A stretch of 64,000 nt of DNA from Acidobacteriota bacterium (lineage in GTDB: Bacteria; Acidobacteriota; Blastocatellia; Pyrinomonadales; Pyrinomonadaceae). Positions within the stretch are counted from its first letter, which is position 1, and the number at the start of each line of letters is the position of its first letter. The notes under the pieces are model-generated. The model ran no database searches. It was not told the origin of the DNA and saw only the letters and a program-made list of their open reading frames with translations. Positions 1 to 64,000 of this stretch are shown one piece after another. The position numbers and the translations under genes are program-made. The DNA lies in assembly GCA_031411895.1 (NCBI GenBank), contig JANOBZ010000181.1, positions 2,998-66,997 on the forward strand, given 5' to 3'.

Positions 1-1
1 G

Positions 2-733
2 CTGTTACATACGACCGGAAAAATTTCCGCCGCCGAAGCCGCCGAAAAAATCAAAAATCTTTCATACGAAAATATCGGCTATGCGCGTGTTGACCACGCC
101 CGCGCCGAAAGACAGGGATTTCCCGAAGTGATTTTCGGTCAGGGAAAAACGCGCGAACAGGTTCTCGGAATTTTTGAAAAGCTCGCCGAACGCTCGCCGA
201 ATGTTCTAATCACGCGCACGACGGCGGACGTTTACGGCGACATCAGAAATATTTACACCGAAGCCGAATGGCACGAAGCGGCAAAAGTGATCCGCGTTTT
301 CCGCGACAAAACCGAACTCGGCGCAGGTGAAATTGCTATCGTCACCGCCGGAACGAGCGATATTCCGGTTGCCGAAGAAGCCGCGCTGACGGCGGAAACG
401 ATGGGCAACACGGTCAAAAGAATCTGGGACGCGGGCGTCGCGGGAATTCACCGCATTTTGTCGGAAAGAGAGATTTTGCAAAGTTCGCGTGTCGTCGTCG
501 TCGTTGCCGGAATGGAAGGCGCGCTGCCGTCGGTCGTCGGCGGACTCGTCAAAGTTCCGGTCATCGCCGTTCCGACTTCCATCGGTTACGGCGCGTCGTT
601 CGGCGGCATCGCTGCGTTGTTGGGAATGCTCAATTCGTGTGCTTCAAATGTCACGGTTGTCAATATTGACAACGGCTTCGGCGCAGGTTTTGTTGCCGGT
701 TTGATAAATCGAAAACGCGAAAATAATGAATAA
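2..733 (+). CDS. larB: LarB-like nickel-pincer cofactor biosynthesis protein (PurE/AIR-carboxylase fold); 5' end outside window
   Basis: Frame open from window edge (...[14 protein letters not shown]...); [19 protein letters not shown] and [10 protein letters not shown] motifs typical of LarB/PurE-like proteins; ORF track shows only the internal start at 128. Confidence 0.8.
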
Positions 734-767
734 AATTTGGTTTTAATCAGTCAACAATTTGGAACAG

Positions 768-820
768 GTGAAATGTGAAAAGTGAGAAGTGAAATTCGTG
801 TTTCACTTCTCACTTTTTAA
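768..820. repeat. Tandem-unit hairpin element (GTGAAAN heptamer family)
   Basis: GTGAAAT GTGAAAA GTGAGAA GTGAAAT - loop - TTTCAC TTCTCAC TTTTT between convergent larB and 847..1896. Confidence 0.85.
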
Positions 821-846
821 ATGAAAACCTTTTTATATTTTTCTGC

Positions 847-1896
847 TTACGACTGAACGGCTTGCGGAAGCATTCCTTTAATTTCCCTGACGATTTTCTG
901 CACATCGTCATCGTCTTCGAGCGCGATCATAAAAAAGTCGTAGCTGGTTTTGAAACAAACCATTCCGTTGCCGAAAAACCAAACGCCTTCCAGCAAAGGG
1001 TTGCCGCCGAGCAGCCAATCGAGCGGCGCACCCGTAATCGTTTTCGGATTCAAAACATTCGTCATCAAAACCGCGCCGGACGCGAACGCGAACGAACCGA
1101 GCAGCGGTGCGCCGATACGTTTTACGATGTCGCGTTCAAACTGCACACGCTCGGCTTCCGCCTTTGAAAGTTCGCCTTTGTTGATGAGTTCTTCCTGATC
1201 TTTTAAGTATTTATTAAATTGTTCGCCGAGTTTTTTGACCGACCAGGCAGGAATCGCGGAATTGAAAAGCCAGTGCGAACTCAAGCCGGAAAAAACAACG
1301 CCGAGACCTGCGCCGACCGCCATCGAAACTCCGGTCGTCGCGGCTTGGACGGGATTTTCCGTCAGCCATCCGCTCGTTTTTTGCAGAGTCTTGTAAGCCG
1401 AATCAAAAGTGCGCGTCCAGCTTGCGCCGAAATTGAATGCTTTTGAAGCCGTCTGCGCGGTTTTGTTGACGGTCTTTTTGGTTTCTTCAAAAACTTCGCC
1501 CGCTCGTTCGCCGGCAAAATTTATTATTTCGCCCGCTTTCTTGCCGAAATCGCGGATCGTTTTTTCGGTTTCGACGGCGGTTTTGCCGAACGCGTCGGCG
1601 GCTTTTTCGCCCGCGTCTTCCGCCGCATCACGAACCGGAGCAGACGCTTCATAAACTTTTTTCGCCGCGCCTTCCGCCGTTTTATATGTTTCTTCGGCGA
1701 CCTTAAAGGCTTGTTTGCCGACTTCGGATTTTTCGGCTTCGTGTTTGATTCTGCCTGCGCCTTCCTTCGCCGTATCCATCACGACCTTCGCGCCTTCCTC
1801 GAGCTTGTCTTTTAAGCCGAGCTGTTTGTCTATTTCCTCAAACTTCTCTTTCGCGTCGCGCTGCCATTTTTCAAAGCGTTCTTTATAATCTGCCAT
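847..1896 (-). CDS. Hypothetical protein: N-terminal amphipathic K/E/A-rich helical repeats, C-terminal hydrophobic segments
   Basis: ORF 847..2010; start moved to ATG 1896 (MADYKERFEKW) preceded by AAGGAA; a TATAAT-like box on the minus strand at 1999-2004 lies inside the longer ORF. Confidence 0.6.
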   Translation of the reverse strand: MADYKERFEKWQRDAKEKFEEIDKQLGLKDKLEEGAKVVMDTAKEGAGRIKHEAEKSEVGKQAFKVAEETYKTAEGAAKKVYEASAPVRDAAEDAGEKAADAFGKTAVETEKTIRDFGKKAGEIINFAGERAGEVFEETKKTVNKTAQTASKAFNFGASWTRTFDSAYKTLQKTSGWLTENPVQAATTGVSMAVGAGLGVVFSGLSSHWLFNSAIPAWSVKKLGEQFNKYLKDQEELINKGELSKAEAERVQFERDIVKRIGAPLLGSFAFASGAVLMTNVLNPKTITGAPLDWLLGGNPLLEGVWFFGNGMVCFKTSYDFFMIALEDDDDVQKIVREIKGMLPQAVQS

Positions 1897-2055
1897 TTTC
1901 TTAAATTCCTTTTCGTAAAAAAACTTTTGCCGTAGATACGTTTTCCTAAAAACTTTTGTTCGCTTTTGATGCTTTTTTGCATCGAAGTTATGTCTTGCAT
2001 TATAACGCAAACTTTGTTTTTGAAATCAAATTATTTATAGTAATCTTTCATATTT

Positions 2056-2259
2056 ATGCCATTAGTAAAATGTCCGACTTGCGGAAAACAAGCTGAATAC
2101 ACGGGAAACGAATTTCGCCCGTTTTGCTCGGAAAGATGTAAATTGCTCGATTTCGGGGCGTGGGCTGACGAAGAATTTGCTCTGCCGTCGCAGACCGAAA
2201 CGCTTTCCGAAGAAGATATAGACAAGATCGAAAAAGCCCTGAACGAAAAGGAAAATTAA
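2056..2259 (+). CDS. yacG: DNA gyrase inhibitor YacG (zinc finger)
   Basis: CPTCGK...[21 protein letters not shown] matches the YacG zinc-finger signature. Confidence 0.8.
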
Positions 2260-2262
2260 CCT

Positions 2263-2475
2263 ATGGAAATTGCGGCGATAGTTTTTATAATTTTTATTAT
2301 TGCGATTGCGGTCATCACGTTTTTTGTTCTCAAAAAAGCGATTAAAATGGCGGTTCGCACGGCAATCGTTTTTTTGATCCTGCTGATCGGCATCGTCGGC
2401 GCGGCTTCGCTCTGGTATTTCGGTTCGGATTCAAATTCGACCAAAACGCCCGCTTCAAATAAAAAATCCCGCTAA
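2263..2475 (+). CDS. Small two-helix membrane protein, hypothetical
   Basis: Starts 4 nt after yacG stop; two hydrophobic stretches; no recognisable family. Confidence 0.45.
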   Translation: MEIAAIVFIIFIIAIAVITFFVLKKAIKMAVRTAIVFLILLIGIVGAASLWYFGSDSNSTKTPASNKKSR

Positions 2476-2516
2476 TGTTTCGAGCGTGTCGAAAAGAATT
2501 TAACGAAATATAAACA

Positions 2517-2634
2517 CCAATGGACACGAATTTTTTCTGGTATTTCGAGATCAAAGATTTTTTATTTTCTAAAAAATCAGATGAATTTTTCGATTATTCT
2601 GAAATTATCCGTGTTTATCCGTGTCCATCTGTGG
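2517..2634. repeat. Tandem-unit inverted repeat with large loop (GGACACG / ATCCGTG family)
   Basis: CCAATGGACACGAA ... TTATCCGTG TTTATCCGTG TCCATCTGTGG. Confidence 0.6.
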
Positions 2635-2670
2635 TTAAATAATTCTTAAATTTTTCACAGGCAAAATTTA

Positions 2671-3921
2671 ATGGAATCATCTAAAAAAGGCTTTTTCTCG
2701 AAATATAAAAATCTTTCGCCAAATGTCCTCGCGCTCAGTCTGGTCAGCCTTTTGAACGACACGTCGAGCGAGATAATATATCCGCTTCTTCCCGCATTTC
2801 TGGCAATCACGCTCGGCGCGTCGCCGTTTGCCATCGGTTTGATCGAAGGTTTTGCCGAAACGGTTTCCTCGCTTCTCAAACTTTTTTCCGGTTATCTGAG
2901 CGATAAATTCGGTCGCCGCAAGCTGCTCGTTTTTTCCGGCTACACGCTTTCGAGCCTGATGCGTCCGCTGCTCGCATTTGCAACGAGCTGGCAGCAGGTT
3001 CTCGTTCTGCGCGTCACCGACCGGACGGGCAAAGGCATTCGCGGTGCGCCGCGCGATGCTTTGATCGCCGATTCGACCGCACCGGAAAAACGCGGTTTTG
3101 CCTTCGGTTTTCATCGCGCCGCCGATCATCTCGGCGCGGTTTTGGGTCCGGTCATCGGGTTTATTCTGCTTTATTTTTGGGCGGCAAATCCGAATCAGCC
3201 GACGGCAAATGATTACAGCAAGGTTTTTCTTTTTGCCGCCGTTCCCGCCGTTCTGAGCATTTTCGTTATCGCTTTTGCTGTCAAAGAGGAAAAACCTTTA
3301 CCGGAAAAAGAAGCGAACGTCACGCCGATCAAACTTTCACTCAAAGAATTTGACGCAAATTTCAAACTCTTTTTAGTCGCTGTTTCGCTTTTTACTCTAT
3401 CTAATTCGACCGACGCATTTTTGCTTTTACGCGCCGAACAAAGCGGTATTCCGGCTTATTTGCTGCCGATCTTGTGGGTTTTTCTGCATATCAGCAAAGT
3501 CGTGTTCTCGCTCATCGGCGGCGATTTGTCGGATCGAATCGGTCGCAAAAAAATAATTTTCGCCGGTTGGATTTTATATGCGCTGGTTTATGCCGGATTC
3601 GCTTTTGTCACACAGGCGTGGCAGGTTTGGGCTTTGTTTTTTATTTATGGCGCATTTTTCGGCTTGACCGAAGGCGTGGAAAAAGCACTCGTCGCCGATC
3701 TCGTCGAACCGGAAAAACGCGGCACGGCTTACGGATTTTACAATCTCGCATTCGGCATCACGGTCTTTCCGGCTTCGCTGATCTTCGGCGCATTGTGGAC
3801 AAAATTCGGTGCGGAAACGGCATTTCTCGTCAGCGCATCGATTTCTATCTGCGCGGCGATTTTGCTTTTGACCGTAAAAACAAAAGTTAAAAAATTGAAC
3901 GGCTCAACTCTGCCGCCGTAG
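2671..3921 (+). CDS. MFS transporter
   Basis: 416 aa, about 12 hydrophobic helices, DRFGRRK and DRIGRKK loop motifs of the major facilitator superfamily. Confidence 0.85.
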   Translation: MESSKKGFFSKYKNLSPNVLALSLVSLLNDTSSEIIYPLLPAFLAITLGASPFAIGLIEGFAETVSSLLKLFSGYLSDKFGRRKLLVFSGYTLSSLMRPLLAFATSWQQVLVLRVTDRTGKGIRGAPRDALIADSTAPEKRGFAFGFHRAADHLGAVLGPVIGFILLYFWAANPNQPTANDYSKVFLFAAVPAVLSIFVIAFAVKEEKPLPEKEANVTPIKLSLKEFDANFKLFLVAVSLFTLSNSTDAFLLLRAEQSGIPAYLLPILWVFLHISKVVFSLIGGDLSDRIGRKKIIFAGWILYALVYAGFAFVTQAWQVWALFFIYGAFFGLTEGVEKALVADLVEPEKRGTAYGFYNLAFGITVFPASLIFGALWTKFGAETAFLVSASISICAAILLLTVKTKVKKLNGSTLPP

Positions 3922-4467
3922 AGCCGAGTTTGTTCGACTACCGGCACTTGGATTTGATCCGATAGACATTCGTTGAACGAAGAAAACCGACCAACCGACA
4001 AATGTACAAAGCGTAAAACGCACAAAGCCTGATCGACGCATAATCGGAATGATTGATGGGGCAAAACGATAATAGATAGAAACCAAAAAATTACCGATCC
4101 GATTCGTTATCAGAGCATTATCCCGAAACTGTCTCAGAACATTAACCTCGACTGAATCACTTCCATAGATTTCTGTAGCGATAAAGCAATTACCGCTCTG
4201 AGGACTACCGCCCTGATAACCCTCCATCCCCTCAAGCGCGCTCCGAGCTATGCGCGATGTCGGCGTTCCAAATGCTGTTGCCGGAATAGCCGCGCCGCAT
4301 CCGCCCTGACAGTAAGTATGCGACCATCCCAGATTACAGGCTTTACAAATCAATCCCTGAGAGCCGTCTGCCAGTTGACCAAGGCGAAAATCTATAGTTC
4401 CGTCGTTCTCACAGGCAAGCAGCTCATTAGTATACTCGCATTTCGGACAAGTTGCTGTGGCGATCAT
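3904..4467 (-). CDS. Cys-rich hypothetical protein (N-terminal CxxC zinc-ribbon-like pairs; C-terminal CFIATxxYGS...LRxFRD module plus hydrophobic tail)
   Basis: Strong GAGGAGG 8 nt upstream of ATG 4467; CPKCEY...CKACN...CQGGCG cysteines; CFIATEIYGSDSVEVNVLRQFRDNAL motif; sits in an AT-rich stretch. Confidence 0.6.
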   Translation of the reverse strand: MIATATCPKCEYTNELLACENDGTIDFRLGQLADGSQGLICKACNLGWSHTYCQGGCGAAIPATAFGTPTSRIARSALEGMEGYQGGSPQSGNCFIATEIYGSDSVEVNVLRQFRDNALITNRIGNFLVSIYYRFAPSIIPIMRRSGFVRFTLCTFVGWSVFFVQRMSIGSNPSAGSRTNSALRRQS

Positions 4468-4742
4468 TATAAATACCTCCTCTAAAATAACTATCCAAAT
4501 AGATAAAACAGAGCGGTCGAACTTTGTATTGCACCGAAGTTCGGTTTTGTTATAACGAATTATTTATAAGCGTTTTAATTATGTAAAGTCAACAAAAATT
4601 TGACCTCTGGAAATACTTTGCCGCCTGATTCGGTTAAAGTAAATAAACTCGGCTTGATTAAATTATATGTTAAAACTACTCGATGACGTTCGTAATTTGA
4701 TGCGTGTCAGCCTTTATCATTATCAAACCAAGCAATTTGAAA

Positions 4743-5234
4743 TTATTTCCAGGTTTTTTCTTTCTTAAATCTTTTGACGACCATATCACGCCGCATTTTC
4801 GGCAGATGGTCTAAAAAAAGTTTGCCGTCGCAATGATCGGTTTCGTGCAGGAAACAGCGTGCGGCGTAGCCTTCGGCTTCACGCTCGAACCATTCGCCTT
4901 TTTCATTCTGTGCTTTTATTGTGACGACGTTCGGACGCACGACGACCGCCGGAACTTTGCCGACTGACAGACAGCCTTCCTGCCCGCTTTGTTCGCCGCT
5001 CGTTTCGATGATTTCGGGATTAGCGGCGATGAGTTTGATGCCGTCGCAATCCATCACGAACAGGCGCAGATTCAAACCGATCTGCGGCGCGGCAAGCCCG
5101 ACACCTTCCGCCTCATACATTGTTTCATACATATCCGCACAGAGTTCGGCGAGCGCGTCGTCAAATTTTTCGACGGGTTTGCCGACCTTTGCCAGAACTT
5201 CTTCGGGCTATTCGGTGATTTTTCTTAAAGCCAT
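4743..5234 (-). pseudogene. def: Peptide deformylase interrupted by in-frame TAG at codon 9 (5208-5210)
   Basis: Reading from ATG 5234: [55 protein letters not shown]...; [10 protein letters not shown], EGCLS and HETDH motifs all intact; ORF track only reports the fragment from ATG 5132. Confidence 0.7.
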
Positions 5235-5244
5235 AATATTTTTT

Positions 5245-5317
5245 GCCACGAACAAACACGAAAGTACACGAAAAATCTATTATTTCCTTTCGTGAATTTT
5301 CGTGTTTGTTCGTGGCT
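5245..5317. repeat. Tandem-unit hairpin element (AGCC-CACGAA family)
   Basis: GCCACGAAcaaaCACGAAagtaCACGAA - loop - TTCGTGaattTTCGTGtttgTTCGTGGCT; immediately upstream of def start. Confidence 0.9.
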
Positions 5318-5323
5318 AAATTC

Positions 5324-5533
5324 TCAGCGAGGAATTACGCCGCGCCGCGAGCGTCGGCTGAAATCGCGTTTGGCGAAAAAGTTTTTTTCCTCGCGCATCT
5401 GACATTCCCAGCAAACGATGCGTTTTTCATTGGTCGGGCTGACAAATTCGTAATAATTGTCCATCATCCGGTCGCATTCGGAACAACGGGCGGGCGGATT
5501 CGCGGTCTTATTGCTCAATTCTTCTTCGTTCAT
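5324..5533 (-). CDS. Small zinc-ribbon protein, hypothetical
   Basis: CSEC...CWEC cysteine pairs; ATGA overlap with upstream gene stop at 5530 (translational coupling). Confidence 0.5.
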   Translation of the reverse strand: MNEEELSNKTANPPARCSECDRMMDNYYEFVSPTNEKRIVCWECQMREEKNFFAKRDFSRRSRRGVIPR

Positions 5534-7074
5534 TTTTTCCTCAGTAATCTCAGTTTTTCAAGATAAAAATTTTTCGTTTCGACAATAGTGTAATTCGCTT
5601 CGACAAAATTTTCCAACGGTCGGCAACGCTCGCCGTTTTCACAGCTTTCGTCCGTCAGCAGCCAGACCTCGTTTGCTTCTGACGGGATTTCGGAAATGAC
5701 AAACTCCGCCTGTCGTTTCGCGCTTTCAGCCGTTTCCTGTTCCGATTCGAAGATCCATTGGAAAAATTTTTCATCCGGCAAAACTTTATTCGCGCCTTTG
5801 TAATAGACGGGAAGTGCGAGCGCGTCGTAATTCGGAAAAATTATGATCGGCTGACCGGGTTTTTCGTGCGCTTTCAAAAATGACGCAATGCGCTCCCAAT
5901 CACCGCGTTTTGTGAGATTGGGGTGAAGCGTAAAAACGGCGTAAGCGAAAAAAAACGCGACTAAAATCGCTAGACAAGCCGCTATCAAATTATTCGGGCG
6001 AAAAATATTTTTTCTCTTCGCGCCTTCGGTTAGCTCCGGCAACATTTCTTTTAGGATCAGCGAAACGAGTAAAATCATCGGCACGAATAAAACCGCCGCG
6101 TGACGAACCGCAATATATCTTCCGCCGAGCAAAAAATACGGCATCATAAAAAATGCGGCAATCGTCGCCGTGATCGCTGCGAAAGCGAGAATTTTTTCGT
6201 CAAAGATTTTGCGCGTTTTAATAAGAAAAACGATTGCCGCTAAAACCGCGATCCTCATTATCCATAATCTGAAAAAAGATATGTCGGAAATTTCTTTCGA
6301 TTCCGTCGGGAAAATTTCGGTCGGAAGAACGAACGTCAAAAAATAGCTCCAGAGCAGACGAACAAATTCAAACAAACTTTTTTCGGTGTGAAAACCCGAC
6401 GAACCGGCGGCAATCTGAGATTTTATCGCCCACAAAAGCGGCAGAAAAAACAAACCGGCGACGAGCATCTGCAGAAAATACTTTTTCGCCTCGTTCCATT
6501 TCCGCGTCACGAGCAAGGCGGCGAAACAACCCGCGAGCAAAAATCCGAGATAATAATTTGTATAAAGCGCAATGATCGAAACCGATATAAAAACGATCTC
6601 GAATCGCCTCTGACGTTCTGCGTTTCGGCGGTTCAAAAAAATATCCGAGAACAAATTCAGAATCACGACCGACAAAAAAATCACCGGCGAATAAAGTCGG
6701 ATTTCCAGACTCGCCCAGATCAGATACGGGTGCAGCGCGAAAAAAGCGGTTGCGAAAAATGACGCTTTTTCATCGAAAAATTTTCGCGCCAGACGGTAAA
6801 AAAAGATGATCGCCAGAACGGAAAAAATTATCGAAAGTAACCGCGCAAAGAAGATCGAATCACTCGCCGTGCGCCACAAACTCAGAATCCAGAAATAAAG
6901 CGGTGCTTGTTTTTCGATTGAAAAAGCATTGTTGACCGAATAAAGAAAACCGTTTCCCGTCGTGTACAGCGTCGAGGCTTCGTCAACCCAGATATTGACG
7001 AAATAAGCCATCGGCAGAGCGATGAGCGTATGCAGAAATACCAAAATTAAAATATTTTTCGGCGGTTTAATCAT
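5530..7074 (-). CDS. Integral-membrane glycosyltransferase, GT39/ArnT-PMT-like
   Basis: 514 aa, many TM helices in the N-terminal two thirds then a soluble C-terminal domain; architecture of dolichyl/undecaprenyl-phosphate-sugar-dependent glycosyltransferases. Confidence 0.75.
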   Translation of the reverse strand: MIKPPKNILILVFLHTLIALPMAYFVNIWVDEASTLYTTGNGFLYSVNNAFSIEKQAPLYFWILSLWRTASDSIFFARLLSIIFSVLAIIFFYRLARKFFDEKASFFATAFFALHPYLIWASLEIRLYSPVIFLSVVILNLFSDIFLNRRNAERQRRFEIVFISVSIIALYTNYYLGFLLAGCFAALLVTRKWNEAKKYFLQMLVAGLFFLPLLWAIKSQIAAGSSGFHTEKSLFEFVRLLWSYFLTFVLPTEIFPTESKEISDISFFRLWIMRIAVLAAIVFLIKTRKIFDEKILAFAAITATIAAFFMMPYFLLGGRYIAVRHAAVLFVPMILLVSLILKEMLPELTEGAKRKNIFRPNNLIAACLAILVAFFFAYAVFTLHPNLTKRGDWERIASFLKAHEKPGQPIIIFPNYDALALPVYYKGANKVLPDEKFFQWIFESEQETAESAKRQAEFVISEIPSEANEVWLLTDESCENGERCRPLENFVEANYTIVETKNFYLEKLRLLRKK

Positions 7075-7104
7075 CGGTAAATTTTGAAATAAATTTATAA
7101 AAAT

Positions 7105-8433
7105 TTATTTTGCCGGAGAAGGAAAATGTTCAACCAGACTGCCGACCTTTTTTCTCGTCCGCCAGTAAACGTCTTCCATAAAAATATGTGCAAACTCGCC
7201 GTTGCGCCCGATGCTCAAAAGATTTTCGATATTCGTCGAACGCTCGAAATTCTTCCGCGCCTGCTCGTATTCGTTCAGATAAACCGGATACGAAATCGGC
7301 GTCCGCAGAACGTTTGCGCCTAAGAAACGAGCGCGCGCGTCGGGAACGATTTCGGCGAGCGAATCGAGACACATTTCGGCGAGCTTCGTTTCGTCCATAT
7401 TCCAGATTTCGTCCGATTTTTCGCAGCCGATATCAGCCGTAATGATCGTCTTGCCTTCGGGCGCGAGCCACGGCATCGAAAGCGTCGCTTCGGTCAGGCG
7501 GAAAAACGGAAATTTCCGCTCGGGAAGCCACAAAACCGTGTCGGGAAGAAGTCCGCGCCCCGTAAATTTCAAGTTAACAAAAACCATCGGGCGATAGCGA
7601 AAATCCTTGAATTCGTCGAGCGCGTCGGTGCCGCTGACGAGCTTTGCGAGAATATTCGCGGGCGCGGTGCTGACGACCGCCGAAACTTCCCTGATTTCGC
7701 CTTTCGCTTTAACGGCGACGACGCGTTCATTTTCGACGATGATTTCTTCGACCGGCGATTCGAGCCGGATTTTATCATTGATGCCTTCGGCGAGTTTTTC
7801 GCAGAGCGTCGCGACGCCGCCCGCCGGGTAAACGTGATAGATGCCTGCCGATTCCGGCATTTCGCGATTGTAACCGCAGGCGACGGCGCGGCGCGTCACG
7901 CGGCTCGCGGCTTTTAGATAAAGCGTTTTACCGATGCTTCCGGGCAGAGATTCGCCGACCGCCGCCGACAAATCTTCGGCGCGCGCGCCCGACCAGGCTT
8001 CGACGAGCGGCAGCGCGACTTCGTCAGCCAGCGCCGCGCCGTAACTTTTGCGAAACCATTCGGCGGCGCTCTGCGGCGCGTGCCCGTTTCCCGACAATTT
8101 GCTTTTGATTCCGCTTAAGGTCATCCGCGCGATTTTCATCAAACCGAACGGGTAAGAATATGTTTTTTCGCCGAGCCTGACCGTTTCGCCGTAATGGCGA
8201 ACGGTCAAACAATCCGCGCTGACGCCGATCGCCGCCGCCAGACGATTGGTGATAAAATGCGCGCCGAAATCATACGAAAAACCTTCTTCGTCCTTAAAGC
8301 TCGCCGCCAGACCGGCGATTTTTTTTCCCGCTTCGTACAAAACGAACGGCACGTTTTGCCGCTCTAAATAATTAGCGGCTGTGAGTCCGGCAAGTCCCGC
8401 GCCGATAATGGCGATTGGTTTTTCGGTTTTCAT
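7105..8433 (-). CDS. FAD/NAD(P)-binding oxidoreductase (amine oxidase / phytoene desaturase-like)
   Basis: N-terminal IAIIGAGLAGLTAA...YEA dinucleotide-binding motif; about 440 aa. Confidence 0.8.
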   Translation of the reverse strand: MKTEKPIAIIGAGLAGLTAANYLERQNVPFVLYEAGKKIAGLAASFKDEEGFSYDFGAHFITNRLAAAIGVSADCLTVRHYGETVRLGEKTYSYPFGLMKIARMTLSGIKSKLSGNGHAPQSAAEWFRKSYGAALADEVALPLVEAWSGARAEDLSAAVGESLPGSIGKTLYLKAASRVTRRAVACGYNREMPESAGIYHVYPAGGVATLCEKLAEGINDKIRLESPVEEIIVENERVVAVKAKGEIREVSAVVSTAPANILAKLVSGTDALDEFKDFRYRPMVFVNLKFTGRGLLPDTVLWLPERKFPFFRLTEATLSMPWLAPEGKTIITADIGCEKSDEIWNMDETKLAEMCLDSLAEIVPDARARFLGANVLRTPISYPVYLNEYEQARKNFERSTNIENLLSIGRNGEFAHIFMEDVYWRTRKKVGSLVEHFPSPAK

Positions 8434-8476
8434 AACCTTATAAAGTCTTAATTAAACAAAATTTGTAAGAATTATT

Positions 8477-8542
8477 AGCCGCGGATTTCGCGGATTTTTA
8501 ATTTATTGATTTAATCCGCGTTATCTGCGTTTATCCGCGGCT
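8477..8542. repeat. Tandem-unit hairpin element (AGCC-CGCGGAT family)
   Basis: AGCCGCGGATTTCGCGGAT - loop - ATCCGCGTTATCTGCGTTTATCCGCGGCT; overlaps the stop of CDS 8541..9500. Confidence 0.9.
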
Positions 8543-9500
8543 AAATCTCTTCCGGTTTCTGCAAAGTCGCCCGCAGCAGCGCGCCTTTGCCGAGCTTCTG
8601 TAAAAGTATGTCGAGCGATGTAAAAGCCGACAGCGAAACGGTTGATTTAAGCGTAAAACTATTGATTAAAAAGCGCGGCGCTCGGAGATCAACGAGTGCG
8701 TTGTGAATCGAATAAACCCAGTTGACGGGCGAAACCTGCGTTGTTAAATCCGCCACGCCGAACCCGCATTTTTCGGCTAATTTCGTTAAGGATTTACGGT
8801 TAAAAAGATTCCAGTGGCGCGGAAAGTGATAGCCGCCCCAGTAGGAATTTTTGAAAAGCGAAAAATCCAGCGAATCCGTGTTATCCGTTACGACGACGAG
8901 CCGCGCGCCGGGTTTGAGGATTTTCAAAACCGCCGCGAGAACCTTTTCGGGATGAGCGACGTGTTCGATCGTCTGGATCATAAACGCGAAATCGTAAGTA
9001 TTTTCGGGCAGGTCAAGCGTTTCGACCGTTCCGAGATGCACTTTCAGACCCGTTTTTTCCGCCATCTGCGCGGCGCGTTCGTCAACATCAATGCCTTCGA
9101 GCCGCCACGTTTTATTGCCGTATTCCTTTAAAAGATTAAGATGAAACCCGTCGCCGCAGCCGACATCGAGAATTTTCGCATTATCGGGCAAATCTTTGCA
9201 CCAGCTTAAAACGCGTTTCGCTTCGAGCCGCGAACGGATTTTGTAAACAAAGCCGAAATCTTTTTCGGAAAAATCGAACGCGTGATAATTTGCCGGGTAA
9301 ATCGTTTCAAATTCGCTAATCTCGGGACGCGGATTTAAGTAAACCAGATCGCAAACTGTGCACTGCATCGCGACGAAAGAATCCTTGCTCGTGCGGTATT
9401 CGAAATCTTCGCCGACGCCGACCGGCGCGGCTTCGCCGCCATCGCAAACGCAGCACGCGACGTGCGCCAGCTTTAATTTTTTTTCGCTCAAGTTTTCCAT
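8541..9500 (-). CDS. Class I SAM-dependent methyltransferase with N-terminal Cys4 zinc ribbon
   Basis: CCVCDG...CTVCDLVY cysteines then ILDVGCGDG SAM motif I. Confidence 0.85.
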   Translation of the reverse strand: MENLSEKKLKLAHVACCVCDGGEAAPVGVGEDFEYRTSKDSFVAMQCTVCDLVYLNPRPEISEFETIYPANYHAFDFSEKDFGFVYKIRSRLEAKRVLSWCKDLPDNAKILDVGCGDGFHLNLLKEYGNKTWRLEGIDVDERAAQMAEKTGLKVHLGTVETLDLPENTYDFAFMIQTIEHVAHPEKVLAAVLKILKPGARLVVVTDNTDSLDFSLFKNSYWGGYHFPRHWNLFNRKSLTKLAEKCGFGVADLTTQVSPVNWVYSIHNALVDLRAPRFLINSFTLKSTVSLSAFTSLDILLQKLGKGALLRATLQKPEEI

Positions 9501-9501
9501 C

Positions 9502-10476
9502 TTAAGCCGCTGCTTCGATCTCCGAAAAATTGCGCGTCGGAATTTCGCCGCTCCGCACCGACGCGGCGTGTTTCTGCATATTGACGACCTCGAATTTATC
9601 GGTGAACGCCTCGAGAATCTCGCCGACGAATTCGAGTTTTTTCTCGATCGGCAGATTCATCGCCGGAAAAAACTTCAGTTCCGGCGCGTCTTCACCCGAA
9701 AGAAAATCGAGCGGATGAAGCAATAAACTCAACTCCGTTCCGGTCAATCTGCACATTTCGAGCGCCGTTTTCCAGTACGCTTTCGCCGCGAATTTTGAAA
9801 ACGTCGAAAGATAAATCACATAGGAAGCGTGAATCGGCGTTTTAAAGATCGGCAGCGTCGTAACGGGAATTTCAGTCAAAGATTTTTCGCCGATCTGCCA
9901 CCGATAAGGTTTTAACGACTGAAACCCGTCCGAAAATTTACCGAACAGCTTTTTGCGTTTTTCCTTTTCTTCCGGCGACATTTCGGGCGATTTGAAAAAA
10001 TAATAAGCTCTTGCCAAAGGCGCGATGTAGGTCGGCAGCGTCGAACAGTCGTATTCATAATCGCGTTCGGCTAAAACTTCCAAAACCGTCGGACTTAACG
10101 AATAACCCGGACCGCGAAAACCAACCGGTCTTTGTCCGGTAATTTTTTCGAGCGCGTTTTCCGTCTTTTCAAATTCTTCGACGAGTTCCTGTTTCGAGTA
10201 AAGATGCAGCCACGGCTCATGCCGGAAACTATGATTGCCGATTTCGTGTCCGGCGTCGGCGATTTGCCGGATCGCGTCCGCGTTTTTCTCCAATGCCGCG
10301 TCCTGCCCGACGATAAAAAACGTGATCCGCAAATCTCTTTCCTTCAAAAACTTCAATACGCGCGGCACGCAAACGTCCAAATAAGACGGCAGCGATTCCC
10401 AGCCCGCATCGCCGTGCGTTTTCATATACGACCATTTATTGTCGAGGTCTAAACTAAGACTTGCTATCGGTTTCAT
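9502..10476 (-). CDS. Polysaccharide deacetylase family protein
   Basis: ITFFIVGQDA...GHEIGNHSFRHE NodB-type motifs. Confidence 0.85.
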   Translation of the reverse strand: MKPIASLSLDLDNKWSYMKTHGDAGWESLPSYLDVCVPRVLKFLKERDLRITFFIVGQDAALEKNADAIRQIADAGHEIGNHSFRHEPWLHLYSKQELVEEFEKTENALEKITGQRPVGFRGPGYSLSPTVLEVLAERDYEYDCSTLPTYIAPLARAYYFFKSPEMSPEEKEKRKKLFGKFSDGFQSLKPYRWQIGEKSLTEIPVTTLPIFKTPIHASYVIYLSTFSKFAAKAYWKTALEMCRLTGTELSLLLHPLDFLSGEDAPELKFFPAMNLPIEKKLEFVGEILEAFTDKFEVVNMQKHAASVRSGEIPTRNFSEIEAAA

Positions 10477-10485
10477 AAGATTTTT

Positions 10486-10556
10486 GCCACGAATTGCACG
10501 AATTACACGAATGTTTTTTTTGAATTTTATTCGTGTAATTCGTGCAATTCGTGGCT
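10486..10556. repeat. Tandem-unit hairpin element (AGCC-CACGAAT family)
   Basis: GCCACGAATTGCACGAATTACACGAAT - loop - ATTCGTGTAATTCGTGCAATTCGTGGCT; contains stop and last 9 codons of CDS 10527..11999. Confidence 0.9.
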
Positions 10557-11999
10557 AATAAATTTTTCGGCTAACTGCACCGTTTCGTTGACGTTCAAAG
10601 TTCCGTTCGTAATTTGCGCCGAATTGACGATAAAAACTCCGTCGAGCGAAGTTTTTACTTCGTGCAGATTCGCCGAATAATTTAATGTCGGAATCGGGAA
10701 AACCTGCCGGACGCGCGAGATTTTGAATTCCAAAACATCCGCGCGCAAAAAATGCGCGTACATTTTTTCGAGCGCCGCCGTGAAATTTTCTTCGATCTCG
10801 GCGTCCGTTTTGTCGAACAGTTCATCGTCGGGCGCGACGTATTTCGGCAGATAAACGAGCGCGTTGCCGCCGAACTCCTTTTTATCAACGAGCGCCGACA
10901 TCTCGATAATTCCCGTAAACGGCGTTTCGTCCGTGATGTTCGTGACGTAAAAATCCGACAAAGACTTTTTCATCAGAACCGACGCGCAGACAATGCCCTG
11001 ATATTTTATATTTTCTAATTTCGCTTTTTCTTCGGCAGATAATTGCGGGCAAATCTTTGCGGCGATTGTTGACGGGCAAGTTAAAATTACTTTATCGAAT
11101 TGGTCATTCGATTTCCGATTCGGGATTTCGGATTTCGGATTTCGTTGGTCAATTTCAGATTTCAGATTTGAAATTTGAAATTGATTTTGTAATTTATGAT
11201 CTGTAATTTGTAATTCAAATTCCTTTGCGTCTTCGCGTCTTTGCGACTTTGCGGGAAATATCTCTATTTTTTCGTCAATCGTTTCGATTCTTTCGACGCG
11301 CGAATTAAGTCTAATCTCAACACCTTTCGCTCTTAAGTGTTCGCCGAATCTTTCCAAAACTCGTGCGTAGCCGCCGCGCACGTAGCCGAACATTTCTTTC
11401 TTTAATCCCGAATTTCGCGCCGCGTACATTCTTTGGATCGTCGCCCAGATAAACGCGGCGCTCGTTTCGCGGTAGGCTTCGCCCAATTTGGCTTTCAAAA
11501 GCGGTCGCCACATTTTTTCAAACGTCCGTTTGCCCGAAAACTTTGTTAACCAGTCTTCGACCGAAATCTTTTCTAACGCTTTCCAGTCTTTAACGCGCGC
11601 AGCGTAAAAGATCGTGCCGCCGAGCCGGAATTTTGAAATTAAATCCAATGGCGGAAATTTCAAAAATTCGAGCGTGTTCGACATCGAAACGAGCTTGCCG
11701 TCGGTGTAAAATCCGGTTTTCGTTTCGACCCATTCAAATTCTTCGCCGAGACCAATTTCTTCGACGATTTTACGCGTAAACGAATCCGAAAGCAGCGTCA
11801 CGTGATAATGTTTGTCCCACGTAATGTCGCCGATCTGCCACGCGCTCGCAAGCCCGCCGATTTCATTTGCGGATTCAAAAACCGTCACCTGATTGCCCGC
11901 TTCGGTTAGCCGCAAAGCGAGCGTCAAACCGAGAAAACCCGAACCGACAATCGCGATTTTGGATTTTGGATTTTGGATTTTGGATTTTTCTGAATTCAT
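10527..11999 (-). CDS. FAD/NAD(P)-binding oxidoreductase (amine oxidase-like) with repeat-derived N-terminal extension, about 50-aa internal insert and C-terminal tail
   Basis: IAIVGSGFLGLTLA...FES dinucleotide motif; segments NPKSKIQNPKSKI, ...SNLKSEIDQRNPKSEIPNRKS... and ...SHELHELHE are encoded by tandem-repeat arrays. Confidence 0.8.
   Translation of the reverse strand: MNSEKSKIQNPKSKIAIVGSGFLGLTLALRLTEAGNQVTVFESANEIGGLASAWQIGDITWDKHYHVTLLSDSFTRKIVEEIGLGEEFEWVETKTGFYTDGKLVSMSNTLEFLKFPPLDLISKFRLGGTIFYAARVKDWKALEKISVEDWLTKFSGKRTFEKMWRPLLKAKLGEAYRETSAAFIWATIQRMYAARNSGLKKEMFGYVRGGYARVLERFGEHLRAKGVEIRLNSRVERIETIDEKIEIFPAKSQRREDAKEFELQITDHKLQNQFQISNLKSEIDQRNPKSEIPNRKSNDQFDKVILTCPSTIAAKICPQLSAEEKAKLENIKYQGIVCASVLMKKSLSDFYVTNITDETPFTGIIEMSALVDKKEFGGNALVYLPKYVAPDDELFDKTDAEIEENFTAALEKMYAHFLRADVLEFKISRVRQVFPIPTLNYSANLHEVKTSLDGVFIVNSAQITNGTLNVNETVQLAEKFISHELHELHE
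11107..11256. repeat. Concatenated single-arm tandem arrays inside a CDS
   Basis: (GATTTCG)n, (CAGATTT)2, (GAAATTT)2, (TGTAATT)3, (GCGTCTT/GCGACTT)n in series; translated in frame in CDS 10527..11999. Confidence 0.85.
11955..11989. repeat. (GGATTTT)4-5 heptamer array encoding the N-terminus of CDS 10527..11999
   Basis: GATTTTGGATTTTGGATTTTGGATTTTT read directly; gives SKIQNPKSKI. Confidence 0.9.
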
Positions 12000-12023
12000 C
12001 TTATTTGGAATTGAGAAAATGTT

Positions 12024-12383
12024 TTACCAAATTACAATTATGCCCTTTTTCTCTCTTGCTATTTGAACTGCATCTAAAATATTTTGCACTCGGGCTTTTA
12101 TGTACTCTTGCTCAAATCCCGATTCTTTTGAGAAAGCCTCCAGGTTTTCAATGATAGTTTTGAGTTCGCTTTCCAATTCATTTAATTGCTCACCACCGAC
12201 GTCCCATAAATCATGACTTTTTAATTGAGGTAAAAGCTTTAATCCTAAATTCTCCGCCAGTTCCGATCCGTATAACTTGTAGCGTGAACTTTCAAAGCCT
12301 GCTAAATCTCTGCCGTTGTCTAATTCAATATTAAATTTTTCATCATTATCGTCGTAGGCAAAAACACTCACCGATAAACTCAT
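12024..12383 (-). CDS. Hypothetical acidic protein in an AT-rich insert
   Basis: ORF 12024..12470; start moved to ATG 12383 (MSLSVSVFAYDDNDEKF), 1 nt after the upstream stop; visibly AT-richer than neighbours; no family recognised. Confidence 0.5.
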   Translation of the reverse strand: MSLSVSVFAYDDNDEKFNIELDNGRDLAGFESSRYKLYGSELAENLGLKLLPQLKSHDLWDVGGEQLNELESELKTIIENLEAFSKESGFEQEYIKARVQNILDAVQIAREKKGIIVIW

Positions 12384-12384
12384 T

Positions 12385-12987
12385 TTACAACTCTCGCACA
12401 TTTCGGTTTTCGATTTCGTATCGCAAACCGCAAACGCATTCAAATTCCTGCCGTTCCGAAGTTTCATCAAAGCGGTGAAAAAGCTGTCCGCATTTGCAGA
12501 CCGTGCCGACCGAACGCGCCGGACTGCCGATGACGAGATGAAAATCGGGAATCGTTTTCGTGACGACCGAACCCATTCCGACCATCGCCCAGCGTCCGAT
12601 CTCGAGATCGTTGCCGATCGTGCAGCCCGCGCCGATCGTCGCGCCTTCGCGCACCAAGGTCGGGAGAGTGTGTTCGTCAGGTTCCGACGGTCGCAAAGAT
12701 TTCAAATCCGGCATCGTCGCGCGCGGGAATTTATCGTTCGTAAAAGTCACGCTCGCCGAAATCATCACGCCGTCTTCGATCGAAACGGCGGCGCAGATAT
12801 AAACCATCGCGTTGATCTTTACGCGGTTGCCGATTTTTACGTCATACGCGATATAAGTTTTTTCGCCGACGATGCATTCTTCGCCGATTGTCGCGCCGTG
12901 GCGAATATGCACGTTGTCCCAAACGCTCGTGCCTTCGCCGATTTTAACGTCGTCTTCAATGATTGCCGTCGGATGAATTTTAACCAT
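12385..12987 (-). CDS. Left-handed beta-helix (hexapeptide) N-acetyltransferase, WbpD-like, with C-terminal Cys-rich extension
   Basis: Hexapeptide repeats (IGEGTSVWDNVHI, IGEECIVGEKTYI, IGNRVKINAMVYI); start at ATG 12987 (MVKIHPTAII) just 3' of a hairpin repeat. Confidence 0.8.
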   Translation of the reverse strand: MVKIHPTAIIEDDVKIGEGTSVWDNVHIRHGATIGEECIVGEKTYIAYDVKIGNRVKINAMVYICAAVSIEDGVMISASVTFTNDKFPRATMPDLKSLRPSEPDEHTLPTLVREGATIGAGCTIGNDLEIGRWAMVGMGSVVTKTIPDFHLVIGSPARSVGTVCKCGQLFHRFDETSERQEFECVCGLRYEIENRNVREL

Positions 12988-12996
12988 AAGATTTTT

Positions 12997-13070
12997 GCCC
13001 CGAACAAACACGAAAGAACACGAAAATTCTATTAAATTTATTTCGTGTCTTTTCGTGTTTTTTCGTGGCT
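12997..13070. repeat. Tandem-unit hairpin element (CACGAA family)
   Basis: GCCCCGAAcaaaCACGAAagaaCACGAA - loop - TTCGTGtcttTTCGTGttttTTCGTGGCT. Confidence 0.9.
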
Positions 13071-13337
13071 AATTCCTGTTTTCCATTCTCTATATTTTTC
13101 GCGCAGACATTCGAAACAAGGTCGAAATCCGGCGGCGATTGCGATTGATTCATCGGCGAAAAAGACGCGCTGCTTGGCATAATGACCTTTTGCTAGCCAG
13201 CGCGCCGCGCCTTTGCAGTCTAATGTGCCGTAAATCTTGTCTTTGAGATGTCCGCCCAGAGTGCCTTTCTCGGCGCTTTCGTAAAACTTGCCGTCTGTGC
13301 TGAGAAGTTTGTAAGTTTTATCGTTCGAATCGGTCAT
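13038..13337 (-). CDS. Ada-like metal-binding domain protein
   Basis: FYESAEKGTLGGH..K.YG...C..A.....GHYAKQRVFF..E..A...G.RPCFEC resembles the Ada Zn-binding N-terminal domain; last 11 codons and the stop lie inside a hairpin repeat. Confidence 0.55.
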   Translation of the reverse strand: MTDSNDKTYKLLSTDGKFYESAEKGTLGGHLKDKIYGTLDCKGAARWLAKGHYAKQRVFFADESIAIAAGFRPCFECLREKYREWKTGISHEKTRKDTK

Positions 13338-13515
13338 TTACCTCAAATCCAGCGTCGTTTTGCGATTTTTTAATCGAAAGATATCTTCTCGAAAGTAATA
13401 AATCTCTTTTCGAAAGAAACGCCTTTGCTAAATGTTTTAAAGCCTTTTCTAAAGTCTTAACAAAGAGTTAATTCAAACAACTTTTTCTTAAAATTATTTA
13501 AGAAACTGAATAAAA

Positions 13516-13694
13516 GTCGTTGAAAACGACAAATATTATAGCCCGGTGTGAAACGCCGGGTTCAGTGAACAAATTCGATTGCTCGCTGAAAGTGAGCGAC
13601 ATACGAAACGTTCGACACCTTCAGCGTCGGAAACCTTATTCGACCGTAACCCGGCGATGCTCGCCGGGCTATAATATTTGTCATCTTCGATGAC
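13516..13694. repeat. MITE-like / structured element A with hairpin-containing terminal inverted repeats
   Basis: Left GTCGTTGAAAACGACAAATATTATAGCCCGG; right CCGGGCTATAATATTTGTCATCTTCGATGAC; internal hairpins. Confidence 0.75.
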
Positions 13695-13745
13695 TCAAAT
13701 CTTCTGTTTCAAGTCTTTAAACGGCGTCTAAGAAAAACTTTAAAG

Positions 13746-13822
13746 AGTTTAGAGTCCCGCGTTTACGCGGCATTTACTTGCTTGAGAAAATAGATGCCGC
13801 CTAAAGGCGGGACTCTAAACTT
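13746..13822. repeat. Long imperfect hairpin (about 28-nt arms) downstream of CDS 13829..14839
   Basis: AGTTTAGAGTCCCGCGTTTACGCGGCAT - 20-nt loop - ATGCCGCCTAAAGGCGGGACTCTAAACT. Confidence 0.8.
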
Positions 13823-13828
13823 TTTAAT

Positions 13829-14839
13829 CTACGACGAAACCGCCGATAAACCTTTCGAATCTTCGACTCTTGCCCAGAGATTTTCATTTAATGAGCGATA
13901 CGCGGCTTCGATGACTTCGACCGAGGCGAGCGCGTCAGCCGGATTAATCAACAATTCTTCACGCCCAAGAATCGCGTTGCGAAAGTTTTCGATCTTTGCG
14001 CGGAAAGCCTGCACTTTATCGTAACCGTTACCGAAAATCGTCCAGTCGGGCGACGAATTGAGCTTGTATTTCGATTCGCGCCAGCCGATATGCAAGGTTC
14101 CGTTCGTGCCGTAAACACTGATAAAATTCGGCAGTTCCTTATTGATGCCCCACGTCAGATCGACGCTCGCGACGACGCCGTCGGCGGTTCTCGCCAGCAT
14201 CTTGACGTTTTCGTCAACCGACAGATTCTGCGTTCCCGAGGTTTCGACCGCGAGAACTTCTTTAATCGCGCCGAGAAAGTAGCGAATAATATCAACCGAA
14301 TGCGTTCCGTTGTCGATCAAAACGCCGCCGCCCGCAATTTCCCGGTTCGAATTCCAGCGCTTCGACATATCGACTTTTGCGGTAAACGCATTTTCAAACT
14401 GCACGATCTCGCCCAAAACGCCCGAAGCGAGAATCGCTTTCGCTTTGACGACGTCTTCGCAGTAACGAAACTTCGTCGCCATCGTAAACGTCACATTGCG
14501 CGTTTCGGCGGTTTCGATCATCGCTTTGGCTTCCGGCAAAGTCAGACAAAGCGGCTTTTCGCACAAAACGTTGACGCCTTTGCGCATAAAAAACATCGCG
14601 ATTTCGGGATGCGTATCGGGCGGCGTCGCGACGATCACGGCGTCGATTTCCGTACTTTCGGCAAGAGTTTGATAATTCGAAAAATGCCGCGCGCCGAACG
14701 GCTCGGCAAACGCCTTCGCCGAATCCTGATTGATGTCGGCAACCGCGACGAGCGTGCAGCAAGTGCTCTGCTGAAACGCCTGCGCGTAAGTCTGGGCAAT
14801 TCCGCCCGTTCCGATGAGTGCAAATTTAAGTTTGTTCAT
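13829..14839 (-). CDS. Gfo/Idh/MocA family oxidoreductase (WbpB-like)
   Basis: MNKLKFALIGTGGIAQ Rossmann N-terminus, EKPL motif; start moved to ATG 14839 next to a hairpin repeat. Confidence 0.85.
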   Translation of the reverse strand: MNKLKFALIGTGGIAQTYAQAFQQSTCCTLVAVADINQDSAKAFAEPFGARHFSNYQTLAESTEIDAVIVATPPDTHPEIAMFFMRKGVNVLCEKPLCLTLPEAKAMIETAETRNVTFTMATKFRYCEDVVKAKAILASGVLGEIVQFENAFTAKVDMSKRWNSNREIAGGGVLIDNGTHSVDIIRYFLGAIKEVLAVETSGTQNLSVDENVKMLARTADGVVASVDLTWGINKELPNFISVYGTNGTLHIGWRESKYKLNSSPDWTIFGNGYDKVQAFRAKIENFRNAILGREELLINPADALASVEVIEAAYRSLNENLWARVEDSKGLSAVSS

Positions 14840-14849
14840 AAAGATTTTT

Positions 14850-14917
14850 GCCACGAATAACACGAATAACACGAATTATTTTTACTTCTATTTGTGTTAT
14901 TCGTGTTATTCGTGGCT
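14850..14917. repeat. Tandem-unit hairpin element (AGCC-CACGAAT family)
   Basis: GCCACGAATAACACGAATAACACGAAT - loop - TTTGTGTTATTCGTGTTATTCGTGGCT. Confidence 0.9.
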
Positions 14918-14927
14918 AATTTTTGTT

Positions 14928-16157
14928 TTATTTAATTCTCGTTGCTTCGACCGCTTCGCGGATCGAATCGGCGAGAAATTCGATGTGTTCTTCGGTGTAT
15001 TTTTCGTTGATCGGCAGAACGAGAACGTCGTGCAAGCCTTTGATCGTTCCTTGAAAATTGTCGTCGTCGTAATTGACGGCTTCGGGGCGCGCCAAGTTAA
15101 ACGGATAATGCGAATCGCCGAACGTATTCTGGTCGCGGAAAATCATACATTTATAAGCCGGTTTTACGACATAGCGCGGAGCTGAGGCAACGTCGTAAAC
15201 CTTCAAAGCTTTCGCGAGTCCGACCGCGCCGTCTTCGATCTTTGCGTCGTCAACGCGCAGGCAGAATTTCCAGTAAGTCATTGTCGAGCCGTCCGCCGGT
15301 TTATAACTTTCGATGCCGTCAATACCGGCGATCTTTTCGTCGAGCAGCGCCGCCATTTTCTGACGCTGCGAGACGGAATAATCGAGTTTCTTTAATTGTT
15401 CATAGGCGATTGCCGCTTGGAGTTCGGTCATTCGATAATTCAATGAAGCGAAATAATGGTCGGGATTCGCATCGCCGTAGCCCCAGGCTTTATTGATGAA
15501 AAGATACATTCGGCGGGCGATCGCGTCGTCATTCGTGACGACGATGCCGCCTTCGCCGGTCGTCATCTGTTTGCCCTGCTGGAACGAAAATGCGCCGATC
15601 TTACCGATCGTTCCCGCGTATTTTCCGTCGCACAAAGCCATAAAAGACTGCGCCGTGTCTTCGATCACCGGAATTCCGCGTTTCTCAGCGAGCTTCATGA
15701 TCGCTTCCATTTCGCACGGGTTGCCGAAAAGATGCGTCACGATAATCGCTTTGGTGCGCTCAGATAAAACCCGTTCGATGGTTTCAGCCGTTACGTTCAA
15801 AGTTTTCGGGTCAACGTCGGCAAAAACCGGAATCGCGCCCTGAAAGATGATCGGCGTCAAAGCGCCCATATCGGTGATCGAAGTCGTGACGATCTCGTCG
15901 CCCGGATTCGGATTGATCGCCGCAACCGCAACGTGTACCGCCGCCGAGCCGGAATTACACGCGTAAGCATATTTAACGCCGAGCTTTTCGGCGAATTCCT
16001 GCTCTAAAAGCTTGCCGTATTTGCCTTTCGTCGTGATCAGCACGCCGGATTGTAAAACTTCCGTCACGGCACGGATTTCCTCCGCGCCGAAAGTGCGCCC
16101 CGAAATGTCCTGATCTGATGGTAATTTGATGATTTCTTTTTCTAATGTCGGTGTCAT
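14928..16157 (-). CDS. DegT/DnrJ/EryC1/StrS family PLP-dependent sugar aminotransferase (WbpE-like)
   Basis: 409 aa; SGSAAVHVAV, FSFQQGKQMTTGEGG (PLP-lysine region) motifs. Confidence 0.9.
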   Translation of the reverse strand: MTPTLEKEIIKLPSDQDISGRTFGAEEIRAVTEVLQSGVLITTKGKYGKLLEQEFAEKLGVKYAYACNSGSAAVHVAVAAINPNPGDEIVTTSITDMGALTPIIFQGAIPVFADVDPKTLNVTAETIERVLSERTKAIIVTHLFGNPCEMEAIMKLAEKRGIPVIEDTAQSFMALCDGKYAGTIGKIGAFSFQQGKQMTTGEGGIVVTNDDAIARRMYLFINKAWGYGDANPDHYFASLNYRMTELQAAIAYEQLKKLDYSVSQRQKMAALLDEKIAGIDGIESYKPADGSTMTYWKFCLRVDDAKIEDGAVGLAKALKVYDVASAPRYVVKPAYKCMIFRDQNTFGDSHYPFNLARPEAVNYDDDNFQGTIKGLHDVLVLPINEKYTEEHIEFLADSIREAVEATRIK

Positions 16158-16167
16158 AATTTTATAA

Positions 16168-16243
16168 ACGGTAAATGGTGAATGGTAAATGGTAAATGGT
16201 TATACAAAGACATCAACCGTTTACCATTCACCATTTACCATTT
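16168..16243. repeat. Tandem-unit hairpin element (GGTAAAT heptamer family)
   Basis: ACGGTAAATGGTGAATGGTAAATGGTAAATGG - loop - CCGTTTACCATTCACCATTTACCATTT; contains the stop of CDS 16235..17953. Confidence 0.9.
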
Positions 16244-17953
16244 AGAATTTTTTTTATCAATATCAATCTGTGGTTGCAGATTCTCTGTGGATAATGAAGT
16301 TTCAATCGCTTCGGATTTCCCGAAAACGCGCGATTTTGAAAGTTTTGAGAGTAGCTTTAAGTGCCCGAAAATCGTCCTTGCAGTTTTCATTTTCGAAAAT
16401 CCGAACAGACGGACTTCGAGCACCGCCGGGTATTCGACGATCTTTCCGCCCTTCAGATCGAGCCGCCCGAGCATTTCCGCGACGCCTAAGAAACCCTTTT
16501 CCCGAATCGGCAAGTCAACGACGGATGCGCGGCGGTAAACGCGAAAACAGCTCGTATAAGTCGCGAGTTTTGCCCGCAGCGCGCGGCGGTAAAGCCACGA
16601 CGCGCCTTTTGATAAAAACAAGCGCCATTCGGGAACATTGCGCACGCCGCCTTCGCGATGATACGGCGAAGCCGTCACCAGATCCACGTCGCCGGTCAAA
16701 AGCGGCAGCATTTTAACAAGCTCGTGCGGGTCGTACGTGCAGTCGCAGTCCATCGAGCAGACGATTTCCGTGTCCGCCGCGCGAAGCCCGGTCATAATTC
16801 CGGCGGCAACGCCCTGATTCGTTTCGTGACGAACGATTCGCACGTTTTCCCGTCCGCCGAAAAGCTCGTTCAGTTTTTCGAGCGTCGTGTCTTTCGAACA
16901 ATCGTCAACAAAAATAAAATTCGCGCGGAAACCGTTTTCCGAGAGGTTCGTCTCGACGCTTCGGAGGGTGTTTGCCAGGTAAGGCAGCGCCGCTTCTTCG
17001 TTGTAACACGGAATGACGACCGACACGGGATTTTGGATTTTGGATTTTGGATTTTGGATTTGCGGAGTCGAATTTTCCTTTTGCAATTCGTGATTCGCAA
17101 TTCGTAATTCGTCTTTTAGCCCGAGAAATTCCGCTGCGTCGCAGAAATCGTATTTCTGGATGTTTTCCTTGAGAATCCATTCCATTTTGTCGAGCTTGCG
17201 GTAATGACGAATGCGGTTGTAGTGCGAGGCGGCGTTGATGCGCGGCTGTTCGGGGTCGAGTTCCCAGACGTGAAAATAAAAAACGAACGGCTCGCTTTCT
17301 CGTTCGTGCCAATCGCGCACCGCGCGGCGCATCAATGTGTATGGAATCTGACGAAAGTAATTGCCGCCCGAGATCGGAAGAAGCCCGACGCCGAAATTCC
17401 GCGTCGAATACGGAAATTCCCAGACGGCTTTCCCGTTCGTATGAACCTGATGCGCGAAACGCTTGTTTTTATCGTCTTTTCTGGTCGGCAGAAACGACGC
17501 GTCGTAAACAAATCCTTCTTCCGCCAAAACGTCGAAAATCCACGAATCTTTTTCGTAATTGAGTTTTTCGGCGGCGCGGTAACCGATGATTTTCTGACCC
17601 GACGCATCTTCCAATATCCGATTCGTTTTGCGCAAATCTTCGCGAAATTCTTCGTTTGTCAGGTTTTTCAAACTGCGGTGATAAAAACCGCGCGACGCTA
17701 GTTCGTGTCCGCGCGCGGCGATCTCGCGGACAAGTTTCGGATTCTGTTCGGCAATCCAGCCGAGCACGAAAAACGTCGCTTTCGTGTCGAATTCGTCGAG
17801 CAGATCGAGAGTTTTCAATGTGTTCTGTTCGTAACGCGGCTCGAAATTCTCCCAATTTCTCTGCTGAATCAGATTTTCGAACGCGCCGACGTGAAAATAG
17901 TCCTCGACCAGCACGGTCAACAGATGTTTTTTGTTTTGAAGGGGTGAATTCAT
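16235..17953 (-). CDS. Fusion of DUF3473-type polysaccharide deacetylase (PEP-CTERM-locus type) and family 2 glycosyltransferase, joined by repeat-derived linker
   Basis: N-terminal LLTVLVEDYFHVGAF...ATFFVLGWIAE...GHELASRGFYH; C-terminal VSVVIPCYNEE...FVDDCSKD GT2 motifs; linker ELRIANHELQKENSTPQIQNPKSKIQNP encoded by two tandem-repeat arrays. Confidence 0.85.
   Translation of the reverse strand: MNSPLQNKKHLLTVLVEDYFHVGAFENLIQQRNWENFEPRYEQNTLKTLDLLDEFDTKATFFVLGWIAEQNPKLVREIAARGHELASRGFYHRSLKNLTNEEFREDLRKTNRILEDASGQKIIGYRAAEKLNYEKDSWIFDVLAEEGFVYDASFLPTRKDDKNKRFAHQVHTNGKAVWEFPYSTRNFGVGLLPISGGNYFRQIPYTLMRRAVRDWHERESEPFVFYFHVWELDPEQPRINAASHYNRIRHYRKLDKMEWILKENIQKYDFCDAAEFLGLKDELRIANHELQKENSTPQIQNPKSKIQNPVSVVIPCYNEEAALPYLANTLRSVETNLSENGFRANFIFVDDCSKDTTLEKLNELFGGRENVRIVRHETNQGVAAGIMTGLRAADTEIVCSMDCDCTYDPHELVKMLPLLTGDVDLVTASPYHREGGVRNVPEWRLFLSKGASWLYRRALRAKLATYTSCFRVYRRASVVDLPIREKGFLGVAEMLGRLDLKGGKIVEYPAVLEVRLFGFSKMKTARTIFGHLKLLSKLSKSRVFGKSEAIETSLSTENLQPQIDIDKKNSKW
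17027..17112. repeat. Two single-arm arrays, (GGATTTT)5 and AATTCGT units, forming the inter-domain linker of CDS 16235..17953
   Basis: GGGATTTTGGATTTTGGATTTTGGATTTTGGATTTG ... GCAATTCGTGATTCGCAATTCGTAATTCGTC. Confidence 0.9.
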
Positions 17954-17967
17954 TAAAAATTTAAAAC

Positions 17968-19173
17968 TTAAGACTGCTGAACGTTTCGGGCTTTTTTAAC
18001 TTTCGCGCCGAATTTTTCTTCGATAATTTTAACGATCCGCTGCGCCGCGCGCCCGTCGCCGAACGGGTTCGCGACTTCTTTAACGGATTTTATCCACGTT
18101 TCGACCGAATAATTTTCTTCGAGCATCCGCGCCAGACTCGTCGGATTTCCGCCGACCAGTTTAGCGACGCCCGCGCGAATCGCTTCCGGTCGCTCGGTGT
18201 TTTCGCGGAGCACGAAAAGCGGTTTACCCAAACTCGGCGCTTCTTCCTGAATGCCGCCCGAATCCGAAACGATCAGCCAGACCGATTTCATGAGCGCGAT
18301 AAAATCCTTGTAACCCAAAGGTTCGAGCAGGTAAATTCTTTCGCAGTCTGCCAGAATCTCGGCGGTTACCGCCTGCACGTTCGGATTCGGGTGAACCGGA
18401 AAAAACAGGCAGACGTCTTTTCTTTTCTCGACGAATTTGCGTAAGACTTTTAGATTTCCGCTCATCTGCTCGCCGAAACTTTCGCGGCGGTGCGTGGTCA
18501 GCAGAATTCTTTTCAAGCCTTCGGTTTCTTCGATCAGTTCGGCGATTTCCCCGCTCGTCGAAAGATTTTTCAGAATGTGCCGCAAGGTGTCAACGACCGT
18601 ATTGCCGGTCACGAAAACCTTCTCGGTCGGAATACTTTCGGCTAAGAGATTGCTGCGGTTGCGCTCGGTCGCGGCAAAATGAAGATTGGCGATCTGCGAG
18701 ACGAGACGACGGTTTAATTCCTCTGGAAACGGGCTGTAGAGATTCCCCGAACGCAGTCCGGCTTCGACGTGTCCGACCGGAATCCGGCGATTGAAACCGG
18801 CAAGCGCGCCTGCTAAAGCCGTCGTCGTATCGCCCTGCACGAGAATCAGATCGGGTTGTTCCTCGGCGAGAATTTTGTCGAGTTTTGCGAGAATCTTCGA
18901 GCAGACCTCATTCGGCGTCTGATTTTTTTTCATCACGCGCAGATCGAAATCCGTCTCGATCTCGAGCATTTTCAAAAAGGGTTTCAAAAGTTCGCGGTGC
19001 TGGCTCGAAGAAACGACGACGGTTTGAAAAAACTTCTTTCTCAGTTCGTGAACAACGGGCGCGAGCTTGATCGCTTCGGGGCGCGTCCCGAAAAGCACGA
19101 GAATCTTGAGCCGCCGAGGGGCTGTCTCGGGCGGTTTGATTTGTGTATTTTCCGGCGCGGCGGCGTCTAACAT
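17968..19173 (-). CDS. wecB: UDP-N-acetylglucosamine 2-epimerase family (WecB / WbpI-like, non-hydrolysing)
   Basis: ILVLFGTRPEAIKLAPV, LVQGDTTT, DSGGIQEEAPSLGKP motifs. Confidence 0.9.
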   Translation of the reverse strand: MLDAAAPENTQIKPPETAPRRLKILVLFGTRPEAIKLAPVVHELRKKFFQTVVVSSSQHRELLKPFLKMLEIETDFDLRVMKKNQTPNEVCSKILAKLDKILAEEQPDLILVQGDTTTALAGALAGFNRRIPVGHVEAGLRSGNLYSPFPEELNRRLVSQIANLHFAATERNRSNLLAESIPTEKVFVTGNTVVDTLRHILKNLSTSGEIAELIEETEGLKRILLTTHRRESFGEQMSGNLKVLRKFVEKRKDVCLFFPVHPNPNVQAVTAEILADCERIYLLEPLGYKDFIALMKSVWLIVSDSGGIQEEAPSLGKPLFVLRENTERPEAIRAGVAKLVGGNPTSLARMLEENYSVETWIKSVKEVANPFGDGRAAQRIVKIIEEKFGAKVKKARNVQQS

Positions 19174-19465
19174 AATCTTTCTAATGTTCAGATTCGAAAC
19201 TTTCCGAAAATTTCGGTTCGATATTCACTTAAACTGCCAATATTTCCCTATTTCTTGATTTTCACCGATTTTTATAAATTGAAATGAGATTGTACCTGCG
19301 ACGACAAAAGCCGGGAAATAAAGAGAAAAGTTTTTTGTAAATTAATTGCGGAACGCGGTTTAGTCTGCCTGAACCGGCAGAACTTTTATATTTTAGCCCG
19401 ATTTTTCGGCAAAACTCAAGGAATTTTTGAATTTACGCGGATTTTCTTGGGCACAAATATACAAA

Positions 19466-19501
19466 TAAAAAAAGACGGGTCGTCGAAACCCGTCTTTTTT
19501 C
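19466..19501. terminator. Bidirectional rho-independent terminator (serves ferredoxin gene on minus strand)
   Basis: AAAAAAAGACGGGT cgtcgaa ACCCGTCTTTTTT. Confidence 0.75.
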
Positions 19502-19521
19502 AAAAAAATTGTAAAAATTGC

Positions 19522-19818
19522 TTATTCCGGCTGACCTTTACAACCCGGAGCGAAAAGCGCGGGCTGTTTGGTGGAAATGATCGGATAATTTTCCGCTTCG
19601 GTGTTAATTTCGACCCAGCCGAGATATTCTTCGGGAATCGACATATCGGAGAAAATCGCTTCGACCGGACACTCCGGCAAACAGGCGTCGCAGTCAATAC
19701 AGGTGTCCGGATTGATTAAAAGTTTGTCAGGCAGTTCGTGAAAAGCCTCGACGGGACAAACCGCAGCGCAGTCGGTATATTTACATTCAACACAGGGTTC
19801 GGTAACGATATAAGTCAT
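19522..19818 (-). CDS. Ferredoxin (FdxA-type, two Fe-S cluster motifs)
   Basis: MTYIVTEPCVECKYTDCAAVCPVEAF...CIDCDACLPECPVEAI. Confidence 0.85.
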   Translation of the reverse strand: MTYIVTEPCVECKYTDCAAVCPVEAFHELPDKLLINPDTCIDCDACLPECPVEAIFSDMSIPEEYLGWVEINTEAENYPIISTKQPALFAPGCKGQPE

Positions 19819-19969
19819 TTAATTTTTGAAAATCTCCTCGCGTTTTTAATCAACTCAAGATAAAAAGCTAAAACAGCAGGGCTAACTTGTCAAATGCCGC
19901 CGTTCAAGTGATAAAATGCCTTCTATTATCAAAATTTATCAACAAATAACTTTTTAGGGAAAACAGAAA

Positions 19970-21010
19970 ATGAAATTAAAGGCAGAACACGATTTAGCGC
20001 TGGAGTTTTTGCGCGTGACGGAAGCGGCGGCGATTGAATCCGCCAAAACAATGGGACAGGGCGACCGGAAGCACTCGGACCACGTGGCGGTCGAGGCGAT
20101 GCGCGAAGTGATGGACACCGTTCCGATGCGTGGGCGTATCGTCATCGGCGAAGGCGAACGCGACGAAGCGCCGATGCTCTATATCGGCGAAGAACTCGGC
20201 GGCGGAAGCTTTTCGGAAGAGGCAAAAGCTGATTTTCCCGAAGTTGACATTGCGGTTGATCCGCTCGAAGGCACGAATCTGTGCGCCTTGGGCGCAAACA
20301 ACGCGATCGCCGTGCTCGCGGCGGCAGAACGCGGCGGTTTGTTGAACGCGCCCGACATTTATATGGATAAGATCGTCGTCGGACCGAGTTGTCGCGGCGC
20401 GATCGATATCGATGCGCCGGTTAAAGACAACCTGAAAAATATCGCGCGCCGCCTCGGACGCGACATTGACGATCTAACGGTCATGTGTCTCGACCGTTCG
20501 CGGCATAAACAGCTGATCGCCGACGTTCGCGCGACCGGCGCGCGGATCCGCCTGATTTCGGACGGCGACCTTTCAGCAGGGATTTCGGCGGCGGTCGCGG
20601 GAACGAACATTCACGCGCTGATGGGCATCGGTGGCGCGCCCGAAGGCGTTATTACCGCAGCCGCGATGCGATGTCTGAACGGCGAGATTCAAGCGAAACT
20701 CGTTTTCGATCCCGAACGCCTGGGCGTTGACAAATCAAAAGTGCCGCCCGTCGAAGAAGTAATGGAACGCCTTAAATCAATGGGCATTTCCGACCCGAAC
20801 AAAATTTACGACACCAACGATCTTGCGCCGGGCAAAAGGATTATTTTCGCGGCGACCGGCGTGACCGACGGCGCTCTTTTGCGCGGTGTCCGGTTTTTCG
20901 GTGCCGGCAAACGCACGCATTCCGTCGTGATGACGACCGATACGAGAAATATTCGTTTCGTTGATACGGTTCACGTCGAAGGCGGACCCGACGCGGTAAT
21001 CCGATTTTAG
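19970..21010 (+). CDS. glpX: Class II fructose-1,6-bisphosphatase
   Basis: [19 protein letters not shown]...[22 protein letters not shown] motifs of GlpX. Confidence 0.9.
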
Positions 21011-21017
21011 GATTTTC

Positions 21018-21090
21018 AGCCACGAACAAACACGAAACCACACGAAAAAATTTATTGTAATTTCGTGAAATTTTGTGTTTGTTCGTGGCT
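21018..21090. repeat. Tandem-unit hairpin element (AGCC-CACGAA family) between glpX and ppsA
   Basis: AGCCACGAAcaaaCACGAAaccaCACGAA - loop - TTCGTGaaatTTTGTGtttgTTCGTGGCT. Confidence 0.9.
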
Positions 21091-21101
21091 AAACTATAAA
21101 T

Positions 21102-23510
21102 ATGAATAATTCAAAACCCTTTGTTCTCGATTTGAGCGAAGTCAGTGCCGATGATGTGGCGCTCGTCGGCGGAAAATGTTCTTCTCTCGGAGAGCTTTTC
21201 CGCGAGCTGACAACGCAGGGCGTACGCACCGTTGACGGTTTTACGACGACGAGCTTTGCTTACGAGCTGCTGCTTGAAACGAACGGCTTGCGGAAAAAAC
21301 TACAGAAACTTCTTAAAGGTTTGGATGTCAACAACCTTGAAGAACTGGCGCGCGTCGGCTCGGAAGCCCGTGCGCTGATGCTCGAAACGCCTTTTCCGAA
21401 AGAAGTCGAAACGGCGATCTTCGAAGCTTATAAAAAGCTCGGCGACCGCATCGGCAAAAAAACATTCGAAGTCGCGGTGCGCTCGTCGGCAACCGCCGAA
21501 GATTTGCCCGACGCTTCGTTTGCCGGTCAGCAGGACACGATCTTAAACGTCAGGGGCGAATCAAGGCTGATCGAAGCGTGCCATGAATGCTACGCGTCGC
21601 TCTGGACCGACCGCGCGATTTCGTACCGCACGGCAAAAGGTTTCGACCATTTCGACGTCGCGCTCTCGATCGGAATTCAGCCGATGGTGCGCTCGGATAT
21701 CGCCTGTTCGGGCGTGATGTTCACGCTCGATACGGAATCGGGTTTTCGCGAAGCGGTCGTGATTAACGGCGCATGGGGTTTGGGCGAAGCGGTCGTGCAG
21801 GGCATGGCGACGCCCGACGAATGGATTATCTTTAAACCGACATTGAAACTCGGCTTTCGCCCGATCGTGACGCGGAAATTAGGCGTCAAGGAAGTCAAAA
21901 TGGTTTTTGCCGATGACGGAACGGGAACGCAGGTGCGCGATGTCGTCGAATCACAGCGCAAACGTTTTTGCCTTTCGGGTTACGAAGTTTTGCAGCTCGC
22001 TCAATGGGCGTGCGCGATCGAAGACCATTATTCGAAACGCGCCGGAAAACCGCAGCCGATGGACATCGAATGGGCGAAGGACGGCATCACGGGCGAGCTT
22101 TTTATTCTTCAGGCGCGCCCGGAAACCGTTCACGCGCAAAACAACGAGAACTTTATCGAAACTTATAATCTTTCGGAAAACCACGGCGCGCCGCTCGTTT
22201 CCGGCGTCGCGGTCGGCGAAAAGATCGGCTACGGCACGGCGCACGTCATTCTCGACACCAACAAGATCACGAGTTTCAAAGAAGGCGAGATTCTCGTTAC
22301 TTCGATGACCGATCCGGCGTGGGAACCGATCATGAAACGCGCTTCGGCGATCGTCACGAATCGCGGCGGGCGCACCTGTCACAGCGCGATCATCAGCCGC
22401 GAGCTCGGGATTCCGTGTATCGTCGGCACGGGAAACGCGACCGAAATGCTGCGTTCGGGCAGCGACGTGACGGTTTCGTGCGCCGAAGGCGACCGCGGAA
22501 ATATCTATTACGGACAAGTTGAATTTACGGTTGACCGCCACGAAATTACCGATAAGGAACGCCCGAAAACGCAGGTCATGATGAACGTCGGCGATCCCGA
22601 CCACGCTTTTTCCGTGTCGCGTCTGCCGAACGACGGCGTCGGACTGGCGCGCCTTGAATTTATCATCAACAATCACATCGGAATTCACCCGATGGCGCTC
22701 GTCAATTATCCGGATTTGAAAGATCGTAAGGACGTCGAGGTAATTTCGAGCCGCATTTTGGAAGAAGACCCGAAAGAGTTTTTCGTGCGCAATCTGGCGG
22801 AAGGCGTCGGGCGAATCGCGGCGGCGTTTTATCCGAAACCGGTGATCGTCAGAATGTCTGACTTTAAATCGAACGAATACGCGCGGCTGATCGGCGGCAG
22901 CGAATTCGAACCCGAAGAAGAAAATCCGATGCTCGGATTTCGCGGCGCGTCGCGCTATTACGACGACCGTTACAAAGCCGGTTTCAGATTGGAATGTCTC
23001 TCGATTCTTCGCGTTCGCGAGGATATGGGATTAACCAACGTTAAAGTGATGATTCCCTTCTGCCGGACGGTCGAAGAAGGCGAAAAGGTCATCGAATGTA
23101 TGGCGGAACACGGGCTCGTGCAGGGCGATAACGATCTCGAAGTTTACGCGATGTGCGAATTGCCGGCAAACGTCGTTTTCGCCGATGAATTTTTACAGGT
23201 TTTCGACGGTTACTCGATCGGCTCGAACGATTTGACACAGCTTGCTTTGGGCTTAGACCGCGATTCGGAGATGGTCGCGCATCTTTTTGACGAACGCAAC
23301 GGCGCGGTCGAAAAAATGGTCGCGATGGCGATCGACGCGGCGAAAAGAAACAATAAAAAGATCGGCATCTGCGGTCAGGCACCGTCGGATTATCCGGAAT
23401 TTGCGCAGTTTCTGGTCGAACGCGGGATCAATTCGATTTCGCTTAATCCCGACACGGTTATTCAAACGACGGCGCATATTTTGAAAACCGAAAAGCACTT
23501 GAAAAAATAA
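21102..23510 (+). CDS. ppsA: Phosphoenolpyruvate synthase
   Basis: 802 aa; VGGKCSSLGE, VAVRSSATAEDLPDASFAGQQDT, GGRTCHSAIISRELGIPCIVG (phospho-His) and GICGQAPSD motifs. Confidence 0.95.
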   Translation: MNNSKPFVLDLSEVSADDVALVGGKCSSLGELFRELTTQGVRTVDGFTTTSFAYELLLETNGLRKKLQKLLKGLDVNNLEELARVGSEARALMLETPFPKEVETAIFEAYKKLGDRIGKKTFEVAVRSSATAEDLPDASFAGQQDTILNVRGESRLIEACHECYASLWTDRAISYRTAKGFDHFDVALSIGIQPMVRSDIACSGVMFTLDTESGFREAVVINGAWGLGEAVVQGMATPDEWIIFKPTLKLGFRPIVTRKLGVKEVKMVFADDGTGTQVRDVVESQRKRFCLSGYEVLQLAQWACAIEDHYSKRAGKPQPMDIEWAKDGITGELFILQARPETVHAQNNENFIETYNLSENHGAPLVSGVAVGEKIGYGTAHVILDTNKITSFKEGEILVTSMTDPAWEPIMKRASAIVTNRGGRTCHSAIISRELGIPCIVGTGNATEMLRSGSDVTVSCAEGDRGNIYYGQVEFTVDRHEITDKERPKTQVMMNVGDPDHAFSVSRLPNDGVGLARLEFIINNHIGIHPMALVNYPDLKDRKDVEVISSRILEEDPKEFFVRNLAEGVGRIAAAFYPKPVIVRMSDFKSNEYARLIGGSEFEPEEENPMLGFRGASRYYDDRYKAGFRLECLSILRVREDMGLTNVKVMIPFCRTVEEGEKVIECMAEHGLVQGDNDLEVYAMCELPANVVFADEFLQVFDGYSIGSNDLTQLALGLDRDSEMVAHLFDERNGAVEKMVAMAIDAAKRNNKKIGICGQAPSDYPEFAQFLVERGINSISLNPDTVIQTTAHILKTEKHLKK

Positions 23511-23573
23511 GACCACGGATTACACAGATTATTTTTACAGCTTTAAAGTCCGTGTAATCCGTGTAATCTGTTG
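23511..23573. repeat. Tandem-unit hairpin element (CACGGATTA family)
   Basis: GACCACGGATTACACAGATTA - loop - TCCGTGTAATCCGTGTAATCTGTTG after ppsA stop. Confidence 0.85.
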
Positions 23574-23578
23574 TTAAA

Positions 23579-24109
23579 TTGAAGATGAATCAGCCGATCG
23601 AAAACTATATTCCGCAGAATTTTACACAGAAATTCCGCCGTCAGGCGTGGAAGGTTTGGGCGATTTCCCTGCTCGTGGTTTTCGGTTGGGTTTTGCTGAT
23701 TTTGCTCGCGCCGCTCGGCATGACGAACGGCTTTGAAAAGCTTTCGGCTGGAATTTATAAAGCGTTCGGTTTTATCTGCCACCAGATTGATGGGCGTTCG
23801 TTTCACATCGAAAATCACGCGTTTGCGGTTTGCACGCGCTGTTTCGGCGTTTATTTCGGGCTCGCTCTCGGTTTTTTGATTTACCCGATTTTAAGAAAAG
23901 TCGACGACATCGAGCCGCTTCCGCGTTTCTGGCTGTTTCTCTCAATGATTCCGATCGGGCTTGATTGGGCGCTCGGCGCATTCGACATCTGGGAAAACAC
24001 GGCTTATTCGCGCTTTTTTACGGGTTTGATTCTCGGCGCGGCGTGCGCGATCTATATCGTTCCGGCGCTGGTCGAAATTTTTCGGTATCTGCGGAAAAAT
24101 CCGAAATAA
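23579..24109 (+). CDS. DUF2085-type membrane protein
   Basis: CHQIDGRSFH...AVCTRCFGVYFG motif with four hydrophobic helices. Confidence 0.7.
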   Translation: MKMNQPIENYIPQNFTQKFRRQAWKVWAISLLVVFGWVLLILLAPLGMTNGFEKLSAGIYKAFGFICHQIDGRSFHIENHAFAVCTRCFGVYFGLALGFLIYPILRKVDDIEPLPRFWLFLSMIPIGLDWALGAFDIWENTAYSRFFTGLILGAACAIYIVPALVEIFRYLRKNPK

Positions 24110-24111
24110 AA

Positions 24112-24132
24112 AGGCTGTCGTATTGACAGCCT
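24112..24132 (+). terminator. Hairpin after DUF2085 gene (weak terminator, no U tract)
   Basis: AGGCTGTC gtatt GACAGCCT directly after the stop codon. Confidence 0.35.
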
Positions 24133-24424
24133 CGTAATCTAAATTTATATTTTCGATATTTTTCTGGATATTTTGTTGGCAATTGCCGTCGTATCGGCAA
24201 TCCCTTGATAAGTAAATTTTATTTTAGGGAAGATTTTTTTAATTGGCAAGTTTTATTTTGCAACTTTTTTATTTTGTTCCGTTTACGGCTAAATTTCGAA
24301 ATTATTTAACTTAACCTTGTAATAAAAAGTTTTCCACCTGTGGAAAACTTTTTCAGGCTTCGATATTTATTGACTAATCATCAAAATAAGAGCAGAATTA
24401 TTTTGCAAACGACGAAATTAATCT

Positions 24425-24706
24425 ATGAGTTTTACCAAGGAAAGCGCAGTTGAAAGAGCTAAACAGGATTTGGCGCAGCGCGTCGGCGTCCCGGAAAGCG
24501 AAATTACAGATTCGGTGACCGACATGGAATTCCCCGATATGGCGCTCGGCGCGCCCGAAGACGGCGAAATGGCGGCACAGATGATTACGAGCGGTTGGCG
24601 CATCGATTTGAGCGCGAACGGCGAGAATTATGAATACCGCGCCCAGAAATACGGAGAGCTTCGGCTGCGTGGATTTAACGGAACAAATTACATTATCGCA
24701 TCGTGA
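24425..24706 (+). CDS. Small acidic hypothetical protein upstream of S8 peptidase
   Basis: Host-like codon usage over 93 codons; no family recognised; no clear SD. Confidence 0.5.
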   Translation: MSFTKESAVERAKQDLAQRVGVPESEITDSVTDMEFPDMALGAPEDGEMAAQMITSGWRIDLSANGENYEYRAQKYGELRLRGFNGTNYIIAS

Positions 24707-24776
24707 ATATAAAGTGGAAAATGCTTTTTCTTTGAGGAAAAGTTTTCCGCTTTAATTTTTTTGGAGTTAAAAAAAA

Positions 24777-26210
24777 ATGAATCGTAATAATATTTGGATA
24801 CATATTTGCATCGCAGTTGTCTTGATTACGATGGCGGCGGTTTGGGGACAAGTTCGCCGTTGGGATAAATCGCTGAGAACGGCGAACACGACCCAAAAAT
24901 CCATCAAAACAACGCCGAAACCGGTTGCGCCGAAGCGTTCGAACAGCGAAAAGGAACCGGAAGTTCTGGTTAAATTCCGTTCGGGCGTCAGTTTAGCGGA
25001 CATTAAAAAAATCGCCGAAAAAAATAACGACCGGCTCGAAGACGAAATCGAAACCGTCAAAGGCTTGGTTTCAATCGACGATTTAGACAATGCCGACGCT
25101 CAAAAAGTAGCGGAACAATACGCGCAGATGAGCGATCTGGTCGTTTATGCCGAACCGAACTTTGAAATCAAATTAAGCGACCCCGCAAATGTTGCCGCGC
25201 CCGTCTCTGATTTCGACGCGCCCGAATACGATCCGGCGATGCCGAACGATCCGATGTTTGCCGAACAATGGGCTTTAAACAATACGGGACAAAACGGCGG
25301 CAAGGAAAAAGCGCACGTTGACGCGCTCAAAGCATGGCTGAAAACCAAAGGAAGCGATAAAGTCGTCGTCGCCGTTCTCGACACGGGCGTTGATTTTACG
25401 CACGGCGATCTTGTTTCAAACATCTGGTTTCGTCCCGACAATATTCCGCAATACACGGACGACGAGCTCGGAACTTTTAACGACGAACACGGTTTTAACG
25501 CCACCGACAACATTTCTGACCCGATGGACGATAACGGGCACGGAACGCACTGCGCCGGAATTATCGGCGCGGAAGGCAATAACGATAAAGGAATTGCCGG
25601 AATCAACTGGAATGTCCAGATCATGCCTTTGAAATTCCTCGGACGCGGCGGTTTCGGTTCGACGAAAGACGCGATCGAAGCGATCAATTACGCGGTCGAC
25701 CGCAAACAAAAAGGCGTCAATATCCGCGTCATCAGCGCGAGCTGGGGTTCGACGCAGTATTCGAAAGCGCTCGAAGATTCTATTCGCGCCGCGAGCGAAG
25801 CGGGAATTTTATTCGTCGCCGCCGCCGGAAACGACGGTTCGAGCAACGATAAACGCGCGCATTACCCGTCGAATTACGATCTGCCGAACGTGATCAGCGT
25901 CGCCGCGATGGACCGAAACGACCAGATGGCTTCGTTCTCGAACTTCGGCGTCAAAACCGTTCACATCGCCGCGCCGGGTAAAGACATTCTTTCGACGTGG
26001 CTGGGCGACCAGTATCGCGAAGCTTCGGGAACCTCGATGGCAACGCCGTATGTTTCGGGCGTCGCCGGATTGGTGCTTGCGGCTGAGCCGGATTTGACGG
26101 TCGCTAAACTGCGCGAACGGCTTTTGAAATCGGTCGATAAAATGGACAATTTGAGCGACAAAGTTCAAAGCGGCGGACGACTCAATGCCGCCAAAGCGCT
26201 CGGAGATTAA
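24777..26210 (+). CDS. S8 family (subtilisin-like) serine peptidase with N-terminal I9-like propeptide
   Basis: Catalytic triad motifs VAVLDTGVD, HGTHCAG, GTSMATPYVSG; N-terminal signal anchor. Confidence 0.9.
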   Translation: MNRNNIWIHICIAVVLITMAAVWGQVRRWDKSLRTANTTQKSIKTTPKPVAPKRSNSEKEPEVLVKFRSGVSLADIKKIAEKNNDRLEDEIETVKGLVSIDDLDNADAQKVAEQYAQMSDLVVYAEPNFEIKLSDPANVAAPVSDFDAPEYDPAMPNDPMFAEQWALNNTGQNGGKEKAHVDALKAWLKTKGSDKVVVAVLDTGVDFTHGDLVSNIWFRPDNIPQYTDDELGTFNDEHGFNATDNISDPMDDNGHGTHCAGIIGAEGNNDKGIAGINWNVQIMPLKFLGRGGFGSTKDAIEAINYAVDRKQKGVNIRVISASWGSTQYSKALEDSIRAASEAGILFVAAAGNDGSSNDKRAHYPSNYDLPNVISVAAMDRNDQMASFSNFGVKTVHIAAPGKDILSTWLGDQYREASGTSMATPYVSGVAGLVLAAEPDLTVAKLRERLLKSVDKMDNLSDKVQSGGRLNAAKALGD

Positions 26211-26225
26211 CTCTTTCGATAAAAT

Positions 26226-26271
26226 AAGAAATAAAAAAGCCGCGATATGATTCGCGGCTTTTTTATTTCTT
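26226..26271. terminator. Bidirectional terminator after S8 peptidase gene
   Basis: 20-nt perfect arms AAGAAATAAAAAAGCCGCGA / TCGCGGCTTTTTTATTTCTT. Confidence 0.8.
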
Positions 26272-26444
26272 ATTGCGGAACTTGTGAATATTTTCATTTT
26301 CAACCTTCTGCGACATTGCGGTTAACCATTTGGAACATTGAAGATACAGAAATGTTGGCGAAAAATATTTAGCGACACAGCTTGAAATTATTAAATTATT
26401 GAATGTCAACAACTTAAAAGATTTGTAAAGTTCCCTAAAGATAA

Positions 26445-26459
26445 TGGCACGCGCTTTGC
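26445..26459 (+). promoter_or_regulatory. Sigma-54 (-24/-12) promoter
   Basis: TGGCACgcgctTTGC, exact match to TGGCAC-N5-TTGC; 100 nt upstream of ATG 26559. Confidence 0.7.
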
Positions 26460-26558
26460 TTTTTAGCTTCGGCAGAGGCAGCGCCGGTTACCGATAAAGG
26501 TAAGAGCAATTATCAGCAAAAGCGCCGCCGGTAGAAAGTTTTGATAAGGAGAGAAAAA

Positions 26559-27125
26559 ATGAACCGTTTTAAGAATTTATTTACAATTTTTGCTTTTTCG
26601 CTTTTAGTTTTGGCTTTGCCGACCATTGCTTCGGCACAGTGGCGCGACCGCGACCGCGATGATGACAATTACAACCGCAACGGTCGCAGCAACCGCAATC
26701 TCGAATCAACGATCAGAAACCTGAAAAACAACAGCCGCGAATTTGTGCGCCGTCTCGATCGCGAACTCGACCGCAGCCGTTACGACGACCGCAACCGTGA
26801 AGATCGGCTCAACAGTTTAGCCGAAGAATTCAAACGCGCGACGGCGAGATTGGACGACGAATATGATGGTCGCGGCGATTACCGCGACAGTCAGGACGAA
26901 GCGCGCCGCGTGATTCAGCTCGGTCAGCGACTCAGCAACGCGCTTTACCGTTCGCGTCTCGGCTACAACGTGCAGGGCGATTGGAACCGAATCCAGCAGG
27001 ATTTGAACGTTCTGTCGAACGCTTACGGCTACGACGATCGATATGATCGCAACAACCGCAACAATCGTAATAACCGCAATAACCGCAACGACGATTGGCG
27101 CAACCGGATCCCGTTCCCGTTCTAA
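26559..27125 (+). CDS. Secreted R/D/N-rich low-complexity protein, hypothetical
   Basis: Start at ATG 26559 after AAGGAGAG; signal peptide ...LPTIASAQ; (NNR)n tail; preceded by sigma-54 promoter. Confidence 0.6.
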   Translation: MNRFKNLFTIFAFSLLVLALPTIASAQWRDRDRDDDNYNRNGRSNRNLESTIRNLKNNSREFVRRLDRELDRSRYDDRNREDRLNSLAEEFKRATARLDDEYDGRGDYRDSQDEARRVIQLGQRLSNALYRSRLGYNVQGDWNRIQQDLNVLSNAYGYDDRYDRNNRNNRNNRNNRNDDWRNRIPFPF

Positions 27126-27263
27126 GATTTTCGGAAATTTAGCGCGGCTTAAAAATCCAGCCCTTCCGAAACCAACTATTAAGCCGTGTTGAAGAAAAAA
27201 GCCTGAAGCCGAAAAGCTTCGGGCTTTTTTTATTTTGCGCTTCCAAAGATTTACAATCAACGA

Positions 27264-28097
27264 ATGACGGGAACGCTTTATTTGGTCGCGACGCCGATCG
27301 GAAATTTACAGGATATGTCGGCGCGCGCTTTGGAAACATTAAAAGCCGTTGACGTGATCGCCTGCGAAGACACACGCCACACGCAAAAGCTTTTGAATCA
27401 TTATTCGATCAAAAACCGCCTCGTCAGCTATCACGAGCACAACGAAACGGCGCGCGCGCGCGAATTAGCCGAAATGCTTCGCGCGGGAAAATCCGTCGCC
27501 GTCGTCTCGGACGCCGGAACGCCCGCGATCTGCGACCCGAGTTTCAGGATCGTCGAACAGGCGATCGAGATCGGCGCGCCGGTCGTTCCGATTCCGGGCG
27601 CGGTCGCCTTTGTCAGCGCCTTGATCGCCTCGGGACTGCCGACCGATTCGGTGTTTTTCGGCGGTTTTCTGCCGTCGAGAAAAAACGAACGAATCCGCCG
27701 CTTTGAAGAAGTCAAAGATATTCCAGCGACGCTCGTTTTTTACGAGTCGCCGCACCGCATCGAAAAATCTCTGGCTGACGCGCTCGAAATCCTTGGCGAT
27801 AGAAAAGCCGCGCTCGCGCGCGAGCTGACGAAACTTCACGAAGAAACGATTCGCGGACGCTTGTCCGAAATCTTTTCCAAAGTTTCTGGCAACGCGCCGA
27901 AGGGCGAACTCGTCATAGTTCTCGACCGTAAATCGAAAGAATCGAAACGGTTAGATGTGAATAAGGCGGTGACGCTGAAATCTCGTTTAACCGAACTTGA
28001 AAGCGAAGGATCGGAGCGCAAAGCCGCTCTCAAAAAGCTTGCTAAAGAGTTCGGGTTAAGTCGTTCGGAAGTTTATCGAAGACTTCTTATAGATTAG
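27264..28097 (+). CDS. rsmI: 16S rRNA (cytidine1402-2'-O)-methyltransferase
   Basis: GTLYLVATPIGNLQD...ACEDTR...SDAGTP.I.DPG-like, FYESPHR motifs. Confidence 0.9.
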   Translation: MTGTLYLVATPIGNLQDMSARALETLKAVDVIACEDTRHTQKLLNHYSIKNRLVSYHEHNETARARELAEMLRAGKSVAVVSDAGTPAICDPSFRIVEQAIEIGAPVVPIPGAVAFVSALIASGLPTDSVFFGGFLPSRKNERIRRFEEVKDIPATLVFYESPHRIEKSLADALEILGDRKAALARELTKLHEETIRGRLSEIFSKVSGNAPKGELVIVLDRKSKESKRLDVNKAVTLKSRLTELESEGSERKAALKKLAKEFGLSRSEVYRRLLID

Positions 28098-28235
28098 AAT
28101 TTTCAGCCGAAAGATTTTGATACTCAAAAAAACACTCTTCTGATCGAATCTTCCTAATTGCTTTGACATCTTTAATTTATACCAATGGTTGTTCGAATTT
28201 TAACAGCCATATTTTTATTTTTGGAGTAATTAAAA

Positions 28236-28898
28236 ATGAAAAAATTAATACTTAGCGGACTCATGACATTAGTTTGTGCTTCATTCGGATTGGCGCAGAC
28301 CACCACGACCAGTGATTATAAAAAATCCGAGTTTTTCGTCGGTTATTCAAACCAGCAGGTTGATACCGGCATCGAGACCGAAGAAGGAAATCCGGCGCAG
28401 GAATTCTTCAACGAACGCGAATCTTTCAACGGTTTCAACGTTTCGGGCGCTTACAACGTCAGCCGTTACGTCGGCATTAAAGGCGATGTTTCGGGAGCTT
28501 ATAAAAATCAGGACTTCACCTATAACGTTCCGACCAGTCCCACGACGACCGGAACCGTCGGCTTCAAAACCCGCAATTCGGTTTATAACTTTTTAGGCGG
28601 CGTTCAGGTCAAAGACAACGCATCATCGTCGAGAATCAAGCCTTTCGGTTATGCCTTAGCCGGTGCGGCAAACGTTCGGACGAAATTCCGCGAAGTAGCC
28701 TGCCCGACCGGAACCGACTGCACGTTTTTTGACGAAGACTTTTCGGAAACCGGTTTAGCCGGCGCGTTCGGCGGTGGTTTAGACATCAAAATCACCGACA
28801 AAGTTGATTTTCGCGCGATCAAAGTCGACTACAACCCGATCAAACTCGAAGGCGGCGTAACGCACAACGTTCGTATCGGCGTCGGTCTTGTTTTCTAA
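28236..28898 (+). CDS. Outer-membrane beta-barrel protein (OmpA-like N-terminal / Opa-type barrel)
   Basis: Signal peptide, alternating amphipathic strands, terminal ...RIGVGLVF aromatic residue. Confidence 0.75.
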   Translation: MKKLILSGLMTLVCASFGLAQTTTTSDYKKSEFFVGYSNQQVDTGIETEEGNPAQEFFNERESFNGFNVSGAYNVSRYVGIKGDVSGAYKNQDFTYNVPTSPTTTGTVGFKTRNSVYNFLGGVQVKDNASSSRIKPFGYALAGAANVRTKFREVACPTGTDCTFFDEDFSETGLAGAFGGGLDIKITDKVDFRAIKVDYNPIKLEGGVTHNVRIGVGLVF

Positions 28899-28920
28899 AC
28901 CAAAACCACAAAGTAAACGG

Positions 28921-28955
28921 AAAAAGCGGCGGGCTAAAAACCTGCCGCTTTTTTA
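28921..28955 (+). terminator. Rho-independent terminator after OMP gene
   Basis: AGCGGCGGG / CCTGCCGCT stem followed by TTTTTTATTTT. Confidence 0.75.
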
Positions 28956-28984
28956 TTTTCGAGCCGCTTTTTGTTTTTTAAAAG

Positions 28985-29199
28985 GTCGCTGAAAGCGACA
29001 AAGATTATAGCGTAGGGTGTAATGAGTGAAACGAATGAAACCCTGCGTTTGATGAATAAAATAATCCGAATCTGAAGGAGTCGAACAAAAACGCGCGCAG
29101 ATTATTCGACTCTTTCAGATTCGGAACACATTGGCGAATTTGTCCCGGGGGTTAAGCTTTGCTTCACCTCTGGCTATTATCTTTATCGCTTTCAGCGAC
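28985..29199. repeat. MITE-like / structured element B (same family as 13516-13694)
   Basis: Left GTCGCTGAAAGCGACAAAGATTATAGC; right GGCTATTATCTTTATCGCTTTCAGCGAC; internal 20-bp hairpin CCGAATCTGAAGGAGTCGAA / TTCGACTCTTTCAGATTCGG. Confidence 0.75.
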
Positions 29200-29262
29200 T
29201 TCTAGAAAGCCTTTCGAACTTCATTTTCCAGTTCACAAACCGTATTCTTATTCTTTAAAGAC

Positions 29263-29298
29263 AAAAAAGGCAAAAGTTACTCAAACTTTTGCCTTTTT
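29263..29298 (-). terminator. Terminator for M28 peptidase gene, flanked by (TTTTTAC)3 units at 29298-29318
   Basis: GGCAAAAGT / ACTTTTGCC stem with A run (T run on the minus strand). Confidence 0.7.
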
Positions 29299-29319
29299 AC
29301 TTTTTACTTTTTACTTAAA

Positions 29320-30990
29320 TTACCGCTTTGTTAGTTCCGGCGGAAGCTGTTTATCAACCTTCGGGCGTTCCTTGAGATCGGCAATTTCCCAGAGCGTCAA
29401 AAAGATCGTCCGCGTAACTTTTTCCATCTTCTCGTAATCGATCTTGTCAGCCGAATCGCTCGCCTGATGATAATCGGCGTGAACGCCGTCGAACCAGAAG
29501 ACGATCGGAATGCCGTTGACCGCGTAATTGAAATGGTCGGAGCGGAAAAAGAAACGGTTTTTGTCTTTCGGGTCGTCGTATTTGTAGTTATACCCGAGCT
29601 GTAAATACTGGTCGTTCGTTCCCTTTGTGATCGCGCCCAAGGTCGAACTCATCATTTCCGAACCGATCACGTAAATGTCGTTTTCGCCCGAAAGTTCGGC
29701 GTTGCGTTTATCGGTGTCACCCGGCTTTTTGCTGCGCCCGATCATATCGATATTGAGCTGCGTAACGACGTTTTTAATATCGACCGTCGGGAATTTGTTG
29801 AAATATTCCGAGCCCCACAAACCTTTCTCCTCGCCCGCGTGCCAGACGAAAAGAATCGAACGTTTCGGACGCTTGGCGACTTTGGCGAGCGTTTCGGCAA
29901 TCGCCAGCACGGCAACCGTGCCCGAACCGTCGTCGTCCGCGCCGTTCCATATTTTATCGTCGCCCGGCGCGTTCGGACGAATTCCGTCGTGGTCGTAATG
30001 CGCGCCGATCGCGACGTATTCGTTCTTCAAAACCGGGTCTGAGCCTTCCCAGATCGCGACAACGTTCTGCGTCGTCGCTTTTTCCTGCGTCGTCACAACC
30101 GACACATCAGCCTTTTTATCGGCGCTGAAAGCGAAAGTCGGCATCGGGACTAAGGTCGGATTTTCCGTAGTTGGATTCTTATTAAAAATCTCGGTGATCT
30201 TGTTCAAATCGCTCGCTTCGCCGCGAAACAGATTTTCCGCCGCCTTGCGCGACAGGTAAAGCGTCGGCAAAGGTTTGTCGCCCGGTTCCTGCAATTTATC
30301 AACGACATAGCCGCTGCGCTCGCGCAAAGGGCGAATCATCTGCCAGTTTTTCTCGACGTTCGGCGAAGCGACAACGATCAAGCCCGCCGCTCCGCTCATT
30401 CTCGCGTAGGTCATCGGATCAGCCCAATCGACGCCCTGTTTGCCGCTCGCGAAAAGCTCCTGAAAAGTCGCGCCGCGCGGGAAATTTTCGCTGTAGATGA
30501 CCGCGATCTTGCCGCGCACGTCAACGTCTTTGTAAGGCTCGATGCCTTTTGATTTGATGAGCCAGCCGTTGCCGCCGAAAACCATCGGCACACCGGCAAC
30601 GCTTCCGGCAAACGGGTTGGCGAAAAAGTCCGTTCCGTAAACCAGATTCTGCCCGCCGAGATTCGCGACCGTGCTTGCGGGATTAACTATGTCGCGGTGC
30701 ATATCCATTTTCTGATAAAACGAACCGTCGCCGCCGCCGCCCTTAAAGCCCCAGCGCGAAAGCAGCGTGCCCATAAATTTCGCCGTCAGATCAAGTCCCT
30801 GTGAAGGCGTATCGCGCCCGCCCATCTCGTCCGAAGCGACGTAATAAAGATAATCTTTAAGCTGCGCCGCCGTAATCATTTCCGCCATTTTGCGTTCCTG
30901 CGGCGTAATCTTGACCGCCGCCTGACCGAGCGCAAGCGACGGGAATAGAAACGTAAAGACTAAAAATAAACCTAATAAATTTTTTCGCAT
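29320..30990 (-). CDS. M28 family metallopeptidase with PA domain
   Basis: Start at ATG 30990 (MRKNLLGLFLVF signal) after GGAGAAAAA; HYDH, DDDGSGT, EEKGLWGS, HQASD motifs. Confidence 0.85.
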   Translation of the reverse strand: MRKNLLGLFLVFTFLFPSLALGQAAVKITPQERKMAEMITAAQLKDYLYYVASDEMGGRDTPSQGLDLTAKFMGTLLSRWGFKGGGGDGSFYQKMDMHRDIVNPASTVANLGGQNLVYGTDFFANPFAGSVAGVPMVFGGNGWLIKSKGIEPYKDVDVRGKIAVIYSENFPRGATFQELFASGKQGVDWADPMTYARMSGAAGLIVVASPNVEKNWQMIRPLRERSGYVVDKLQEPGDKPLPTLYLSRKAAENLFRGEASDLNKITEIFNKNPTTENPTLVPMPTFAFSADKKADVSVVTTQEKATTQNVVAIWEGSDPVLKNEYVAIGAHYDHDGIRPNAPGDDKIWNGADDDGSGTVAVLAIAETLAKVAKRPKRSILFVWHAGEEKGLWGSEYFNKFPTVDIKNVVTQLNIDMIGRSKKPGDTDKRNAELSGENDIYVIGSEMMSSTLGAITKGTNDQYLQLGYNYKYDDPKDKNRFFFRSDHFNYAVNGIPIVFWFDGVHADYHQASDSADKIDYEKMEKVTRTIFLTLWEIADLKERPKVDKQLPPELTKR

Positions 30991-31174
30991 TTTTTCTCCA
31001 CAAATTATGTTAAAAACCAAGTGAATACTTACGTAAGAAGTTTTGATGATGTTTCAAAATCGCCGATTAAATTCAATCGAACGAGACTTTAGATGACGAA
31101 AGCCGCGTTCGCGAACCTCGCGAAAATGCTTCTAAATGAAATTAAAAGCCGCCTGAAAAACACTTAATGATTTT

Positions 31175-31221
31175 CTTGGCGACTTTGCGGGAGAAAAGAT
31201 AGTTCCCGCAAAGTCGCCAAG
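31175..31221. repeat. Hairpin element (GCAAAGTCGCC family)
   Basis: CTTGGCGACTTTGCGGGA - loop - TCCCGCAAAGTCGCCAAG, perfect 18-nt arms. Confidence 0.9.
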
Positions 31222-31245
31222 CCGCTAAGAAATTGAGAAAGCTTT

Positions 31246-32046
31246 TTAACTTTGGGCGACGACCGAGATTTTATGACGGTCGGCGAGCGCGAGCATTTCC
31301 GTTTTTTCGAACATTAAGGTTTTGTCGGGCGTCAGGCAAAGACAGGTTGCGCCGGCTTCGATCATCGTTTCGATCGTCGGAACGCCGACTACGGGCACGT
31401 CGAAGCGCATATCCTGATTCGGTTTTGCGACTTTAACGACTGTCAGTTTGCCTTTTGCGAGCGTTCCGGCGCGCTGAATACAGGCGTCGGTTCCTTCCAT
31501 CGCTTCGACGGCGACGCACGCTTTGGCGCGGACAACGACTGTCTGCCCCAAATCGAGTCGCGCGATCTCGCCCGCGATGCGCAAGCCGTATTCGATGTTT
31601 TCGCGTTCGGTTTCGTCGGGCTTGCGGCGCGTTAAAACGCCTTCCTCAGCGAGTTGGTCTTTGATGAAATAGGTCGAATCAATCAATTCGATGCCTTCTT
31701 TCGCCATCTCTCCGGCGACGCCGCCGATCAGCGCGTCGGTGTTTCTTTGCGGCAGATTCCAGAGCATTTTGATCATCCGCAAATCCGGCAAAGCGCCCGA
31801 AAATATCTGCACGTGCTTGACCTGTCCAGCCATGATTGCCTTTTCGACGCCTTCGCTTTTAAAAAACGAGATCATCTTGCCGAGCTGTCCGATGCCGACC
31901 CAGACGACTTTGTCCGCGACTTCTTCGATGCGTTTGTCGGTTTCTTCTTTAATCGCGACGACCGACAAAGACGCACCGGCTTTGCGCGCGCCTTCGAGAA
32001 CGAGAAAAGGAAACCTGCCGTTTCCGGCAATCAGACCGAATTTCAT
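31246..32046 (-). CDS. lpxI: UDP-2,3-diacylglucosamine diphosphatase LpxI (DUF1009)
   Basis: MKFGLIAGNGRFPF...GQLGKMI...D.RFD.P.VG... pattern of LpxI. Confidence 0.75.
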   Translation of the reverse strand: MKFGLIAGNGRFPFLVLEGARKAGASLSVVAIKEETDKRIEEVADKVVWVGIGQLGKMISFFKSEGVEKAIMAGQVKHVQIFSGALPDLRMIKMLWNLPQRNTDALIGGVAGEMAKEGIELIDSTYFIKDQLAEEGVLTRRKPDETERENIEYGLRIAGEIARLDLGQTVVVRAKACVAVEAMEGTDACIQRAGTLAKGKLTVVKVAKPNQDMRFDVPVVGVPTIETMIEAGATCLCLTPDKTLMFEKTEMLALADRHKISVVAQS

Positions 32047-32108
32047 AAGCTTTCAGACAAAAAGAGATTTTAGCATCTTTGCGCGGTAATTTTCAGGCAA
32101 TTGCGCCT

Positions 32109-32202
32109 GAAAAATCAGTACAGCGAGCGGCAGCGAGTCGAGTTTCAATATTAGAACTTTGCTCGAAAAGCATACTTGCTGCCGCTCGCTATACTGATTT
32201 TC
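32109..32202. repeat. Element of about 95 bp with 25-nt terminal inverted repeats
   Basis: GAAAAATCAGTACAGCGAGCGGCAG ... CTGCCGCTCGCTATACTGATTTTC. Confidence 0.8.
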
Positions 32203-32227
32203 TCTCAATACAACGAACATTCGAAAT

Positions 32228-32296
32228 AAGTGAAAAGTGACAGGTGATAAGTAAGGCGTTCGAATCTATCACTTTTCACCTGTCACTTTTTACCTG
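32228..32296. repeat. Tandem-unit hairpin element (GTGAnAA heptamer family)
   Basis: AAGTGAA AAGTGAC AGGTGAT AAGTAAG - loop - TATCACT TTTCACC TGTCACT TTTTACC; unit order differs between the arms. Confidence 0.85.
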
Positions 32297-32357
32297 TTCC
32301 GAATCGCGCGTCGGCTCTCAAATCATTTTTAACGCGCCAATTTTGTATGATTGAGAT

Positions 32358-32909
32358 ATGAAAAATTTCAAACCCTCAAAAGAAGATTTGCGCGATGCCG
32401 TCAATCGGACGACCGAAGATTTGATCGATCATAACTTGAAGATTTTGTTTTGCGGCATCAATCCCGGTTTGTGGTCGGGCGCGACCGGCTTTCACTTCGC
32501 GCGTCCGGGCAATCGTTTCTGGAAAGTGCTGCATCTCGCGGGTTTTACCGACCGCCAACTGCATCCGTCGGAAGAATACGAGCTTTTAGAACGCGGCTAC
32601 GGCATCACATCTTTCTGCAAACGAACAACCGCGCGCGCCGACGAATTAACGACCGAAGAATTTATCGCAGGCGGCAAAGCGCTCGTCAAAAAGCTCGAAA
32701 AATACAAACCGCAAACGCTCGCCGTGCTCGGCATCACCGCTTTCCGCGCCGCGTTTCAAAACCCGAAAGCGAAATTAGGCTTGCAGGACGAAATAATCGC
32801 AAACGTTCCCGTCTGGGTTCTCCCAAACCCGAGCGGCTTAAACGCGCACTATCAAGCAGATGCGCTTGCCGCGCTGTTTCGCGAAGTAAGAATCGAAAGC
32901 GAGAAATGA
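32358..32909 (+). CDS. mug: G/U mismatch-specific DNA glycosylase
   Basis: ILFCGINPGLWSGATGFHFARPGNRFWKVLHLAGFT and LPNPSGLN motifs. Confidence 0.85.
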   Translation: MKNFKPSKEDLRDAVNRTTEDLIDHNLKILFCGINPGLWSGATGFHFARPGNRFWKVLHLAGFTDRQLHPSEEYELLERGYGITSFCKRTTARADELTTEEFIAGGKALVKKLEKYKPQTLAVLGITAFRAAFQNPKAKLGLQDEIIANVPVWVLPNPSGLNAHYQADALAALFREVRIESEK

Positions 32910-33203
32910 ATAGCGAAATGTTAGAAGCTATCTCAAAAACTTTTGAAAGAATTTTGAAATCTAATCTTCTGTTCCGTGATTGCATTGTTCGACCGCAATC
33001 AAACCAAACTCGCCTTCGGCAAATTTATGTTCTTGACACCGCACTATCTCGCCAAAATCAAACTGCGGGTAAAAATGTTCGGGATCAGGATTTTCATCAA
33101 CAATCCGATAACAATTTTCGTGCGCGTGAACTGATTGAACAGGAGACCAGTGTTGAATAAAACCTTTAATAGAAACTATAGATCAATGTTTTCTCAGACA
33201 TAC

Positions 33204-34757
33204 TTATTCCCACTCGATCGTCGAGGGCGGTTTCGATGAAATGTCGTAGACGACGCGGTTGATGCCGCGAATTTCCGCTGTAATCCTTGATGAAACTTTT
33301 TGTAAGAAATCGAACGGCAGACGCGCCCAATCTGCCGTCATTCCGTCGGTCGAAGTGACGGCACGCAGCACGACCGTTTTTTCGTATGTGCGGAAATCGC
33401 CCATCACGCCGACCGATTGAACCGGAAGCAGCACGGCGAACGCCTGCCAGACATCGCTGTAAATCTTGAAATTATGCAGCTCCTCGATAAAAATCTTGTC
33501 GGCTTTTTGCAGTAATTCAACTTTTTCGGGCGTAATGTCGCCCAGGATACGCACGCCCAAGCCCGGACCGGGAAACGGGTGACGTTCGAGAATCTCGGCG
33601 GGAATTCCCAAATCCTTGCCGATCGCGCGAACTTCGTCTTTGAACAATTCGCGCAACGGCTCGATCAGTTTGAGATTCATCTTTTCGGGCAAACCGCCGA
33701 CGTTGTGATGCGATTTGATTGTGACCGACGCGCCGCGCAAAGATACGGATTCGATCACGTCGGGATATAAAGTTCCCTGCACGAGCCATTTCACATCGCC
33801 GATCTTGTTTGCTTCCGCATCGAAAATATCAATAAATTTCGCGCCGATCGCCTTGCGCTTGAGCTCCGGATCAACGACATCTTTCAAAACCGCGTAAAAC
33901 TCCTCGGACGCGTCAACGCCGATCACGTTTAATTGCAGTTTTTCCTTGTAGAGCTTTAAGGTCGTCTCGAATTCGTCGGCGCGAAGCAGTCCGTTATTGA
34001 CGAAAATACAGGTTTGCCGCTCGCCGATCGCTTCGTGAACGAGAACCGCCGCGACCGTCGAATCAACGCCGCCCGAAAGCCCGCAGACGACTCTGCCGCT
34101 CCCACCGACCGTCGCGCAAATTTTTTCAATTTCCTCGGCGATAAATTGTTTCGAAGTCCAATCGCCTTTGCACTCGCAGATATTGAAAAGAAAGTTTCGC
34201 AAAACTTCTTTGCCCAAAGGCGTGTGCGAAACTTCGGGGTGAAACTGAACGGCGTAAATCTTTCGCGCGTCGTTTTCGATCGCCGTCACGACATCGCCCG
34301 TCGTCGCCGTCTGCCGAAAGCCTTCGGGCAAAGCGGTAACGTGGTCGCCGTGGCTCATCCACGCGTCGATTTCGAAGGGCATTTCGGCAAAAAGCGCGGT
34401 CTTGCCGCTCAGAATTTTAACCAGTGCGTGCCCGTATTCGCGTTTGTCCGACGGCGAAACCGTGCCGTTCAAATCCTTTGCCAAGAGCTGCATTCCGTAG
34501 CAAATTCCTAAGATCGGCGCGCTTACCGAGGCGTAAAAATCCGCCGGAACCTGCGGCGCGTCCCGTTCATAAACCGAATTCGGACCGCCCGACAAAATGA
34601 CGCCTTTCGGATTTCGCTCAAGAATCTTTTCGAGCGGAAACGTAAACGGTACGATTTCGCAGTAAACGCCCTGCTCGCGCACGCGCCGCGCGATGAGCTG
34701 CGTGTATTGCGAGCCGAAATCGAGAATTAAAATAAGTTCGTGGTTTGCAGTAGTCAA
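33204..34757 (-). CDS. guaA: GMP synthase (glutamine-hydrolysing)
   Basis: 517 aa; ILILDFGSQYTQLIARRVRE, GICYGMQ, CGLSGGVDS, ...KPPSTIEWE terminus. Confidence 0.95.
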   Translation of the reverse strand: MTTANHELILILDFGSQYTQLIARRVREQGVYCEIVPFTFPLEKILERNPKGVILSGGPNSVYERDAPQVPADFYASVSAPILGICYGMQLLAKDLNGTVSPSDKREYGHALVKILSGKTALFAEMPFEIDAWMSHGDHVTALPEGFRQTATTGDVVTAIENDARKIYAVQFHPEVSHTPLGKEVLRNFLFNICECKGDWTSKQFIAEEIEKICATVGGSGRVVCGLSGGVDSTVAAVLVHEAIGERQTCIFVNNGLLRADEFETTLKLYKEKLQLNVIGVDASEEFYAVLKDVVDPELKRKAIGAKFIDIFDAEANKIGDVKWLVQGTLYPDVIESVSLRGASVTIKSHHNVGGLPEKMNLKLIEPLRELFKDEVRAIGKDLGIPAEILERHPFPGPGLGVRILGDITPEKVELLQKADKIFIEELHNFKIYSDVWQAFAVLLPVQSVGVMGDFRTYEKTVVLRAVTSTDGMTADWARLPFDFLQKVSSRITAEIRGINRVVYDISSKPPSTIEWE

Positions 34758-34820
34758 ATCATTTCTCCAAAAAATTTATGTTTTTATTCTCAAATCTAAA
34801 TAACAAATTCGCAAGTCGGC

Positions 34821-34849
34821 TTGACAAGAAACCGCAAAATACTTAACCT
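34821..34849 (+). promoter_or_regulatory. Sigma-70-like promoter candidate for the tRNA gene
   Basis: TTGACA (34821-34826), 17-nt spacer, TAACCT (34844-34849); tRNA 5' end at 34873. Confidence 0.45.
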
Positions 34850-34906
34850 AAAAATTCGTCTTCGGGCGATATTCCGCAGTAGCTCAATGGCAGAGCATTC
34901 GGCTGT

Positions 34907-35457
34907 AAGCTAGGCAAGGTCTTTTACAATGGCAGAGAAGCGCACATATCAACAGCGCAGAGAATACATGCTCGAAGCGGTTAAACGCCGAAGGGCAAAA
35001 GTTCGAGAAATGGCTGTTGAATACAAAGGCGGTAGTTGTGAGGTTTGCGGCTACAATCGTTGTATCGAAGCACTTGAATTTCATCATCTTGATCCGGTAA
35101 AAAAAGAATTTGGAATTTCCGCAAAAGGTTATTCCAGAAGTTGGGAAAAGGTTAAAGCTGAAATTGAAAAATGTGTTTTGTTGTGTGCAAATTGTCATCG
35201 TGAATTCCACGCTGGAAAGTTGCAGCTTTCACAGGTGACTGTGATTGAAAAATCGGATGAATTCAGGGAAGCCTTCATTAATGCAAATTAATATGGTAAT
35301 CCTGAGCGAAGCCTGCTGAATGGTTTAAGAGTAAGCAGGAACGTGCAGAGACTAGAGATTGAGGAAACCAAACCGATAAAATCTCCACGAGCGTCCGACA
35401 ACTTTTTAGGAAGTTGATGAGATAGTCCACACTCAAACGAAAGTTTGGGAGAAAGTG
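34907..35457 (+). mobile_element. Group I (IC3-like) intron candidate with homing-endonuclease ORF
   Basis: Preceded by exon U, ends in G; blocks CAGGGAAGCC (35264-35273), AATCCTGAGCGAAGCC (35298-35313) and GTGCAGAGACTAGA (35343-35356) resemble conserved P4/P6/J8-7 segments of tRNA-Leu/Azoarcus-type group I introns (from memory; not folded). Confidence 0.7.
34929..35291 (+). CDS. HNH endonuclease (intron-encoded, putative homing endonuclease)
   Basis: CEVCGY...LEFHHLDP...KCVLLCANCHREFH HNH/Zn motif; AAGG 10 nt upstream of ATG; 3' end of ORF overlaps the putative P4-P5 region. Confidence 0.8.
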   Translation: MAEKRTYQQRREYMLEAVKRRRAKVREMAVEYKGGSCEVCGYNRCIEALEFHHLDPVKKEFGISAKGYSRSWEKVKAEIEKCVLLCANCHREFHAGKLQLSQVTVIEKSDEFREAFINAN

Positions 35458-35511
35458 TAACCGAAGGGTTGTAAGTTCGAGTCTTACCTGCGGAGCTTCA
35501 AATTAAAAATA

Positions 35512-35546
35512 AAAAACGGTAACTTTAACAGTTGCCGTTTTTTATT
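35512..35546 (+). terminator. Rho-independent terminator after tRNA-Asn
   Basis: AACGGTAACT / AGTTGCCGTT stem followed by TTTTTTATTTT. Confidence 0.7.
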
Positions 35547-35657
35547 TTCCCTTTCTTTCCAGATCATTTAACGATTAAGGTTGATTTTATCCTTTATCGT
35601 GTCCTTTTTCGTTTACGGTATTCCGAAAATTTCCTCGAACTCCAGCAATTTCAGCTT

Positions 35658-35672
35658 TGGCACGGGCATTGC
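35658..35672 (+). promoter_or_regulatory. Sigma-54 (-24/-12) promoter
   Basis: TGGCACgggcaTTGC, exact match to TGGCAC-N5-TTGC; 108 nt upstream of ATG 35780. Confidence 0.7.
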
Positions 35673-35779
35673 CCTAACATTAGGCAAGAGAACATAAGTC
35701 GTTCTTATACAGATATTTACATAAGTTGACAGTTCTTGACAGAGACGAGATCAACAAAGGAATTATAAGGAGAAATACA

Positions 35780-36325
35780 ATGAAATTATACAGCTTAAAA
35801 AGAACAATCAGCGTCGCGGCATTAGCTTTTGTCGCAATTCTCGGCACGAGCGAAATAACCAGCGCGCAGACGAGAAAAATCCAAAAACAACAGCAGAAAG
35901 TTGCCAAGCAGCAGCAAAAAGTTGATAAGCAGCAGCAGAAACTTGAAAATCAGCAGCAGAAACTCCAGGCGTCGCGCTATCGCGTTTATCGCAACGGCAG
36001 TTATTATCAAACCGACCGTCGCGGAGCCGATCTTCTTAAACAGGCGGTAAACGCGGGCTACCAGCAGGGTTTCCGCGCCGGTCAGACCGACCGCAGATCG
36101 CGTCGTTCGGGCGGTTACAACAGTTCGTCAGTGTACAGAAACGGAAACTACGGTTACCAGAGTTATGTCGACTCGCGCCAGTATCAATACTACTTCCAGC
36201 AGGGTTTCGAGCGCGGTTACCAGGACGGCTACAACAGCCGCAGCCAGTACGGCTCGAACAACAACGGTTCGATGAATATCTTGGGAACGATCCTTCAGGG
36301 TATCCTGAATATTCAGCAGTTCTAA
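35780..36325 (+). CDS. Secreted Q/Y/R-rich low-complexity protein, hypothetical
   Basis: Start at ATG 35780 after AAGGAGAAA; signal peptide ...GTSEITSAQ; QQQKV(A/D)KQQQK repeats; Tyr/Gln-rich C-terminal half. Confidence 0.6.
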   Translation: MKLYSLKRTISVAALAFVAILGTSEITSAQTRKIQKQQQKVAKQQQKVDKQQQKLENQQQKLQASRYRVYRNGSYYQTDRRGADLLKQAVNAGYQQGFRAGQTDRRSRRSGGYNSSSVYRNGNYGYQSYVDSRQYQYYFQQGFERGYQDGYNSRSQYGSNNNGSMNILGTILQGILNIQQF

Positions 36326-36350
36326 AACATATTTACGATTTGTAAGTCGC

Positions 36351-36383
36351 AAAAGCGTTCGGTTATGCCGGACGCTTTTTTTA
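36351..36383 (+). terminator. Rho-independent terminator
   Basis: AGCGTTCGG / CCGGACGCT stem followed by TTTTTTT. Confidence 0.7.
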
Positions 36384-36402
36384 TTAAAAAATACTCGAAC
36401 TC

Positions 36403-36442
36403 AAAGCCCGCATTTGAAAGAGTTCAAATGCGGGCTTTTCGC
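36403..36442 (+). terminator. Second tandem hairpin/terminator
   Basis: AAAGCCCGCATTTGAA / TTCAAATGCGGGCTTT 16-bp perfect stem then TTCGCTTT. Confidence 0.55.
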
Positions 36443-36628
36443 TTTGCAAATTTATAGACTTTAGCTATAGTAATTAAGCAATTCGCAAACGGCTCGAGTT
36501 TATCGCTCGATTTTCGTATTTAAACGCCGCCGTTTTTCTTAAACTTTCACGGGTTTTCGTCATATATCCTTAAAGTAATTCTAAGATTTTTCTGACCTGA
36601 TCTCGAATCGGTCATCATCGGAGGAACA

Positions 36629-37282
<654 letters not shown>

Positions 37283-37304
37283 GCGCGATTAATTCGGAGA
37301 AATA

Positions 37305-37718
37305 ATGAAAAAGAGCAACAGTATTACGCTGGTTCTCATGCCGATTATCGGAACGCTGCTCGCCTGCAGCTGCGGCGGCGGCGACAGCGGATCAACCACG
37401 AGAGACGTTTATCAAAACAAAGAAGACTGCCTGAAAGATTGGAGCGACGGAGAACTGTGCGAGCAGATGAACGACGACGACGACCGCGAATATCGCCGGA
37501 GCGGCGGCGTCTATACGAGCAGACCTTTCTACGGACCGACCTATTACCCGAGCGACCGCGCCGTCGTCTATAAAGGAAAAACGATTTCGCCGACCGGCAA
37601 AAGCACTTCGATGAAGTCTTACGCCGTCACGTCGCGCTCATCGTCAAGCTCGCGCAGCAGCACTTTATCCAGCCCGCGCTCGGGTTTCGGCGGCGGCTCG
37701 TCGAGCAGCGGCGGTTAG
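37305..37718 (+). CDS. DUF1190 (YgiB/YjfM-like) lipoprotein, paralog
   Basis: Lipobox LLAC; RDVYQNKEDCLKDWSDGELCEQMNDDDD parallels the upstream paralog; C-terminal PRSGFGGGSSSSGG. Confidence 0.7.
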   Translation: MKKSNSITLVLMPIIGTLLACSCGGGDSGSTTRDVYQNKEDCLKDWSDGELCEQMNDDDDREYRRSGGVYTSRPFYGPTYYPSDRAVVYKGKTISPTGKSTSMKSYAVTSRSSSSSRSSTLSSPRSGFGGGSSSSGG

Positions 37719-37729
37719 AAAGATCAGGG

Positions 37730-38911
37730 ATGGAGCGAAAAATCTTTAAAGAGCGCGCCGATTATCATGAACGGCTGAACGAGATCGGATTTTATTACCA
37801 CAACGTCGCTTCCGGCGACAGTGAGGAATATTGGACCGAAGGCGTCGCGTATGAATTCACGCTCGCCGAGATCGAAGAAATCGAAGCCGCTTCGGAAGAA
37901 CTGCACGAAATGTGTATGGAAACGGTCGAAGAAATTATCGAATCGGGCGATTATCCGGAAGGTTTCAAATTAAGCGAACGATCGAAATCATTGATCGAAC
38001 ATTCGTGGCGCAACGCCGACATACATATCTACGGCAGATTCGATTTTCTGGTCGAGCCTTCGGGAACGATAAAATTGTATGAGTACAACGCCGACACGCC
38101 GACTTCACTTTTAGAGGCTTCGGTTGCGCAGTGGCGCTGGCTCGAAGAAGCGGAAGACGTTCCAAACCGCGACCAGTTTAACAGTATTCACGAAAAGCTG
38201 ATCGCGCGCTGGGCAAAGGCGAAAGCGCTGACCGACGCGCCAACACTTTACCTGCTCGCAACCGAGGAAGGTCCGCAGGAAGATTGGGGAAACGTCGAAT
38301 ATATGGCGGACACGGCGATGCAGGGCGGCTGGCAGATCAATATCGAGGAGATCGAAAAGGTCGGCTACAACTCATCGCACGAAATGTTCGTTGACGACGT
38401 GGACACGCCGATCGAACACGTCTTTAAGCTTTACCCGTGGGAATGGATGATGAACGAACCGTTCGGCGAGCACGTCGTCAAATGCCCGACGCAGTGGTAC
38501 GAACCGGCGTGGAAAATGCTACTCTCGAACAAGGCGATCCTGCCCGTTTTGTGGCAGAAATACGCGGAGCATCCGAATCTTTTGCCCGCCTTTTTCGAGA
38601 CGGAAAAACCGGCGTCGGACTTTCAGCATATGTATATCAAGAAACCGATTCTCGGGCGTGAAGGCGCGAATATTCAGATGTCCGGAACCTTTGCCGACAC
38701 GCTCGTCGAAGGTTCGCACCAGATTCCGGAATACGACGTTTACGGTTACATTTACCAGCAATACGCGCCTTTGCCCGGTTTTCAAGGTCGTCACCCGGTC
38801 GTCGGTTCGTGGATCATCGGCGACGAACCGGCAGGCATCGGCATTCGCGAAGACAGAACCATCATTACAGGCAACGGCTCGCATTTTGTGCCGCATTATT
38901 TCGTAAACTAG
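37730..38911 (+). CDS. Glutathionylspermidine-synthase-like ATP-grasp ligase (YgiC/YjfC family)
   Basis: Collinear with E. coli YgiC as recalled: MER...ER.D..E......F..H, YNADTPTSL, FKLYPWEWM, EPAWK..LSNKA.LP.LW, HPNLLPA.F, KP..GREGAN, IGSW..GD.PAGIGIRED. Confidence 0.9.
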   Translation: MERKIFKERADYHERLNEIGFYYHNVASGDSEEYWTEGVAYEFTLAEIEEIEAASEELHEMCMETVEEIIESGDYPEGFKLSERSKSLIEHSWRNADIHIYGRFDFLVEPSGTIKLYEYNADTPTSLLEASVAQWRWLEEAEDVPNRDQFNSIHEKLIARWAKAKALTDAPTLYLLATEEGPQEDWGNVEYMADTAMQGGWQINIEEIEKVGYNSSHEMFVDDVDTPIEHVFKLYPWEWMMNEPFGEHVVKCPTQWYEPAWKMLLSNKAILPVLWQKYAEHPNLLPAFFETEKPASDFQHMYIKKPILGREGANIQMSGTFADTLVEGSHQIPEYDVYGYIYQQYAPLPGFQGRHPVVGSWIIGDEPAGIGIREDRTIITGNGSHFVPHYFVN

Positions 38912-38919
38912 GAGAAAAG

Positions 38920-39324
38920 ATGAAATATATAACACTTAAAGCTTTGGGAGATTTTCTTTTATACACTTTTTCGAGTCTTGTGCTGCTCGGCATATTCGGC
39001 AAAATCTATCAATGGCTGACGCCGTATCACGAAGGCGATTCGATCAAAGAAGGAAAGGTCGCGCCGGCAATCGCGCTCGGCGGCGCGCTCATCGGTTTTA
39101 CGATTCCGCTGCTTTCGGTTTCCTATCACGGCGTCAATTACGTTGACTTTTTGATCTGGGCGGGCATTGCCGGTACGCTGCAAATTATCGTGTTTAAAGC
39201 TTTATACTATCTGATTCCGATGCAAATCGAAGAAGACAACCGCGCCATCGCCTTGATCTACGCCGTTCTCGCATTCTGCGTCGGGCTGATCAGCGCCTTT
39301 TCACTGATTCCGGAAACGGTTTAA
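38920..39324 (+). CDS. DUF350 (YjfL-like) membrane protein
   Basis: Start at ATG 38920 after TAGGAGAAAAG; four hydrophobic helices; position after the YgiC-like gene as in yjfL. Confidence 0.7.
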   Translation: MKYITLKALGDFLLYTFSSLVLLGIFGKIYQWLTPYHEGDSIKEGKVAPAIALGGALIGFTIPLLSVSYHGVNYVDFLIWAGIAGTLQIIVFKALYYLIPMQIEEDNRAIALIYAVLAFCVGLISAFSLIPETV

Positions 39325-39422
39325 CAACAAATCGAATTTTCGTAGAAAAGCGCGAGCGTCAAAAACTCGCGCTTTTTCTTTTCGGTAAGTTCCTGATTAG
39401 TTTATAATTTTTCCGTTAATCT

Positions 39423-40166
39423 ATGAGCGAAACGCCCGACACAATCGTTGAATTTCGCGCCGCCGGTTTTGAGATCGGCGCGGCAAGGATTCTCGATGAT
39501 TTAAATCTCGAAATCCGGCGCGGCGAAATTCTCGTGCTTTTGGGCGAATCGGGCTGCGGGAAAACGACGACCTTGAAATTGATAAACCGTCTGATCGAAC
39601 CGACTTCGGGCGAAGTTTTGGTCGAAGGCAAACGGACGATTGATTGGAACGCGATTGAATTGCGGCGGCGCATCGGCTACGTTTTGCAGGAAGCCGGACT
39701 TTTTCCGCATTTCACGGTCGCCGAAAACGTCGCGCTCGTGCCGAGTTTGGAAAATTGGAACGAAACGAAAAAGCGCGACCGAACAAACGAAATGCTCGAA
39801 CTCGTCGGATTAAGCGCCGGGAAATTCGCCGCGCGCCTGCCGCACGAACTTTCCGGCGGTCAGCGCCAGCGCGTCGGCGTCGCGCGGGCGCTCGCGGCAA
39901 ATCCCGAACTTCTTCTTTTGGACGAACCGTTCGGCGCGCTCGATGCGTTAACGCGTGTAAATTTACAAAAGGAATTTGCGCGAACGGTACGCGAACTCGG
40001 TAAAACCGCCGTTTTCGTGACGCACGATCTGCACGAAGCGTTTATTTTGGGAAGCCGAATCTGTCTGATGGAAAAAGGCAGAATCGCCTTCTTGGGAACG
40101 GCTGATGAATTTCAAAAATCCGATCTGCCGCTCGTTCGCAATTATCTCGAAACCGTCAGTCTCTAA
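39423..40166 (+). CDS. ABC transporter ATP-binding protein (osmoprotectant/OpuC-like)
   Basis: Walker A GESGCGKTT, signature LSGGQRQRV, Walker B LLLLDEP. Confidence 0.9.
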   Translation: MSETPDTIVEFRAAGFEIGAARILDDLNLEIRRGEILVLLGESGCGKTTTLKLINRLIEPTSGEVLVEGKRTIDWNAIELRRRIGYVLQEAGLFPHFTVAENVALVPSLENWNETKKRDRTNEMLELVGLSAGKFAARLPHELSGGQRQRVGVARALAANPELLLLDEPFGALDALTRVNLQKEFARTVRELGKTAVFVTHDLHEAFILGSRICLMEKGRIAFLGTADEFQKSDLPLVRNYLETVSL

Positions 40167-40930
40167 CGCGGCTGCTTTTCCATCATGTTGCGCGTTATTT
40201 TGAAAGTATTGGTGCTCGATTTCGGGTCAATCAAGATTTTTTCGTCGGTTAAGACAATAACTCCGATAAATCCTGTTCCAATATCGAGGTTAGCGTTGAT
40301 TTGGAGCGATTGATTACTGTTTATCTCAAGCCTTTTGGAGTATGTATTAAATCCGGCGGATTCTGCTTTATACAAATAACGCCCCGGCGCATTGAGCAAA
40401 ATACTGTAATAACCGTTCTCGTCCGACGTAACTTGATATTCGCGTTTTGTATCTTCGTTGATCAAAGTAACATTTGCGCCGGGAATGACCGCGCAGTTCA
40501 GGTCGGTAATCGTGCCTTCGACGAGGTTCAAGTTGCGGCTTTCGACGCTCACAATTCTGCCCGCAGTCTTGCAGGCTTTTTCGTTTCCCGAATTGCTCTG
40601 CCCGAAGCCGACGGAAAATAATGCGAGAATCGCCGTCAATGCCGCGCCCGCACGACGCGTCGTTCGTTTGTAAAAGGCGCGAAGCCCGACCGGACAATCT
40701 TTTGTGATAACTGTTCCGTCGGCACGTTTAAAAAGACGAACGCAAAGCCGGTCTTCGCGGTTTGCGACCAAATCCTTAACTTCCCTTTCGGTCATTTCCG
40801 CGATGTTATAAATATTCAGCTCGCATGAATCGCAGCGGCGCACTTGATTGTCGCCGATCATCGTTTCCCACGGAACCGCACACGGCGAAGCGACGCGAAG
40901 TTTGTTAATGTCGAAGGATTGTTTGGTCAT
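40163..40930 (-). CDS. Hypothetical protein: N-terminal Cys-rich domain, TM helix, carboxypeptidase-regulatory-like beta-sandwich
   Basis: C..PW......RRCDSC....CVRLF...DC cysteine pattern; GTITD...IPGANVTL.........TSDENGYY CarboxypepD_reg-like motif. Confidence 0.6.
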   Translation of the reverse strand: MTKQSFDINKLRVASPCAVPWETMIGDNQVRRCDSCELNIYNIAEMTEREVKDLVANREDRLCVRLFKRADGTVITKDCPVGLRAFYKRTTRRAGAALTAILALFSVGFGQSNSGNEKACKTAGRIVSVESRNLNLVEGTITDLNCAVIPGANVTLINEDTKREYQVTSDENGYYSILLNAPGRYLYKAESAGFNTYSKRLEINSNQSLQINANLDIGTGFIGVIVLTDEKILIDPKSSTNTFKITRNMMEKQPR

Positions 40931-41007
40931 GTTTATGTTTGATTCAAATTTTAAACTTCAGATAGAAGTAAATTGAACAAAAGTTTCGGTTTATCGAATC
41001 AAATAAC

Positions 41008-41043
41008 CCGAAATCCGAAATCTGAAATCCTAAATCGAATGAT
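41008..41043. repeat. (GAAATCC-type) heptamer array ending in ATGATG
   Basis: CCGAAATCCGAAATCTGAAATCCTAAATCGAATGATG upstream of the ABC permease gene. Confidence 0.8.
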
Positions 41044-41108
41044 GCGGCGAGTTTTAATTTTAGTTGCTTACCGCAGAAATATTTTTGCTACAATCAACAG
41101 AACACACG

Positions 41109-42644
41109 ATGAATTTCTTCGAGTTTCTCAAAGGAAATTGGGCGGAACTTCTCGCTTTGACGCGCGAGCATCTGATTCTGGTGTTTGCCGCCACGGCGTT
41201 CGCCGTCGCTTTCGGCGTACCGCTCGGAATTTTGCTGACACGCAAAAAATCTTTACAAACTCCCATCTTAGGAATCGCGAATATTTTGCAGACCGTCCCG
41301 AGCCTCGCGCTGTTCGGGCTTTTGATCCCGCTTCCCTTGATCGGCGGAATCGGCGCGCGCACTGCCATTATCGCGCTCACGCTTTATTCGTTTCTGCCCG
41401 TGATTCGCAACACCGTGACGGGAATTTTGAGCGTCGACGCGAAAACCAAGGAAGCCGCGACGGCGATGGGATTGACCGATTGGCAGGTTTTGAAAATGGT
41501 CGAACTGCCGCTCGCCGCGCCCGTTATTTTAACCGGAATTCGCGTCGCGGTCGTGATCGCAGTCGGCGTCGCGACGGTCGCGGCAGCGGTCGGCGCGGGC
41601 GGTTTGGGAACTTATATTTTTCGAGGACTTCGTCAAAACGACAACAATCTGCTGCTCGCGGGCGCATTAGCTTCGGCGATTCTCGCACTTTTTCTGGATT
41701 TTGCGCTCGGGCAAATTGAAAAATCGTTCGATTACAAAACACGCGCCGAAAATTCGCGCCGCCGTTTTATCGCCGCCGGCTCGCTCGCGCTCATTCTCGC
41801 GATTTTCGGTTTCAGTTTAATCCGAAATCCGAAATCCGAAATCCGAAATCAGATGATTCGTGTCGGCTCGAAGGATTTTACCGAATCCGTGATTTTGGCG
41901 GAAATTCTCGCGCAGCTGCTCGAAAAACGCGGAATCGCGGTCGAGCGCCGTTTCGAACTCGGCGGAAATCTCGCGCACGACGCTCTTTTATCCAACAACT
42001 TGGACGTTTATCCCGAATACACCGGAACGGCTTACACGGCGATCTTGAAGCAGAAACCCGTTACCGACACCGAAAAAGTTTATGACGAAACGCGGCGCGA
42101 ATACGCGGAAAAATTCGCTTTAACGGTCAGCCCGCCGCTCGGATTTTCGAACGATTTCGCGATTCTCGTGCGCGGCGACGCGGCGCGAAAAAACAATTTG
42201 AAAACGATTTCCGACGCCGTTCCGCTCGCGAGCAACTGGCAAGCCGGATTCGGGCAGGATTTTATGTCGCGCGCCGACGGTTACGCGGGATTCGCGCGCA
42301 GCTACAATTTTAACTTCGCCCGCCAGCCGCGCGAGATGGATTTATCTTTAACTTATCGCGCATTGCAATCGGGACAGCTCGACATCATCGCCGGAAATTC
42401 GACCGACGGTTTGATCGCCGCGCTCGATCTGTTTCAATTGACGGACGATAAAAAATATTTCCCGCCGTATCAAGCGGTTTTCATCGCGCGCGGCGACAAA
42501 GCGGAAATTTTGCAAGCAACATTCGAAAAACTAAACAACGCGATCTCGACCGACGAAATGCGCCGTCTGAATTACGCGGTCGACGGCGAAAAATCAACAC
42601 CCAAACAAGCGGCTGAAAACTGGCTCAAAGAAAAAGGTTTTTAA
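41109..42644 (+). CDS. ABC transporter permease fused to substrate-binding domain (OpuCB/OpuCC-like)
   Basis: Start at ATG 41109 (MNFFEFLKGNW); permease EAA-like region; extra TM then linker IRNPKSEIRNQ (repeat array) then SBP domain IRVGSKDFTES... Confidence 0.85.
   Translation: MNFFEFLKGNWAELLALTREHLILVFAATAFAVAFGVPLGILLTRKKSLQTPILGIANILQTVPSLALFGLLIPLPLIGGIGARTAIIALTLYSFLPVIRNTVTGILSVDAKTKEAATAMGLTDWQVLKMVELPLAAPVILTGIRVAVVIAVGVATVAAAVGAGGLGTYIFRGLRQNDNNLLLAGALASAILALFLDFALGQIEKSFDYKTRAENSRRRFIAAGSLALILAIFGFSLIRNPKSEIRNQMIRVGSKDFTESVILAEILAQLLEKRGIAVERRFELGGNLAHDALLSNNLDVYPEYTGTAYTAILKQKPVTDTEKVYDETRREYAEKFALTVSPPLGFSNDFAILVRGDAARKNNLKTISDAVPLASNWQAGFGQDFMSRADGYAGFARSYNFNFARQPREMDLSLTYRALQSGQLDIIAGNSTDGLIAALDLFQLTDDKKYFPPYQAVFIARGDKAEILQATFEKLNNAISTDEMRRLNYAVDGEKSTPKQAAENWLKEKGF
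41819..41850. repeat. (AATCCGA)4 heptamer array inside CDS 41109..42644
   Basis: AATCCGAAATCCGAAATCCGAAATCCGAAATC then AG-ATG; encodes IRNPKSEIRNQ. Confidence 0.9.
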
Positions 42645-42830
42645 CGCGGGCGAAAGACGTCAGCCCGCACGGCGCGAGTATTTTTTATAACGCGGCGCGC
42701 AAAAATTTAGAGCTTTACCGGCAAAAATTCGAGATTTCCCTTCTTCGCCGAGATATTATTTAACATTCTTTTTTTGAACGTATTTACCAACGCCGTTCAG
42801 AAGATTAAAATGGTAAGCGAAGGACTATAA

Positions 42831-43778
42831 ATGGAAACCACCGACCGACAAATCACTTCGGAAGCTGCGGCAGCGCCACGTAAATCGATCTGGGATCTCA
42901 CCAATTTATCGTGGCGCACGCTCGGGAGAAGGGTTTGGATTGAAATCTACGAAGGCATTTTACTGACGCACGCCGCCGCGCTTTCCTTTTATTTTTTCCT
43001 GTCGCTTTTTCCGTTAATACTTTTTCTGATCACCATCCTCGGCTTTTTCGCCGAGGCGGGAACCGAACTTCGTTCGGAGCTGCTTTCCACACTCAGCCGA
43101 ATCATTCCGCGATCGGCTTCGACGCTGATCTATACGACGGTTGACGAAATTGCGCAAAACGCCGACGGAAGCAAGCTTTCTTTCGGTTTTTTGACCGCGC
43201 TCTGGATCGCTTCTTCCGGGATGGGCGCGATCACCGAGGCGCTCAACGCGATGTACGGCGTGAAAGAGTCGCGCCCGTGGTGGAAAGTTCGTCTCGCCTC
43301 GATCGGGCTCACGATCGCGCTTGCCGTGCTGATTATTTCGGCGCTGCTGCTCATTCTTTACGGCGGCGAGGTCGGCGAAGCAATGACTAATTATTTCAAC
43401 CAAACCAGAGACTTCGTCAGTTTCTGGGTGATCGCGCAGGTGCCCGTCGTGCTGGCATTCGTGCTGTTCACTTTTGCGATGATTTATTATTTTTCGCCGA
43501 ACCTGTACGACCAGAAATGGTATTGGATAACTCCCGGCTCGCTGATCGGCATTTTACTGTGGCTGGCGATTTCGTTCCTCTTTCGGCTGTATCTGCGCTA
43601 CTTTGATTCGTACAGCGCCACTTACGGGGCGCTCGGTGCGGTCATCGTTTTGATGCTCTGGTTTTACCTGACCGGCATCTCGATCCTGATCGGCGGCAAG
43701 ATCAACGCCGAAATCGAGGGCGCGGCGGCTGAAGTCGGCATGCCCGGAGCGAAACAACACGGCGAAAAGTCGGTCTGA
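42831..43778 (+). CDS. YihY/BrkB family membrane protein
   Basis: AAALSFYFFLSLFPL...YG..GAVIVLMLWFY... pattern, six hydrophobic helices. Confidence 0.8.
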   Translation: METTDRQITSEAAAAPRKSIWDLTNLSWRTLGRRVWIEIYEGILLTHAAALSFYFFLSLFPLILFLITILGFFAEAGTELRSELLSTLSRIIPRSASTLIYTTVDEIAQNADGSKLSFGFLTALWIASSGMGAITEALNAMYGVKESRPWWKVRLASIGLTIALAVLIISALLLILYGGEVGEAMTNYFNQTRDFVSFWVIAQVPVVLAFVLFTFAMIYYFSPNLYDQKWYWITPGSLIGILLWLAISFLFRLYLRYFDSYSATYGALGAVIVLMLWFYLTGISILIGGKINAEIEGAAAEVGMPGAKQHGEKSV

Positions 43779-43925
43779 TTTTATTTTCTTTTCAATTCGG
43801 CGACATCTACGTATTATTAAAAAATGCGGCGCGAGATAAATCTGAAAGCCGCGAATAATTGATTGTTTTTAAAGATAATCGGTGATAGATTTACCGTCAA
43901 AGTTAAACCACAAGGAAATAAAAAA

Positions 43926-44276
43926 ATGAGTAACGAAAAAGACAAGAAAACCAGCGAGCAGGAAGAAAATGAAAAGGTCGGCAAAATGTCCGGTCTCGGT
44001 GCGGGCGTAATTGCCGGAGCAACAATCGGCTCGGTCGTGCCGGTCGTCGGCACATTTGTCGGCGGCGTGGTCGGCGGCGTCGTCGGCAGCGAGGTCGGCA
44101 AAAAGGTTGGCGGGCAGCTTTTGGGCAGATTTGGCGGTAAAGGTAAAAGCGCGGACGCGGCAGCCGAAAAAACCGACGTTTCGGCTGAACTTCAAAAGCT
44201 CGCCAAACTGCATAAGGACGGCGTTCTCGACGACGAAGAGTTCAAAGCCGCGAAAGCACAATTGCTTAATCTTTAA
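43926..44276 (+). CDS. Gly-zipper membrane segment plus C-terminal SHOCT domain protein
   Basis: Start at ATG 43926; ELQKLAKLHKDGVLDDEEFKAAKAQLL is a SHOCT motif. Confidence 0.65.
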   Translation: MSNEKDKKTSEQEENEKVGKMSGLGAGVIAGATIGSVVPVVGTFVGGVVGGVVGSEVGKKVGGQLLGRFGGKGKSADAAAEKTDVSAELQKLAKLHKDGVLDDEEFKAAKAQLLNL

Positions 44277-44309
44277 ATAAAAAACGAGACGCGAATGACA
44301 AATTAAAAA

Positions 44310-44414
44310 AAATGGGACGCGGATTTGGCGGATTAAAAACGGATCAGGACGGATTTTATTTTTATGTTTATCCGTTGTAATTCGTCTTAAATCCATTAAA
44401 TCCGCGTCCCATTT
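44310..44414. repeat. Tandem-unit hairpin element (CGCGGATT / ACGGATT family)
   Basis: AATGGGACGCGGATTTGGCGGATTAAAAACGGATCAGGACGGATT ... AATCCATTAAATCCGCGTCCCATT. Confidence 0.85.
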
Positions 44415-44428
44415 TTATTTTCGCAACG

Positions 44429-44461
44429 AAAAGACGGCTCGAAATCTCGAACCGTCTTTTT
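44429..44461. terminator. Bidirectional terminator between convergent genes
   Basis: AAAAGACGG.TCGA / TCGA.CCGTCTTTTT with A and T runs on both sides. Confidence 0.65.
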
Positions 44462-44481
44462 GCCTTTTTACTTTTGCCTTT

Positions 44482-44841
44482 TTACTTTCTTTTCAAAAGT
44501 AAGCCCAAAATCAAGCCGATCGCCGCCGACACGACGATTGCCTGTGCCGGTTTCTGACGCGCGAATTCTTTGGCTTCTTCGATTAATTCCTTCGGCTCTT
44601 TGCTTGAAAGCTCCTTGAATTTATCGCTCGCCTGCGTCAATTTTTCGCTCGCGAAATCTTTCGCTTTGACCGCTGCGTCCTGAAATCTCTGCTGATAATC
44701 CTGTGCCTGCATTTTTACATCTCCTAAATATTCGTCGTTAAACGACTTATTGAAATCTTCTTCCTGCGCACTGACGGGAACGAGACTTTTCTGTTCCAAT
44801 TCCTGTTCCGCTTTTTTTACTTCCTGTTCAAATTCCGACAT
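44482..44841 (-). CDS. DUF883 (ElaB/YqjD-like) tail-anchored protein
   Basis: Start at ATG 44841 after GGAGAAAAAAATA; C-terminal KPAQAIVVSAAIGLILGLLLKRK anchor. Confidence 0.7.
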   Translation of the reverse strand: MSEFEQEVKKAEQELEQKSLVPVSAQEEDFNKSFNDEYLGDVKMQAQDYQQRFQDAAVKAKDFASEKLTQASDKFKELSSKEPKELIEEAKEFARQKPAQAIVVSAAIGLILGLLLKRK

Positions 44842-44946
44842 ATTTTTTTCTCCTTTTGTTCCAAAAATCAACCAGGATAAAACACATCTGGTTTCGGGTT
44901 TTGATGCCGCCCGGTTATGAAAAGTTGATACGAAATTTAATTGCCG

Positions 44947-45005
44947 CAAGTTCTTGTAATTTTTTTCACAAAGAACTTGACAGATTATTTCCGGTTTGCG
45001 AAAAT
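44947..45005 (+). promoter_or_regulatory. Candidate promoter plus TetR operator for the efflux operon
   Basis: Inverted repeat CAAGTTCTT (44947-44955) / AAGAACTTG (44971-44979) overlapping TTGACA (44977-44982); 17-nt spacer; GAAAAT (45000-45005). Confidence 0.35.
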
Positions 45006-45050
45006 CATCTGGTTAGTAAGCACTCACTTATATTACTGAAAGGAGCGAAT

Positions 45051-45686
45051 TTGGATAAATTTTTTGGAACAACAAATACGCGGATGCCGGGTGACGAGCG
45101 CCGCGAACAGCTTTGCCGGATAGCGATGCGCCTTTTCTCCGAGCGCGGTTTTCGCGGCACGACGACCAAAGAGATCGCGAACGCGGCGGGCGTTTCGGAA
45201 GCGGTTATCTTCAAACATTTCTCAAACAAGGACGAGCTTTACGCTTCGATTCTCGACAACAAGGCGTGCAGTCATCCGATGAGCGACCCATTTTCGGAAA
45301 TCGCCGACCGGATCGAACAAAAGGACGATTTCGGCGTGTTTTACGGAATGGCGCTCAACGCGCTCGATCATCACAAAGAGGATGCCGATTTTCTGCGTTT
45401 GATGCTTCATTCGGCGCTCGAAGGACATGAGCTGGCGCGGGTGTTTTTTGAAAATTTTATTACGTATATTTACGATTTTTTGGGCGGTTATATTCGCCAG
45501 CGGCAGGAAGACGGCGCGTTTCGCGATGTCGAGCCGCGCGTCGTGGTCAGAGCATTTATCGGAATGTTCGTTCACCATTCGCTGAACAATATTCTGTGGG
45601 ATAAAGAACAGAAATTATTAAAGATTTCGAACGAGGATGCGGCGCGCGAATTTGCGACGATCTTGCTTGACGGAATCAAAAAGTAA
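45051..45686 (+). CDS. TetR/AcrR family transcriptional regulator
   Basis: HTH region FSERGFRGTTTKEIANAAGVSEAVIFKHF; TTG 45051 sits 5 nt after AAGGAG (ATG 45084 is an alternative start). Confidence 0.8.
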   Translation: MDKFFGTTNTRMPGDERREQLCRIAMRLFSERGFRGTTTKEIANAAGVSEAVIFKHFSNKDELYASILDNKACSHPMSDPFSEIADRIEQKDDFGVFYGMALNALDHHKEDADFLRLMLHSALEGHELARVFFENFITYIYDFLGGYIRQRQEDGAFRDVEPRVVVRAFIGMFVHHSLNNILWDKEQKLLKISNEDAAREFATILLDGIKK

Positions 45687-45724
45687 AAAGGCGAAAGTAA
45701 AAAGTAAAAATTTATAAAAATTAT

Positions 45725-47062
45725 ATGCAGTCATTCAAGTTCATATTTTTTGCCGTAACCGCGATCGGACTGTCGCTGTTTCTGGCAGGGTGCGGCGGCT
45801 CGAAGGCGCAGGTCAACGTAAACGTTAACAGCGCGCAGAAACCGAATGTCGAGGTGACGAGCACGCAGGCGGTCGTCCGTCAGATTCCGACGTATTTCGA
45901 AGCGACCGGCAATCTGGCGAGCGACGCGCAGACGGACGTTGCGCCGACGGTCGGCGGAAAGATCGTCGAGGTTAATTTCGACGTCGGAAGCTATGTTAAT
46001 AAAGGCGACGTTCTGATCCGGCTCGACGCGCGCGACGCGCAAATCCGTTTAGAGCAGGCGCAGGCGCAGGTCGAACAGCAGCGCCGCGCGGTTCAACAGG
46101 CGGAAGCGGCGGTCGAACAGGCGATCGCCGCTTTGCGCCAAACGCAGGTTCGCTTAGGCATTACGGACGGCGAAACTTTTAATATCGCCGATTTTTCGCA
46201 GGTTAAAACGATTCGCGCACAGCTCGACTTAGCCGAAAGAGAACTCGCGCGGACAACGCGTTTGCTTGAAACGGGCGACGTTTCGCGGGCGATCTACGAC
46301 CAGCGAAAATCGCAGCGCGACGCGCTTTTAGGGCAACTCGACGAAGCGCGTTCGAACGCGGCGGTCGCGATTAAAGCGATCGATACGTCGCGCGCGGCGG
46401 TCAATACGGCGCGCGCGAACGTTTCACAGGCGCGCGCGGCGGTCGCAACCGTCGAAACGCAGGTTGATCAGGCGCGAAAAGCCATTACCGATACGATCGT
46501 TTACGCGCCGATCAGCGGTTATATCGCGGAAAGAAATTCGGATTTGGGCGAATATATTACGCCGAACACGCCTAATTCAAAGGTCGCGACGATCGTCCGC
46601 ACGGCGGTTCTGCGTTTGCGGATCGACGTTCCCGAACAATCGATCGGCAAAGTTTCGGTCGGTCAGGGCATCTCGGCGCAGGTTTCGGCTTATCCGGATC
46701 GCAATTTTGCGGGCACGATCGTCAGAATTCTGCCGAGTTTGAATACGACTTCGCGGACTTTGACGGTCGAAGCGGAAGTCGAAAACGTCAACGGATTGTT
46801 AAAGCCCGGACAGTTTGCGACCGTCCGCATCACGCAGTCGAATCCGGTTGCGGCGGTCATGGTTCCGACCTCGGCGGTGCGCACCGAAGGCGATATTCAC
46901 AAGGTTTTCGTCGTTAAGGACGGCGTTGCCAATGAACGGCTCGTGCAGCTCGGTTTTCTCGAAAACGATATGATCGAGGTCAAACAAGGCATTCAGGAAG
47001 GCGAAGTAGTTGCGACAAGCAATTTGGACAAATTAGGCGACGGAGTGATCGTCATTCAGTAA
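45725..47062 (+). CDS. Efflux RND transporter periplasmic adaptor (MFP)
   Basis: Lipoprotein-like LAGCGG, coiled-coil hairpin (Q/A/R-rich), I.AP.SG.I motif. Confidence 0.9.
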   Translation: MQSFKFIFFAVTAIGLSLFLAGCGGSKAQVNVNVNSAQKPNVEVTSTQAVVRQIPTYFEATGNLASDAQTDVAPTVGGKIVEVNFDVGSYVNKGDVLIRLDARDAQIRLEQAQAQVEQQRRAVQQAEAAVEQAIAALRQTQVRLGITDGETFNIADFSQVKTIRAQLDLAERELARTTRLLETGDVSRAIYDQRKSQRDALLGQLDEARSNAAVAIKAIDTSRAAVNTARANVSQARAAVATVETQVDQARKAITDTIVYAPISGYIAERNSDLGEYITPNTPNSKVATIVRTAVLRLRIDVPEQSIGKVSVGQGISAQVSAYPDRNFAGTIVRILPSLNTTSRTLTVEAEVENVNGLLKPGQFATVRITQSNPVAAVMVPTSAVRTEGDIHKVFVVKDGVANERLVQLGFLENDMIEVKQGIQEGEVVATSNLDKLGDGVIVIQ

Positions 47063-47065
47063 TTT

Positions 47066-47142
47066 TTCGGTTTTGGGTTTTCGGTTTTAGGTTTTTGATT
47101 TAACAAAAGCCAAAGACCAAAGCCCCAAAACCAAACCGAAGG
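47066..47142. repeat. Tandem-unit hairpin element (GGTTTTG heptamer family) between MFP and RND genes
   Basis: TTCGGTTTTGGGTTTTCGGTTTTAGGTTTTTG - loop - CCAAAGACCAAAGCCCCAAAACCAAACCGAAGG; ATG 47149 follows after 6 nt. Confidence 0.9.
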
Positions 47143-47148
47143 TTTTAT

Positions 47149-50100
47149 ATGCAATGGTTAGCAGAAGTTTGTGTTAAGCGTCCGGTTTTTGCGACGATGC
47201 TGATTTTGTCGCTGGTCACGGTCGGAGCGTTCTCGTTTTTTAGTTTAGGCGTTGATCTTTTTCCGAAAATCGACTTTCCGACAATTACCGTGACGATCGT
47301 CAATCCCGGCGCTTCGCCGCAGGAAGTTGAAACGGAAATCACGGAAAAGGTCGAAGAGGCGGTGAACACCGTGAGCGGGATCGATGAATTGCGCTCGACC
47401 TCGATCGAAGGAGTTTCGCAGGTTTTTGTCCAGTTCGTACTGGAAAAAGACGTTAACGTCGCCGCGCAGGAAGTTGAAAACCGCGTCCAGACGGTAATTC
47501 CGAATCTGCCCGAAACCGCCAAACAGCCGACCGTGCAGAAGCTCGACACGGACGCCGCGCCGGTTATGCGCATCGTCGTCTCGGCGCCGACAAATTTGCG
47601 CGAAGTGACGGAAGTTGCGAAAACTCGTATTAAGGAACGTATCGAATCGGTCAACGGCGTCGGTCAGATTTCGATCATCGGCGGACGAGAACGGCAGATC
47701 AACGTCTGGGTCGACCCGGACAAAATGCGTTCCTACAACATTACGCCGGTCGAAGTAACGACCGCTCTGCGTTTGCAGAACATCGAATTTCCGAGCGGCA
47801 GATTGGACGAAGGACAAAAAGAAACCAGCGTTCGAACGCTCGGTAAAATCCGGAAGCCGGAAGAATTCGCCAACATCGTCGTTGCGACGCGCGGCGACTA
47901 CGAGGTCAAGGTCAAGGATTTGGGCTACGTCGAGGACGGCGCGGAAGAGCTTCGTTCGCAGGCGCTTCTGAACGGTCAACCCGCCGTTACGCTGATTGTT
48001 TCCAAACAATCCGGACAAAATACGGTCGCGGTCGCCAACGAAGTCAAAGAGCGGCTCAAGGAAATTCAAACGCAGCTCGAAGCCTCGGCGGCGACGAAAG
48101 ATTACCGCGTCCAGATCATCGGCGACAACTCGATCTTTATCGAAAACTCGCTTCACGCGATCGAAGAACACTTGGTCGTCGGCGGATTTCTGGCGGCGGT
48201 CGTCGTGTTCCTGTTTTTATGGAATATCCGCACGACGTTTATCGCCGCGCTCGCGATTCCGACTTCGATTATTTCGACTTTCGCGCTGATGTATGCGATG
48301 GACTACACGCTCAATTCGATTACGATGCTTTCGCTCACACTGATGGTCGGCATCGTGATTGACGACGCGATCGTCGTGCTCGAAAACATTTACCGCTACG
48401 TCGAAGAAAAAGGCATGGACCCGTTTCAGGCGGCGATCGAAGGAACGCGCGAGATCGGTCTCGCCGTGCTCGCGACGACGCTTTCCTTGATGGCGGTTTT
48501 CGTGCCGATCGGCTTTATGCAGGGCATCATCGGGCGATTTATGTCGAGCTTCGGTTTGACGGCTTCGTTTGCCGTCGCCGTCAGCTTGATCGTTTCGTTT
48601 ACATTAACGCCGATGCTTGCGGCGCGCCTGATTAAAAAACCGAAGGGAAAAGCCGATCTGGGCGAAGAAACGGAACCGGTCGGTTCGGGCGAACCGTTAA
48701 AAATCAAAGGCGACGGAATGCTCGAAACGAATTACGAAGAGCCTTTGACGAATCAGCCGAAAGAGGAAAAAGCCGCCGGACATTCGTCGAAAGACAGTTG
48801 GTTTTACAGCAAGATCGACAGCGTTTACACAGGTCTTCTGAAGTTTTCGATGGGTCACCGCTGGCTGATCGTTCTGATCTGCGTGCTCGTTTTCCTGAGC
48901 ATCGTTCCGCTGTTTATGTTCGTCGGCAAGAACTTTCTGCCGGTTGACGATCAATCGCAGTTCGAAGTTTCGGTGCGCGCGCCCGAAGGTTATTCGCTTC
49001 AGGCTTCGACCGTTCTGATGGAACGCATCGCGACCGATCTGCGCAAGATGGAAGGCGTTACCGACACGCTCATCACCGTCGGCGGCGGACAGGCGCAGAT
49101 CGTCAATAACGGTACGATTTACGTAAAGTTGAGCGACGTCAAAGCGCGCCCGCTTTCGCAGGAAGACCTGATGAGCGCCGCGCGCGACGTTTTGAAAAAT
49201 TATCCGCCCGAGTTACGCACCGGCGTTCAGCAAGTTCAGGCATTTTCGGGCGGCGGTTTCCGCAACGCGAACGTCCAGTTTTTGATTTCCGGACCGGATT
49301 TGAAGGTTCTCGAAGAATATTCGGAAAAGATTCTCGCCAAGATGAAGACGATTCCCGACGCGGTTGACGTTGATTCGACATTGATCAGCGGCAAGCCCGA
49401 AGTTCAGCTCGAAATCGATCGCGACACGGCGGCTGATCTCGGCGTTCGCATCGGCGATATTTCGCAGGCTTTGAACACTTTGGTCGCCGGACAGGAAGCG
49501 ACGACCTTTAACGAGGGAACCGAACAGTACGAAGTTCGCGTGCGGGCGATCAATAATTTCCGCTCGGACGTCGAAGGTTTGAAACGAATGGTCGTGCCCT
49601 CAGCCAAAGTCGGTCTCGTCACGCTCGATCGTCTGATCAAAGTCAAGGAAGGCACGGGACCGAGTTCGGTTGACCGCGTTAACCGCCAGCGTCAGGTAAC
49701 GCTTCTGGCAAACACCAAACCCGGCGGTTCGGCGGCAAGCATCACGTCGGCGATTGACGCATACGTCAAGGAATTGAAAATGCCGCTCGGTTATTCGACC
49801 GGCTACGTCGGACAGTCGAAGGAAATGAACAAAGCGGGTTTTTATTTTCTGCTCGCGATCATGCTGTCGTTCATCTTTATGTATATCGTGCTCGCGGCGC
49901 AGTTCGAATCGTTTATTCACCCGGTCACGATTTTGCTGACGCTGCCGCTTTCGATTCCGTTCGGTATCTTGAGTTTGCTGATTACCGGTCAGACCGTGAA
50001 CATCTTTTCGGGACTCGGACTGCTTTTATTGTTCGGCGTCGTCAAGAAAAACGCGATTCTCCAGATTGACCATACGAACGGGCTTCGGGAACGCGGAATG

Positions 50101-50430
50101 AATCGCTACGACGCGATTATTCAGGCGAATCGCGATCGTCTTCGTCCGATTTTGATGACGACGATCGCGCTTGTCGCCGGGATGATTCCGCTCGTTATTT
50201 CGACCGGCGCGGGCGCGGGCACGAACCGCTCGATCGGCGTGCTCGTCGTCGGCGGTCAGAGCTTGTGTCTGCTCTTGACGCTTCTCGCGGTGCCGGTGTT
50301 TTACTCGATTTTCGACGACGTCAGCGAGTTTAGACTATTTCGCGGCGTGAGCAATCTCTCGTCGAGAGCGTTCGGCGGTCTGAAACGCAAATTCGCATCG
50401 GCGACAAGCTCGCTGTTTACGAAAAATTAA
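47149..50430 (+). CDS. Efflux RND transporter permease (AcrB/HAE1-like)
   Basis: 1093 aa; RPVFATML...; 12 TM plus two large periplasmic loops; GIVIDDAIVVLENI motif. Confidence 0.95.
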   Translation: MQWLAEVCVKRPVFATMLILSLVTVGAFSFFSLGVDLFPKIDFPTITVTIVNPGASPQEVETEITEKVEEAVNTVSGIDELRSTSIEGVSQVFVQFVLEKDVNVAAQEVENRVQTVIPNLPETAKQPTVQKLDTDAAPVMRIVVSAPTNLREVTEVAKTRIKERIESVNGVGQISIIGGRERQINVWVDPDKMRSYNITPVEVTTALRLQNIEFPSGRLDEGQKETSVRTLGKIRKPEEFANIVVATRGDYEVKVKDLGYVEDGAEELRSQALLNGQPAVTLIVSKQSGQNTVAVANEVKERLKEIQTQLEASAATKDYRVQIIGDNSIFIENSLHAIEEHLVVGGFLAAVVVFLFLWNIRTTFIAALAIPTSIISTFALMYAMDYTLNSITMLSLTLMVGIVIDDAIVVLENIYRYVEEKGMDPFQAAIEGTREIGLAVLATTLSLMAVFVPIGFMQGIIGRFMSSFGLTASFAVAVSLIVSFTLTPMLAARLIKKPKGKADLGEETEPVGSGEPLKIKGDGMLETNYEEPLTNQPKEEKAAGHSSKDSWFYSKIDSVYTGLLKFSMGHRWLIVLICVLVFLSIVPLFMFVGKNFLPVDDQSQFEVSVRAPEGYSLQASTVLMERIATDLRKMEGVTDTLITVGGGQAQIVNNGTIYVKLSDVKARPLSQEDLMSAARDVLKNYPPELRTGVQQVQAFSGGGFRNANVQFLISGPDLKVLEEYSEKILAKMKTIPDAVDVDSTLISGKPEVQLEIDRDTAADLGVRIGDISQALNTLVAGQEATTFNEGTEQYEVRVRAINNFRSDVEGLKRMVVPSAKVGLVTLDRLIKVKEGTGPSSVDRVNRQRQVTLLANTKPGGSAASITSAIDAYVKELKMPLGYSTGYVGQSKEMNKAGFYFLLAIMLSFIFMYIVLAAQFESFIHPVTILLTLPLSIPFGILSLLITGQTVNIFSGLGLLLLFGVVKKNAILQIDHTNGLRERGMNRYDAIIQANRDRLRPILMTTIALVAGMIPLVISTGAGAGTNRSIGVLVVGGQSLCLLLTLLAVPVFYSIFDDVSEFRLFRGVSNLSSRAFGGLKRKFASATSSLFTKN

Positions 50431-50435
50431 AGTTA

Positions 50436-50515
50436 TTCGATTTGGGATTTCGGAGTTCGGATTAAAATTCGAGCAAAGACAAATCCGCAATCCCAAATCG
50501 AAAATCCGAAATCGA
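50436..50515. repeat. Tandem-unit hairpin element (GATTTCG / CGAAATC family)
   Basis: TTCGATTTGGGATTTCGGAGTTCGGATT - loop - AATCCGCAATCCCAAATCGAAAATCCGAAATCGA, then ATGATG start of CDS 50516. Confidence 0.9.
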
Positions 50516-50938
50516 ATGATGGCTTTATCGGTAAAAATCGCGCTTCTGGCTTCGGGCTTATTTCTGCTTTCGGGAATGCTGACCGGCATCTGGAAATACG
50601 CACGGATTATGCAGTCTGCCGAACATCAAGCACCGGTTTATGTTGATATCGCGCATCGCGCGTCGTTCTTTTACAGTTTTGCGAGTTTGGTGATCGCCAA
50701 ATTGATCGAGTATTCGCCGTTCAGCAGTTTTCAGCAGATCGTGATTGTCGCCGTGCCAATTTTATATTTTATTTTAACGGTCGCGGGATATATCAGGGAA
50801 GGCTATTTGAACCGCACGGAAAATATGTTTACGGAAAGAAATTTCGTCACGACGTGGTTTATGTACGGTTTGATCGCGGGCGAGATCGGCGGATTTTTAT
50901 TGATTATGGGCGGTTTTATTTATACGCAGTTTTTATAG
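50516..50938 (+). CDS. Four-helix membrane protein, hypothetical
   Basis: ATGATG start is the last part of a repeat array; hydrophobic helices; between RND permease and TolC genes. Confidence 0.55.
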   Translation: MMALSVKIALLASGLFLLSGMLTGIWKYARIMQSAEHQAPVYVDIAHRASFFYSFASLVIAKLIEYSPFSSFQQIVIVAVPILYFILTVAGYIREGYLNRTENMFTERNFVTTWFMYGLIAGEIGGFLLIMGGFIYTQFL

Positions 50939-50943
50939 ACGGT

Positions 50944-51003
50944 CTTCGGTTTTGGGTATTCGGTTTTTGCAAAAACCGAATACCCAAAACCCAAAACCAA
51001 AAT
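50944..51003. repeat. Tandem-unit hairpin element (GGTTTTG family)
   Basis: CTTCGGTTTTGGGTATTCGGTTTTT GC AAAAACCGAATACCCAAAACCCAAAACC. Confidence 0.9.
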
Positions 51004-51012
51004 TCATATTTT

Positions 51013-52857
51013 ATGAAACGGCATTTATATTTATTCATTTTAATTTTAACATTCGCGGCGTTCGGCGAGCTTCGCGCGCAGGACACGACTCCAACTCCGA
51101 CGCCACAGCCGTCGCCGTCGCCGACCGTTCCAAACAACGTTGACGACAAGCAGAACGTTCAGCCGGAAAATCTGAACGGCGTGCCGACGATTGCGCCCGA
51201 TTACCGGCAGGACGACAAATCGCTGCCCGATCTCGGACGCGTCGGCGTTGATATGCTCCAGCAGAAACCGATATCGCTCCGGGAAGCGATCACGCTCGCG
51301 CTCGAAAATAACAAGGATATCGAGGTAACGCGCCAAAACGTGCGGATCGCCGAATTCGAGCTTCAATCGTCGAACGGTTTTTATGAGCCGCGCTTTTCGG
51401 GACAAACTTATTACGAGCGCGCCAAAACTCCGGTTTTCAGCTTTTTCGGCGGCGGCTCCGACGGCTCTTTAACGACTTCGAGTTTTGTCGGCAACGCCGG
51501 TTTGCAAGGCATGATTCGTCAAACAGGCGGAACCTTCAGCGTGCAGGCTGACAGCTCGCGCGGAACGACGAACAATCTTTTTACGACCGTCAACCCGACC
51601 TACACGACGAACCTGCGCTTTCAGTTTACGCAGCCGATTCTTCGCGGGCGAACCTTCGACCAGCCGCGCCGGAACATCGAAATCGCGAAGCGCAATCTGA
51701 GTCTCACGGACACGCAGTTTCGCCAGCGTTCGATCGAAATTATCACGAACGTCCAGCGCGCTTACTGGGATCTGGTTTATTCTTTGCGAAATTTGCAGGT
51801 TCAGCGCGACGGCGTGCGCGACGCCAAACAGCAGCTCGATCATAACCGGCGGCTCGTCGAAGAAGGACAGCTCGCGCCGATTGATATTGTCGCCGCCGAA
51901 ACGCAGGTCGCCAATATCGAGCAATTCGTTTACGAAGCGCTCGAAGCCGTGACGCGCGCCGAAAATTCTTTGAAAAATTTGATCGCCCAGAGCAAAAACG
52001 ATTCGCTCTGGAGCGAGGCGCTCGTGCCGACCGATTCGGTCGATCTCGAAGCGCCGCGCACGACGCTGCCCGAAGCCTTGACGCTCGCGCTCGAAAATCG
52101 CCCGGAAATCGATATCAACGATGTTCAAAGAGACATTAATGCGCTCGAACAGCGGTTTAATCGCGAGCAGACCAAACCGCAGATTGATTTGATCGCCAAT
52201 TATACGCTGACCGGCGCTGCCGGAACGTTTAATCCCAATGCGGTCAATCCGATCGGCGGCAATACGACGCCGACGCTAAATCAGGTAATTGCCAACGTCA
52301 ATATATTGTCGGCGCAAGTCAACCCACCGCTGCCGCCGATTGACCAGATTCCAATTAGTCCGTCGCCGACGCTGCCCGACAATCTGATCGGCGGCGCAGG
52401 CACGGCGTTGGGAAATCTTTTTGCGAATCGTTACCCGACGCTGCGGGTCGGCGTCCAGTTTAATCTGCCGCTTTTCGGCGATAAAACGGCGAAGGCTAAT
52501 CTCGGACGCTCGCTCGTGCAGGGCGAACAGATTCGCACGCAGCGCACGCAGCTCGAACAGAACATACAGGTCGAGGTGCGCAACGCTTTGCAGGCGATTC
52601 GGACGGCGGAAGCGCGACTGCGAAGCGCGGGGATTTCGCGCGAAAATTCGCAGCGCCAGTATGAATCGGAACAGCGCAAACTCGATGCCGGACAAACCGA
52701 CGTTTTCCGGGTTCTCGAACGCCAGACGGCTTTGATTACGGCGCGCAGCAACGAGCTTCGCGCGCAGACCGAACTCAACAAAGCGATCGCCGATTTGCAG
52801 CGCGCGACCGGAAATTCGCTCAAGGCAAACAACGTCGAAGCGCGGCTTAGAAAATAA
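51013..52857 (+). CDS. TolC family outer-membrane efflux protein
   Basis: Start at ATG 51013 (MKRHLYLFILILTFAAFGELRAQ signal); two OEP repeats (LSL.EAI..AL.NN.DI...). Confidence 0.85.
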   Translation: MKRHLYLFILILTFAAFGELRAQDTTPTPTPQPSPSPTVPNNVDDKQNVQPENLNGVPTIAPDYRQDDKSLPDLGRVGVDMLQQKPISLREAITLALENNKDIEVTRQNVRIAEFELQSSNGFYEPRFSGQTYYERAKTPVFSFFGGGSDGSLTTSSFVGNAGLQGMIRQTGGTFSVQADSSRGTTNNLFTTVNPTYTTNLRFQFTQPILRGRTFDQPRRNIEIAKRNLSLTDTQFRQRSIEIITNVQRAYWDLVYSLRNLQVQRDGVRDAKQQLDHNRRLVEEGQLAPIDIVAAETQVANIEQFVYEALEAVTRAENSLKNLIAQSKNDSLWSEALVPTDSVDLEAPRTTLPEALTLALENRPEIDINDVQRDINALEQRFNREQTKPQIDLIANYTLTGAAGTFNPNAVNPIGGNTTPTLNQVIANVNILSAQVNPPLPPIDQIPISPSPTLPDNLIGGAGTALGNLFANRYPTLRVGVQFNLPLFGDKTAKANLGRSLVQGEQIRTQRTQLEQNIQVEVRNALQAIRTAEARLRSAGISRENSQRQYESEQRKLDAGQTDVFRVLERQTALITARSNELRAQTELNKAIADLQRATGNSLKANNVEARLRK

Positions 52858-52874
52858 TCTTCCTTTAATTTGAA

Positions 52875-52945
52875 GCTGCGAAACAGCGCGAAACAACACA
52901 AAAAACCATTCTCAAATTTAGTGTCGTTTCGCGCTTTCGCGCGCT
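52875..52945. repeat. Tandem-unit hairpin element (GCGAAAC family) after TolC gene
   Basis: GCTGCGAAACAGCGCGAAACAACAC - loop - GTGTCGTTTCGCGCTTTCGCGCGC. Confidence 0.85.
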
Positions 52946-53095
52946 TTTGAATTAAATGATATTCAGCCGGCATTTTTTTTCTGTAAAACCCTTTACTTTT
53001 TCCGAAAATTTATTTGCAATTCACCGCAAATTCGTATTATGTTTGCGTCGTAGTTCTGCAGATTTTTAATCTACAACTTTAAAGGAGAGAAGGAA

Positions 53096-53449
53096 ATGTT
53101 AAAAAAATTTGGTGTAAAAATGTTGGTTTTGGCAATGATTGCCTTGATGGCGTCTTCGGACGTAATGGCACAGACGAGAATCCGGTTCGCCCGCGGACGC
53201 ACTTCGACGACGATTTCGGGAACGCTCAGACCGGGCAATTCGGTTCGTTCATATGTTTTGCGGGCGGCAGCCGGTCAGACCTTGACGGCAACGCTCAGTT
53301 CGGGCAACGGCAAGTGTGATTTTACGCAGGGCGAATATGAAGACACGCAGTATTCGCAGGTCATCGAAGACGACGGCGACGTTGTTTTCAGCCTCGACAA
53401 TCACGGCACCCGCGCAACGAACTTTACGCTGACTGTCTCAGTCAGATAA
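53096..53449 (+). CDS. Small secreted protein, hypothetical
   Basis: AAGGAGAGAAGGAA upstream; signal peptide ...SSDVMAQ; beta-rich 90-aa mature part. Confidence 0.55.
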   Translation: MLKKFGVKMLVLAMIALMASSDVMAQTRIRFARGRTSTTISGTLRPGNSVRSYVLRAAAGQTLTATLSSGNGKCDFTQGEYEDTQYSQVIEDDGDVVFSLDNHGTRATNFTLTVSVR

Positions 53450-53456
53450 CACACAA

Positions 53457-54224
53457 TTATATTTCGACTTTTAAGCCGTCCTGCGCCTGAATTACTTCGC
53501 AGGACGGCTTAAATTTTTCGACTTCCGCGCCGAAATCCACGGCGTCCCATTCGGCGTAAAAATGCGTCAGCAGCGCTTTTCGGGGATTCGCATAACGAAT
53601 CAGAAACATCGCTTCTTCGAGTTCGAGATGCTTTTCGACCGATTTATCTTTCACGAACGAACTTTCGAGCACAAATAGATCAGTATTGCGGGCAAACGCG
53701 CCGAGCGTTTTCGTAAAACCCGTATCCGACGAATAAACGATCGTTTCATCGTTTTTATCCCTGATATGAATCGCGAGACTCTCCTGAGTGTGCGGCGTTT
53801 TTAATGTCACGGCGCGCGTTTCGGGCAAAATCTCGAACTCTTCGCCCGCTTCGACTTCACGGATTTCGAGCGGAAACGGCTGTTTGAAAAGTTTGTAATC
53901 GTTCGCTTCGTCAAACGATTTAACGAGTTTTTCGATTCCCTGCGCGCCGAAAATCCGTAAAGGCTTGGTGCGCGACTGCATCTGCGGCGCGTTTCTCGTC
54001 CCGAACAGAAACGGCGCGAGTCCGCCGCAATGATCGAGATGAAAATGCGAAATCCAGATCGAATTTAAATTCGCCCAACCGAGATTTTCCTGCGCCATCC
54101 GGTGAATCGCCGACGCCGCAAAATCCATCAAAATCGTGCCCGACGAAGTTTCGAGCCAGTAAGCCGAACTGCTTCTCTCCGGGTGCGGAACCGCCGAACC
54201 TGAACCTAAAACTGTAAGTTTCAT
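53457..54224 (-). CDS. MBL-fold metallo-hydrolase (RNase Z/ElaC-like)
   Basis: MKLTVLGSGSAVP..., ISHFHLDHCGGL motif; start at ATG 54224. Confidence 0.85.
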   Translation of the reverse strand: MKLTVLGSGSAVPHPERSSSAYWLETSSGTILMDFAASAIHRMAQENLGWANLNSIWISHFHLDHCGGLAPFLFGTRNAPQMQSRTKPLRIFGAQGIEKLVKSFDEANDYKLFKQPFPLEIREVEAGEEFEILPETRAVTLKTPHTQESLAIHIRDKNDETIVYSSDTGFTKTLGAFARNTDLFVLESSFVKDKSVEKHLELEEAMFLIRYANPRKALLTHFYAEWDAVDFGAEVEKFKPSCEVIQAQDGLKVEI

Positions 54225-54236
54225 AAACAAATTTTA

Positions 54237-54306
54237 GCCACGAATGACGCGAATTGCACGAATAGCCGGAAAAAATAATTCGTGAGATTCGTGTCATTCG
54301 TGGCTG
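54237..54306. repeat. Tandem-unit hairpin element (AGCC-CACGAAT family) between divergent genes
   Basis: AGCCACGAATGACGCGAATTGCACGAAT - loop - ATTCGTGAGATTCGTGTCATTCGTGGCT. Confidence 0.9.
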
Positions 54307-54333
54307 ATTTCTTACTGTGGTAAATTTGTAACT

Positions 54334-55068
54334 ATGAATGAAGTTGATATTCTTGCGATTTTCGCACACCCGGACGATGTCGAACTGACGGTCGGCGGAA
54401 CGCTTTTGAAAATGAAATCTCTCGGCTATAAAACCGGCGCTTTGGACGTTACGCAGGGCGAAATGGGGACGCGCGGGACGGTCGAGATTCGCGCGAAAGA
54501 AGCCGAAGAAGCGGCGCGAATCTTGAAACTCGACGTGCGCGAAAATCTCGGACTTCCCGACGGGCACGTTTTCGTGACCGACGAAGAACGTACGCAGATG
54601 GTCAGAGTTTTGCGGCGTTTGAAGCCGAAAGTTCTTCTCACGCATCAACTGGACGACCCGCACCCGGATCATAATCACATCGCGCATCTCGTCCGCGAAG
54701 CGGCGCGGCTCGCCTCGATGCAGAAATACGACGGCGCTTTCGGGCAGGAACGGATAAAAGTTCCGATGGTCGCGCACAATATTTTTTCGCAGCGCGTCGA
54801 GCCGTCGTTTATTGTGGATATTTCAGAATTTATGGACGAAAAAACCGCCGCCATTCGCGCTCATTCGTCGCAGTTTTACAATCCCGATTCCAGCGAGCCG
54901 GAAACGCGCCTGACGAGTAAGGATTTTATCGTCGAACTCGAAAACCGCTCGCGCTATTTCGGAAGCCTCATCGGAGTTGCGGCGGGCGAACCGTTTTTCG
55001 TTCGCGAAGTCTTAAACGTCGAAGACCCGATTTCCCTTTTAACCCGCCCGATGAATCTTTATTCGTAA
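54334..55068 (+). CDS. bshB1: PIG-L/LmbE family N-acetylglucosaminyl deacetylase, BshB1-like
   Basis: ILAIFAHPDDVELTVGGTLLK...G..DVT.GEMGTRG...R..EA, HPDH motifs. Confidence 0.75.
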   Translation: MNEVDILAIFAHPDDVELTVGGTLLKMKSLGYKTGALDVTQGEMGTRGTVEIRAKEAEEAARILKLDVRENLGLPDGHVFVTDEERTQMVRVLRRLKPKVLLTHQLDDPHPDHNHIAHLVREAARLASMQKYDGAFGQERIKVPMVAHNIFSQRVEPSFIVDISEFMDEKTAAIRAHSSQFYNPDSSEPETRLTSKDFIVELENRSRYFGSLIGVAAGEPFFVREVLNVEDPISLLTRPMNLYS

Positions 55069-55075
55069 TTTTTTT

Positions 55076-55205
55076 AGCCGCGGATCAACGCGGACCAGCG
55101 CGGATTAAAACTTAGCGTCTTTGCGGGAAATAATCACTTTTTTCCCGCAAAGACGCAAAGACGCTAAGAAAGAGTTAAAATACTAATCCGCGCTGGTCCG
55201 CGGCT
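55076..55205. repeat. Nested composite: CGCGGA-family hairpin with a GCAAAGACGC-family hairpin in its loop
   Basis: AGCCGCGGATCAACGCGGACCAGCGCGGATT ... [CTTAGCGTCTTTGCGGGAA ... TTCCCGCAAAGACGCAAAGACGCTAAG] ... AATCCGCGCTGGTCCGCGGCT. Confidence 0.9.
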
Positions 55206-55301
55206 AATATTTTTTGATACTTTCTATAATCAATCTGCGCGTTAAATATTACCGGACAATTTATCCGGCAATATTTTTGTTTTCAAAGGAGATTTATAAC
55301 A

Positions 55302-56342
55302 ATGGACGCAGTTTCCCCGCAATTAGAACAACCAGAAATGCCGCCCGAAGCGGTGATGATGCAGATGATGATGGGCTTTATCGTTTCGCAGGGCATTTCG
55401 GTCGCCGCCAAACTTTATCTTGCCGACCGGCTCGCCGACGGCGCGAAAACGCTTAGCCAGCTAGCCGCCGCCGCGAATACGCACGAGCCGTCGCTTTATC
55501 GCCTTTTGCGCGCTTTGACGAGCGTCGGCGTTTTTCAAAAGAATTCGGACGGGCATTATGAAAATTCGCCGCTCTCGGAAACGCTTCGTTCGGACAATCC
55601 GCATTCGCTGCGCGCGGCGGCGCATATGATCTGCGACCGCGAACACTGGAATTCGCACGGCAATCTGCTGCACAGCGTCAAAACCGGCGAAACCGCTTTC
55701 GATCACACTTTCGGAATGCCGGTCTTCCCGTATTTCGCCGAAAACCCGCAAGTTGCCGAGATTTTCGATAACGCGATGACGAGCTTCAGCGCGCCCGTCG
55801 CCGCCGCAGTCGCCGCCGTTTACGATTTTTCCGACGCCGAAACGATCGCCGACATCGGCGGCGGGCACGGGCTTTTGCTCGCGACGGCGTTAAAAACAAA
55901 TCCGGACGCGAAAGGAATTTTGTTCGACCAGCCGCAGGTCGTCGAAGGCGCGGGCAAAATTTTAGAAGTCGAAGGCGTCGCCGAAAGAGTCTCGACGATC
56001 GGCGGCAACTTTTTCGAATCGGTTGCGGTCGAAGCCGACGTTTATCTGATGAAATTCATCATTCACGACTGGAACGACGAGCAGTCAATCCGGATTTTGA
56101 GCAATATCGCCGAATCAGCCAAACCGGGCGCGCGGCTTCTGCTCGTCGAAACCGTCGTCGAAGAAGACGATTCGATTGCTTCGATGAGCAAAGTAATGGA
56201 TTTAAATATGCTCGCGATGACCTCGGGCAAAGAGCGCACCGCAACCGAATACGCCGCATTGTTCGAAAAAACCGGATTCAAATTAACCCGCGTTATCCCG
56301 ACGACTTCGCCGATGCAGATCGTCGAAGCCGTGCGTTTATAA
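55302..56342 (+). CDS. Class I SAM-dependent O-methyltransferase (dimerisation domain + Methyltransf_2)
   Basis: LFD..A.G..T..ELA N-terminal wHTH-like part, DIGGGHG motif I, IIHDWNDE motif. Confidence 0.85.
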   Translation: MDAVSPQLEQPEMPPEAVMMQMMMGFIVSQGISVAAKLYLADRLADGAKTLSQLAAAANTHEPSLYRLLRALTSVGVFQKNSDGHYENSPLSETLRSDNPHSLRAAAHMICDREHWNSHGNLLHSVKTGETAFDHTFGMPVFPYFAENPQVAEIFDNAMTSFSAPVAAAVAAVYDFSDAETIADIGGGHGLLLATALKTNPDAKGILFDQPQVVEGAGKILEVEGVAERVSTIGGNFFESVAVEADVYLMKFIIHDWNDEQSIRILSNIAESAKPGARLLLVETVVEEDDSIASMSKVMDLNMLAMTSGKERTATEYAALFEKTGFKLTRVIPTTSPMQIVEAVRL

Positions 56343-56356
56343 GTTTTTTTTAGATT

Positions 56357-56427
56357 AGCCACGAATGGCACAAATAGCACGAATAAAGCTTTAGTTTTTA
56401 TTCGTGTTATTTGTGCCATTCGTGGCT
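56357..56427. repeat. Tandem-unit hairpin element (AGCC-CACGAAT family)
   Basis: AGCCACGAATGGCACAAATAGCACGAAT - loop - ATTCGTGTTATTTGTGCCATTCGTGGCT. Confidence 0.9.
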
Positions 56428-56544
56428 AATTCCTGTTTCTTCTTCGCGAAAAATTTTGTCACAAAATTCCCGCCGCCGGTGTTTTCATCACAGAACGCAC
56501 ATTCTGCGAAGAAATAATTTATAAACTTGGAGGGATTTTTTGTG

Positions 56545-57402
56545 ATGTTTAATTCAAATAAAATACGTTTCTGCTTTTATGGTTTCTTAATGCTTGCTTT
56601 TGTTTTGACGGGCGTGGACGTTTCCGCGCAGGATAAAGATAAAGAAAAAAACAAATCGCGTTACAGCAATGAGTTTTGCTCGAACAACTGGTCGAACGGC
56701 GACAAGGTTTCGGGCAGCGAACTGCGCGAAACGACCGTTTCGGGCGGAAGCCTCACGGTTGACGGCAAACGCAACGGCGGAATCCGCGTCAAAGGCGAAA
56801 ACCGCTCGGATATTTTGATCCGCGCCTGTATTCAAACCTGGGGCAGTTCGGCGGAAGAAGCCGCGCAATTAGCAAAAAGCATCCGCATCGAAACCGGCGG
56901 AACCGTGCGCGCCGAAGGCGTACGCGAAGAAAACGGCTGGTCGGTTTCGTACCAGATTCTCGTTCCGCGCAATACGAATCTTAAATTAACGACGATGAAC
57001 GGCGGCATCTCGATCGCCGACGTCGAAGGAACGATCGAATTCGAAGCCAAAAACGGCGGCATACACCTGAGCAATCTCGCCGGCGACGTGAAAGGCAGAA
57101 CGACCAACGGCGGTCTGCACATCGAATTGACCGGCAATACCTGGAAAGGAAACGGCATTGACGTCGAAACCACGAACGGCGGCGTTCATCTTTCGATGAG
57201 CGAAACCTACGCGGCGCGTTTCGAAACCCGCACCGTCAACGGCGGCTTCAAATCCGACATCGCCGCGCTCGCGGTCGAAAAAAATGAAGACGAAAACGGC
57301 TATCGTCGCCCGGGCGTCGACATCAAACGCGACATCAACGGCGGCGGCGCTTTGGTACGAATCCTAACCACTAACGGCGGCGTCAAGATCGGCTCGAACT
57401 AA
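56545..57402 (+). CDS. DUF4097-like (putative adhesin) beta-helix repeat protein
   Basis: Signal peptide then repeated TxNGGI(H/S)(I/L) units (TMNGGISIA, AKNGGIHLS, TTNGGLHIE, TTNGGVHLS, TTNGGVKIG). Confidence 0.7.
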   Translation: MFNSNKIRFCFYGFLMLAFVLTGVDVSAQDKDKEKNKSRYSNEFCSNNWSNGDKVSGSELRETTVSGGSLTVDGKRNGGIRVKGENRSDILIRACIQTWGSSAEEAAQLAKSIRIETGGTVRAEGVREENGWSVSYQILVPRNTNLKLTTMNGGISIADVEGTIEFEAKNGGIHLSNLAGDVKGRTTNGGLHIELTGNTWKGNGIDVETTNGGVHLSMSETYAARFETRTVNGGFKSDIAALAVEKNEDENGYRRPGVDIKRDINGGGALVRILTTNGGVKIGSN

Positions 57403-57432
57403 ACCTCGGAAAATCGAGTTATAATAAGTAAA

Positions 57433-57474
57433 GTAAAAAGGCGCATCGTTTTATAAAACGATGCGCCTTTTTAC
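57433..57474. terminator. Bidirectional terminator / GTAAAAAG-family hairpin
   Basis: Perfect palindrome GTAAAAAGGCGCATCGTTTTA / TAAAACGATGCGCCTTTTTAC between convergent genes. Confidence 0.7.
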
Positions 57475-57490
57475 TTTGATAAATATTTGC

Positions 57491-58600
57491 TTACGAAGCG
57501 TTCAGCAGATTATTAATCATCATCAGCGAGTCGGCTGAAATTCCGCCTTTGTGAGCGCCGAGTTGGACGCCGATTTTTTCCGCTTTAACGATTTGCAGCA
57601 ATTGCGCGCGCTTGATTTTATAAATCAGAAGCTCCGAAACCGAGTTCATATTTTCGCGCGTAAAGCGTTTGGCTTTGCCGAGCGCGAATTTTTGCGAGTC
57701 CGCCGAAATTATCAGGTTATTCGATTTAACGAACTGGTAATTTTTCGCAGTAATGATGAATCCGACGACATATATGCTCTCTTCGATGTTCGTTTTATCG
57801 CCCCGGTAAAGGTAAAAAAGGCGGCTGTCTACTTTCTGCAAAAAGTTTGAGTTCGGAAAATCCAGATAAATGCTCGGCGTCGAAATATGACCGATCCGGT
57901 CGGTCGGGTCGTAGCCCGCGCGCAGACCGCCGAAACCGAGCGGCTGGTCGAAATCGTTCGCGCCGCCGACGTCCGCCCACATTTCCATCTGCGGCATCAC
58001 CTGCGGGCGCACCGGAACTTTCTTCCGGCTTTCCATTTCGCGAACAAAGGCGGCTTGCTTGGCGGCTTCCGCGTCTTTACGGCGCTGAATAGCGGCTTGT
58101 TCGGCGCGAAATTCCCACGACGGCTGTAAGTCCGTCCGGCTCCAAACGCCGCGTTTTTCCGCCTTCGCCTGCGATTCATTGTCTATATAAACGAGGCTTT
58201 CCGCCGGGTCCTGACCGCTTTGTTCGGGAATCGAATACCACGCCGCTCCGTCGCGCAGCATCTGCTGGCTGATGTCGACGCCTTTGATCAAAAGCTGTCC
58301 GGCGGTGCGGTCTTTCATCACGATGCGCGGCAGAAATTCGACCGTTTTACCGAGCACGAGTTTTTGCAGATGATCTTTGACGGTTTGATAAAGCGGCTGC
58401 GCGGGGTCGGGAATTTCGATATACTGCAAAACCACCGTGACCTTTCTGCCCGACATTTGAACGACGCAGGTTCGACCGTCGATCACTTCCGTGACCATTC
58501 CGGCGAATTTCCGCTGCGGGTAAGCGGAAATCGCGGTCAGAAAGAGAACGACGGCGATGAAAATGAAGGGCTTCAGATTTTCTTTAAAACTTTCTTTCAT
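57491..58600 (-). CDS. Secreted/anchored protein with staphylococcal-nuclease-like (OB-fold) N-terminal domain and unknown C-terminal domain
   Basis: G.V.EVIDG.T..V......V.V.L..I..P........K..L..LVLGKTV......KDR..R..G.L...G.D....ML..G.AW pattern; overlaps regulator stop by 1 nt. Confidence 0.6.
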   Translation of the reverse strand: MKESFKENLKPFIFIAVVLFLTAISAYPQRKFAGMVTEVIDGRTCVVQMSGRKVTVVLQYIEIPDPAQPLYQTVKDHLQKLVLGKTVEFLPRIVMKDRTAGQLLIKGVDISQQMLRDGAAWYSIPEQSGQDPAESLVYIDNESQAKAEKRGVWSRTDLQPSWEFRAEQAAIQRRKDAEAAKQAAFVREMESRKKVPVRPQVMPQMEMWADVGGANDFDQPLGFGGLRAGYDPTDRIGHISTPSIYLDFPNSNFLQKVDSRLFYLYRGDKTNIEESIYVVGFIITAKNYQFVKSNNLIISADSQKFALGKAKRFTRENMNSVSELLIYKIKRAQLLQIVKAEKIGVQLGAHKGGISADSLMMINNLLNAS

Positions 58601-59994
58601 TATCTTGTTTCCAAATCGTATTCGCGCAGGCGGCGGTAAAGCGTCGAAGGCGAAATGCCCAGAAGTTCGGCGGTTTTGCCGCGATGCCAGCCGGTTTTTT
58701 CGAGCGCGTGGATAATTTGCTGGCGCTCGACATCGCGCAGAGCGGTCGGCGACGAAGCGTTTTGAAACGAGCTGATCGCGGGTTCGCTCGGTTCGTTGTA
58801 ACTGACGGAAACGCTCGGCTCGGTCATTTTATAGACGACTTCGGGCGGCAGTTCCTTGATCGTGATGCGACCGTTATCGCACAAAAGCGCGGCGCGTTCG
58901 AGACAATTGCGAAGCTGGCGAACATTGCCCGACCAGTTGAACGAACAAAGCGCGTCGATCGCTTGCGGCGCGAGTTCGGGCGCGTTCGCACCGGCGAGCT
59001 TGTGCAGAATATGTTTGGCTAACGGCTCGATATCTTCGCGGCGTTCGCGAAGCGGCGGAATGTGAATCTCGAAGCTGTTGACGCGGTAAAGCAGATCGGC
59101 GCGGAAGATTCCGTCCGCAACGGCGCGTTTCGTGTTGCGATTCGTCGCGGCAATGAGCCGCACGTCAACCTCGACCTTTTTGACGCCGCCGACGCGGAAA
59201 AACGAACGCGTTTCAAGCGCGCGTAAAAGCTTCGACTGCAAATTCATCGGCATTTCCATGATCTCGTCGAGGAAAAGCGAACCGCTGTCGGCAATCTCGA
59301 ACAAGCCTAATTTTCGCCCGCGCGCGCCCGAAAACGCGCCCGCTTCGTGTCCAAAAAGTTCGGATTCGAGCAGATTATCCTGCAAAGCGGCGCAGTTTAA
59401 GTCAATAAACGTTTTATCGTGGCGGCGGCTCAAACGATGAATCGCCTGCGCGATCAGCTCTTTTCCCGTCCCGGATTCGCCGGTAATCAGCACCGACGTA
59501 TCGGAAACCGCGACGCGCTGGACGAGCCGCAAAACTTCTTTCATCTGCGACGATTCAGCGACGATTTCGGGCAATCCCTGTGTGGTGCGCTCGATCTGCG
59601 CGCGCAGGCGCTGATTATCGACCTTGAGTTTTTGTTTTTCAGCCGCCTGCTGGACGAGCACCGCGAGTTCCGTGATGCGGTAGGGTTTCGTCAAATAATC
59701 ATACGCGCCGAGCTTCATCGCCTCGATCGCTGATTCGACCGTCGCCTGTCCGGTCAGCATAATCACTTCGGGCGGATTCTGCGATTTGTCGCGCAGACGG
59801 CGCAGAAGTCCGAGACCGTCGAGGCGCGGCATATTTATGTCGCACAAAATGACATCGAAATCTTCGTGTTCAAGAGATTCCCAAGCCGCTTCGCCGTCCG
59901 AAGCCGTTTCGACCTCGTGCCCCTGACGGCTCAATTCCTTTTGCACGACAAGGCGCAAATTGCTTTCATCATCAACTACTAAAAGTTTTGCCAT
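58600..59994 (-). CDS. Sigma-54-dependent response regulator (NtrC family)
   Basis: Receiver LVVDDE...D..MP; AAA+ GESGTGKE, GAFSGA, ESELFGHE; C-terminal Fis-type HTH. Confidence 0.9.
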   Translation of the reverse strand: MAKLLVVDDESNLRLVVQKELSRQGHEVETASDGEAAWESLEHEDFDVILCDINMPRLDGLGLLRRLRDKSQNPPEVIMLTGQATVESAIEAMKLGAYDYLTKPYRITELAVLVQQAAEKQKLKVDNQRLRAQIERTTQGLPEIVAESSQMKEVLRLVQRVAVSDTSVLITGESGTGKELIAQAIHRLSRRHDKTFIDLNCAALQDNLLESELFGHEAGAFSGARGRKLGLFEIADSGSLFLDEIMEMPMNLQSKLLRALETRSFFRVGGVKKVEVDVRLIAATNRNTKRAVADGIFRADLLYRVNSFEIHIPPLRERREDIEPLAKHILHKLAGANAPELAPQAIDALCSFNWSGNVRQLRNCLERAALLCDNGRITIKELPPEVVYKMTEPSVSVSYNEPSEPAISSFQNASSPTALRDVERQQIIHALEKTGWHRGKTAELLGISPSTLYRRLREYDLETR

Positions 59995-60004
59995 AATTGT
60001 TTAA

Positions 60005-60107
60005 GTTTATTGAGTTTGTTGAGTTCTTTGAGTTCATAGAGTTGAAGAAGTTCATTTACTCTATGAACTCTACAAACTCAATAAACTCTATGAACTCAAA
60101 GAACTCT
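60005..60107. repeat. Tandem-unit hairpin element (GAGTT(T/C)nn family) between kinase and regulator genes
   Basis: GTTTATTGAGTTTGTTGAGTTCTTTGAGTTCATAGAGT - loop - ACTCTATGAACTCTACAAACTCAATAAACTCTATGAACTCAAAGAACTC. Confidence 0.9.
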
Positions 60108-61787
60108 TTACCATTGTTTCTGGAGTGGTAGAAAAATCGTGAAGGTCGTGCCGACGCCGACGTTTGAACGCACCGACAGGCGTCCGCCGTGTTCGGTAAC
60201 GATGCCGTAACAAACGGCTAATCCGAGTCCGGTTCCTTTGCCGACCTCTTTGGTCGTATAAAACGGCTCGAAAACTTTTGAAAGATTTTCGGGCGCGATG
60301 CCGACACCCGAATCCTGAATTTCGATAATCACGCGGTTGTTCGAAGGCTTCGCGCGAAAAGTGAGCGTTCCGCCGTTCGGCATCGCGTCAATCGCGTTGG
60401 TCGCGAGCGCGATGATCGCCTGCTGAATCTGCCCGTGGTCGGCGTTGATCTGCGGAAGATTTTCTTCGAGTTCGAATTTGATATTGATGTCGCTGCCGCG
60501 TTTTTGATGCGCGACGAGATTTGCCGAAGATTTGACTAAATCAGGCACGTCAGTCATCAGGCGGTTGCTCGTCCGCACGCGGCTGAAATCGAGTAATCCG
60601 TTGGTAATCGCCTTGCAGCGAAACGCCTCGCTCCGGATCAGCCCGAGATATTCGTGCAGATCGTCAACCTCCGTTGATTCGCCGAACGCGCCTTCTTCGA
60701 CGCGCGATTCTAAGGATTCGGCGCAGGCGGAAATCGTCGCGAGAGGATTGTTTATTTCGTGAACGACGCCTGCCGCAAGGCGTCCGACCGCCGCCAATTT
60801 TTCGGCGCGTCCGGCGGCGTGAATCGCATCAACGCGCATCGTCACGTCTTCGCCGACCGTGATTACGTGCGTTACTTCGTTCGTCGTTTCGTCGCGCATC
60901 GGAATTTTGCTGACCATCCAATGCTGCGTCGCACCGGATTGGTCAACCGTCTGCTGTTCGATGCGCTCGATGTGTCCCGTTCTGAAGGCGCGCTCGAATT
61001 CCTGCTTGAGGCGGCTTTGCGGATATTTTGCGAAAACCTGAAAAACATTGCGCCCGATCACCGCTTCGCGCGGCATTCCCTGCGCGCCGATTTCTCTTTG
61101 CCGGTTCCACGTCACGATCTTAAATTCCCGGTCAATGACGTAGATCGAAACCGGCAGCGCGTCCAGAACGGATTCGGTAAATTTGCGGTGTTCTTCGCGC
61201 GCCTGATTGATCGAAACGTTGATCGCCGATTCGTAATGCGCCGAAAGATTGATGCTCATCGCCGCCATCTGCGTCGCCGCGTCAATCAAGCGTTTAGCGA
61301 TCTCGCCGCAATCTTTTTTCGCCCGAAAACCGACGATCACCGAGCCTTTCACCTCGCCGTTGATATGCAGCGGCGAAACGTATTCAAACTCGTGAGCATT
61401 CTCGTTCAGAAAAAATTCCGCGTCCGATTCAGTCCAGACCGAAATCTGCGCCGGCAGAATTTCGAGCCATTTTTCAAAGCGTTTGCGATGCAGAATGTCT
61501 TGTTTTCCCGCTTCGCTCGCCGCCGTAAAGATGCCGCTCACCAAACCGATCTGTTCGAGCTCGACAACGACCGCGCAGACACTCGCGCGCGTTTCGCGGC
61601 AAATCGCTTCCGCGACGCGCAACGCGACCTTTTTCGGGTGAACCGTGACGAGCAAACTTCGTCCAAGCTCGGTAATGAATTTTAATTCTGAAGAAGCCTC
61701 GGATTCCTTCGCCATCAAAGAGAAGGATTTCGATGCTTTATTTATCGGCTTAGGGGATAACATTATTGATTTATTAAATTTTGACAA
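60108..61787 (-). CDS. Sensor histidine kinase (GAF-like + PAS + HisKA + HATPase_c)
   Basis: H-box AAGVVHEINNPL, N-box NAIDAM, G-boxes QDSGVGI / GKGTGLGLAV; start uncertain (ATG 61787, 61763 or 61715). Confidence 0.85.
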   Translation of the reverse strand: MSKFNKSIMLSPKPINKASKSFSLMAKESEASSELKFITELGRSLLVTVHPKKVALRVAEAICRETRASVCAVVVELEQIGLVSGIFTAASEAGKQDILHRKRFEKWLEILPAQISVWTESDAEFFLNENAHEFEYVSPLHINGEVKGSVIVGFRAKKDCGEIAKRLIDAATQMAAMSINLSAHYESAINVSINQAREEHRKFTESVLDALPVSIYVIDREFKIVTWNRQREIGAQGMPREAVIGRNVFQVFAKYPQSRLKQEFERAFRTGHIERIEQQTVDQSGATQHWMVSKIPMRDETTNEVTHVITVGEDVTMRVDAIHAAGRAEKLAAVGRLAAGVVHEINNPLATISACAESLESRVEEGAFGESTEVDDLHEYLGLIRSEAFRCKAITNGLLDFSRVRTSNRLMTDVPDLVKSSANLVAHQKRGSDINIKFELEENLPQINADHGQIQQAIIALATNAIDAMPNGGTLTFRAKPSNNRVIIEIQDSGVGIAPENLSKVFEPFYTTKEVGKGTGLGLAVCYGIVTEHGGRLSVRSNVGVGTTFTIFLPLQKQW

Positions 61788-61967
61788 ATCTTTACTGAGA
61801 ATTTGTCATCAGAGAGGATAGAAGGGATATTCGGAAAGCGACAAGTTTGTAAAAAACTCCCTACTAAATTAAAAAGTATTTTAAACTTTTTGTCAATGGT
61901 TTTAACACATTGTGCAAAACAAATATTTGACAGTTTTCGGCGATAAAACGAAAATAGAAAAAGCGTT

Positions 61968-62669
61968 ATGAAAATGAACTTTTTGCGGGTAAGAAAATTT
62001 GTCTTGTGTCTTTTGCTGATTCTGCCGTTTTTCTTTTCGGGCGCACAGGAATCGAGCGCGCAGGAAATCGTTGACCGCACGATCGCGACGGTTGACGACA
62101 GCGTCGGGCAGCCTGAATTAATCACATATTCCGATCTGCTCTGGCAGCTTGCCCTGCAGCCGAATGTTTCGATTACGCCGCCAAGCTCGGAAGACTTAAA
62201 CCGCGCCCTGCAATTACTTATCAACCAGCGTCTGATCGCGCTCGAAGCCGAACGCCTGCCGCGCTCTGAGCCTAACGAAGCCGAAATAGACGCCAAGATC
62301 AAAGAAGTTCTCGCAAATTTCCCGTCGACCGCCGAATTCGAAAAACGTCTGCGGCAGGTCGGGTTCGATTCGGTCAAGGACGATAATTTCGTGCGCATGA
62401 TGGCGCAGCGCGTGAAGATCGAAAAATACTTAGATTTCCGCTTTCGCTCGTTCGTCGTCATCACGCCCGAAACGGAAGCGACATATTACCGCGACACATA
62501 CGTTCCCGATTTTCGCCGCCGTTTCCCTGGCGTGATCGTCCCGACGCTCGATGAAAAACGCGTCGAGATCAACCAGATTCTGACCGAAGAAAAGATCGCG
62601 CAGGACATCGAAAAATTTCTCGACGAATCGAAACGCCGCTCCGAAATCGTCGTCCTGAACGCGGTTTAG
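61968..62669 (+). CDS. SurA N-terminal-domain-like periplasmic chaperone
   Basis: Signal peptide; IVDRTIATVDD..........L resembles the SurA_N region; no PPIase signature seen. Confidence 0.6.
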   Translation: MKMNFLRVRKFVLCLLLILPFFFSGAQESSAQEIVDRTIATVDDSVGQPELITYSDLLWQLALQPNVSITPPSSEDLNRALQLLINQRLIALEAERLPRSEPNEAEIDAKIKEVLANFPSTAEFEKRLRQVGFDSVKDDNFVRMMAQRVKIEKYLDFRFRSFVVITPETEATYYRDTYVPDFRRRFPGVIVPTLDEKRVEINQILTEEKIAQDIEKFLDESKRRSEIVVLNAV

Positions 62670-62739
62670 TTTCCCGCCGCTGCAACCAAATCTAAAATTC
62701 CGGGCATCTCAGAGAGAAATTCGAAACGATAAAAAGTTT

Positions 62740-63435
62740 ATGAAAAATTTTCTCTTTGCGGTTGCCCTTTCCATTTTTTGTTTAATTAGCACCAATCTCG
62801 CGCAGCAAAAACCGGCTGAAAAACAGTATGAATTCAAAGGCGTCGTGAAAACTCCGGACGATTCGGGTTTTGCGGGAATTCCTTTATATTTCAAAAACGG
62901 CGACAAATCAGATTTTGTTTCGACCGACATCAACGGCGAATTTTCGATTCCGCTTGCGCCCGGAAATTATGAAGTAACGGTCAGAAAAACGATTTCCGAA
63001 ACGTTTAAAGCCTTTATTTTCATCCAGGAAAACGGCTTGAACCCGCAGAACGTCGAATTCGTCGTCGAACCGAACCGGGTTTGCTGCGGCGATTCGACGG
63101 AAAAGCCTTATCCGAAAATTACGAAATTAGCGAAACCGCCATATCCTGCCGCCGCCCGAGCGGTTCGCGCAATCGGCGAAGTCGTCGTCGAAGTTAAAAT
63201 CGATAGAGAAGGAAAGGTCGCTGAGGCAAAAGCCGTCAGCGGTCATCCGCTTTTGCGAAAGGTTTCCGCAGATGCAGCCAGACAAAGTTTGTTTGAAGTT
63301 GCAGAAAGTGATGAAATCCGCGAAGTAAAACTAACCTTTGTGTTTTTTTCAGAGCAAACGGAGAAAAAGAGAAAACGCTATTCAAATCCTTACAGAGTCG
63401 AAATTATTAGTGAAGTATTAGGAATTGAGTATTAA
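62740..63435 (+). CDS. Secreted protein with carboxypeptidase-regulatory-like domain and TonB C-terminal domain
   Basis: Signal peptide; P.YP..A......GEVVVEVKIDREGKV..AKAVSGHPLL TonB_C-like motif. Confidence 0.65.
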   Translation: MKNFLFAVALSIFCLISTNLAQQKPAEKQYEFKGVVKTPDDSGFAGIPLYFKNGDKSDFVSTDINGEFSIPLAPGNYEVTVRKTISETFKAFIFIQENGLNPQNVEFVVEPNRVCCGDSTEKPYPKITKLAKPPYPAAARAVRAIGEVVVEVKIDREGKVAEAKAVSGHPLLRKVSADAARQSLFEVAESDEIREVKLTFVFFSEQTEKKRKRYSNPYRVEIISEVLGIEY

Positions 63436-63445
63436 GCTGTAAAAT

Positions 63446-64000
63446 TTAAGCTTCGTTTTCGAGCAACTCTTTCGCTTTCAACAAACTCTGGCGATGTTCC
63501 TCGGTTACTTTCGGATATTGCAAATCCATTGATTCGAGCTTTTTCACGATAACTTCCGAAACGGCGACGCGCGTGAACCATTTTTTGTCCGCCGGAATCA
63601 CATACCACGGCGCTTTGGCGGTCGAAGTCGCCGAAATCGCTTCTTCGTAAGCCTTCATATAATCTTTCCAAAAGCCGCGTTCTTTGGCGTCCGAAGCGGA
63701 GAATTTCCAGTTTTTTTCCGGTTCTTCGATGCGCGATAGGAAACGATTCTTTTGTTCTTCTTTCGAAATGTTAAGAAAAAATTTGAGCACGTGGACGCCG
63801 TTTTCCGCCAAGTAATTTTCAAAATTGTCGATCTGCGCAAAGCGCTTGCGCCAGACATTTTTATCGCTTTTTATATCGGCAGGAAGCGGCTGCGCCTGCA
63901 AAATTTCCGCGTGTACGCGCACGACCAGAACTTCTTCGTAATACGAACGATTGAAAATTCCGATGCGCCCGCGTTCGGGCGTGTTTTTCGCGCAGCGCCA
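63446..64000 (-). CDS. ppk2: Polyphosphate kinase 2 family protein; 5' end outside window
   Basis: Frame open to the window edge; ...GIFNRSYYEEVLVVRVH..., FLNISKEEQKNRFLSRIE.PEKNWKFS..D motifs. Confidence 0.85.
   Translation of the reverse strand, partial: WRCAKNTPERGRIGIFNRSYYEEVLVVRVHAEILQAQPLPADIKSDKNVWRKRFAQIDNFENYLAENGVHVLKFFLNISKEEQKNRFLSRIEEPEKNWKFSASDAKERGFWKDYMKAYEEAISATSTAKAPWYVIPADKKWFTRVAVSEVIVKKLESMDLQYPKVTEEHRQSLLKAKELLENEA

Follow-up and report, generated by a model that had tools for sequence, protein, structure and literature searches.

The 64-kb stretch of DNA analysed here (the window) contains hairpins whose arms consist of tandem 7-10-nt units, and these hairpins are real and non-random. 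We consider it an even call that they are short non-coding palindromic insertion elements in which heptamer arrays of the STRR type stand as an inverted pair; this would make them ORF-less members of an STRR/IVS-like palindromic class and counterparts of PF05635 cassettes. In this member of the Pyrinomonadaceae (Blastocatellia, Acidobacteriota) the elements have colonised the few nucleotides between operon stop and start codons, together with a few tolerant coding loops and linkers. The same architecture is found around the widespread small PF05635 gene in many phyla of bacteria, an indication of a single class of genetic element that is under-described.

Hairpins and arrays of the window

A search without gaps (stems of 16 bp or more, 80 % or more paired, loops no longer than 70 nt) found 22 long hairpins in the window, and 13 of these had periodic arms (periodicity of 0.6 or higher at periods 6-11). 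Dinucleotide-preserving shuffles (n = 20) gave means of 0.6 hairpins and 0.05 periodic hairpins. Folding of 10 elements gave energies between -25.7 and -56.2 kcal/mol and z-scores between -4.4 and -14.3; each of 200 shuffles folded less stably than the real sequence. A first-pass annotation had reported at least 25 such loci with one architecture and many sequence families. Sequence reading, TRF and an inverted-repeat search recovered these elements in place, the architecture and the diversity of families were confirmed, and the count holds since ~29 loci are reached once indel-bearing elements and array-only loci are included. The ends (TT)AGCC...GGCT(AA) are indeed common to the CACGAA and CGCGGAT families, and unit numbers differ between the arms at 8477, 32219 and 59997. 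The intergenic features are as follows (strand is given where assigned):

768..822, GTGAAAN hairpin between convergent genes 128-733 (+) and 847-2010 (-)
5241..5320, CACGAA(C/A) hairpin with 10-nt units, 9 nt 5' of the def start codon (- strand)
8477..8541, CGCGGAT hairpin flanked by genes 8541-9500 and 7105-8433 (both - strand)
10483..10558, CACGAAT-NN hairpin with 9-nt units (27/27 bp, -45.6 kcal/mol), stem ending 9 nt before the start codon of 9502-10476
12994..13072, CACGAAA hairpin with 10-nt units, dispersed copy of the 5241 family
14847..14919, CACGAATAA hairpin at the aminotransferase (g12)-oxidoreductase (g11) junction, used for comparison among relatives
16162..16247, GGTAAAT/GGTGAAT heptamer hairpin at the g13-g12 junction
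21015..21093, CACGAA hairpin between glpX and the PEP synthase gene (+ strand)
23513..23573, CACGGATTA/CACAGATTA hairpin 3' of the PEP synthase gene
29257..29316, short AAAGGCAAAAG hairpin and ACTTTTT x4.6 array at the 3' end of 29320-31020 (-)
31175..31221, GCAAAG-type hairpin (18/18 bp) with - strand genes on either side
32219..32304, GTGAAAA/GTGACAG hairpin, arms differing in unit order
41008..41036 (+), CCGAAAT x4 array without inverted partner, 5' of 41064-42644
44305..44419, CGGAT-type hairpin with 50-nt arms, overlapping the 5' end of 43869-44396 (-)
44456..44488, CTTTTTGC/CTTTTTAC array
45678..45725 (+), AAAAAGT array filling the gap from a TetR-family gene to an RND adaptor gene
47064..47135, GGTTTTC/GGTTTTG hairpin between the RND adaptor and permease genes
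50435..50517, GATTTCG/GGATTTC hairpin 3' of the RND permease gene
50941..50998, GGTTTTG hairpin 14 nt 5' of the likely start of an outer-membrane efflux gene
52861..52959, GCGAAAC hairpin 3' of the outer-membrane efflux gene
54236..54305, CACGAAT hairpin between divergent genes
55075..55205, CGCGGAT outer hairpin with ends TTAGCC..GGCTAA
55111-55160, GCAAAGAC inner hairpin with ends TTAGCG..CGCTAA, nested in the loop of the CGCGGAT hairpin
56354..56430, CACGAAT/CACAAAT hairpin (33/34 bp, -56.2 kcal/mol)
59997..60107, GAGTTNNNN hairpin with 9-nt units between histidine kinase and response regulator genes (- strand)

Region 57421-57486 was also considered as a tandem-unit hairpin and is probably a GC-stem and T-run terminator instead.

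Most hairpins lie between same-strand genes. As the first-pass annotation had described, intercistronic gaps are the usual location (~13-14 of 20 same-strand gaps of at least 30 nt hold an element, counted manually on the fold print-out), and sites between convergent (768) and divergent (54236) genes occur as well. The geometry was measured on 39 unique oriented periodic hairpins with a gene start no more than 45 nt downstream, 32 of which also had an upstream same-strand ORF. The median distances were 4.5 nt from stop to stem and 13 nt from stem to start, and the stop codon falls inside the element in 8 of the 32. Stems end ~9-17 nt before start codons, and the leader is A-rich and without a Shine-Dalgarno (SD) sequence. 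This proximity to stop and start may reflect the junction being the sole place for a non-lethal insertion.

The elements had been described as not simply terminators, which our data support. It is extremely unlikely that they are intrinsic transcription terminators or attenuators: the intergenic DNA does carry stable stems and a few of them lie between convergent genes (768, 29257), but the flank in the direction of transcription is A-rich and not a T run, with the next operon gene directly after it. Moreover, ordinary terminators with a GC stem and T run are found elsewhere in the genome, in the window at 26223, ~27190, ~36350 and 36403.

Several arrays fall in coding sequence:

11110..11253 (-), heptamer and octamer composite (GATTTCG, GATTTCA, ATTTGTA, CTTTGCGT) read in frame, a hypervariable insertion in the FAD oxidoreductase (g9)
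11955..11988 (-), GATTTTG x5 array encoding the g9 N-terminal peptide KSKIQNPKSK, which is also found in L129
17028..17112 (-), GGATTTT x5 and AATTCGT x4 arrays in the deacetylase/glycosyltransferase interdomain linker
41819..41850 (+), AATCCGA x4.6 array in the permease/substrate-binding interdomain linker of 41064-42644

Orthologous junctions in relatives

When orthologous intergenic regions were compared among relatives, the presence of elements varied and the unit words differed. In the window, the close relatives (78-94 % amino acid identity) and the distant relatives (59-69 %), 4.4, 3.2 and 0.67 hairpins per 10 kb were observed, respectively, and 2.3, 1.6 and 0.13 periodic hairpins. In most close relatives the genes of the same pairs are separated by 60-120 nt that include a hairpin, whereas in most distant relatives they abut or overlap (-8 to +20 nt in most cases) and have no hairpin. 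At the g14-g13 junction the element is present in some relatives and absent in others, and the upstream protein terminates in arm-encoded residues in L149 and L150 (FSHELHE*) and in L137 (FSRELHE*).

In the case of the g12-g11 junction, the relatives carry CACGAAT, CACAAAG, CACATAG, CACAGAG, CGCAGAG, CGCAAAG, CGCGGAT, CAGGGAT or CACGAAA. Sister contigs carry the same word as each other, and a change of word is carried by all units of both arms. Of the earlier claim of many families, the distinct words stand and their independence does not, as related words of the form C-R-C-R-R-A-K interchange at one orthologous junction among close relatives. Because most distant relatives have no hairpin at these junctions and close relatives have different words at the same junction, the hairpins of the window are recent, lineage-specific insertions between operon genes, with fast turnover. 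The word is homogenised over all units and both arms and swiftly replaced between close relatives.

Gain and loss of units via slippage, as previously suggested, agrees with copy numbers that differ between near-identical contigs (L212 vs L214, L223 vs L225 and L235 vs L236). In sense orientation, the stem mismatches of the window and relatives showed no excess of G.U over A.C (18 vs 19, at low power with 37 transition mismatches), and those of other phyla gave 18 vs 18. The missing excess argues for homogenisation at the DNA level rather than selection at the RNA level. Such homogenisation would involve slippage of units, template switching from one arm to the other at quasi-palindromes, and also replacement or nesting.

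As insertions, the hairpins would be transcribed in the polycistronic mRNA and fold into ~17-37 bp stems that hold the upstream stop and the downstream start region physically adjacent. This adjacency would keep the coupling of overlapping genes, as in element-free relatives, and may be the reason why the hairpins are tolerated. The stems are putative RNase III substrates, a likeness to rRNA intervening sequences.

It is possible, though we doubt it, that the hairpins are instead host-selected RNA elements, which protect upstream cistrons from 3' exonucleases, provide RNase III sites setting operon stoichiometry, or organise SD-less initiation (with the stem in place of the SD helix or insulating the A-rich leader). 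In most close relatives the junction does hold a hairpin while its sequence varies freely, L147 and L152 have an ordinary GC-rich hairpin at this position, and the very stable stems end at a regular distance before SD-less start codons. A translational role was also proposed for heptamer repeats placed alike, just before SD-less start codons and common to several phyla (MacGregor 2015, PMC4679880). However, the sense strand lacks the G.U excess, the same operon in distant relatives has overlapping genes and no hairpin, and elements are also found between convergent or divergent genes and inside coding loops; if insertions were random, purifying selection would likewise spare those at the junction position.

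Binding of S1, Csp or CsrA to heptamer repeats was suggested in the same study (PMC4679880). The regular 7-10 nt spacing and the tandem plus inverted layout, which recalls Fur-type operator arrays, would suit an array in which a regulator that binds DNA or RNA places one protein unit on each repeat. We find this very unlikely, as a dozen different words occur in 64 kb, the word at a fixed site is free to vary among close relatives, and the downstream genes have no common function.

Dispersed copies, PF05635 genes and known repeat systems

The 5241..5320 hairpin is of the same family as those at 12994 and 21015, loop included. All three have arms and outer flanks in common, and 5241 and 12994 are additionally alike in part of the loop and in the flank up to the start codon. 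An alignment of this family (5 rows, 2 of them reverse complements) gave a mean column identity of 80 %. Copies of one family are thus dispersed within the genome. Nesting in loops was observed in the window (55075-55205), L126 and L147, with new elements placed inside the loops of older ones. The tandem-unit hairpins are not special to this genome: the CACGAA hairpin form occurs in at least 8 phyla, and the CACGAA word with TTAGCC/GGCTAA ends gave at least 149 matches in at least 120 loci vs ~4 expected, an estimate under uniform base composition.

A protein-coding counterpart, outside the view of the first-pass annotation, seems to exist in PF05635 genes located beside or between like arms. 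PF05635 is the four-helix-bundle or 23S rRNA IVS protein (bAvd-like). By eye, tandem-unit arrays adjoin the gene in 18 of 18 loci (L125, L071/L201/L238, L211, L221, L223, L233, L235, L239, L240, L156 and 8 plasmid loci), in most of them as inverted arrays on both sides. The flanks are direct in L233, L239, Gemmatirosa and Pseudanabaena, although in L233 a hairpin still forms between the 3' end of the ORF and the downstream array. In L156 the hairpin is solely downstream of the ORF, and in PCC 7120 the two flanks have unrelated words. An automatic detector, run on 10 of the PF05635 loci, called period-7 arrays both 5' and 3' of the gene in 7 of them; among control ORFs, the same was seen for 14 of 269 in the hairpin-rich lineage and for 3 of 575 in distant relatives. 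Unit word and protein subfamily co-vary: words of the CGTGAAT type accompany L125-like proteins in 5 contexts and GGCAG-type words accompany L071-like proteins in 4 contexts (Acidobacteriota and Chloroflexota). In the 23S IVS of Coxiella, tandem GACAGAT heptamers are located at the RNase III site upstream of a PF05635 gene (PMC4990558).

The 64-kb window has no PF05635 gene, and such genes are rare in hairpin-rich loci (~1 vs 55 periodic hairpins in ~316 kb of window and close relatives). The exception is the L125/L126 site orthologous to 16162-16247, which has CGTAAAT/CGTGAAT arms and a PF05635 gene. The traits of the dominant CACGAA family (9-10-nt units, TTAGCC ends) were not seen around any PF05635 gene examined, so the ORF-less and ORF-bearing forms may share only their substrate, the heptamer arrays.

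The hairpins could also be a pure mutational by-product, with no mobility, partner protein or function: heptamer-type microsatellites would arise from polymerase slippage, the inverted copy via template switching to the opposite strand, and quasi-palindrome correction would keep the arms alike. Array-only loci (41008, 45678, 11955, 17028, 41819), very long one-sided arrays in L132/L133, the unit-number differences between near-identical contigs and the symmetry of mismatch types between strands are in line with this, and heptamers are reported as over-represented among bacterial SSRs (PMC4692102). Nevertheless we regard it as improbable: the same word and TTAGCC/GGCTAA ends recur at unrelated loci of at least 8 phyla far beyond chance, dispersed copies share loops and flanks, words track PF05635 subfamilies between phyla, and nested elements have their own complete ends.

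STRR and REP/BIME, named previously as nearest analogues, are reasonable ones. The accompanying statement that a dozen families fit no described class needs qualification, since related heptamer arrays just 5' of SD-less starts and shared between phyla were already described (MacGregor 2015, PMC4679880). The window contains no transposase or RAYT gene, as noted earlier, and no integrase gene, and neither target-site duplication, transposase nor other spreading mechanism was identified for the tandem-unit hairpins.

We conclude that the tandem-unit hairpins are neither RAYT-type REPs nor terminators. We leave only a slight chance that they are REP/BIME or REPIN elements that owe their mobility to a RAYT (IS200/IS605-like Y1 transposase) gene at another site in the genome. 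Intergenic palindromes are present at high density, palindrome loops are known insertion targets, and a Y1_Tnp gene is found in L234, an acidobacterial contig that carries a PF05635 gene. However, the hairpins lack a GTAG-type 5' end and have many words per genome, not a single master sequence. RAYT was rejected as the partner because the L234 Y1_Tnp gene has a different, GC-rich palindrome (GGAGCGCGGACGGCTCGTCCGCC) on both sides, the classical RAYT-REP arrangement, and L234 itself is poor in tandem-unit hairpins. The window itself has broadly similar palindromes at 13515-13695 and 13740-13827, which differ from the tandem-unit hairpins.

Census and position of the tandem-unit hairpins

Tandem-unit hairpins are a real and highly non-random feature of the window, which is otherwise an ordinary bacterial chromosome segment (GC about 0.50) with exopolysaccharide/XrtA-type genes, PEP synthase, GMP synthase, an RND efflux operon and a two-component system. 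The first-pass annotation had described hairpins with arms of short tandem units, and locus by locus the sequences match that description; its count of at least 25 loci also held, as about 29 were found when elements with indels and array-only loci were included. Dozens of arrays with a period of 7-10 were detected using TRF, and the inverted-repeat finder gave arm lengths of 28-53 nt. Period-7 arrays lie at 768, 11110, 11955, 16165, 17028, 41008, 41819, 47064, 50480 and 50972, whereas the CACGAA family has a period of 9-10. Most loci consist of an array followed by the inverted array.

When a gapless census (at least 16 bp, at least 80 % paired) was applied to the window, 22 hairpins were obtained, 13 of them with internally periodic arms, compared to means of 0.6 hairpins and 0.05 periodic hairpins in 20 dinucleotide-preserving shuffles. 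Ten elements gave folding energies of -25.7 to -56.2 kcal/mol and z-scores of -4.4 to -14.3. The stems are roughly 17-37 bp long, and the element ends pair into an extended stem. At the Rfam gathering threshold no family was found for the elements (the sole match in the window is a group I intron), and at E-value thresholds their only hits, all below the gathering threshold, were to generic long-hairpin (miRNA precursor) models. A full-text literature search for the repeat sequence itself returned chance primer matches only.

All intergenic gaps of the window were folded, and by manual count about 13-14 of the 20 same-strand gaps of at least 30 nt carry an element. Ordinary terminators (GC stem and T run) fill other gaps, at 26223, about 27190, about 36350 and 36403. 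The geometry was analyzed in 39 unique periodic hairpins from the window and its close relatives with a gene start within 45 nt downstream, 32 of which also have a same-strand upstream ORF. The stop codon was separated from the stem by a median of 4.5 nt, and 8 of these 32 elements themselves contain the stop codon. Between stem and start codon the median was 13 nt (mode 9-11), and this spacer is A-rich and without a Shine-Dalgarno (SD) sequence; GGAG-type sites are present at several other genes of the window (e.g., 3904, 36629, 53096 and 55302). Because the 3' flank is A-rich and a start codon follows so closely, the elements are not terminators, in agreement with the earlier remark that they are "not simply terminators". 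The T run seen at true terminators elsewhere in the window is absent 3' of the elements, and an intrinsic terminator was rejected. The spacer AAAAATCTTATG was also considered as a general initiation context and rejected, as it occurs in the window mainly after CACGAA-type elements, of which it may be a part, and is not general. The elements are presumably co-transcribed and folded in vivo.

Tandem-unit arrays translated in frame were observed inside genes of the window at 11110-11253, 11955-11988, 17028-17112 and 41819-41850. One of them encodes a hypervariable insertion on the surface of an FAD oxidoreductase, at a spot where relatives have unrelated inserts of 10-80 aa. Another encodes an N-terminal peptide that is found in contig L129 of another organism too, and two sit in inter-domain linkers of fusion proteins.

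Insertion and word turnover in relatives

Relatives were collected in a metagenome scan with the aminotransferase (14928-16157) as the query, and the operon was recovered from 35 close relatives (78-94 % amino acid identity in most) and 45 distant ones (59-69 %). The gene pairs are tightly packed in most distant relatives, overlapping or abutting (mostly -8 to +20 nt), whereas the same junctions are 60-120 nt long and contain a hairpin in most close relatives. Hairpin density fell from 4.4 per 10 kb in the window to 3.2 in close and 0.67 in distant relatives, and that of periodic hairpins from 2.3 to 1.6 and 0.13, respectively. From these junction lengths and this density gradient we conclude that the elements are insertions into tight junctions of one lineage. 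No target-site duplication was seen, the filled and empty junctions being too diverged for one to be defined. An insertion would be nearly neutral because the hairpin would keep the upstream stop codon and the downstream start region together and so preserve the coupling seen with overlapping genes.

At the g14-g13 junction, the presence of an element varies among the close relatives. The C-terminus of the WecB epimerase homologue is encoded by an arm in L149/L150 (...FSHELHE*) and L137 (...FSRELHE*), and in L147 the upstream ORF runs through arm units too. The elements thus rewrite protein ends and supply stop codons. For annotation, the hairpins mean ORFs that are falsely extended, protein tails encoded by arms, and low-complexity inserts in frame.

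At the g12-g11 junction, between the aminotransferase and oxidoreductase genes, the hairpin is kept and its word (the unit sequence) differs among relatives.

Words at the g12-g11 junction (L-numbers are contigs or loci of other organisms)
CACGAAT: window, L134, L154
CACAAAG: L124
CACATAG: L125/126, L128
CACAGAG and CGCAGAG: L135, L137, L147, L149/150
CGCAAAG: L122, L127, L131, L152
CGCGGAT: L123
CAGGGAT: L130, L132/133, L145/146
CACGAAA: L136, L160

Most of these words are 1-2 purine transitions apart, with the pattern C-R-C-R-R-A-K. Each word change is found in all units of both arms, which is impossible by independent mutation and requires concerted evolution or whole-element replacement. 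When the words were placed on the flanking-gene tree, sister contigs had a word in common and the same word recurred in separate clades, a distribution that fits vertical descent mixed with replacement from a shared family pool. One operon with and without elements, and with different words, is a clean natural experiment in insertion followed by concerted turnover.

Nested elements and dispersed copies are replacement caught in the act. The loop of 55075-55205 contains a further element, 55111-55160, which has ends of its own (TTAGCG..CGCTAA), and nesting was also found in L126 and L147. The copies at 5241, 12994 and 21015 have arms and outer flanks in common, and those at 5241 and 12994 additionally match in part of the loop and in the flank up to the start codon.

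If pairing in the sense transcript were under selection, G.U mismatches should exceed A.C mismatches. No such excess was found in the window and relatives (G.U 18, A.C 19) or in elements from other phyla (18 and 18), in a test of modest power that would have shown a 3:1 bias. The equality favors strand-symmetric homogenization at the DNA level. Unit number is polymorphic between near-identical contigs, which is direct evidence for slippage within arms, and homogenization would combine such slippage with template switching between the arms. Mutation by template switching is well established at quasi-palindromes, and it probably acts on the window elements.

Distribution across phyla and association with PF05635 genes

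When one genome per species was scanned with the pattern GCCACGAA-N3-4-CACGAA-N3-4-CACGAA, at least 149 matches in at least 120 loci were found, against a chance expectation of about 4 (estimated for uniform base composition). Among the matches listed, at least 54 of 120 loci have an inverted partner within 160 nt under the strict pattern.

Groups among the CACGAA matches listed
Bacteroidota: Flavobacterium, Chitinophagaceae, Alistipes
Acidobacteriota: Blastocatellia, Pyrinomonadaceae, Chloracidobacterium, Vicinamibacterales, Terriglobia
Chloroflexota: Herpetosiphon, Anaerolineae, Caldilineaceae
Further groups: Planctomycetota, Gemmatimonadota, Nitrospirota, Desulfobacterota, several Pseudomonadota, others

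The flanks closest to those of the window (TTTTAGCC ... GGCAAAAATCTT-ATG), again among the matches listed, belong to Blastocatellia and Pyrinomonadaceae, the probable source group of the window.

A gene family was found beside such arms at the g13-g12 junction. Here L125/L126 contain a small ORF adjoining a hairpin with CGTGAAT/CGTAAAT arms, and at the orthologous junction the window has a GGTGAAT/GGTAAAT hairpin (16162-16247) without an ORF. The ORF belongs to PF05635 ("23S rRNA intervening-sequence protein"), with a weaker match of the type of bAvd, a DGR accessory protein. The L125 copy has an in-frame TAA mid-way (3061-3066; ...GRKSNK*FLNFL...) and may be decaying. Single-sequence phmmer found only one further PF05635 copy among 200 loci.

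When the flanks were read by eye, tandem-unit arrays stood beside the PF05635 ORF in 18 of 18 loci, and in most of them the arrays flank the ORF on both sides as an inverted pair.

Arrays beside PF05635 genes
L071/L201/L238: GTTGGCAG upstream, CTGCCAAC downstream
L211-L220 (Anaerolineales): GGCAGAA and TTCTGCC
L221, L235/L236: GGCAG-type
L223-L232, L240: CGTGAAT/CGTAAAT-type
L233/L234, L239: CGTGAAT/CGTAAAT word family, two arrays direct
L156: GACAG-type hairpin solely downstream of the ORF
Plasmid copies in Anabaena, N. punctiforme, Calothrix, Riemerella, Azospirillum: inverted arms
Plasmid copies in Gemmatirosa, Pseudanabaena: direct arrays
Plasmid copy in Nostoc PCC 7120: unrelated words on either side

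In L233 there is a hairpin nonetheless, the 3' end of the PF05635 ORF pairing with the downstream array. In 10 loci given to an automatic detector, period-7 arrays were called on either flank of 7 PF05635 genes, compared to 14 of 269 control ORFs from the hairpin-rich lineage and 3 of 575 from distant relatives; a call required arrays on both flanks. The word tracks the protein subfamily, CGTGAAT-type words accompanying L125-like proteins in five genomic contexts and GGCAG-type words accompanying L071-like proteins in four contexts and two phyla. Where neighbors are annotated, PF05635 genes are co-oriented with them inside operons (sufA-X-sufB, cas6-X-cas4, X-sdhA, and between two peptidase genes). 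Plasmid-borne PF05635 genes are found chiefly in Nostocales, the group in which STRR repeats are classically known. On the cyanobacterial plasmids L241 and L248 and the Riemerella plasmid L245, the gene and its heptamer arms were observed inside CRISPR-associated operons (cas6-X-cas4, X-cas4) and in the sufA-sufB junction, each time in the orientation of the host genes.

Where hairpins are abundant, PF05635 genes are rare, and none of the PF05635 genes in the loci examined was surrounded by the dominant CACGAA family (9-10-nt units, TTAGCC ends). PF05635 genes might home into heptamer arrays rather than founding them.

Comparison with known repeat systems

STRR repeats have been known since about 1990, much earlier than the TAACTGA and GGGAATC repeats were described. 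To our knowledge, these tandem heptamer repeats are a decades-old loose end, being abundant, cross-phylum and near start codons, with no known origin or function. The window, too, has tandem 7-nt units in non-coding DNA at many loci. TAACTGA arrays lie upstream of start codons without SD in Beggiatoaceae, Cyanobacteria and Bacteroidetes, with "no mechanism evident", and are direct, with one inverted case among 170 BOGUAY sets (MacGregor 2015, PMC4679880). GGGAATC arrays are found in Xanthomonas and Nostoc (Rehm 2015, PMC4692102). All three resemble the window elements in their tandem 7-nt units, mostly intergenic position, abundance and variable unit number. TAACTGA arrays also end a few nt before SD-less start codons, as the window elements do, and the heptamer arrays share the occurrence of one word in distant phyla without a known vehicle. 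However, they were described as direct arrays, whereas in the window an array is followed by its reverse complement, many words coexist and the units of some families measure 9-10 nt. The window lacks all of the words described for those arrays (CCCCAGT and others, TAACTGA, GGGAATC). Neither the hairpin-of-tandem-units form nor the PF05635 association is described in PMC4679880 or PMC4692102, and a literature search outside subscription journals found nothing else; PMC4679880 mentions neither S23 nor a helix bundle, and no link to PF05635 is reported in the heptamer papers.

The Coxiella 23S rRNA intervening sequence (IVS), regarded as a selfish element, carries a PF05635 ORF and, at its 5' end, tandem GACAGAT heptamers at an RNase III cleavage site, with a copy number that varies between strains (PMC4990558). 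The rRNA IVS of Leptospira and Coxiella (S23p/PF05635 ORF) are similar to the window elements in being an extended stem inserted into a transcript, and PF05635 genes adjoin or sit between tandem-heptamer arms, once at a site orthologous to a window element. The window elements differ in lying in mRNA spacers (if co-transcribed as presumed) and not in rRNA helices 25 or 45, and in carrying no ORF, unlike the PF05635-bearing IVS. They may be cleaved by RNase III.

REP/BIME elements had been named beside STRR as nearest analogues, and they are likewise (with REPIN) imperfect palindromes of intergenic regions, many of which separate the genes of an operon. Upstream mRNA can be stabilized by REPs. 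Membership is contradicted by the ends of the window elements, which are TTAGCC...GGCTAA or family-specific and show no GTAG; the arms also differ in consisting of non-palindromic tandem units, with many words per genome. As noted in the first pass, RAYT and transposase genes are absent from the 64 kb, as are integrase and PF05635 genes. RAYT was rejected as a partner since the Y1_Tnp gene of the PF05635-carrying locus L234, itself poor in tandem-unit hairpins, is flanked by its own, different GC-rich palindrome.

A second repeat class, of palindromes with GC-rich cores, was observed at 13515-13695 and 13740-13827. In L234 (8233-9300), the GC-rich palindromes GGAGCGCGGACGGCTCGTCCGCC flank Y1_Tnp in the classical RAYT-REP arrangement, and in L147 a tandem-unit hairpin has a cluster of GC-rich palindromes inserted in its loop.

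MITEs are comparable in having many ORF-less and few ORF-bearing copies of the same terminal architecture, dispersed and nested. Here, the only coding counterpart found is a four-helix-bundle protein and not a transposase, and the ends are concertedly evolving tandem arrays and not fixed terminal inverted repeats. Integron attC sites were rejected as the ends do not fit RYYYAAC ... GTTRRRY (by eye) and the window has no integrase. Sigma-54 promoters, DnaA boxes, Fur boxes and the tRNA T-arm showed no fit to consensus by eye.

On our best reading of the sequence comparisons, the window elements would be ORF-less members of a broad palindromic class built from tandem heptamer-type units, whose coding members carry PF05635 and whose rRNA-borne members are the classical intervening sequences. 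The window adds a hairpin variant to STRR, heptamer arrays and IVS, one that invaded housekeeping-operon junctions in a single acidobacterial lineage. It also adds a specific new lead to a partner gene family, through a consistent physical association with one widespread family of unknown function related to the retroelement protein bAvd and rRNA IVS. If this association is causal, the heptamer repeats have a candidate partner protein and a long-standing question becomes directly testable.

A bolder joint reading, which we hold to be rather unlikely, is that PF05635 proteins are the cognate partners of tandem-heptamer hairpins in an unrecognized, horizontally transferred element system. Each protein lineage would then recognize its own heptamer word, and ORF-less hairpins and arrays, including cyanobacterial STRRs, TAACTGA-type repeats and the intercistronic hairpins of the window, would be miniature derivatives. 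No spreading mechanism was found for the window elements; spread might proceed via an RNase III-excised RNA intermediate or by recombination at single-stranded hairpins.

Other features of the window

Features outside the hairpins
4743-5237 (-): def, peptide deformylase, with an in-frame TAG at codon 9 (5211-5213; MALRKITE*PEEVL...)
34871-35500 (+): group I intron (Rfam RF00028, 101 bits; match 35189-35449), apparently inside a split tRNA gene
34929-35291: ORF between the tRNA halves
35726-36325 and 36629-37282: repetitive coding regions

The 5' half of the split tRNA gene lies near 34871-34906 and the 3' half near 35462-35500; ARAGORN gave no call for it, trial spliced joins included. The 3' end of the ORF overlaps the intron match. 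The ORF had no Pfam match at E <= 1e-8, and it may be an intron-borne homing endonuclease because its terminal ...CVLLCANCHREFHAG is an HNH-like motif.

The codon-9 position of def is presumably Tyr in Def proteins, and the TAG could mark a pseudogene or a recoding site, or be a sequencing error. Tandem repeats of 18-33 nt and an (AGC)13 run (within 35883-37273) occur in the two repetitive coding regions, whose proteins had no Pfam match and are low-complexity and repetitive.

What the first reader, a model, noticed from the sequence alone, without database searches (positions are those of the whole stretch)
5231..5252. Hairpin elements end a fixed 9-13 nt before start codons that have no Shine-Dalgarno sequence
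Six genes begin directly after a CACGAA-family 3' arm, with a conserved A/T leader and no purine-rich SD. On the coding strand these read: TTCGTGGCAAAAAATATTATG (def, 5234), TTCGTGGCAAAAATCTTATG (10476), TTCGGGGCAAAAATCTTATG (12987), TTCGTGGCAAAAATCTTTATG (14839), TTCGTGGCTAAAATTTGTTTATG (54224) and TTCGTGGCTAAACTATAAATATG (ppsA, 21102). The CGAAATC family behaves the same way: CCGAAATCGAATGATG (50516), CTAAATCGAATGATG (41038) and CCGAAATCAGATG (41853). Array AAAATCCC is followed by GTG at 17026, in front of the GT2 domain. Genes in the window that do not follow a repeat usually carry obvious SD sequences, for example GAGGAGG at 4475, AAGGAGAAA before 35780, and AAGGAGAG before 26559. This suggests either that the element plus its A/T leader works as an intercistronic translation-initiation or re-initiation module, or that the element inserts preferentially right at RBS-start junctions and may even supply the ATG.
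Basis: seen in the sequence. Interest (0 to 1): 0.65.

Follow-up and report, generated by a model that had tools for sequence, protein, structure and literature searches.

The report
Intergenic hairpin repeats beside SD-less starts
Long hairpin-forming repeats fill the short gaps between genes in this soil acidobacterium, so they end about 10 bases before the next start codon; but most genes in this lineage lack a Shine-Dalgarno site anyway, so the hairpins are not a special ribosome-binding device.

Summary
The six CACGAA hairpin/start junctions are real, and their start codons are mostly backed by orthologues. The wider claims fail. Three of the four "CGAAATC/AAAATCC" examples are not gene starts. 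The spacing is 0-26 nt across hairpin families and relatives, not a fixed 9-13. SD-less starts are the norm here: 13/55 window genes and 34/106 independently called genes in relatives have an SD, against a published 32% for Blastocatellia.

The window comes from a Pyrinomonadaceae-like acidobacterium. It is full of 65-110 nt palindromic repeats whose arms are tandem 7-10 nt units. These repeats sit against stop codons and fill short intercistronic spacers.

At the same junction, different species carry hairpins of unrelated families (CACGAA, GCAAAG, CACAGAT, GTGAAAA and others). The 8-20 nt leader in front of the ATG stays gene-specific, and it keeps an SD where the gene has one (the S8 peptidase and AcrB-like genes).

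The hairpin and the translation-initiation region are therefore separate modules. The hairpins are best read as REP/MITE-like replaceable cassettes at gene 3' ends. The start proximity follows from operon compactness, plus selection to keep about 7 nt or more unpaired before the ATG. The cassette turnover at conserved positions is the part that remains interesting.

The parts
5245..5316 (-). CACGAA-family hairpin (period-10 units). It lies between a 69-aa zinc-ribbon ORF (stop 5326-5328) and def (ATG 5232-5234), with the 10-nt leader AAAAAATATT.
10486..10555 (-). CACGAA hairpin (period 9), followed by the 9-nt leader AAAAATCTT and ATG 10476 (polysaccharide deacetylase). The upstream ORF 10527..11999 reads through the 5' arm and ends ...SHELHELHE*.
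12997..13069 (-). CACGAA hairpin (period 10), followed by a 9-nt leader and ATG 12987 (hexapeptide transferase, MVKIHP). The upstream ORF 13038..13337 ends inside the hairpin.
14850..14916 (-). CACGAA hairpin (period 9), followed by the 10-nt leader AAAAATCTTT and ATG 14839 (Gfo/Idh/MocA, MNKLKF). The DegT stop lies 11 nt upstream.
16165..16244 (-). TGGTAAA-family hairpin (period 7), followed by a 7-nt leader and ATG 16157 (DegT, MTPTLE). The upstream GT2 fusion gene stops inside the hairpin.
21018..21090 (+). CACGAA hairpin 7 nt after the glpX stop, followed by the 11-12 nt leader TAAACTATAAAT and ATG 21102 (ppsA).
23510..23569 (+). CGGATTACAC-type hairpin directly after the ppsA stop, followed by 15 nt and ATG 23585 (DUF2085, MNQPIE). 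In L001 the two genes overlap (ATGA) with no hairpin.
24710..24754 (+). Terminator-like hairpin followed by T7-GGAG-A8 and ATG 24777 (S8 peptidase). This is a hairpin-adjacent start that does carry an SD, conserved in L001 and L204.
47066..47135 (+). GGTTTTC-heptamer hairpin 3 nt after the MFP stop, followed by the 13-nt leader CCGAAGGTTTTAT and ATG 47149 (AcrB-like, MQWLAE). Unrelated hairpins occupy the same junction in L203 and L205.
50435..50517 (+). Imperfect CGAAATC/GGATTTC hairpin whose base overlaps ATG 50516 (140-aa membrane ORF with no family match).
50941..50998 (+). Heptamer-unit palindrome 2 nt after the stop of 50516..50938, followed by the 14-nt leader AAAATTCATATTTT and ATG 51013 (OEP/TolC-like with a signal peptide).
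54236..54305 (.). CACGAA hairpin inside a 109-bp DIVERGENT intergenic region. ATG 54224 (-) lies 11-12 nt from one end and ATG 54334 (+) 26-28 nt from the other.
56354..56430 (+). CACGAA hairpin 10-12 nt after the O-methyltransferase stop but about 95 nt before the next start (56527). This is the counter-example to fixed start spacing.
59997..60103 (-). GAGTT-unit (period 9) hairpin between the histidine kinase stop (60108) and the sigma-54 response regulator ATG 59994. The stable stem starts about 9 nt from the ATG.
52861..52959 (+). CGCGAAA-unit hairpin 3 nt after the OEP stop and 136 nt before the next start.
17028..17112 (-). Heptamer arrays (GGATTTT x4.9, AATTCGT x4) that encode the linker between the deacetylase and GT2 domains of one 572-aa protein. 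GTG 17026 is an internal codon, not a start.
41819..41850 (+). Heptamer array AATCCGA x4.6 translated as the linker (IRNPKSEIRNQ) inside a fused permease-OpuAC protein. ATG 41853 is an internal codon.
41008..41036 (+). Heptamer array CCGAAAT x4 in the divergent region upstream of the transporter gene. The ATG at 41039 is out of frame with the gene; the likely start is 41109.

Best explanation
The hairpins are a superfamily of REP/MITE-like palindromic repeats, 65-110 nt long. Their stems are 25-35 bp, each arm is built from about three tandem 7-10 nt units, and the loops are A/T-rich. They occupy gene 3' ends in this Pyrinomonadaceae-like genome. In tightly packed co-directional gene pairs a hairpin fills the space between the stop codon and the next gene's own short translation-initiation region.

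Shown: the leader in front of the ATG belongs to the downstream gene, not to the hairpin. It is the ordinary A-rich, mostly SD-less initiation region of an SD-poor lineage. The hairpin is a separate cassette that is gained, lost and replaced by other families over evolutionary time.

Inferred: the roughly 7-15 nt spacing arises from two things. The first is the small size of the original intercistronic spacer; stop-side plus start-side remnants add up to about 0-25 nt, the same as hairpin-free spacers. The second is selection against stems that encroach on the last ~7 nt before the ATG, which must stay single-stranded for SD-independent initiation.

Also inferred: when transcribed, each hairpin folds on itself, so it neither masks the start codon nor separates stop and start in space. 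That would explain why it is tolerated inside operons. It may additionally act as an mRNA 3'-end barrier or processing site.
For: - Taxon: ppsA homologues at 86-94% identity are named Pyrinomonadaceae.
- SD-poor lineage: 13/55 window genes and 34/106 tool-called genes in six related loci have a core SD. The published figure for Blastocatellia is 32% (PMC10783764).
- Hairpin-free operon-internal genes with spacers of 40 nt or less have an SD in 6/24 cases. Hairpin-adjacent starts have one in 3-4/31, or about 2 of 16 independent junctions.
- Positions -8 to -2 are 41-55% A across all genes.
- Cassette turnover at orthologous junctions:
  - GFO: CACGAA / GCAAAG / CACAGAT / GCGCACACACGAAA.
  - DegT: TGGTAAA / CACTAAT / GCAGATAA / GTGAAAA.
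  - ppsA: five different hairpins.
  - def: CACGAA in the window, a GACCGTTAGGGAG hairpin in L003.
  - MFP-to-AcrB: three unrelated hairpins.
- Leaders stay gene-specific through that turnover: AAAAAT.. for GFO, TTTTTGGAG..A8 for S8, AAGG..TTTT for AcrB.
- Presence/absence differs between species: ppsA/DUF2085 overlap in L001 but hold a 60-nt hairpin in the window, and the hexapeptide-transferase junction is empty in L001.
- Stop anchoring: in intergenic regions longer than 115 nt the hairpin is within 15 nt of the stop 8 times and of the start 2 times. Metagenomic CACGAA copies lie 0-19 nt from a stop in 24/55 flanks, but only 3/52 lie 10-14 nt from a start.
- The variable spacers inside the arms are complementary between arms at 73% of positions, against 25% by chance.
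- Mismatches show no sense-strand G.U excess (53 against 54). This fits palindromy kept at the DNA or element level.
- REPs elsewhere are known to abut or overlap ORF ends (PMC3733652).
Against: - No transposase was found in the window. No target-site duplication could be defined.
- Replacement of one family by another at exactly the same junction across species and genera is hard to explain by random insertion. It hints at either a functional requirement for a hairpin there or a targeting mechanism, and neither is shown.
- Pooled counts show a weak depletion of SD after hairpins (about 13% against 34%, Fisher p about 0.01-0.02). It loses significance once orthologous junctions are counted once.
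- Leaders after hairpins are slightly more A/T-rich than other SD-less leaders (0.79 against 0.72, p=0.01).
- Three window junctions share the identical leader GGCAAAAATCTT although their stems differ. This could reflect an element-borne flank or a constraint I have not explained.
- No transcript data are available.
Confidence: 0.6

Rival explanations
1. Translational bridge or re-initiation module. The folded stem brings the upstream stop codon and the downstream ATG to within about 10-25 nt of each other. Terminating ribosomes, or 30S subunits held at the stem base, then re-initiate on the SD-less A-rich leader. This resembles a prokaryotic shunt, and the hairpin would be required for expression of the downstream cistron.
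For: - In snug co-directional junctions the stop lies -32 to +11 nt from the stem and the start lies about 7-24 nt from it.
- Hairpins persist at the same operon junctions in 3-5 species despite sequence replacement.
- There is a pooled trend towards fewer SDs after hairpins.
Against: - Hairpin-free operon junctions are equally SD-poor (6/24).
- Hairpins also sit in divergent (54236-54305) and convergent regions, and far from any start (56354, 52861).
- The spacing is broad (0-26 nt).
- Some junctions lack the hairpin in a sister species with the same leader style.
- Genes that have an SD keep it next to the hairpin.
Confidence: 0.12
2. Intercistronic RNA processing or stability elements. The 25-35 bp stems would be RNase III substrates or 3'-exonuclease barriers that cut operon transcripts into segments with different half-lives. 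The downstream mRNA would be left with a very short 5' leader. This is compatible with the best explanation as an added function.
For: - Stems of 22 bp or more lie at nearly every junction of operon-like clusters: MFP-RND-OMF, HK-RR and the polysaccharide cluster.
- They lack a sense-strand U-tract and are not called as intrinsic terminators.
- Correia elements in Neisseria are a precedent: hairpin repeats bound or cleaved by RNase III (PMC2649163).
- REP-containing mRNAs are known exonuclease targets or barriers (PMC12320835).
Against: - There is no strand-specific G.U signature, which long-term RNA-level selection would be expected to leave.
- No transcript data are available.
- The same elements occur in divergent promoter regions.
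Confidence: 0.2
3. The element ends carry outward promoters, so downstream genes are transcribed as leaderless or near-leaderless mRNAs. That would explain the missing SD.
For: - TAAAAT and TAAACT hexamers lie at -12..-7 of ATG 54224 and 21102, and TGGTAAATT lies before 54334.
- The divergent 109-bp region leaves almost no room for promoters outside the hairpin.
- Correia ends can create promoters (PMC2649163).
Against: - There is no positional peak of TANNNT at -12/-13 across 110 starts.
- The four GGCAAAAA leaders have no such hexamer.
- The consensus scan finds no promoter at the element ends apart from one badly placed hit.
- The arms of different families share no -35-like motif.
Confidence: 0.06

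Closest known systems
REP / BIME / REPIN elements (enterobacteria, Pseudomonas, Stenotrophomonas), mobilised by RAYT Y1 transposases
   Same: - High-copy intergenic imperfect palindromes.
- Concentrated at gene 3' ends and between genes of operons.
- Often abut or overlap ORF ends.
- Several families per genome, and clusters occur.
   Different: - Much longer stems here (25-35 bp, against 10-15 bp for single REPs).
- Arms made of tandem 7-10 nt sub-repeats.
- No GTAG or CGTC head; many copies start T(T/C)AGCC.
- No RAYT seen in the window.
- Different families occupy the same junction in sister species.
MITEs, in particular Neisseria Correia repeat enclosed elements
   Same: - Terminal inverted repeats that fold into a long hairpin when co-transcribed.
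- Located next to genes.
- Present/absent between strains.
- Can influence neighbouring gene expression.
- Some metagenomic CACGAA copies have 28-bp inverted arms around a 45-55 nt core.
   Different: - No target-site duplication and no parent IS identified.
- Most window copies are almost all stem, with 9-16 nt loops.
- Many unrelated unit sequences share one architecture.
Cyanobacterial STRR / tandem heptamer repeats (from my own knowledge: Mazel et al. 1990; Elhai et al. 2008)
   Same: - Short (7-nt) units amplified in tandem in non-coding DNA.
- Several unit families per genome.
- Found in a lineage with weak SD usage.
   Different: - Here the arrays are paired in inverted orientation to form hairpins at gene ends.
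- Some arrays are translated in frame as protein linkers.
- Different phylum.
SD-independent initiation on unstructured A-rich leaders (Bacteroidetes 'Kozak-like' sequences, PMC6847099)
   Same: - Most genes lack an SD.
- Adenine is enriched at -8 to -2.
- Initiation is presumably governed by local lack of structure.
   Different: - Blastocatellia keep a usable anti-SD, and about 30% of genes have strong SDs.
- No experimental data exist for this lineage.

Membership tests
REP/RAYT (REPtron) elements | Short (20-40 nt) imperfect palindrome | tested here: not met
   The elements are 65-110 nt with 25-35 bp stems.
REP/RAYT (REPtron) elements | Conserved GTAG or CGTC tetranucleotide at the foot of the stem | tested here: not met
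   Heads read TTAGCC, TCAGCC, TTAACG or TAAACGG. Only the L003 family contains AGTAGCC.
REP/RAYT (REPtron) elements | High-copy, intergenic, near ORF ends | tested here: met
   - About 25 long hairpins in 64 kb.
- 42 of 115 co-directional junctions are occupied.
- Stop distances are mostly -10 to +20 nt.
REP/RAYT (REPtron) elements | Cognate Y1 (RAYT) transposase gene in the genome, flanked by REPs | not testable with these tools
   There is none among the window ORFs scanned. A 202-aa PF01797 Y1_Tnp gene lies in a relative's syntenic contig, but no DNA was available for it.
MITE | Terminal inverted repeats | tested here: met
   The arms are inverted repeats. Some metagenomic copies have 28-bp arms around a 45-55 nt core.
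MITE | Target-site duplication and a related autonomous IS | tested here: inconclusive
   The TTA...TAA flanks are part of the palindrome. No clean empty/filled site pair with identical flanks was found. No IS was found.
Intrinsic (Rho-independent) terminator | G+C-rich stem followed by a U-tract on the transcribed strand | tested here: not met
   - Most tandem-unit hairpins are followed by A-rich sequence on the sense strand and are not called by the terminator scan.
- Canonical terminators do exist elsewhere in the window (26223-26274, 27194-27231, 57430-57477).
- A few hairpins qualify: the S8 junction, and the ppsA junction in L001 and L003.
   Spacing is 0-26 nt in snug junctions and 28-145 nt elsewhere. 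Only 3/52 metagenomic copies fall in 10-14 nt.
   About 70% of all genes lack an SD. Hairpin-free operon-internal genes have one in 6/24 cases. The S8 and AcrB-like genes keep an SD-like motif next to the hairpin (PMC10783764).
   The hairpin at 54236-54305 lies between divergent genes, and others lie between convergent genes.
Leaderless mRNA genes | A -10 hexamer (TANNNT) centred about 10 nt upstream of the start codon across the gene set | tested here: not met
   There is no positional peak among 110 starts.
Any Rfam RNA family | Score at or above the family's gathering threshold | tested here: not met
   The hairpins give only sub-threshold miRNA-precursor look-alikes.

The most novel reading that the evidence does not exclude
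Pyrinomonadaceae may maintain a system of interchangeable intercistronic hairpin cassettes. Specific operon junctions are kept occupied by a 25-35 bp stem across species and genera, while the stem sequence, built from tandem 7-10 nt units, is repeatedly swapped between families. This would imply one of two things. Either a dedicated hairpin-targeting copy/replace mechanism exists, or there is a real functional need for a structured insulator or bridge between the stop codon and an SD-less initiation region.
Probability: 0.15. Interest if true: 0.7.

Novelty: new variant of a known kind. Interest (0 to 1): 0.4.

Why it matters
As stated, the finding would have implied a new hairpin-based substitute for the Shine-Dalgarno interaction, and the evidence does not support that. 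Two things remain useful.

1. A caution for annotation. In this SD-poor lineage, hairpin repeats run up to, and sometimes into, ORF ends. They create artificial N- or C-terminal extensions and misleading candidate start codons.

2. A family of tandem-unit palindromic repeats that, as far as I could find, has not been described. It is very dense: about 40% of co-directional junctions are occupied. Its members are replaced by unrelated families at conserved junctions. If that turnover reflects targeting or selection, it would bear on how operon mRNAs are organised in abundant but little-studied soil Acidobacteria.

Tried and rejected
- Rfam scan: no curated family matches the hairpins.
- Leaderless-promoter idea: no -10 positional peak and no consistent promoter hits at element ends.
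- Canonical terminator idea: the hairpins fail the U-tract criterion on the sense strand.
- RNA-level selection test: G.U against A.C mismatches relative to the sense strand came out balanced at 53:54. This gives no support for strand-specific RNA structure selection. Orientation calls were crude.
- Search for a mobilising transposase in the window: none among about 40 ORFs scanned with Pfam.
- Exact-protein look-up of the window's own ppsA: not on record. Two relatives' contigs had gene tables but no DNA.
- My ungapped hairpin finder missed bulged stems, so the hairpin-adjacent lists were curated from RNAfold output.
- Literature searches for Acidobacteria or Blastocatellia hairpin repeats found no description of these elements.
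- TAG recoding as an explanation for the def stop: rejected, because TAG ends other genes such as glpX and the stops in L203/L205.
Full report
**1. What is at the coordinates**

Positions 5231-5252 cover three things: the reverse-strand start of a peptide deformylase gene (CAT at 5232-5234), a 10-nt A/T leader, and the first bases of a 72-nt palindrome, GCCACGAAcaaaCACGAAagtaCACGAAa / loop / tTTCGTGaattTTCGTGtttgTTCGTGGC.

The octamer TTCGTGGC occurs 15 times in the window, against 3.1 expected. Seven full hairpins of this CACGAA family are present, with 27-34 bp stems and 9-16 nt A/T-rich loops. They lie at 5245-5316, 10486-10555, 12997-13069, 14850-14916, 21018-21090, 54236-54305 and 56354-56430.

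**2. Organism and data for comparison**

The ppsA protein (21102-23510) has homologues of 86-94% identity. Those that carry a name are labelled Pyrinomonadaceae (Acidobacteriota, class Blastocatellia).

I obtained syntenic or related loci, most with independent gene calls:
- L001: about 81% nucleotide identity, syntenic with window 12.4-32 kb.
- L202, L203, L204, L205, L206.
- L003 and L005, from the genome collection.

**3. Checking the starts**

Supported starts:
- The ATGs at 12987, 14839, 16157 and 21102 match the called starts, product lengths and N-terminal peptides of orthologues (MVKIHP, MNKLKF, MTPTLE, M(N/K)NSKP).
- def 5234 matches the L003 orthologue (MAVRKITEYPEKV...). The window copy, however, has TAG where the orthologue has Tyr.
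- 10476 and 54224 are the first ATGs after an in-frame stop and precede Pfam domains.

- The ATG at 41038/41039 is out of frame with the transporter gene. The conserved permease N-terminus starts at ATG 41109.
- ATG 41853 and GTG 17026 are internal codons of fused two-domain proteins. One is BPD_transp_1 + OpuAC. The other is polysaccharide deacetylase/DUF3473 + GT2, which is 565-573 aa in every relative.
- The heptamer arrays at those two sites are translated as interdomain linkers.

The palindrome 50941-50998 is followed 14 nt later by ATG 51013, the start of a TolC-like protein with a signal peptide.

**4. Is SD absence special to hairpin-preceded genes? No.**

- With curated starts, 13 of 55 window genes have a core SD of 4 nt or more.
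- In 106 genes called independently of me in six related loci, the figure is 34 (32%).
- A published survey gives 32% SD usage, with a canonical anti-SD, for Blastocatellia (PMC10783764).
- Hairpin-free operon-internal genes with spacers of 40 nt or less have an SD in 6 of 24 cases.
- Hairpin-adjacent starts have one in 3-4 of 31. Those 31 are only about 16 independent junctions, and two of them carry an SD or SD-like motif. This is not distinguishable from the background once orthologues are counted once.
- All genes together show adenine enrichment at -8 to -2 (41-55% A). This resembles SD-independent, structure-sensitive initiation as described in Bacteroidetes (PMC6847099).

**5. Is the spacing fixed? 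No.**

- For the six CACGAA junctions in the window it is 9-12 nt.
- Across all hairpin families in the window and close relatives, the snug junctions range from 0 to 26 nt (median about 10-12). About 40% of hairpins lie 28-145 nt from the next start.
- Among 52 start-facing flanks of metagenomic CACGAA hairpins, only 3 fall in 10-14 nt. In contrast, 24 of 55 stop-facing flanks lie within 0-19 nt.
- In intergenic regions long enough to discriminate (more than 115 nt), the hairpin is within 15 nt of the stop eight times and of the start twice.
- 56354-56430 and 52861-52959 are window examples: 3-12 nt after a stop and 95-136 nt before the next start.
- In snug junctions the stop-side and start-side remnants add up to roughly 0-25 nt. 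Hairpin-free co-directional spacers are the same size (-4 to 38 nt for the short class).

The start proximity is therefore what one expects when a self-folding element sits in an ordinary short intercistronic spacer. The near-absence of stable stems closer than about 7 nt to the ATG is plausibly due to selection for an unpaired initiation region; this last point is inference.

**6. What the hairpins are**

About 25 long hairpins occur in 64 kb. Forty-two of 115 co-directional junctions in the window and relatives are occupied. The hairpins share an architecture rather than a sequence. Each arm has roughly three tandem units of 7-10 nt. Unit types include CACGAAnnn, TGGTAAA, GAGTTnnnn, CGGATTnn, GGTTTTC, GTGAAAA and GCAAAGnn. 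Many stems begin T(T/C)AGCC.

- The variable spacers inside the arms differ between copies but are matched in the opposite arm at 73% of positions, against 25% by chance.
- Mismatches show no excess of G.U over A.C on the sense strand (53 against 54). So there is no sign of strand-specific RNA-level selection, and the palindromy looks maintained at the element or DNA level.
- The hairpins match no Rfam family.
- They are not called as canonical terminators or promoters. The window does also contain ordinary G+C-rich, U-tailed terminators.
- They sit inside operon-like clusters, including MFP-RND-small ORF-OMF, histidine kinase-response regulator, and a polysaccharide gene cluster.
- They also sit between convergent genes, and at 54236-54305 between divergent genes only 109 bp apart. 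That last case alone rules out re-initiation as a general explanation.

**7. The most informative result: cassette turnover with conserved leaders**

At the same orthologous junction, different species carry hairpins of unrelated families:

| Junction | Window | Relatives |
|---|---|---|
| DegT-to-GFO | CACGAA | L001 GCAAAG; L202 CACAGAT; L204 GCGCACACACGAAA |
| GT2-to-DegT | TGGTAAA | L001 CACTAAT; L202 GCAGATAA; L204 GTGAAAA |
| glpX-to-ppsA | CACGAA | L001 GCAAAG; L202 ACAGGAT; L204 GTGAAAA; L003 a non-tandem 29-bp stem; L005 a decayed remnant |
| zinc-ribbon ORF-to-def | CACGAA | L003 GACCGTTAGGGAG |
| MFP-to-AcrB-like (MQWLAE) | GGTTTTC | L203 AAAGGAC; L205 CTAGTTTCGGG |

Families recur at neighbouring junctions within one genome. 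Some junctions are empty in one species: ppsA/DUF2085 overlap as ATGA in L001, and the hexapeptide-transferase junction is empty in L001.

Throughout this turnover, the 8-20 nt leader remains characteristic of the gene:
- AAAAAT(C/T)nT for GFO.
- TTTTTGGAG-A8 for the S8 peptidase. Here an SD is retained right after the hairpin in the window, L001 and L204.
- AAGG..TTTT for the AcrB-like gene.

More distant ppsA genes, which lack both the glpX neighbour and the hairpin, have clear SDs. That shows the initiation region is a property of the gene lineage.

The hairpin and the initiation region are thus separable modules. The hairpin does not supply the leader or the ATG.

**8. Mechanism**

The best-supported reading (confidence about 0.6) is that these are REP/MITE-like palindromic repeats that occupy gene 3' ends. 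They are tolerated inside operons because each folds on itself, leaving the downstream gene's own A-rich, mostly SD-less initiation region single-stranded.

- Shown: the positions, the stop anchoring, the turnover, the presence/absence differences, and the lineage-wide rarity of SDs.
- Inferred: the tolerance argument, and any role as a 3'-exonuclease barrier or RNase III site. The latter is a compatible add-on, by analogy with REPs and Correia elements.
- The re-initiation or bridge idea (about 0.12) and the element-borne-promoter/leaderless idea (about 0.06) are not excluded for individual junctions, but they fail as general explanations.

**9. What remains unexplained**

- Why are specific junctions kept occupied across species and genera while the occupant changes?
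- Why do three window junctions with different stems share the identical leader GGCAAAAATCTT?
- A Y1 transposase gene (PF01797) lies in a relative's syntenic contig. It is a candidate mobiliser, but no DNA was available to test it.

**10. Verdict**

The underlying repeat system is a new variant of a known kind (REP/MITE-like elements) with an unusual tandem-unit design and positional turnover. Interest 0.4.

Noticed in passing
window 5208-5210 (- strand, codon 9 of def, 4743..5234): The peptide deformylase ORF has an in-frame TAG ([13 protein letters not shown]) where the L003 orthologue has Tyr (MAVRKITEYPEKVL). TAG is used as a normal stop elsewhere, so this looks like a point nonsense mutation, a pseudogene or a sequencing error rather than recoding.
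   Followed up: partly
window ~34880-35490 (+): A group I intron (Rfam RF00028, 101 bits, 35189-35449) appears to interrupt a tRNA gene. The 5' half is ...TCCGCAGTAGCTCAATGGCAGAGCATTCGGCT near 34875-34910, and the 3' half ends ...GTTCGAGTCTTACCTGCGGAGC near 35490. The intron appears to carry an HNH-type endonuclease ORF (34929..35291, motif CANCHREFH). ARAGORN reports no tRNA in the window.
   Followed up: partly
window 11100-11260 and 11955-11988 (- strand, inside ORF 10527..11999): Several tandem arrays (mostly heptamers: GCAAAG-, AAATTAC-, CAAATTT- and CGAAATC-type units) are inserted in frame between the two halves of an amine-oxidase domain. A CAAAATC x4.9 array encodes residues 4-15, right before the GxGxxG motif. 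Repeat units are therefore also translated as low-complexity protein segments.
   Followed up: partly
window 17028-17112; L001, L202, L204 orthologues: The linker between the deacetylase and GT2 domains is built from heptamer arrays in all four species, but with different units (GAATTAC/AAAATCC, CAAGTTC, GAGAGTC). This is the same turnover pattern as in the intergenic hairpins, and it may mark an old gene fusion across a repeat.
   Followed up: partly
window 10527-10555 and 13038-13069 (- strand): Two ORFs read through the distal hairpin arm and stop in the A/T loop. This gives repeat-encoded C-terminal tails (...ISHELHELHE*, ...ISHEKTRKDTK*). Terminating ribosomes would have to melt the whole 5' arm.
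   Followed up: no
relative contig of P0016 (no DNA held), between the epimerase and ferredoxin genes: A 202-aa PF01797 (Y1_Tnp, IS200/RAYT-type) gene sits in the region syntenic with window ~19.2-19.5 kb. It is a candidate mobiliser of the hairpin repeats.
   Followed up: no
window 13338-13828; L001 2215-2627: The long intergenic stretch at the same place in both genomes is packed with several different hairpins and tandem units (for example 13515-13695 and 13740-13827), like a BIME-type cluster or a graveyard of successive insertions.
   Followed up: no
window 19819-19850 and orthologues (upstream of the ferredoxin gene, 19522..19818, - strand): A GAGGAG motif is conserved in three species but lies 17-20 nt upstream of the ATG. 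That is unusually far for a functional SD.
   Followed up: no
window 36629-37282 (+): This ORF has no family match and is rich in internal repeats: an 18-, 30- and 33-nt periodicity at 37018-37176, and (AGC)13 at 37235-37273.
   Followed up: no
L089, L092, L102, L105 (metagenome loci): Some CACGAA-family copies have 28-bp inverted arms around a 45-55 nt non-palindromic core, so they have a MITE-like layout rather than a simple hairpin. Other contigs (L084, L099, L199, L137, L164) carry tandem arrays of the hairpins.
   Followed up: no

Follow-up and report, generated by a model that had tools for sequence, protein, structure and literature searches.

Several described systems of small bacterial repeats can be set beside the locus studied here. 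Mazel and co-workers reportedly described heptanucleotide repeats (STRR) in cyanobacteria in 1990, and in 2008 Elhai and co-workers are said to have found small dispersed repeats lying within tandem arrays of heptamers in Nostoc (a finding mentioned in PMC3116915). Rickettsia palindromic elements (RPE), reportedly recognized by Ogata and co-workers in 2000 as selfish repeats lying in frame within conserved genes, each consist of one palindrome, about 100-150 bp long, from a defined sequence family. Heptamer over-representation in prokaryotes is credited to Mrazek et al. (2007), as cited in PMC4692102, and arrays of GGGAATC and GGGGA(C/T)T units were reported in Xanthomonas and Nostoc (Rehm et al., 2015; PMC4692102), the G-rich strand of such heptamer long SSRs being under-represented as coding strand in ORFs (PMC4692102). 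Further terms of comparison are the REP/REPIN-RAYT systems (PMC3116915) and the intervening sequences (IVS) of 23S rRNA, which carry a PF05635 ORF whose protein is structurally related to Avd, an accessory of diversity-generating retroelements (PMC10053308; bioRxiv 10.1101/2024.02.27.582315). Our literature search on heptamer repeats in Acidobacteria or Pyrinomonadaceae found nothing.

The locus lies in a window of 64,000 nucleotides from the 181-contig MAG (genome G000) of a soil acidobacterium of the Pyrinomonadaceae. We consider it probable that an enzyme gene in this window holds a translated 'repeat nest', that is, a tolerated hydrophilic loop built from the intergenic repeat families of the genus. 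The gene (10527..11999, minus strand) encodes a FAD-dependent oxidoreductase of 490 aa (NF005560/PRK07233) with an amine-oxidase / protoporphyrinogen-oxidase / phytoene-desaturase fold. It matched Amino_oxidase in Pfam (E 4.5e-28), and the whole protein scored 467.9 bits against NF005560 (E 3e-140; curated cut-off 252), which places it in PRK07233; the Rossmann motif IAIVGSGFLG, with its GxGxxG signature, was invariant across 64 orthologues. The AF2 model (pLDDT 86.4, pTM 0.86) retrieved 2IVE and 5MOG with Foldseek (TM 0.7-0.79), in agreement with a predicted PPO/PDS-like fold. HMM score, Rossmann GxGxxG and 2IVE/5MOG fold are thus held in common with PRK07233, protoporphyrinogen oxidase and phytoene desaturase enzymes, although the protein is 13-17% identical to solved structures. 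Its exact-sequence cluster was a singleton and the nearest protein among 5.8 billion was 83% identical; relatives shared 80-91% identity in the core, with many invariant residues, and the open frame was kept in all orthologues examined. The gene cluster is glycan-modification-like and also encodes a deacetylase, a methyltransferase, a PMT_2 glycosyltransferase and an acyltransferase.

The NF005560 match was split into two stretches, one on each side of an in-frame insert of about 48 aa. The span between the anchor strands was 72 aa in this protein vs. 24-33 aa in insert-free orthologues, and the paralogue at 7105..8433 (26% identical) had no such insert, as an earlier sequence-only reading of this DNA had noted. 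That reading had also described about 150 nt of repeat arrays translated in frame within the gene; Tandem Repeats Finder (TRF) and the reading frame confirmed them, and its translations of the insert (...PAKSQRREDAKEFELQITDHKLQNQFQISNLKSEIDQRNPKSEIPNRKSNDQ...) and of the N-terminal peptide MNSEKSKIQNPKSKI, which precedes IAIVGSG, were exact.

Four modules make up the insert. The first is an array with a period of 8 nt, GCAAAGTC GCAAAGAC GCGAAGAC GCAAAGGA (11223..11253, minus strand), which reads AKSQRREDAK and was detected by TRF as 3.9 copies of CTTTGCGT on the plus strand (11223-11253, period 8); the genome contained about 195 two-unit sites of the family CGCAAAGA (at most one mismatch), mainly intergenic. 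The second, of the AATTACA type (11187..11219, minus strand), reads ELQITDHKLQN and belongs to a family rare elsewhere in G000. All the families listed in the sequence-only reading were present, but it had given GCGTCTT/GCGACTT a period of 7 nt instead of 8, and its (TGTAATT)3 array comprises four units, including a degenerate one. The third module is a mini-hairpin, (AATTTCA)2/(AATCTGA)2 (11147..11186), which reads QFQISNLKSEI and is unique in G000. A near-palindrome with G-T mismatches had been pointed out at 11151-11184, and the plus strand indeed formed 18 pairs including G-T (-18.9 kcal/mol, z -6.3), vs. -13.3 kcal/mol on the mRNA strand, with A-C mismatches and an internal mismatch. The fourth, a (CGAAATC)5 array (11107..11144, minus strand), reads RNPKSEIPNRKS, and its unit is the dominant heptamer family of the genome. 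On the plus strand TRF reported GATTTCG x5.0 (11110-11144), GATTTCA x6.7 (11124-11169), AATTTCA x4.6 (11151-11182) and ATTTGTA x7.4 (11166-11215) across these last three modules. With five families in about 145 nt, this was the richest ORF-internal repeat cluster of the genome, in which only five loci had at least three repeat families.

Both ends of the gene carry repeats as well. The (GGATTTT) array that had been placed ahead of IAIVGSG was found by TRF at 11955-11988 (plus strand, GATTTTG x4.9, 100% perfect); on the minus strand it is a perfect (AAAATCC)4.9 array (11955..11988) that reads KSKIQNPKSKI directly ahead of the Rossmann strand. No in-frame start occurs between the ATG at 11999 and GxGxxG. 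At the other end, a perfect hairpin with a stem of 27-28 bp (10478..10565; -45.6 to -47.6 kcal/mol, z about -12 to -13), made of arrays of the 9-mer CACGAATTA (TRF 10488-10512 and 10529-10553), spans the stop codon and encodes a C-terminal HELHELHE tail. Rfam gave no match in the insert and only sub-threshold generic hairpins at 10478..10565; an intron, an intein or a known RNA was rejected as the nature of the insert.

The insert is rich in Q, K, S, E and N, with a mean hydropathy of -1.71. Its residues 257-291 had pLDDT values below 50 in the AF2 model and fell between beta strands 244-249 and 299-306; the insert is therefore predicted to be a disordered surface loop of the FAD-binding domain, in line with the position expected by the sequence-only reading. 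It is presumably translated into protein, and would be near-neutral for enzyme function. The remaining two frames carry stops, so that compensating unit changes between arrays could not be read through, and the idea of a frame-insensitive insert was rejected.

Period-7 arrays were abundant throughout the genome, with 912 at a score of at least 40 vs. none in a third-order Markov simulated genome (1614 vs. 205 at a score of at least 30). The top units AAATCCG, AAAATCC and AAATCCC are neither rotations nor complements of the published GGGAATC and GGGGAYT units; they are presumably also unlike STRR1-3. Most units of this genome have G2 tracts only, so G-quadruplex formation offers no general explanation. 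On the crude longest-ORF map on which the genome-wide ORF counts rest, 55% of the arrays fell within the 15% of the genome outside ORFs. The same array families occurred between genes and in frame within conserved genes, at tolerant positions; further hosts were PrmA, the SMC hinge, the MutL linker, MoeA, AcrB, AK-HSDH and a kinase. Of the arrays of stop-free units, 38% (186/492) lay inside ORFs; the share fell to 18% where one strand of the unit contains a stop and to 1.7% (2/116) where both strands do. The arithmetic of stop-free units put forward from the sequence was thus correct and also true genome-wide; survival was not limited by stops alone, since a hydrophilic-strand and a solo-arm filter act too. 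Arrays deep inside ORFs were read on the hydrophilic A/C-rich strand in a ratio of 61:11 (P = 1.5e-9), unlike arrays in co-directional spacers (88:82), and an inverted partner accompanied 14% of deep intragenic arrays vs. 64% of intergenic ones (P = 1e-20), solo arms making up the other 86% inside genes. In all, 96 arrays lay deep within genes. The pattern fits persistence of repeat DNA in working genes only where it is open, hydrophilic and single-armed, and the oxidoreductase gene is one clear case.

The earlier proposal that the arrays insert freely was not borne out, as no signal of target-site duplication was obtained and orthologous arrays showed unit turnover rather than presence and absence. 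Genome-wide, repeats of at least 7 nt flanked 25 arrays vs. about 19 in permuted controls. The (CGAAATC)5 array has TGACCAA on both flanks; this pair was rejected as a target-site duplication because the second copy is absent from P0006, the nearest relative with the same layout, and flanks genome-wide were at control level. Insertion as a mechanism is therefore unproven. Mobilization of the RAYT/IS200 kind, as in REP/REPIN systems, was likewise rejected, the five Y1_Tnp (PF01797) genes of G000 not being consistently flanked by arrays.

Comparison of orthologues pointed to a layered history. The loop site was empty in outgroups and filled in both the focal clade (44 rows) and its sister clade (21 rows), the latter having at the same site a non-repetitive insert of about 55 aa that starts A.RRR.D.K, matching the translation of the 8-mer array. 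The modules AK(T/S)QRRE.., ELQI.D.KLQN and FEISNLKSEI were common to relatives at 80-91% core identity, and the insert modules recurred in the same order at the DNA level in the independent assemblies P0006, L024, L002 and L003. The 8-mer module was present in most clade members and the AATTACA-type module in L024, L002 and P0006; the latter assembly has (CGCAATC)4 where G000 has (CGAAATC)5. From these alignments, the loop site has been occupied since before the split of a large Pyrinomonadaceae clade, the 8-mer module is the oldest and most widely shared part, and only the CGAAATC array, or its unit, is peculiar to the focal lineage. Lineage specificity, claimed earlier for the whole insert, is thus restricted to that array, and the sister-clade insert closely approaches the homologous non-repetitive segment that the same reading had named as contrary evidence. 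The interpretation given there was, on the whole, partly supported.

We regard as unlikely that the insert is a functional protein element (a docking, membrane-association or regulatory flexible loop) for which the repeat origin is only history. Such a role would fit the retention of the sister-clade insert, whose motifs RRR.D.K, TKYA and GFSGAFLSEP are conserved through synonymous changes, the near-invariance of FEISNLKSEI in many relatives, where it is better conserved than neighboring sequence, and the presence of some insert in almost all focal-clade members. However, the loop of the focal clade is hypervariable in content and in span (25-98 aa from anchor to anchor), the insert was cleanly lost in L042, L069 and L077, and array peptides recur in unrelated proteins. 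AF2 gave no fold to either insert (pLDDT <50 also in the conserved one), and a folded exapted domain in the sister clade was therefore rejected. The conserved insert nonetheless shows that sequence at the loop site can come under constraint.

The content of the insert follows the repeat repertoire of each genome. A palindrome encoding PPAVAGG had 214, 111 and 51 copies in genomes G006, G014 and G017, whose orthologues carry it, vs. 6 in G000 and none in G012, whose orthologues do not. CGAAATC showed the reverse pattern, with 312 (CGAAATC)3 sites in G000 vs. 13-78 in four congeners. The PPAVAGG palindrome occupied two different insert positions depending on the lineage, interrupted the 8-mer array in L002 and L024, and often formed inverted doublets (G006, G014). 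Among the genomes compared, the genome-wide load of arrays did not correlate with whether the loop insert was present; G001, G016 and G007 were array-rich, yet their orthologues were insert-free.

The repeat nest that we favor would have drawn its DNA from the families of short-unit tandem arrays and small palindromes filling the spacers between genes in this Pyrinomonadaceae genus. An 8-mer array (AKTQRRED) may have colonized the site in the ancestor of the large clade, each lineage later remodeling the loop from its own repertoire; in G000 the dominant CGAAATC heptamer would have expanded or replaced what was there before. Concerted evolution, through slippage or conversion, could maintain the likeness of units within an array. 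Persistence would require a stop-free strand in the direction read, a net length change of whole codons, coding by the A-rich strand, which gives K/S/E/I/R/N/P/Q rather than D/F/G/W/L peptides, and a solo arm or weakened hairpin within a tolerant loop, linker or terminus.

As to the origin of the units, PF05635 genes lay between inverted arrays in 6 of 7 cases in G000, where 8% of all ORFs have arrays on both sides, and in 22 of 25 cases in the congeners G017, G001 and G009. The arms of these cassettes consist of about 4.6 tandem units of 7-11 nt, each PF05635 gene having its own cognate unit; copies were seen between protein genes and none in rRNA genes. One cassette (G000:C176:43069-43506) has arms of GATTTCG and AAAATCC, the two heptamer families of the oxidoreductase gene, and the focal 8-mer resembles the GCGGAGAC arms of a G017 cassette at 7/8 bases; the AATTACA and hairpin modules had no match among cassette arms. 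Gene-less hairpins and solo arms far outnumbered PF05635 cassettes. A link with a reverse transcriptase was dropped, the single RVT_1 match in G000 lying at a contig end and being uninformative. Our literature search returned no published description of PF05635 cassettes with inverted tandem-array arms. The arrays may descend from such arms, and it is possible, if doubtful, that those of the focal gene are solo arms shed by undescribed cassettes of this PF05635 (Avd-like four-helix-bundle) type, in which the protein or an IVS-like RNA process recognizes the unit and propagates or homogenizes it genome-wide. Propagation of this kind would explain one heptamer at hundreds of unrelated loci, a dominant unit per genome, and orthologous arrays that switch all copies together. 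Genes would then be collateral targets, filtered by translation.

Orthologous arrays, both at the N-terminus and at the C-terminal end of the insert, differed in every unit simultaneously; the N-terminal array of relatives also has five units, but of GAAATCC or GCAATCC. Between some species the perfect N-terminal array was identical while four-fold sites were only 61-70% identical, and this identity, like the conservation of FEISNLKSEI, may mean that DNA, RNA or peptide is under selection instead of evolving neutrally. We accordingly weighed whether the arrays are kept for a function in DNA or RNA (as binding targets of nucleoid or PF05635-type proteins, in terminating antisense transcription, or as substrates of RNase III), with translation incidental, and give this little credence. 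The conserved N-terminal DNA is in its favor, as are the terminator-like form of the hairpin in antisense orientation, in which it pairs best, and the cognate heptamer arms of PF05635 genes. Against it, the orientation bias inside genes is absent from co-transcribed spacers, which indicates a peptide-level filter; moreover, the middle modules of the insert are unique or rare in the genome, and terminator-like matches in the region were not in excess of those in shuffles (6 vs. 3.6 ± 2.0).

Heptamer arrays acting as contingency switches, in which a single 7-nt unit, gained or lost, puts the gene out of frame and silences it (phase variation), appear very unlikely. Seven is not divisible by three, the N-terminal array is perfect, and 81 of 244 ORF-internal arrays (crude map) fall within the opening 10% of their ORF; according to Lin and Kussell, as cited in PMC4692102, phase variation is known to be marked by an enrichment of SSRs near N-termini. 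Yet most arrays are imperfect and only about 4-5 units long, orthologous N-terminal arrays have exactly five units across species, every orthologue examined is in frame, and essential housekeeping genes are among the hosts. A pseudogene, or an artefact of a 181-contig MAG whose repeats could mislead assemblers, is hardly tenable given 490 open codons with conserved flanks, a high-confidence predicted fold on both sides of the insert, arrays of 35-45 nt, below read length, and the same modules in the same order in the four independent assemblies.

Read as a repeat nest, the locus is a well-resolved natural experiment in which repeat DNA, selfish or prone to slippage, turns into protein sequence, and a single enzyme loop can be traced over about 200 orthologues as empty, colonized, layered, lost, or fixed as a conserved motif. 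The filters (open frame, hydrophilic strand, solo arm) are quantitative rules for the survival of repeat DNA in genes; they help annotation, where such segments are often mistaken for errors or low-complexity noise, and are relevant to how disordered loops and linkers arise. The association of PF05635 genes with arrays in Acidobacteriota opens to experiment the old puzzle of why genomes hold hundreds of identical heptamer arrays, and bears on the role of IVS/Avd-like proteins outside diversity-generating retroelements.

The arrays of this genome share with heptanucleotide long SSRs the 7-nt tandem units, about four copies per array, hundreds of sites that are mostly intergenic, occasional inverted pairs and the rarity of the G-rich strand as coding strand; they differ in their units (AAATCCG, AAAATCC, AAATCCC and others) and phylum (Acidobacteriota), and the in-frame translation, the solo-arm filter and the PF05635 link found here are not part of long-SSR descriptions. 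Like RPEs, the focal insert consists of dispersed repeats in frame in a conserved gene, adding a surface segment compatible with the fold; in contrast to them, it is made of concatenated solo tandem arrays (four by one count) and one 40-nt hairpin, with units of 7-8 nt, mostly solo arms, several families joined and concerted unit turnover. Small palindromes within repeat arrays, such as PPAVAGG here, recall the nested repeats of Nostoc and REP/REPIN, whereas the heptamer arrays are not single hairpins of the REP kind and have neither an association with Y1_Tnp nor target-site duplications. Finally, the cassettes share with 23S rRNA IVS a long stem around a PF05635 gene, but they lie between protein genes and their stems are tandem arrays with a gene-specific unit.

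The minus-strand ORF 10527..11999 encoded a 490-aa protein with Amino_oxidase and Rossmann domains (Pfam), which matched the NF005560/PRK07233 profile at 467.9 bits (cut-off 252) in two stretches, with about 50 residues skipped between them (HMM search). Its AlphaFold model, with an alignment of 64 sequences as input, was confident (pLDDT 86.4, pTM 0.86), and in structure comparison the predicted fold was similar to protoporphyrinogen oxidase and phytoene desaturase (TM 0.7-0.79). Low confidence was obtained for the first nine residues and for residues 257-291 (pLDDT < 50), between strands 244-249 and 299-306; the latter stretch corresponds to the insert, which the model places in a disordered loop. 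The insert was strongly hydrophilic (mean hydropathy -1.71), and no intron or other known RNA was found in it with Rfam. The paralogue at 7105..8433, only 26% identical to the focal protein, lacked such an insert, as the sequence-only reading had claimed. The focal oxidoreductase belonged to a same-strand cluster at 5530-13011 that also included a PMT_2 glycosyltransferase, a second FAD oxidoreductase, a SAM methyltransferase, a polysaccharide deacetylase and a hexapeptide acyltransferase, a gene content that would suit a pathway modifying glycans or lipids.

Tandem Repeats Finder (TRF) resolved the insert, on the plus strand, into GATTTCG x5.0 (11110-11144), a GATTTCA-type array (11124-11169), AATTTCA x4.6 (11151-11182), an ATTTGTA-type array x7.4 (11166-11215) and an array of 8-nt period, CTTTGCGT x3.9 (11223-11253). 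On the coding strand, (GCAAAGNC)4 gave AKSQRREDAK, AATTACA-type units gave ELQITDHKLQN, (AATTTCA)2(AATCTGA)2 gave QFQISNLKSEI and (CGAAATC)5 gave RNPKSEIPNRKS, matching exactly the translation quoted earlier. The GCGTCTT block, previously taken for a heptamer, has a period of 8 and not 7, and one unit of the TGTAATT block is degenerate. The near-palindrome noted before extended over 11147-11186 with 18 pairs on the plus strand, including the G-T pairs (-18.9 kcal/mol, z -6.3), and on the mRNA strand it folded with an internal mismatch (-13.3 kcal/mol). In a whole-genome comparison this locus was the densest repeat cluster inside an ORF of the focal Pyrinomonadaceae genome, G000. The 8-mer, CGAAATC and AAAATCC families were abundant in G000; the AATTACA and hairpin modules were essentially unique there and were therefore inherited. 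At 10478-10565, 9-mer arrays formed a perfect hairpin (stem of 27-28 bp) that spanned the stop codon and provided the HELHELHE tail.

The loop was compared across 96 orthologous loci together with 120 proteins from databases; no relative closer than 83% identity was found in the databases. The span between the anchor strands ..RIE.. and FDxVILT was 24-33 aa in outgroups and the no-insert clade, 72 aa in the focal protein and 25-98 aa across the 44-member clade including G000. In a tree from which the insert columns had been removed, and which does not order the clades, basal lineages lacked the insert and the focal clade was hypervariable at it. In a 21-member sister clade (loci L058-L095, from Pyrinomonadaceae and 'Chloracidobacterium sp.' MAGs) the insert, about 55 aa long, was conserved as A.RRR.D.K....PQKTKYA.FQ.A.AVA.GFSGAFLSEP. 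Since AKTRRRED is the exact in-frame translation of (GCGAAGAC)n, and locus L072 still has ACGCGAAGATGCAAAA at the site where G000 has ACGCGAAGACGCAAAG, we infer that the insert began as the 8-mer array, in a time before the split of these clades. The remainder of the sister-clade insert was non-repetitive and conserved through synonymous changes, and AF2 gave no fold for it (pLDDT < 50). This insert may have arisen from repeats and then come under constraint. Because of this conserved, non-repetitive insert at the same loop, the lineage specificity claimed by the sequence-only reading holds only in part, and the finding comes close to what that reading had named as refuting it. The sister-clade insert, together with a conserved FEISNLKSEI, also speaks for a functional protein loop, which we nevertheless consider unlikely.

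Within the focal clade, DNA alignment gave a module order common to G000, the database orthologue P0006 (83% core identity to G000), L024 and L002: 8-mer array, AATTACA array, hairpin module and terminal heptamer array. The PPAVAGG palindrome GAACCnCCTGCGGTAGCGGGnGGTT (29 nt in these orthologues, peptide SEPPAVAGGLS) interrupted the 8-mer array in L024, L002 and L003 and occupied another position of the insert in L004; the hairpin module was missing from P0002. The terminal array was (CGAAATC)5 in G000, (CGCAATC)4 in P0006 and of GAAGACC type (EDQRPKTEDR) in many others. Insert content tracks the repeat repertoire of each genome: orthologues carried the palindrome in congeners G006, G014 and G017 (214, 111 and 51 genomic copies) and lacked it in G000 and G012 (6 and 0 copies), and (CGAAATC)3 sites numbered 312 in G000 vs. 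78, 71, 25 and 13 in these four congeners. In G006, G014 and G017 the palindrome (given there as 25 nt, peptide SEPPAVAGG) often formed REPIN-like inverted doublets 40-120 nt apart (e.g., G014:C1:1930-2000 and G006:C14:26921-27017).

The N-terminal array (GATTTTG x4.9, perfect, plus strand 11955-11988) lies inside the coding sequence, as no other in-frame start was found between the ATG at 11999 and the Rossmann strand. Orthologous arrays kept an identical register and always five units, with a different unit: AAAATCC in G000, L021, L025 and L008, GAAATCC in P0002, and GCAATCC in L007 and L070. The array was decayed in L009, L011 and L013, and absent, with a single AAAATC left, from L024, L002, L060 and P0006. 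Four-fold sites were only 56-73% identical between G000 and these relatives; set against this, perfect arrays and the parallel change of all units indicate concerted evolution by slippage or conversion, and not independent point mutation. Perfection of the arrays across species, like the hairpin favoured on the antisense strand, would also fit a function of the arrays at the DNA or RNA level, an explanation to which we give little weight.

Genome-wide, period-7 TRF rows with a score of at least 30 numbered 1614 in G000 vs. 205 in a third-order Markov genome, and those with at least 40 numbered 912 vs. 0. On a crude longest-ORF map (85% coding), 504 arrays fell outside ORFs, 164 at edges and 244 inside; on the same map, 38% of the arrays with stop-free units lay inside ORFs, falling to 18% where one strand of the unit had a stop and to 1.7% where both had. 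These shares fit random orientation plus an openness filter, in keeping with the earlier proposal that arrays survive in genes only where they stay open. Deep intragenic arrays, flanked on either side by 100 or more ORF codons, numbered 96; 72 had fully stop-free units, read on the A-rich strand in 61 cases and on the T-rich strand in 11 (P = 1.5e-9). A-rich readings (KSEIRNP, KIQNPKS, KSQIPNP) had hydropathies of about -1.5 to -1.9, and T-rich readings (RISDFGF, GFWILDF) of +0.1 to +1.3; co-directional spacer arrays split 88:82 in orientation. An inverted partner within 150 nt accompanied 14% of deep intragenic vs. 64% of intergenic arrays (P = 1e-20).

Ten array hosts checked by Pfam were real genes (PrmA, FAD-linked oxidase, SMC hinge, SLT transglycosylase, aspartokinase-homoserine dehydrogenase, AcrB, MutL linker, Ser/Thr kinase, MoeA and a VWA-domain protein); domain matches covered the array or flanked it on both sides in nine, and in the VWA-domain protein the sole match followed the array. 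Arrays reading KSKIQNPKSKI or IRNPKSEI in frame, some inside Pfam domains and not in linkers alone, were seen in six well-conserved housekeeping proteins of G000: PrmA (C135:7411-8361), SMC hinge (C12:20220-24035), MutL linker (C65:4995-7040), MoeA (C137:28505-29746), AcrB (C103:59887-63276) and aspartokinase-homoserine dehydrogenase (C18:9135-11603). A Ser/Thr-kinase-TPR paralogue family of about 830-960 aa (G000 C79:22962-25712, C120:7376-10129, C133:49194-51803, C150:65331-68075, C76:72535-75267, C111:16579-19218, C135:15647-18139 and C26:16049-18925) had in-frame heptamer arrays within the kinase domain, at aa ~311-350, before ..L(R/K)GDLD. Both arms were read in five of them (..IWDFGFRISD.. 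then ..NPKSQIPNPKS..), and these accounted for many of the rare translated hydrophobic T-rich arms. Each of the genus's 17 genomes (G001-G017) had NNAATCC x4 arrays, with a load differing about 50-fold among congeners (39 sites in G012, 1881 in G009), and the dominant unit varied by genome (e.g., GCAATCC in G020 and G024).

PF05635 (23S-rRNA-IVS protein) is a structural relative of Avd, a DGR protein, and its function is uncharacterised (PMC10053308; bioRxiv 10.1101/2024.02.27.582315). Six of the seven PF05635 genes in G000 had an array of about 4-5 units on one side and the inverted copy of that array on the other, the unit (7-11 nt) differing from gene to gene. The same arrangement was seen for 22 of 25 PF05635 genes in three congeners (loci L117-L145); as a baseline, 8% of all G000 ORFs had arrays on both sides. 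This showed that PF05635 genes and inverted array arms are associated. One G000 cassette (C176:43069-43506) had GATTTCG and AAAATCC arms, both heptamer families of the focal gene; others lay at C57:4538-4990, C68:14375-14817, C122:31018-31493, C171:60131-60595 and C150:34537-35013. In G017, the GCGGAGAC arms of one cassette were identical to the focal 8-mer unit at 7 of 8 bases, and another cassette sat in the spacer 3' of the orthologue, exactly where G000 has the gene-less 9-mer hairpin. We infer such cassettes to be the source of the hairpins and solo arms. No target-site duplications and no link to a Y1 transposase were found at the arrays. The G017 cassette 3' of the orthologue (L138, G017:C1:4449721-4453032), between oxidoreductase and deacetylase, had (TTTTTAA)n arms, and an AATTAAA array there provided the orthologue's tail QLKIKN and stop codon. 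The G000 families AAACCTG, AACAATT and AAAAAGT had no resident cassette but had cassettes in congeners.

All these factors taken together, the insert is probably a near-neutral, disordered loop made of repeat DNA, founded long ago, re-layered in each lineage from the genome repertoire and filtered by selection, its translation and the enzyme function being putative. After an early founding, each lineage would have re-layered the loop from its own repeats, and selection would have kept what has an open frame, reads as hydrophilic peptide, consists of solo arms and lies where the protein tolerates it. Use of the arrays as a phase switch seems very unlikely, and a pseudogene or assembly artefact scarcely credible.

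Published parallels exist for several of these traits. In-frame translation is known for Rickettsia palindromic elements, and Nostoc heptamer arrays have small repeats nested inside. Heptanucleotide SSRs, a parallel to the G000 arrays, show over-representation in some bacteria; most lie between genes, some form inverted pairs, and their G-rich strand is avoided as the coding strand (PMC4692102). What distinguishes the present case, in Acidobacteriota, is the five-module nest, a history that can be followed through about 200 orthologues, quantitative rules for array survival and the link to PF05635 cassettes.
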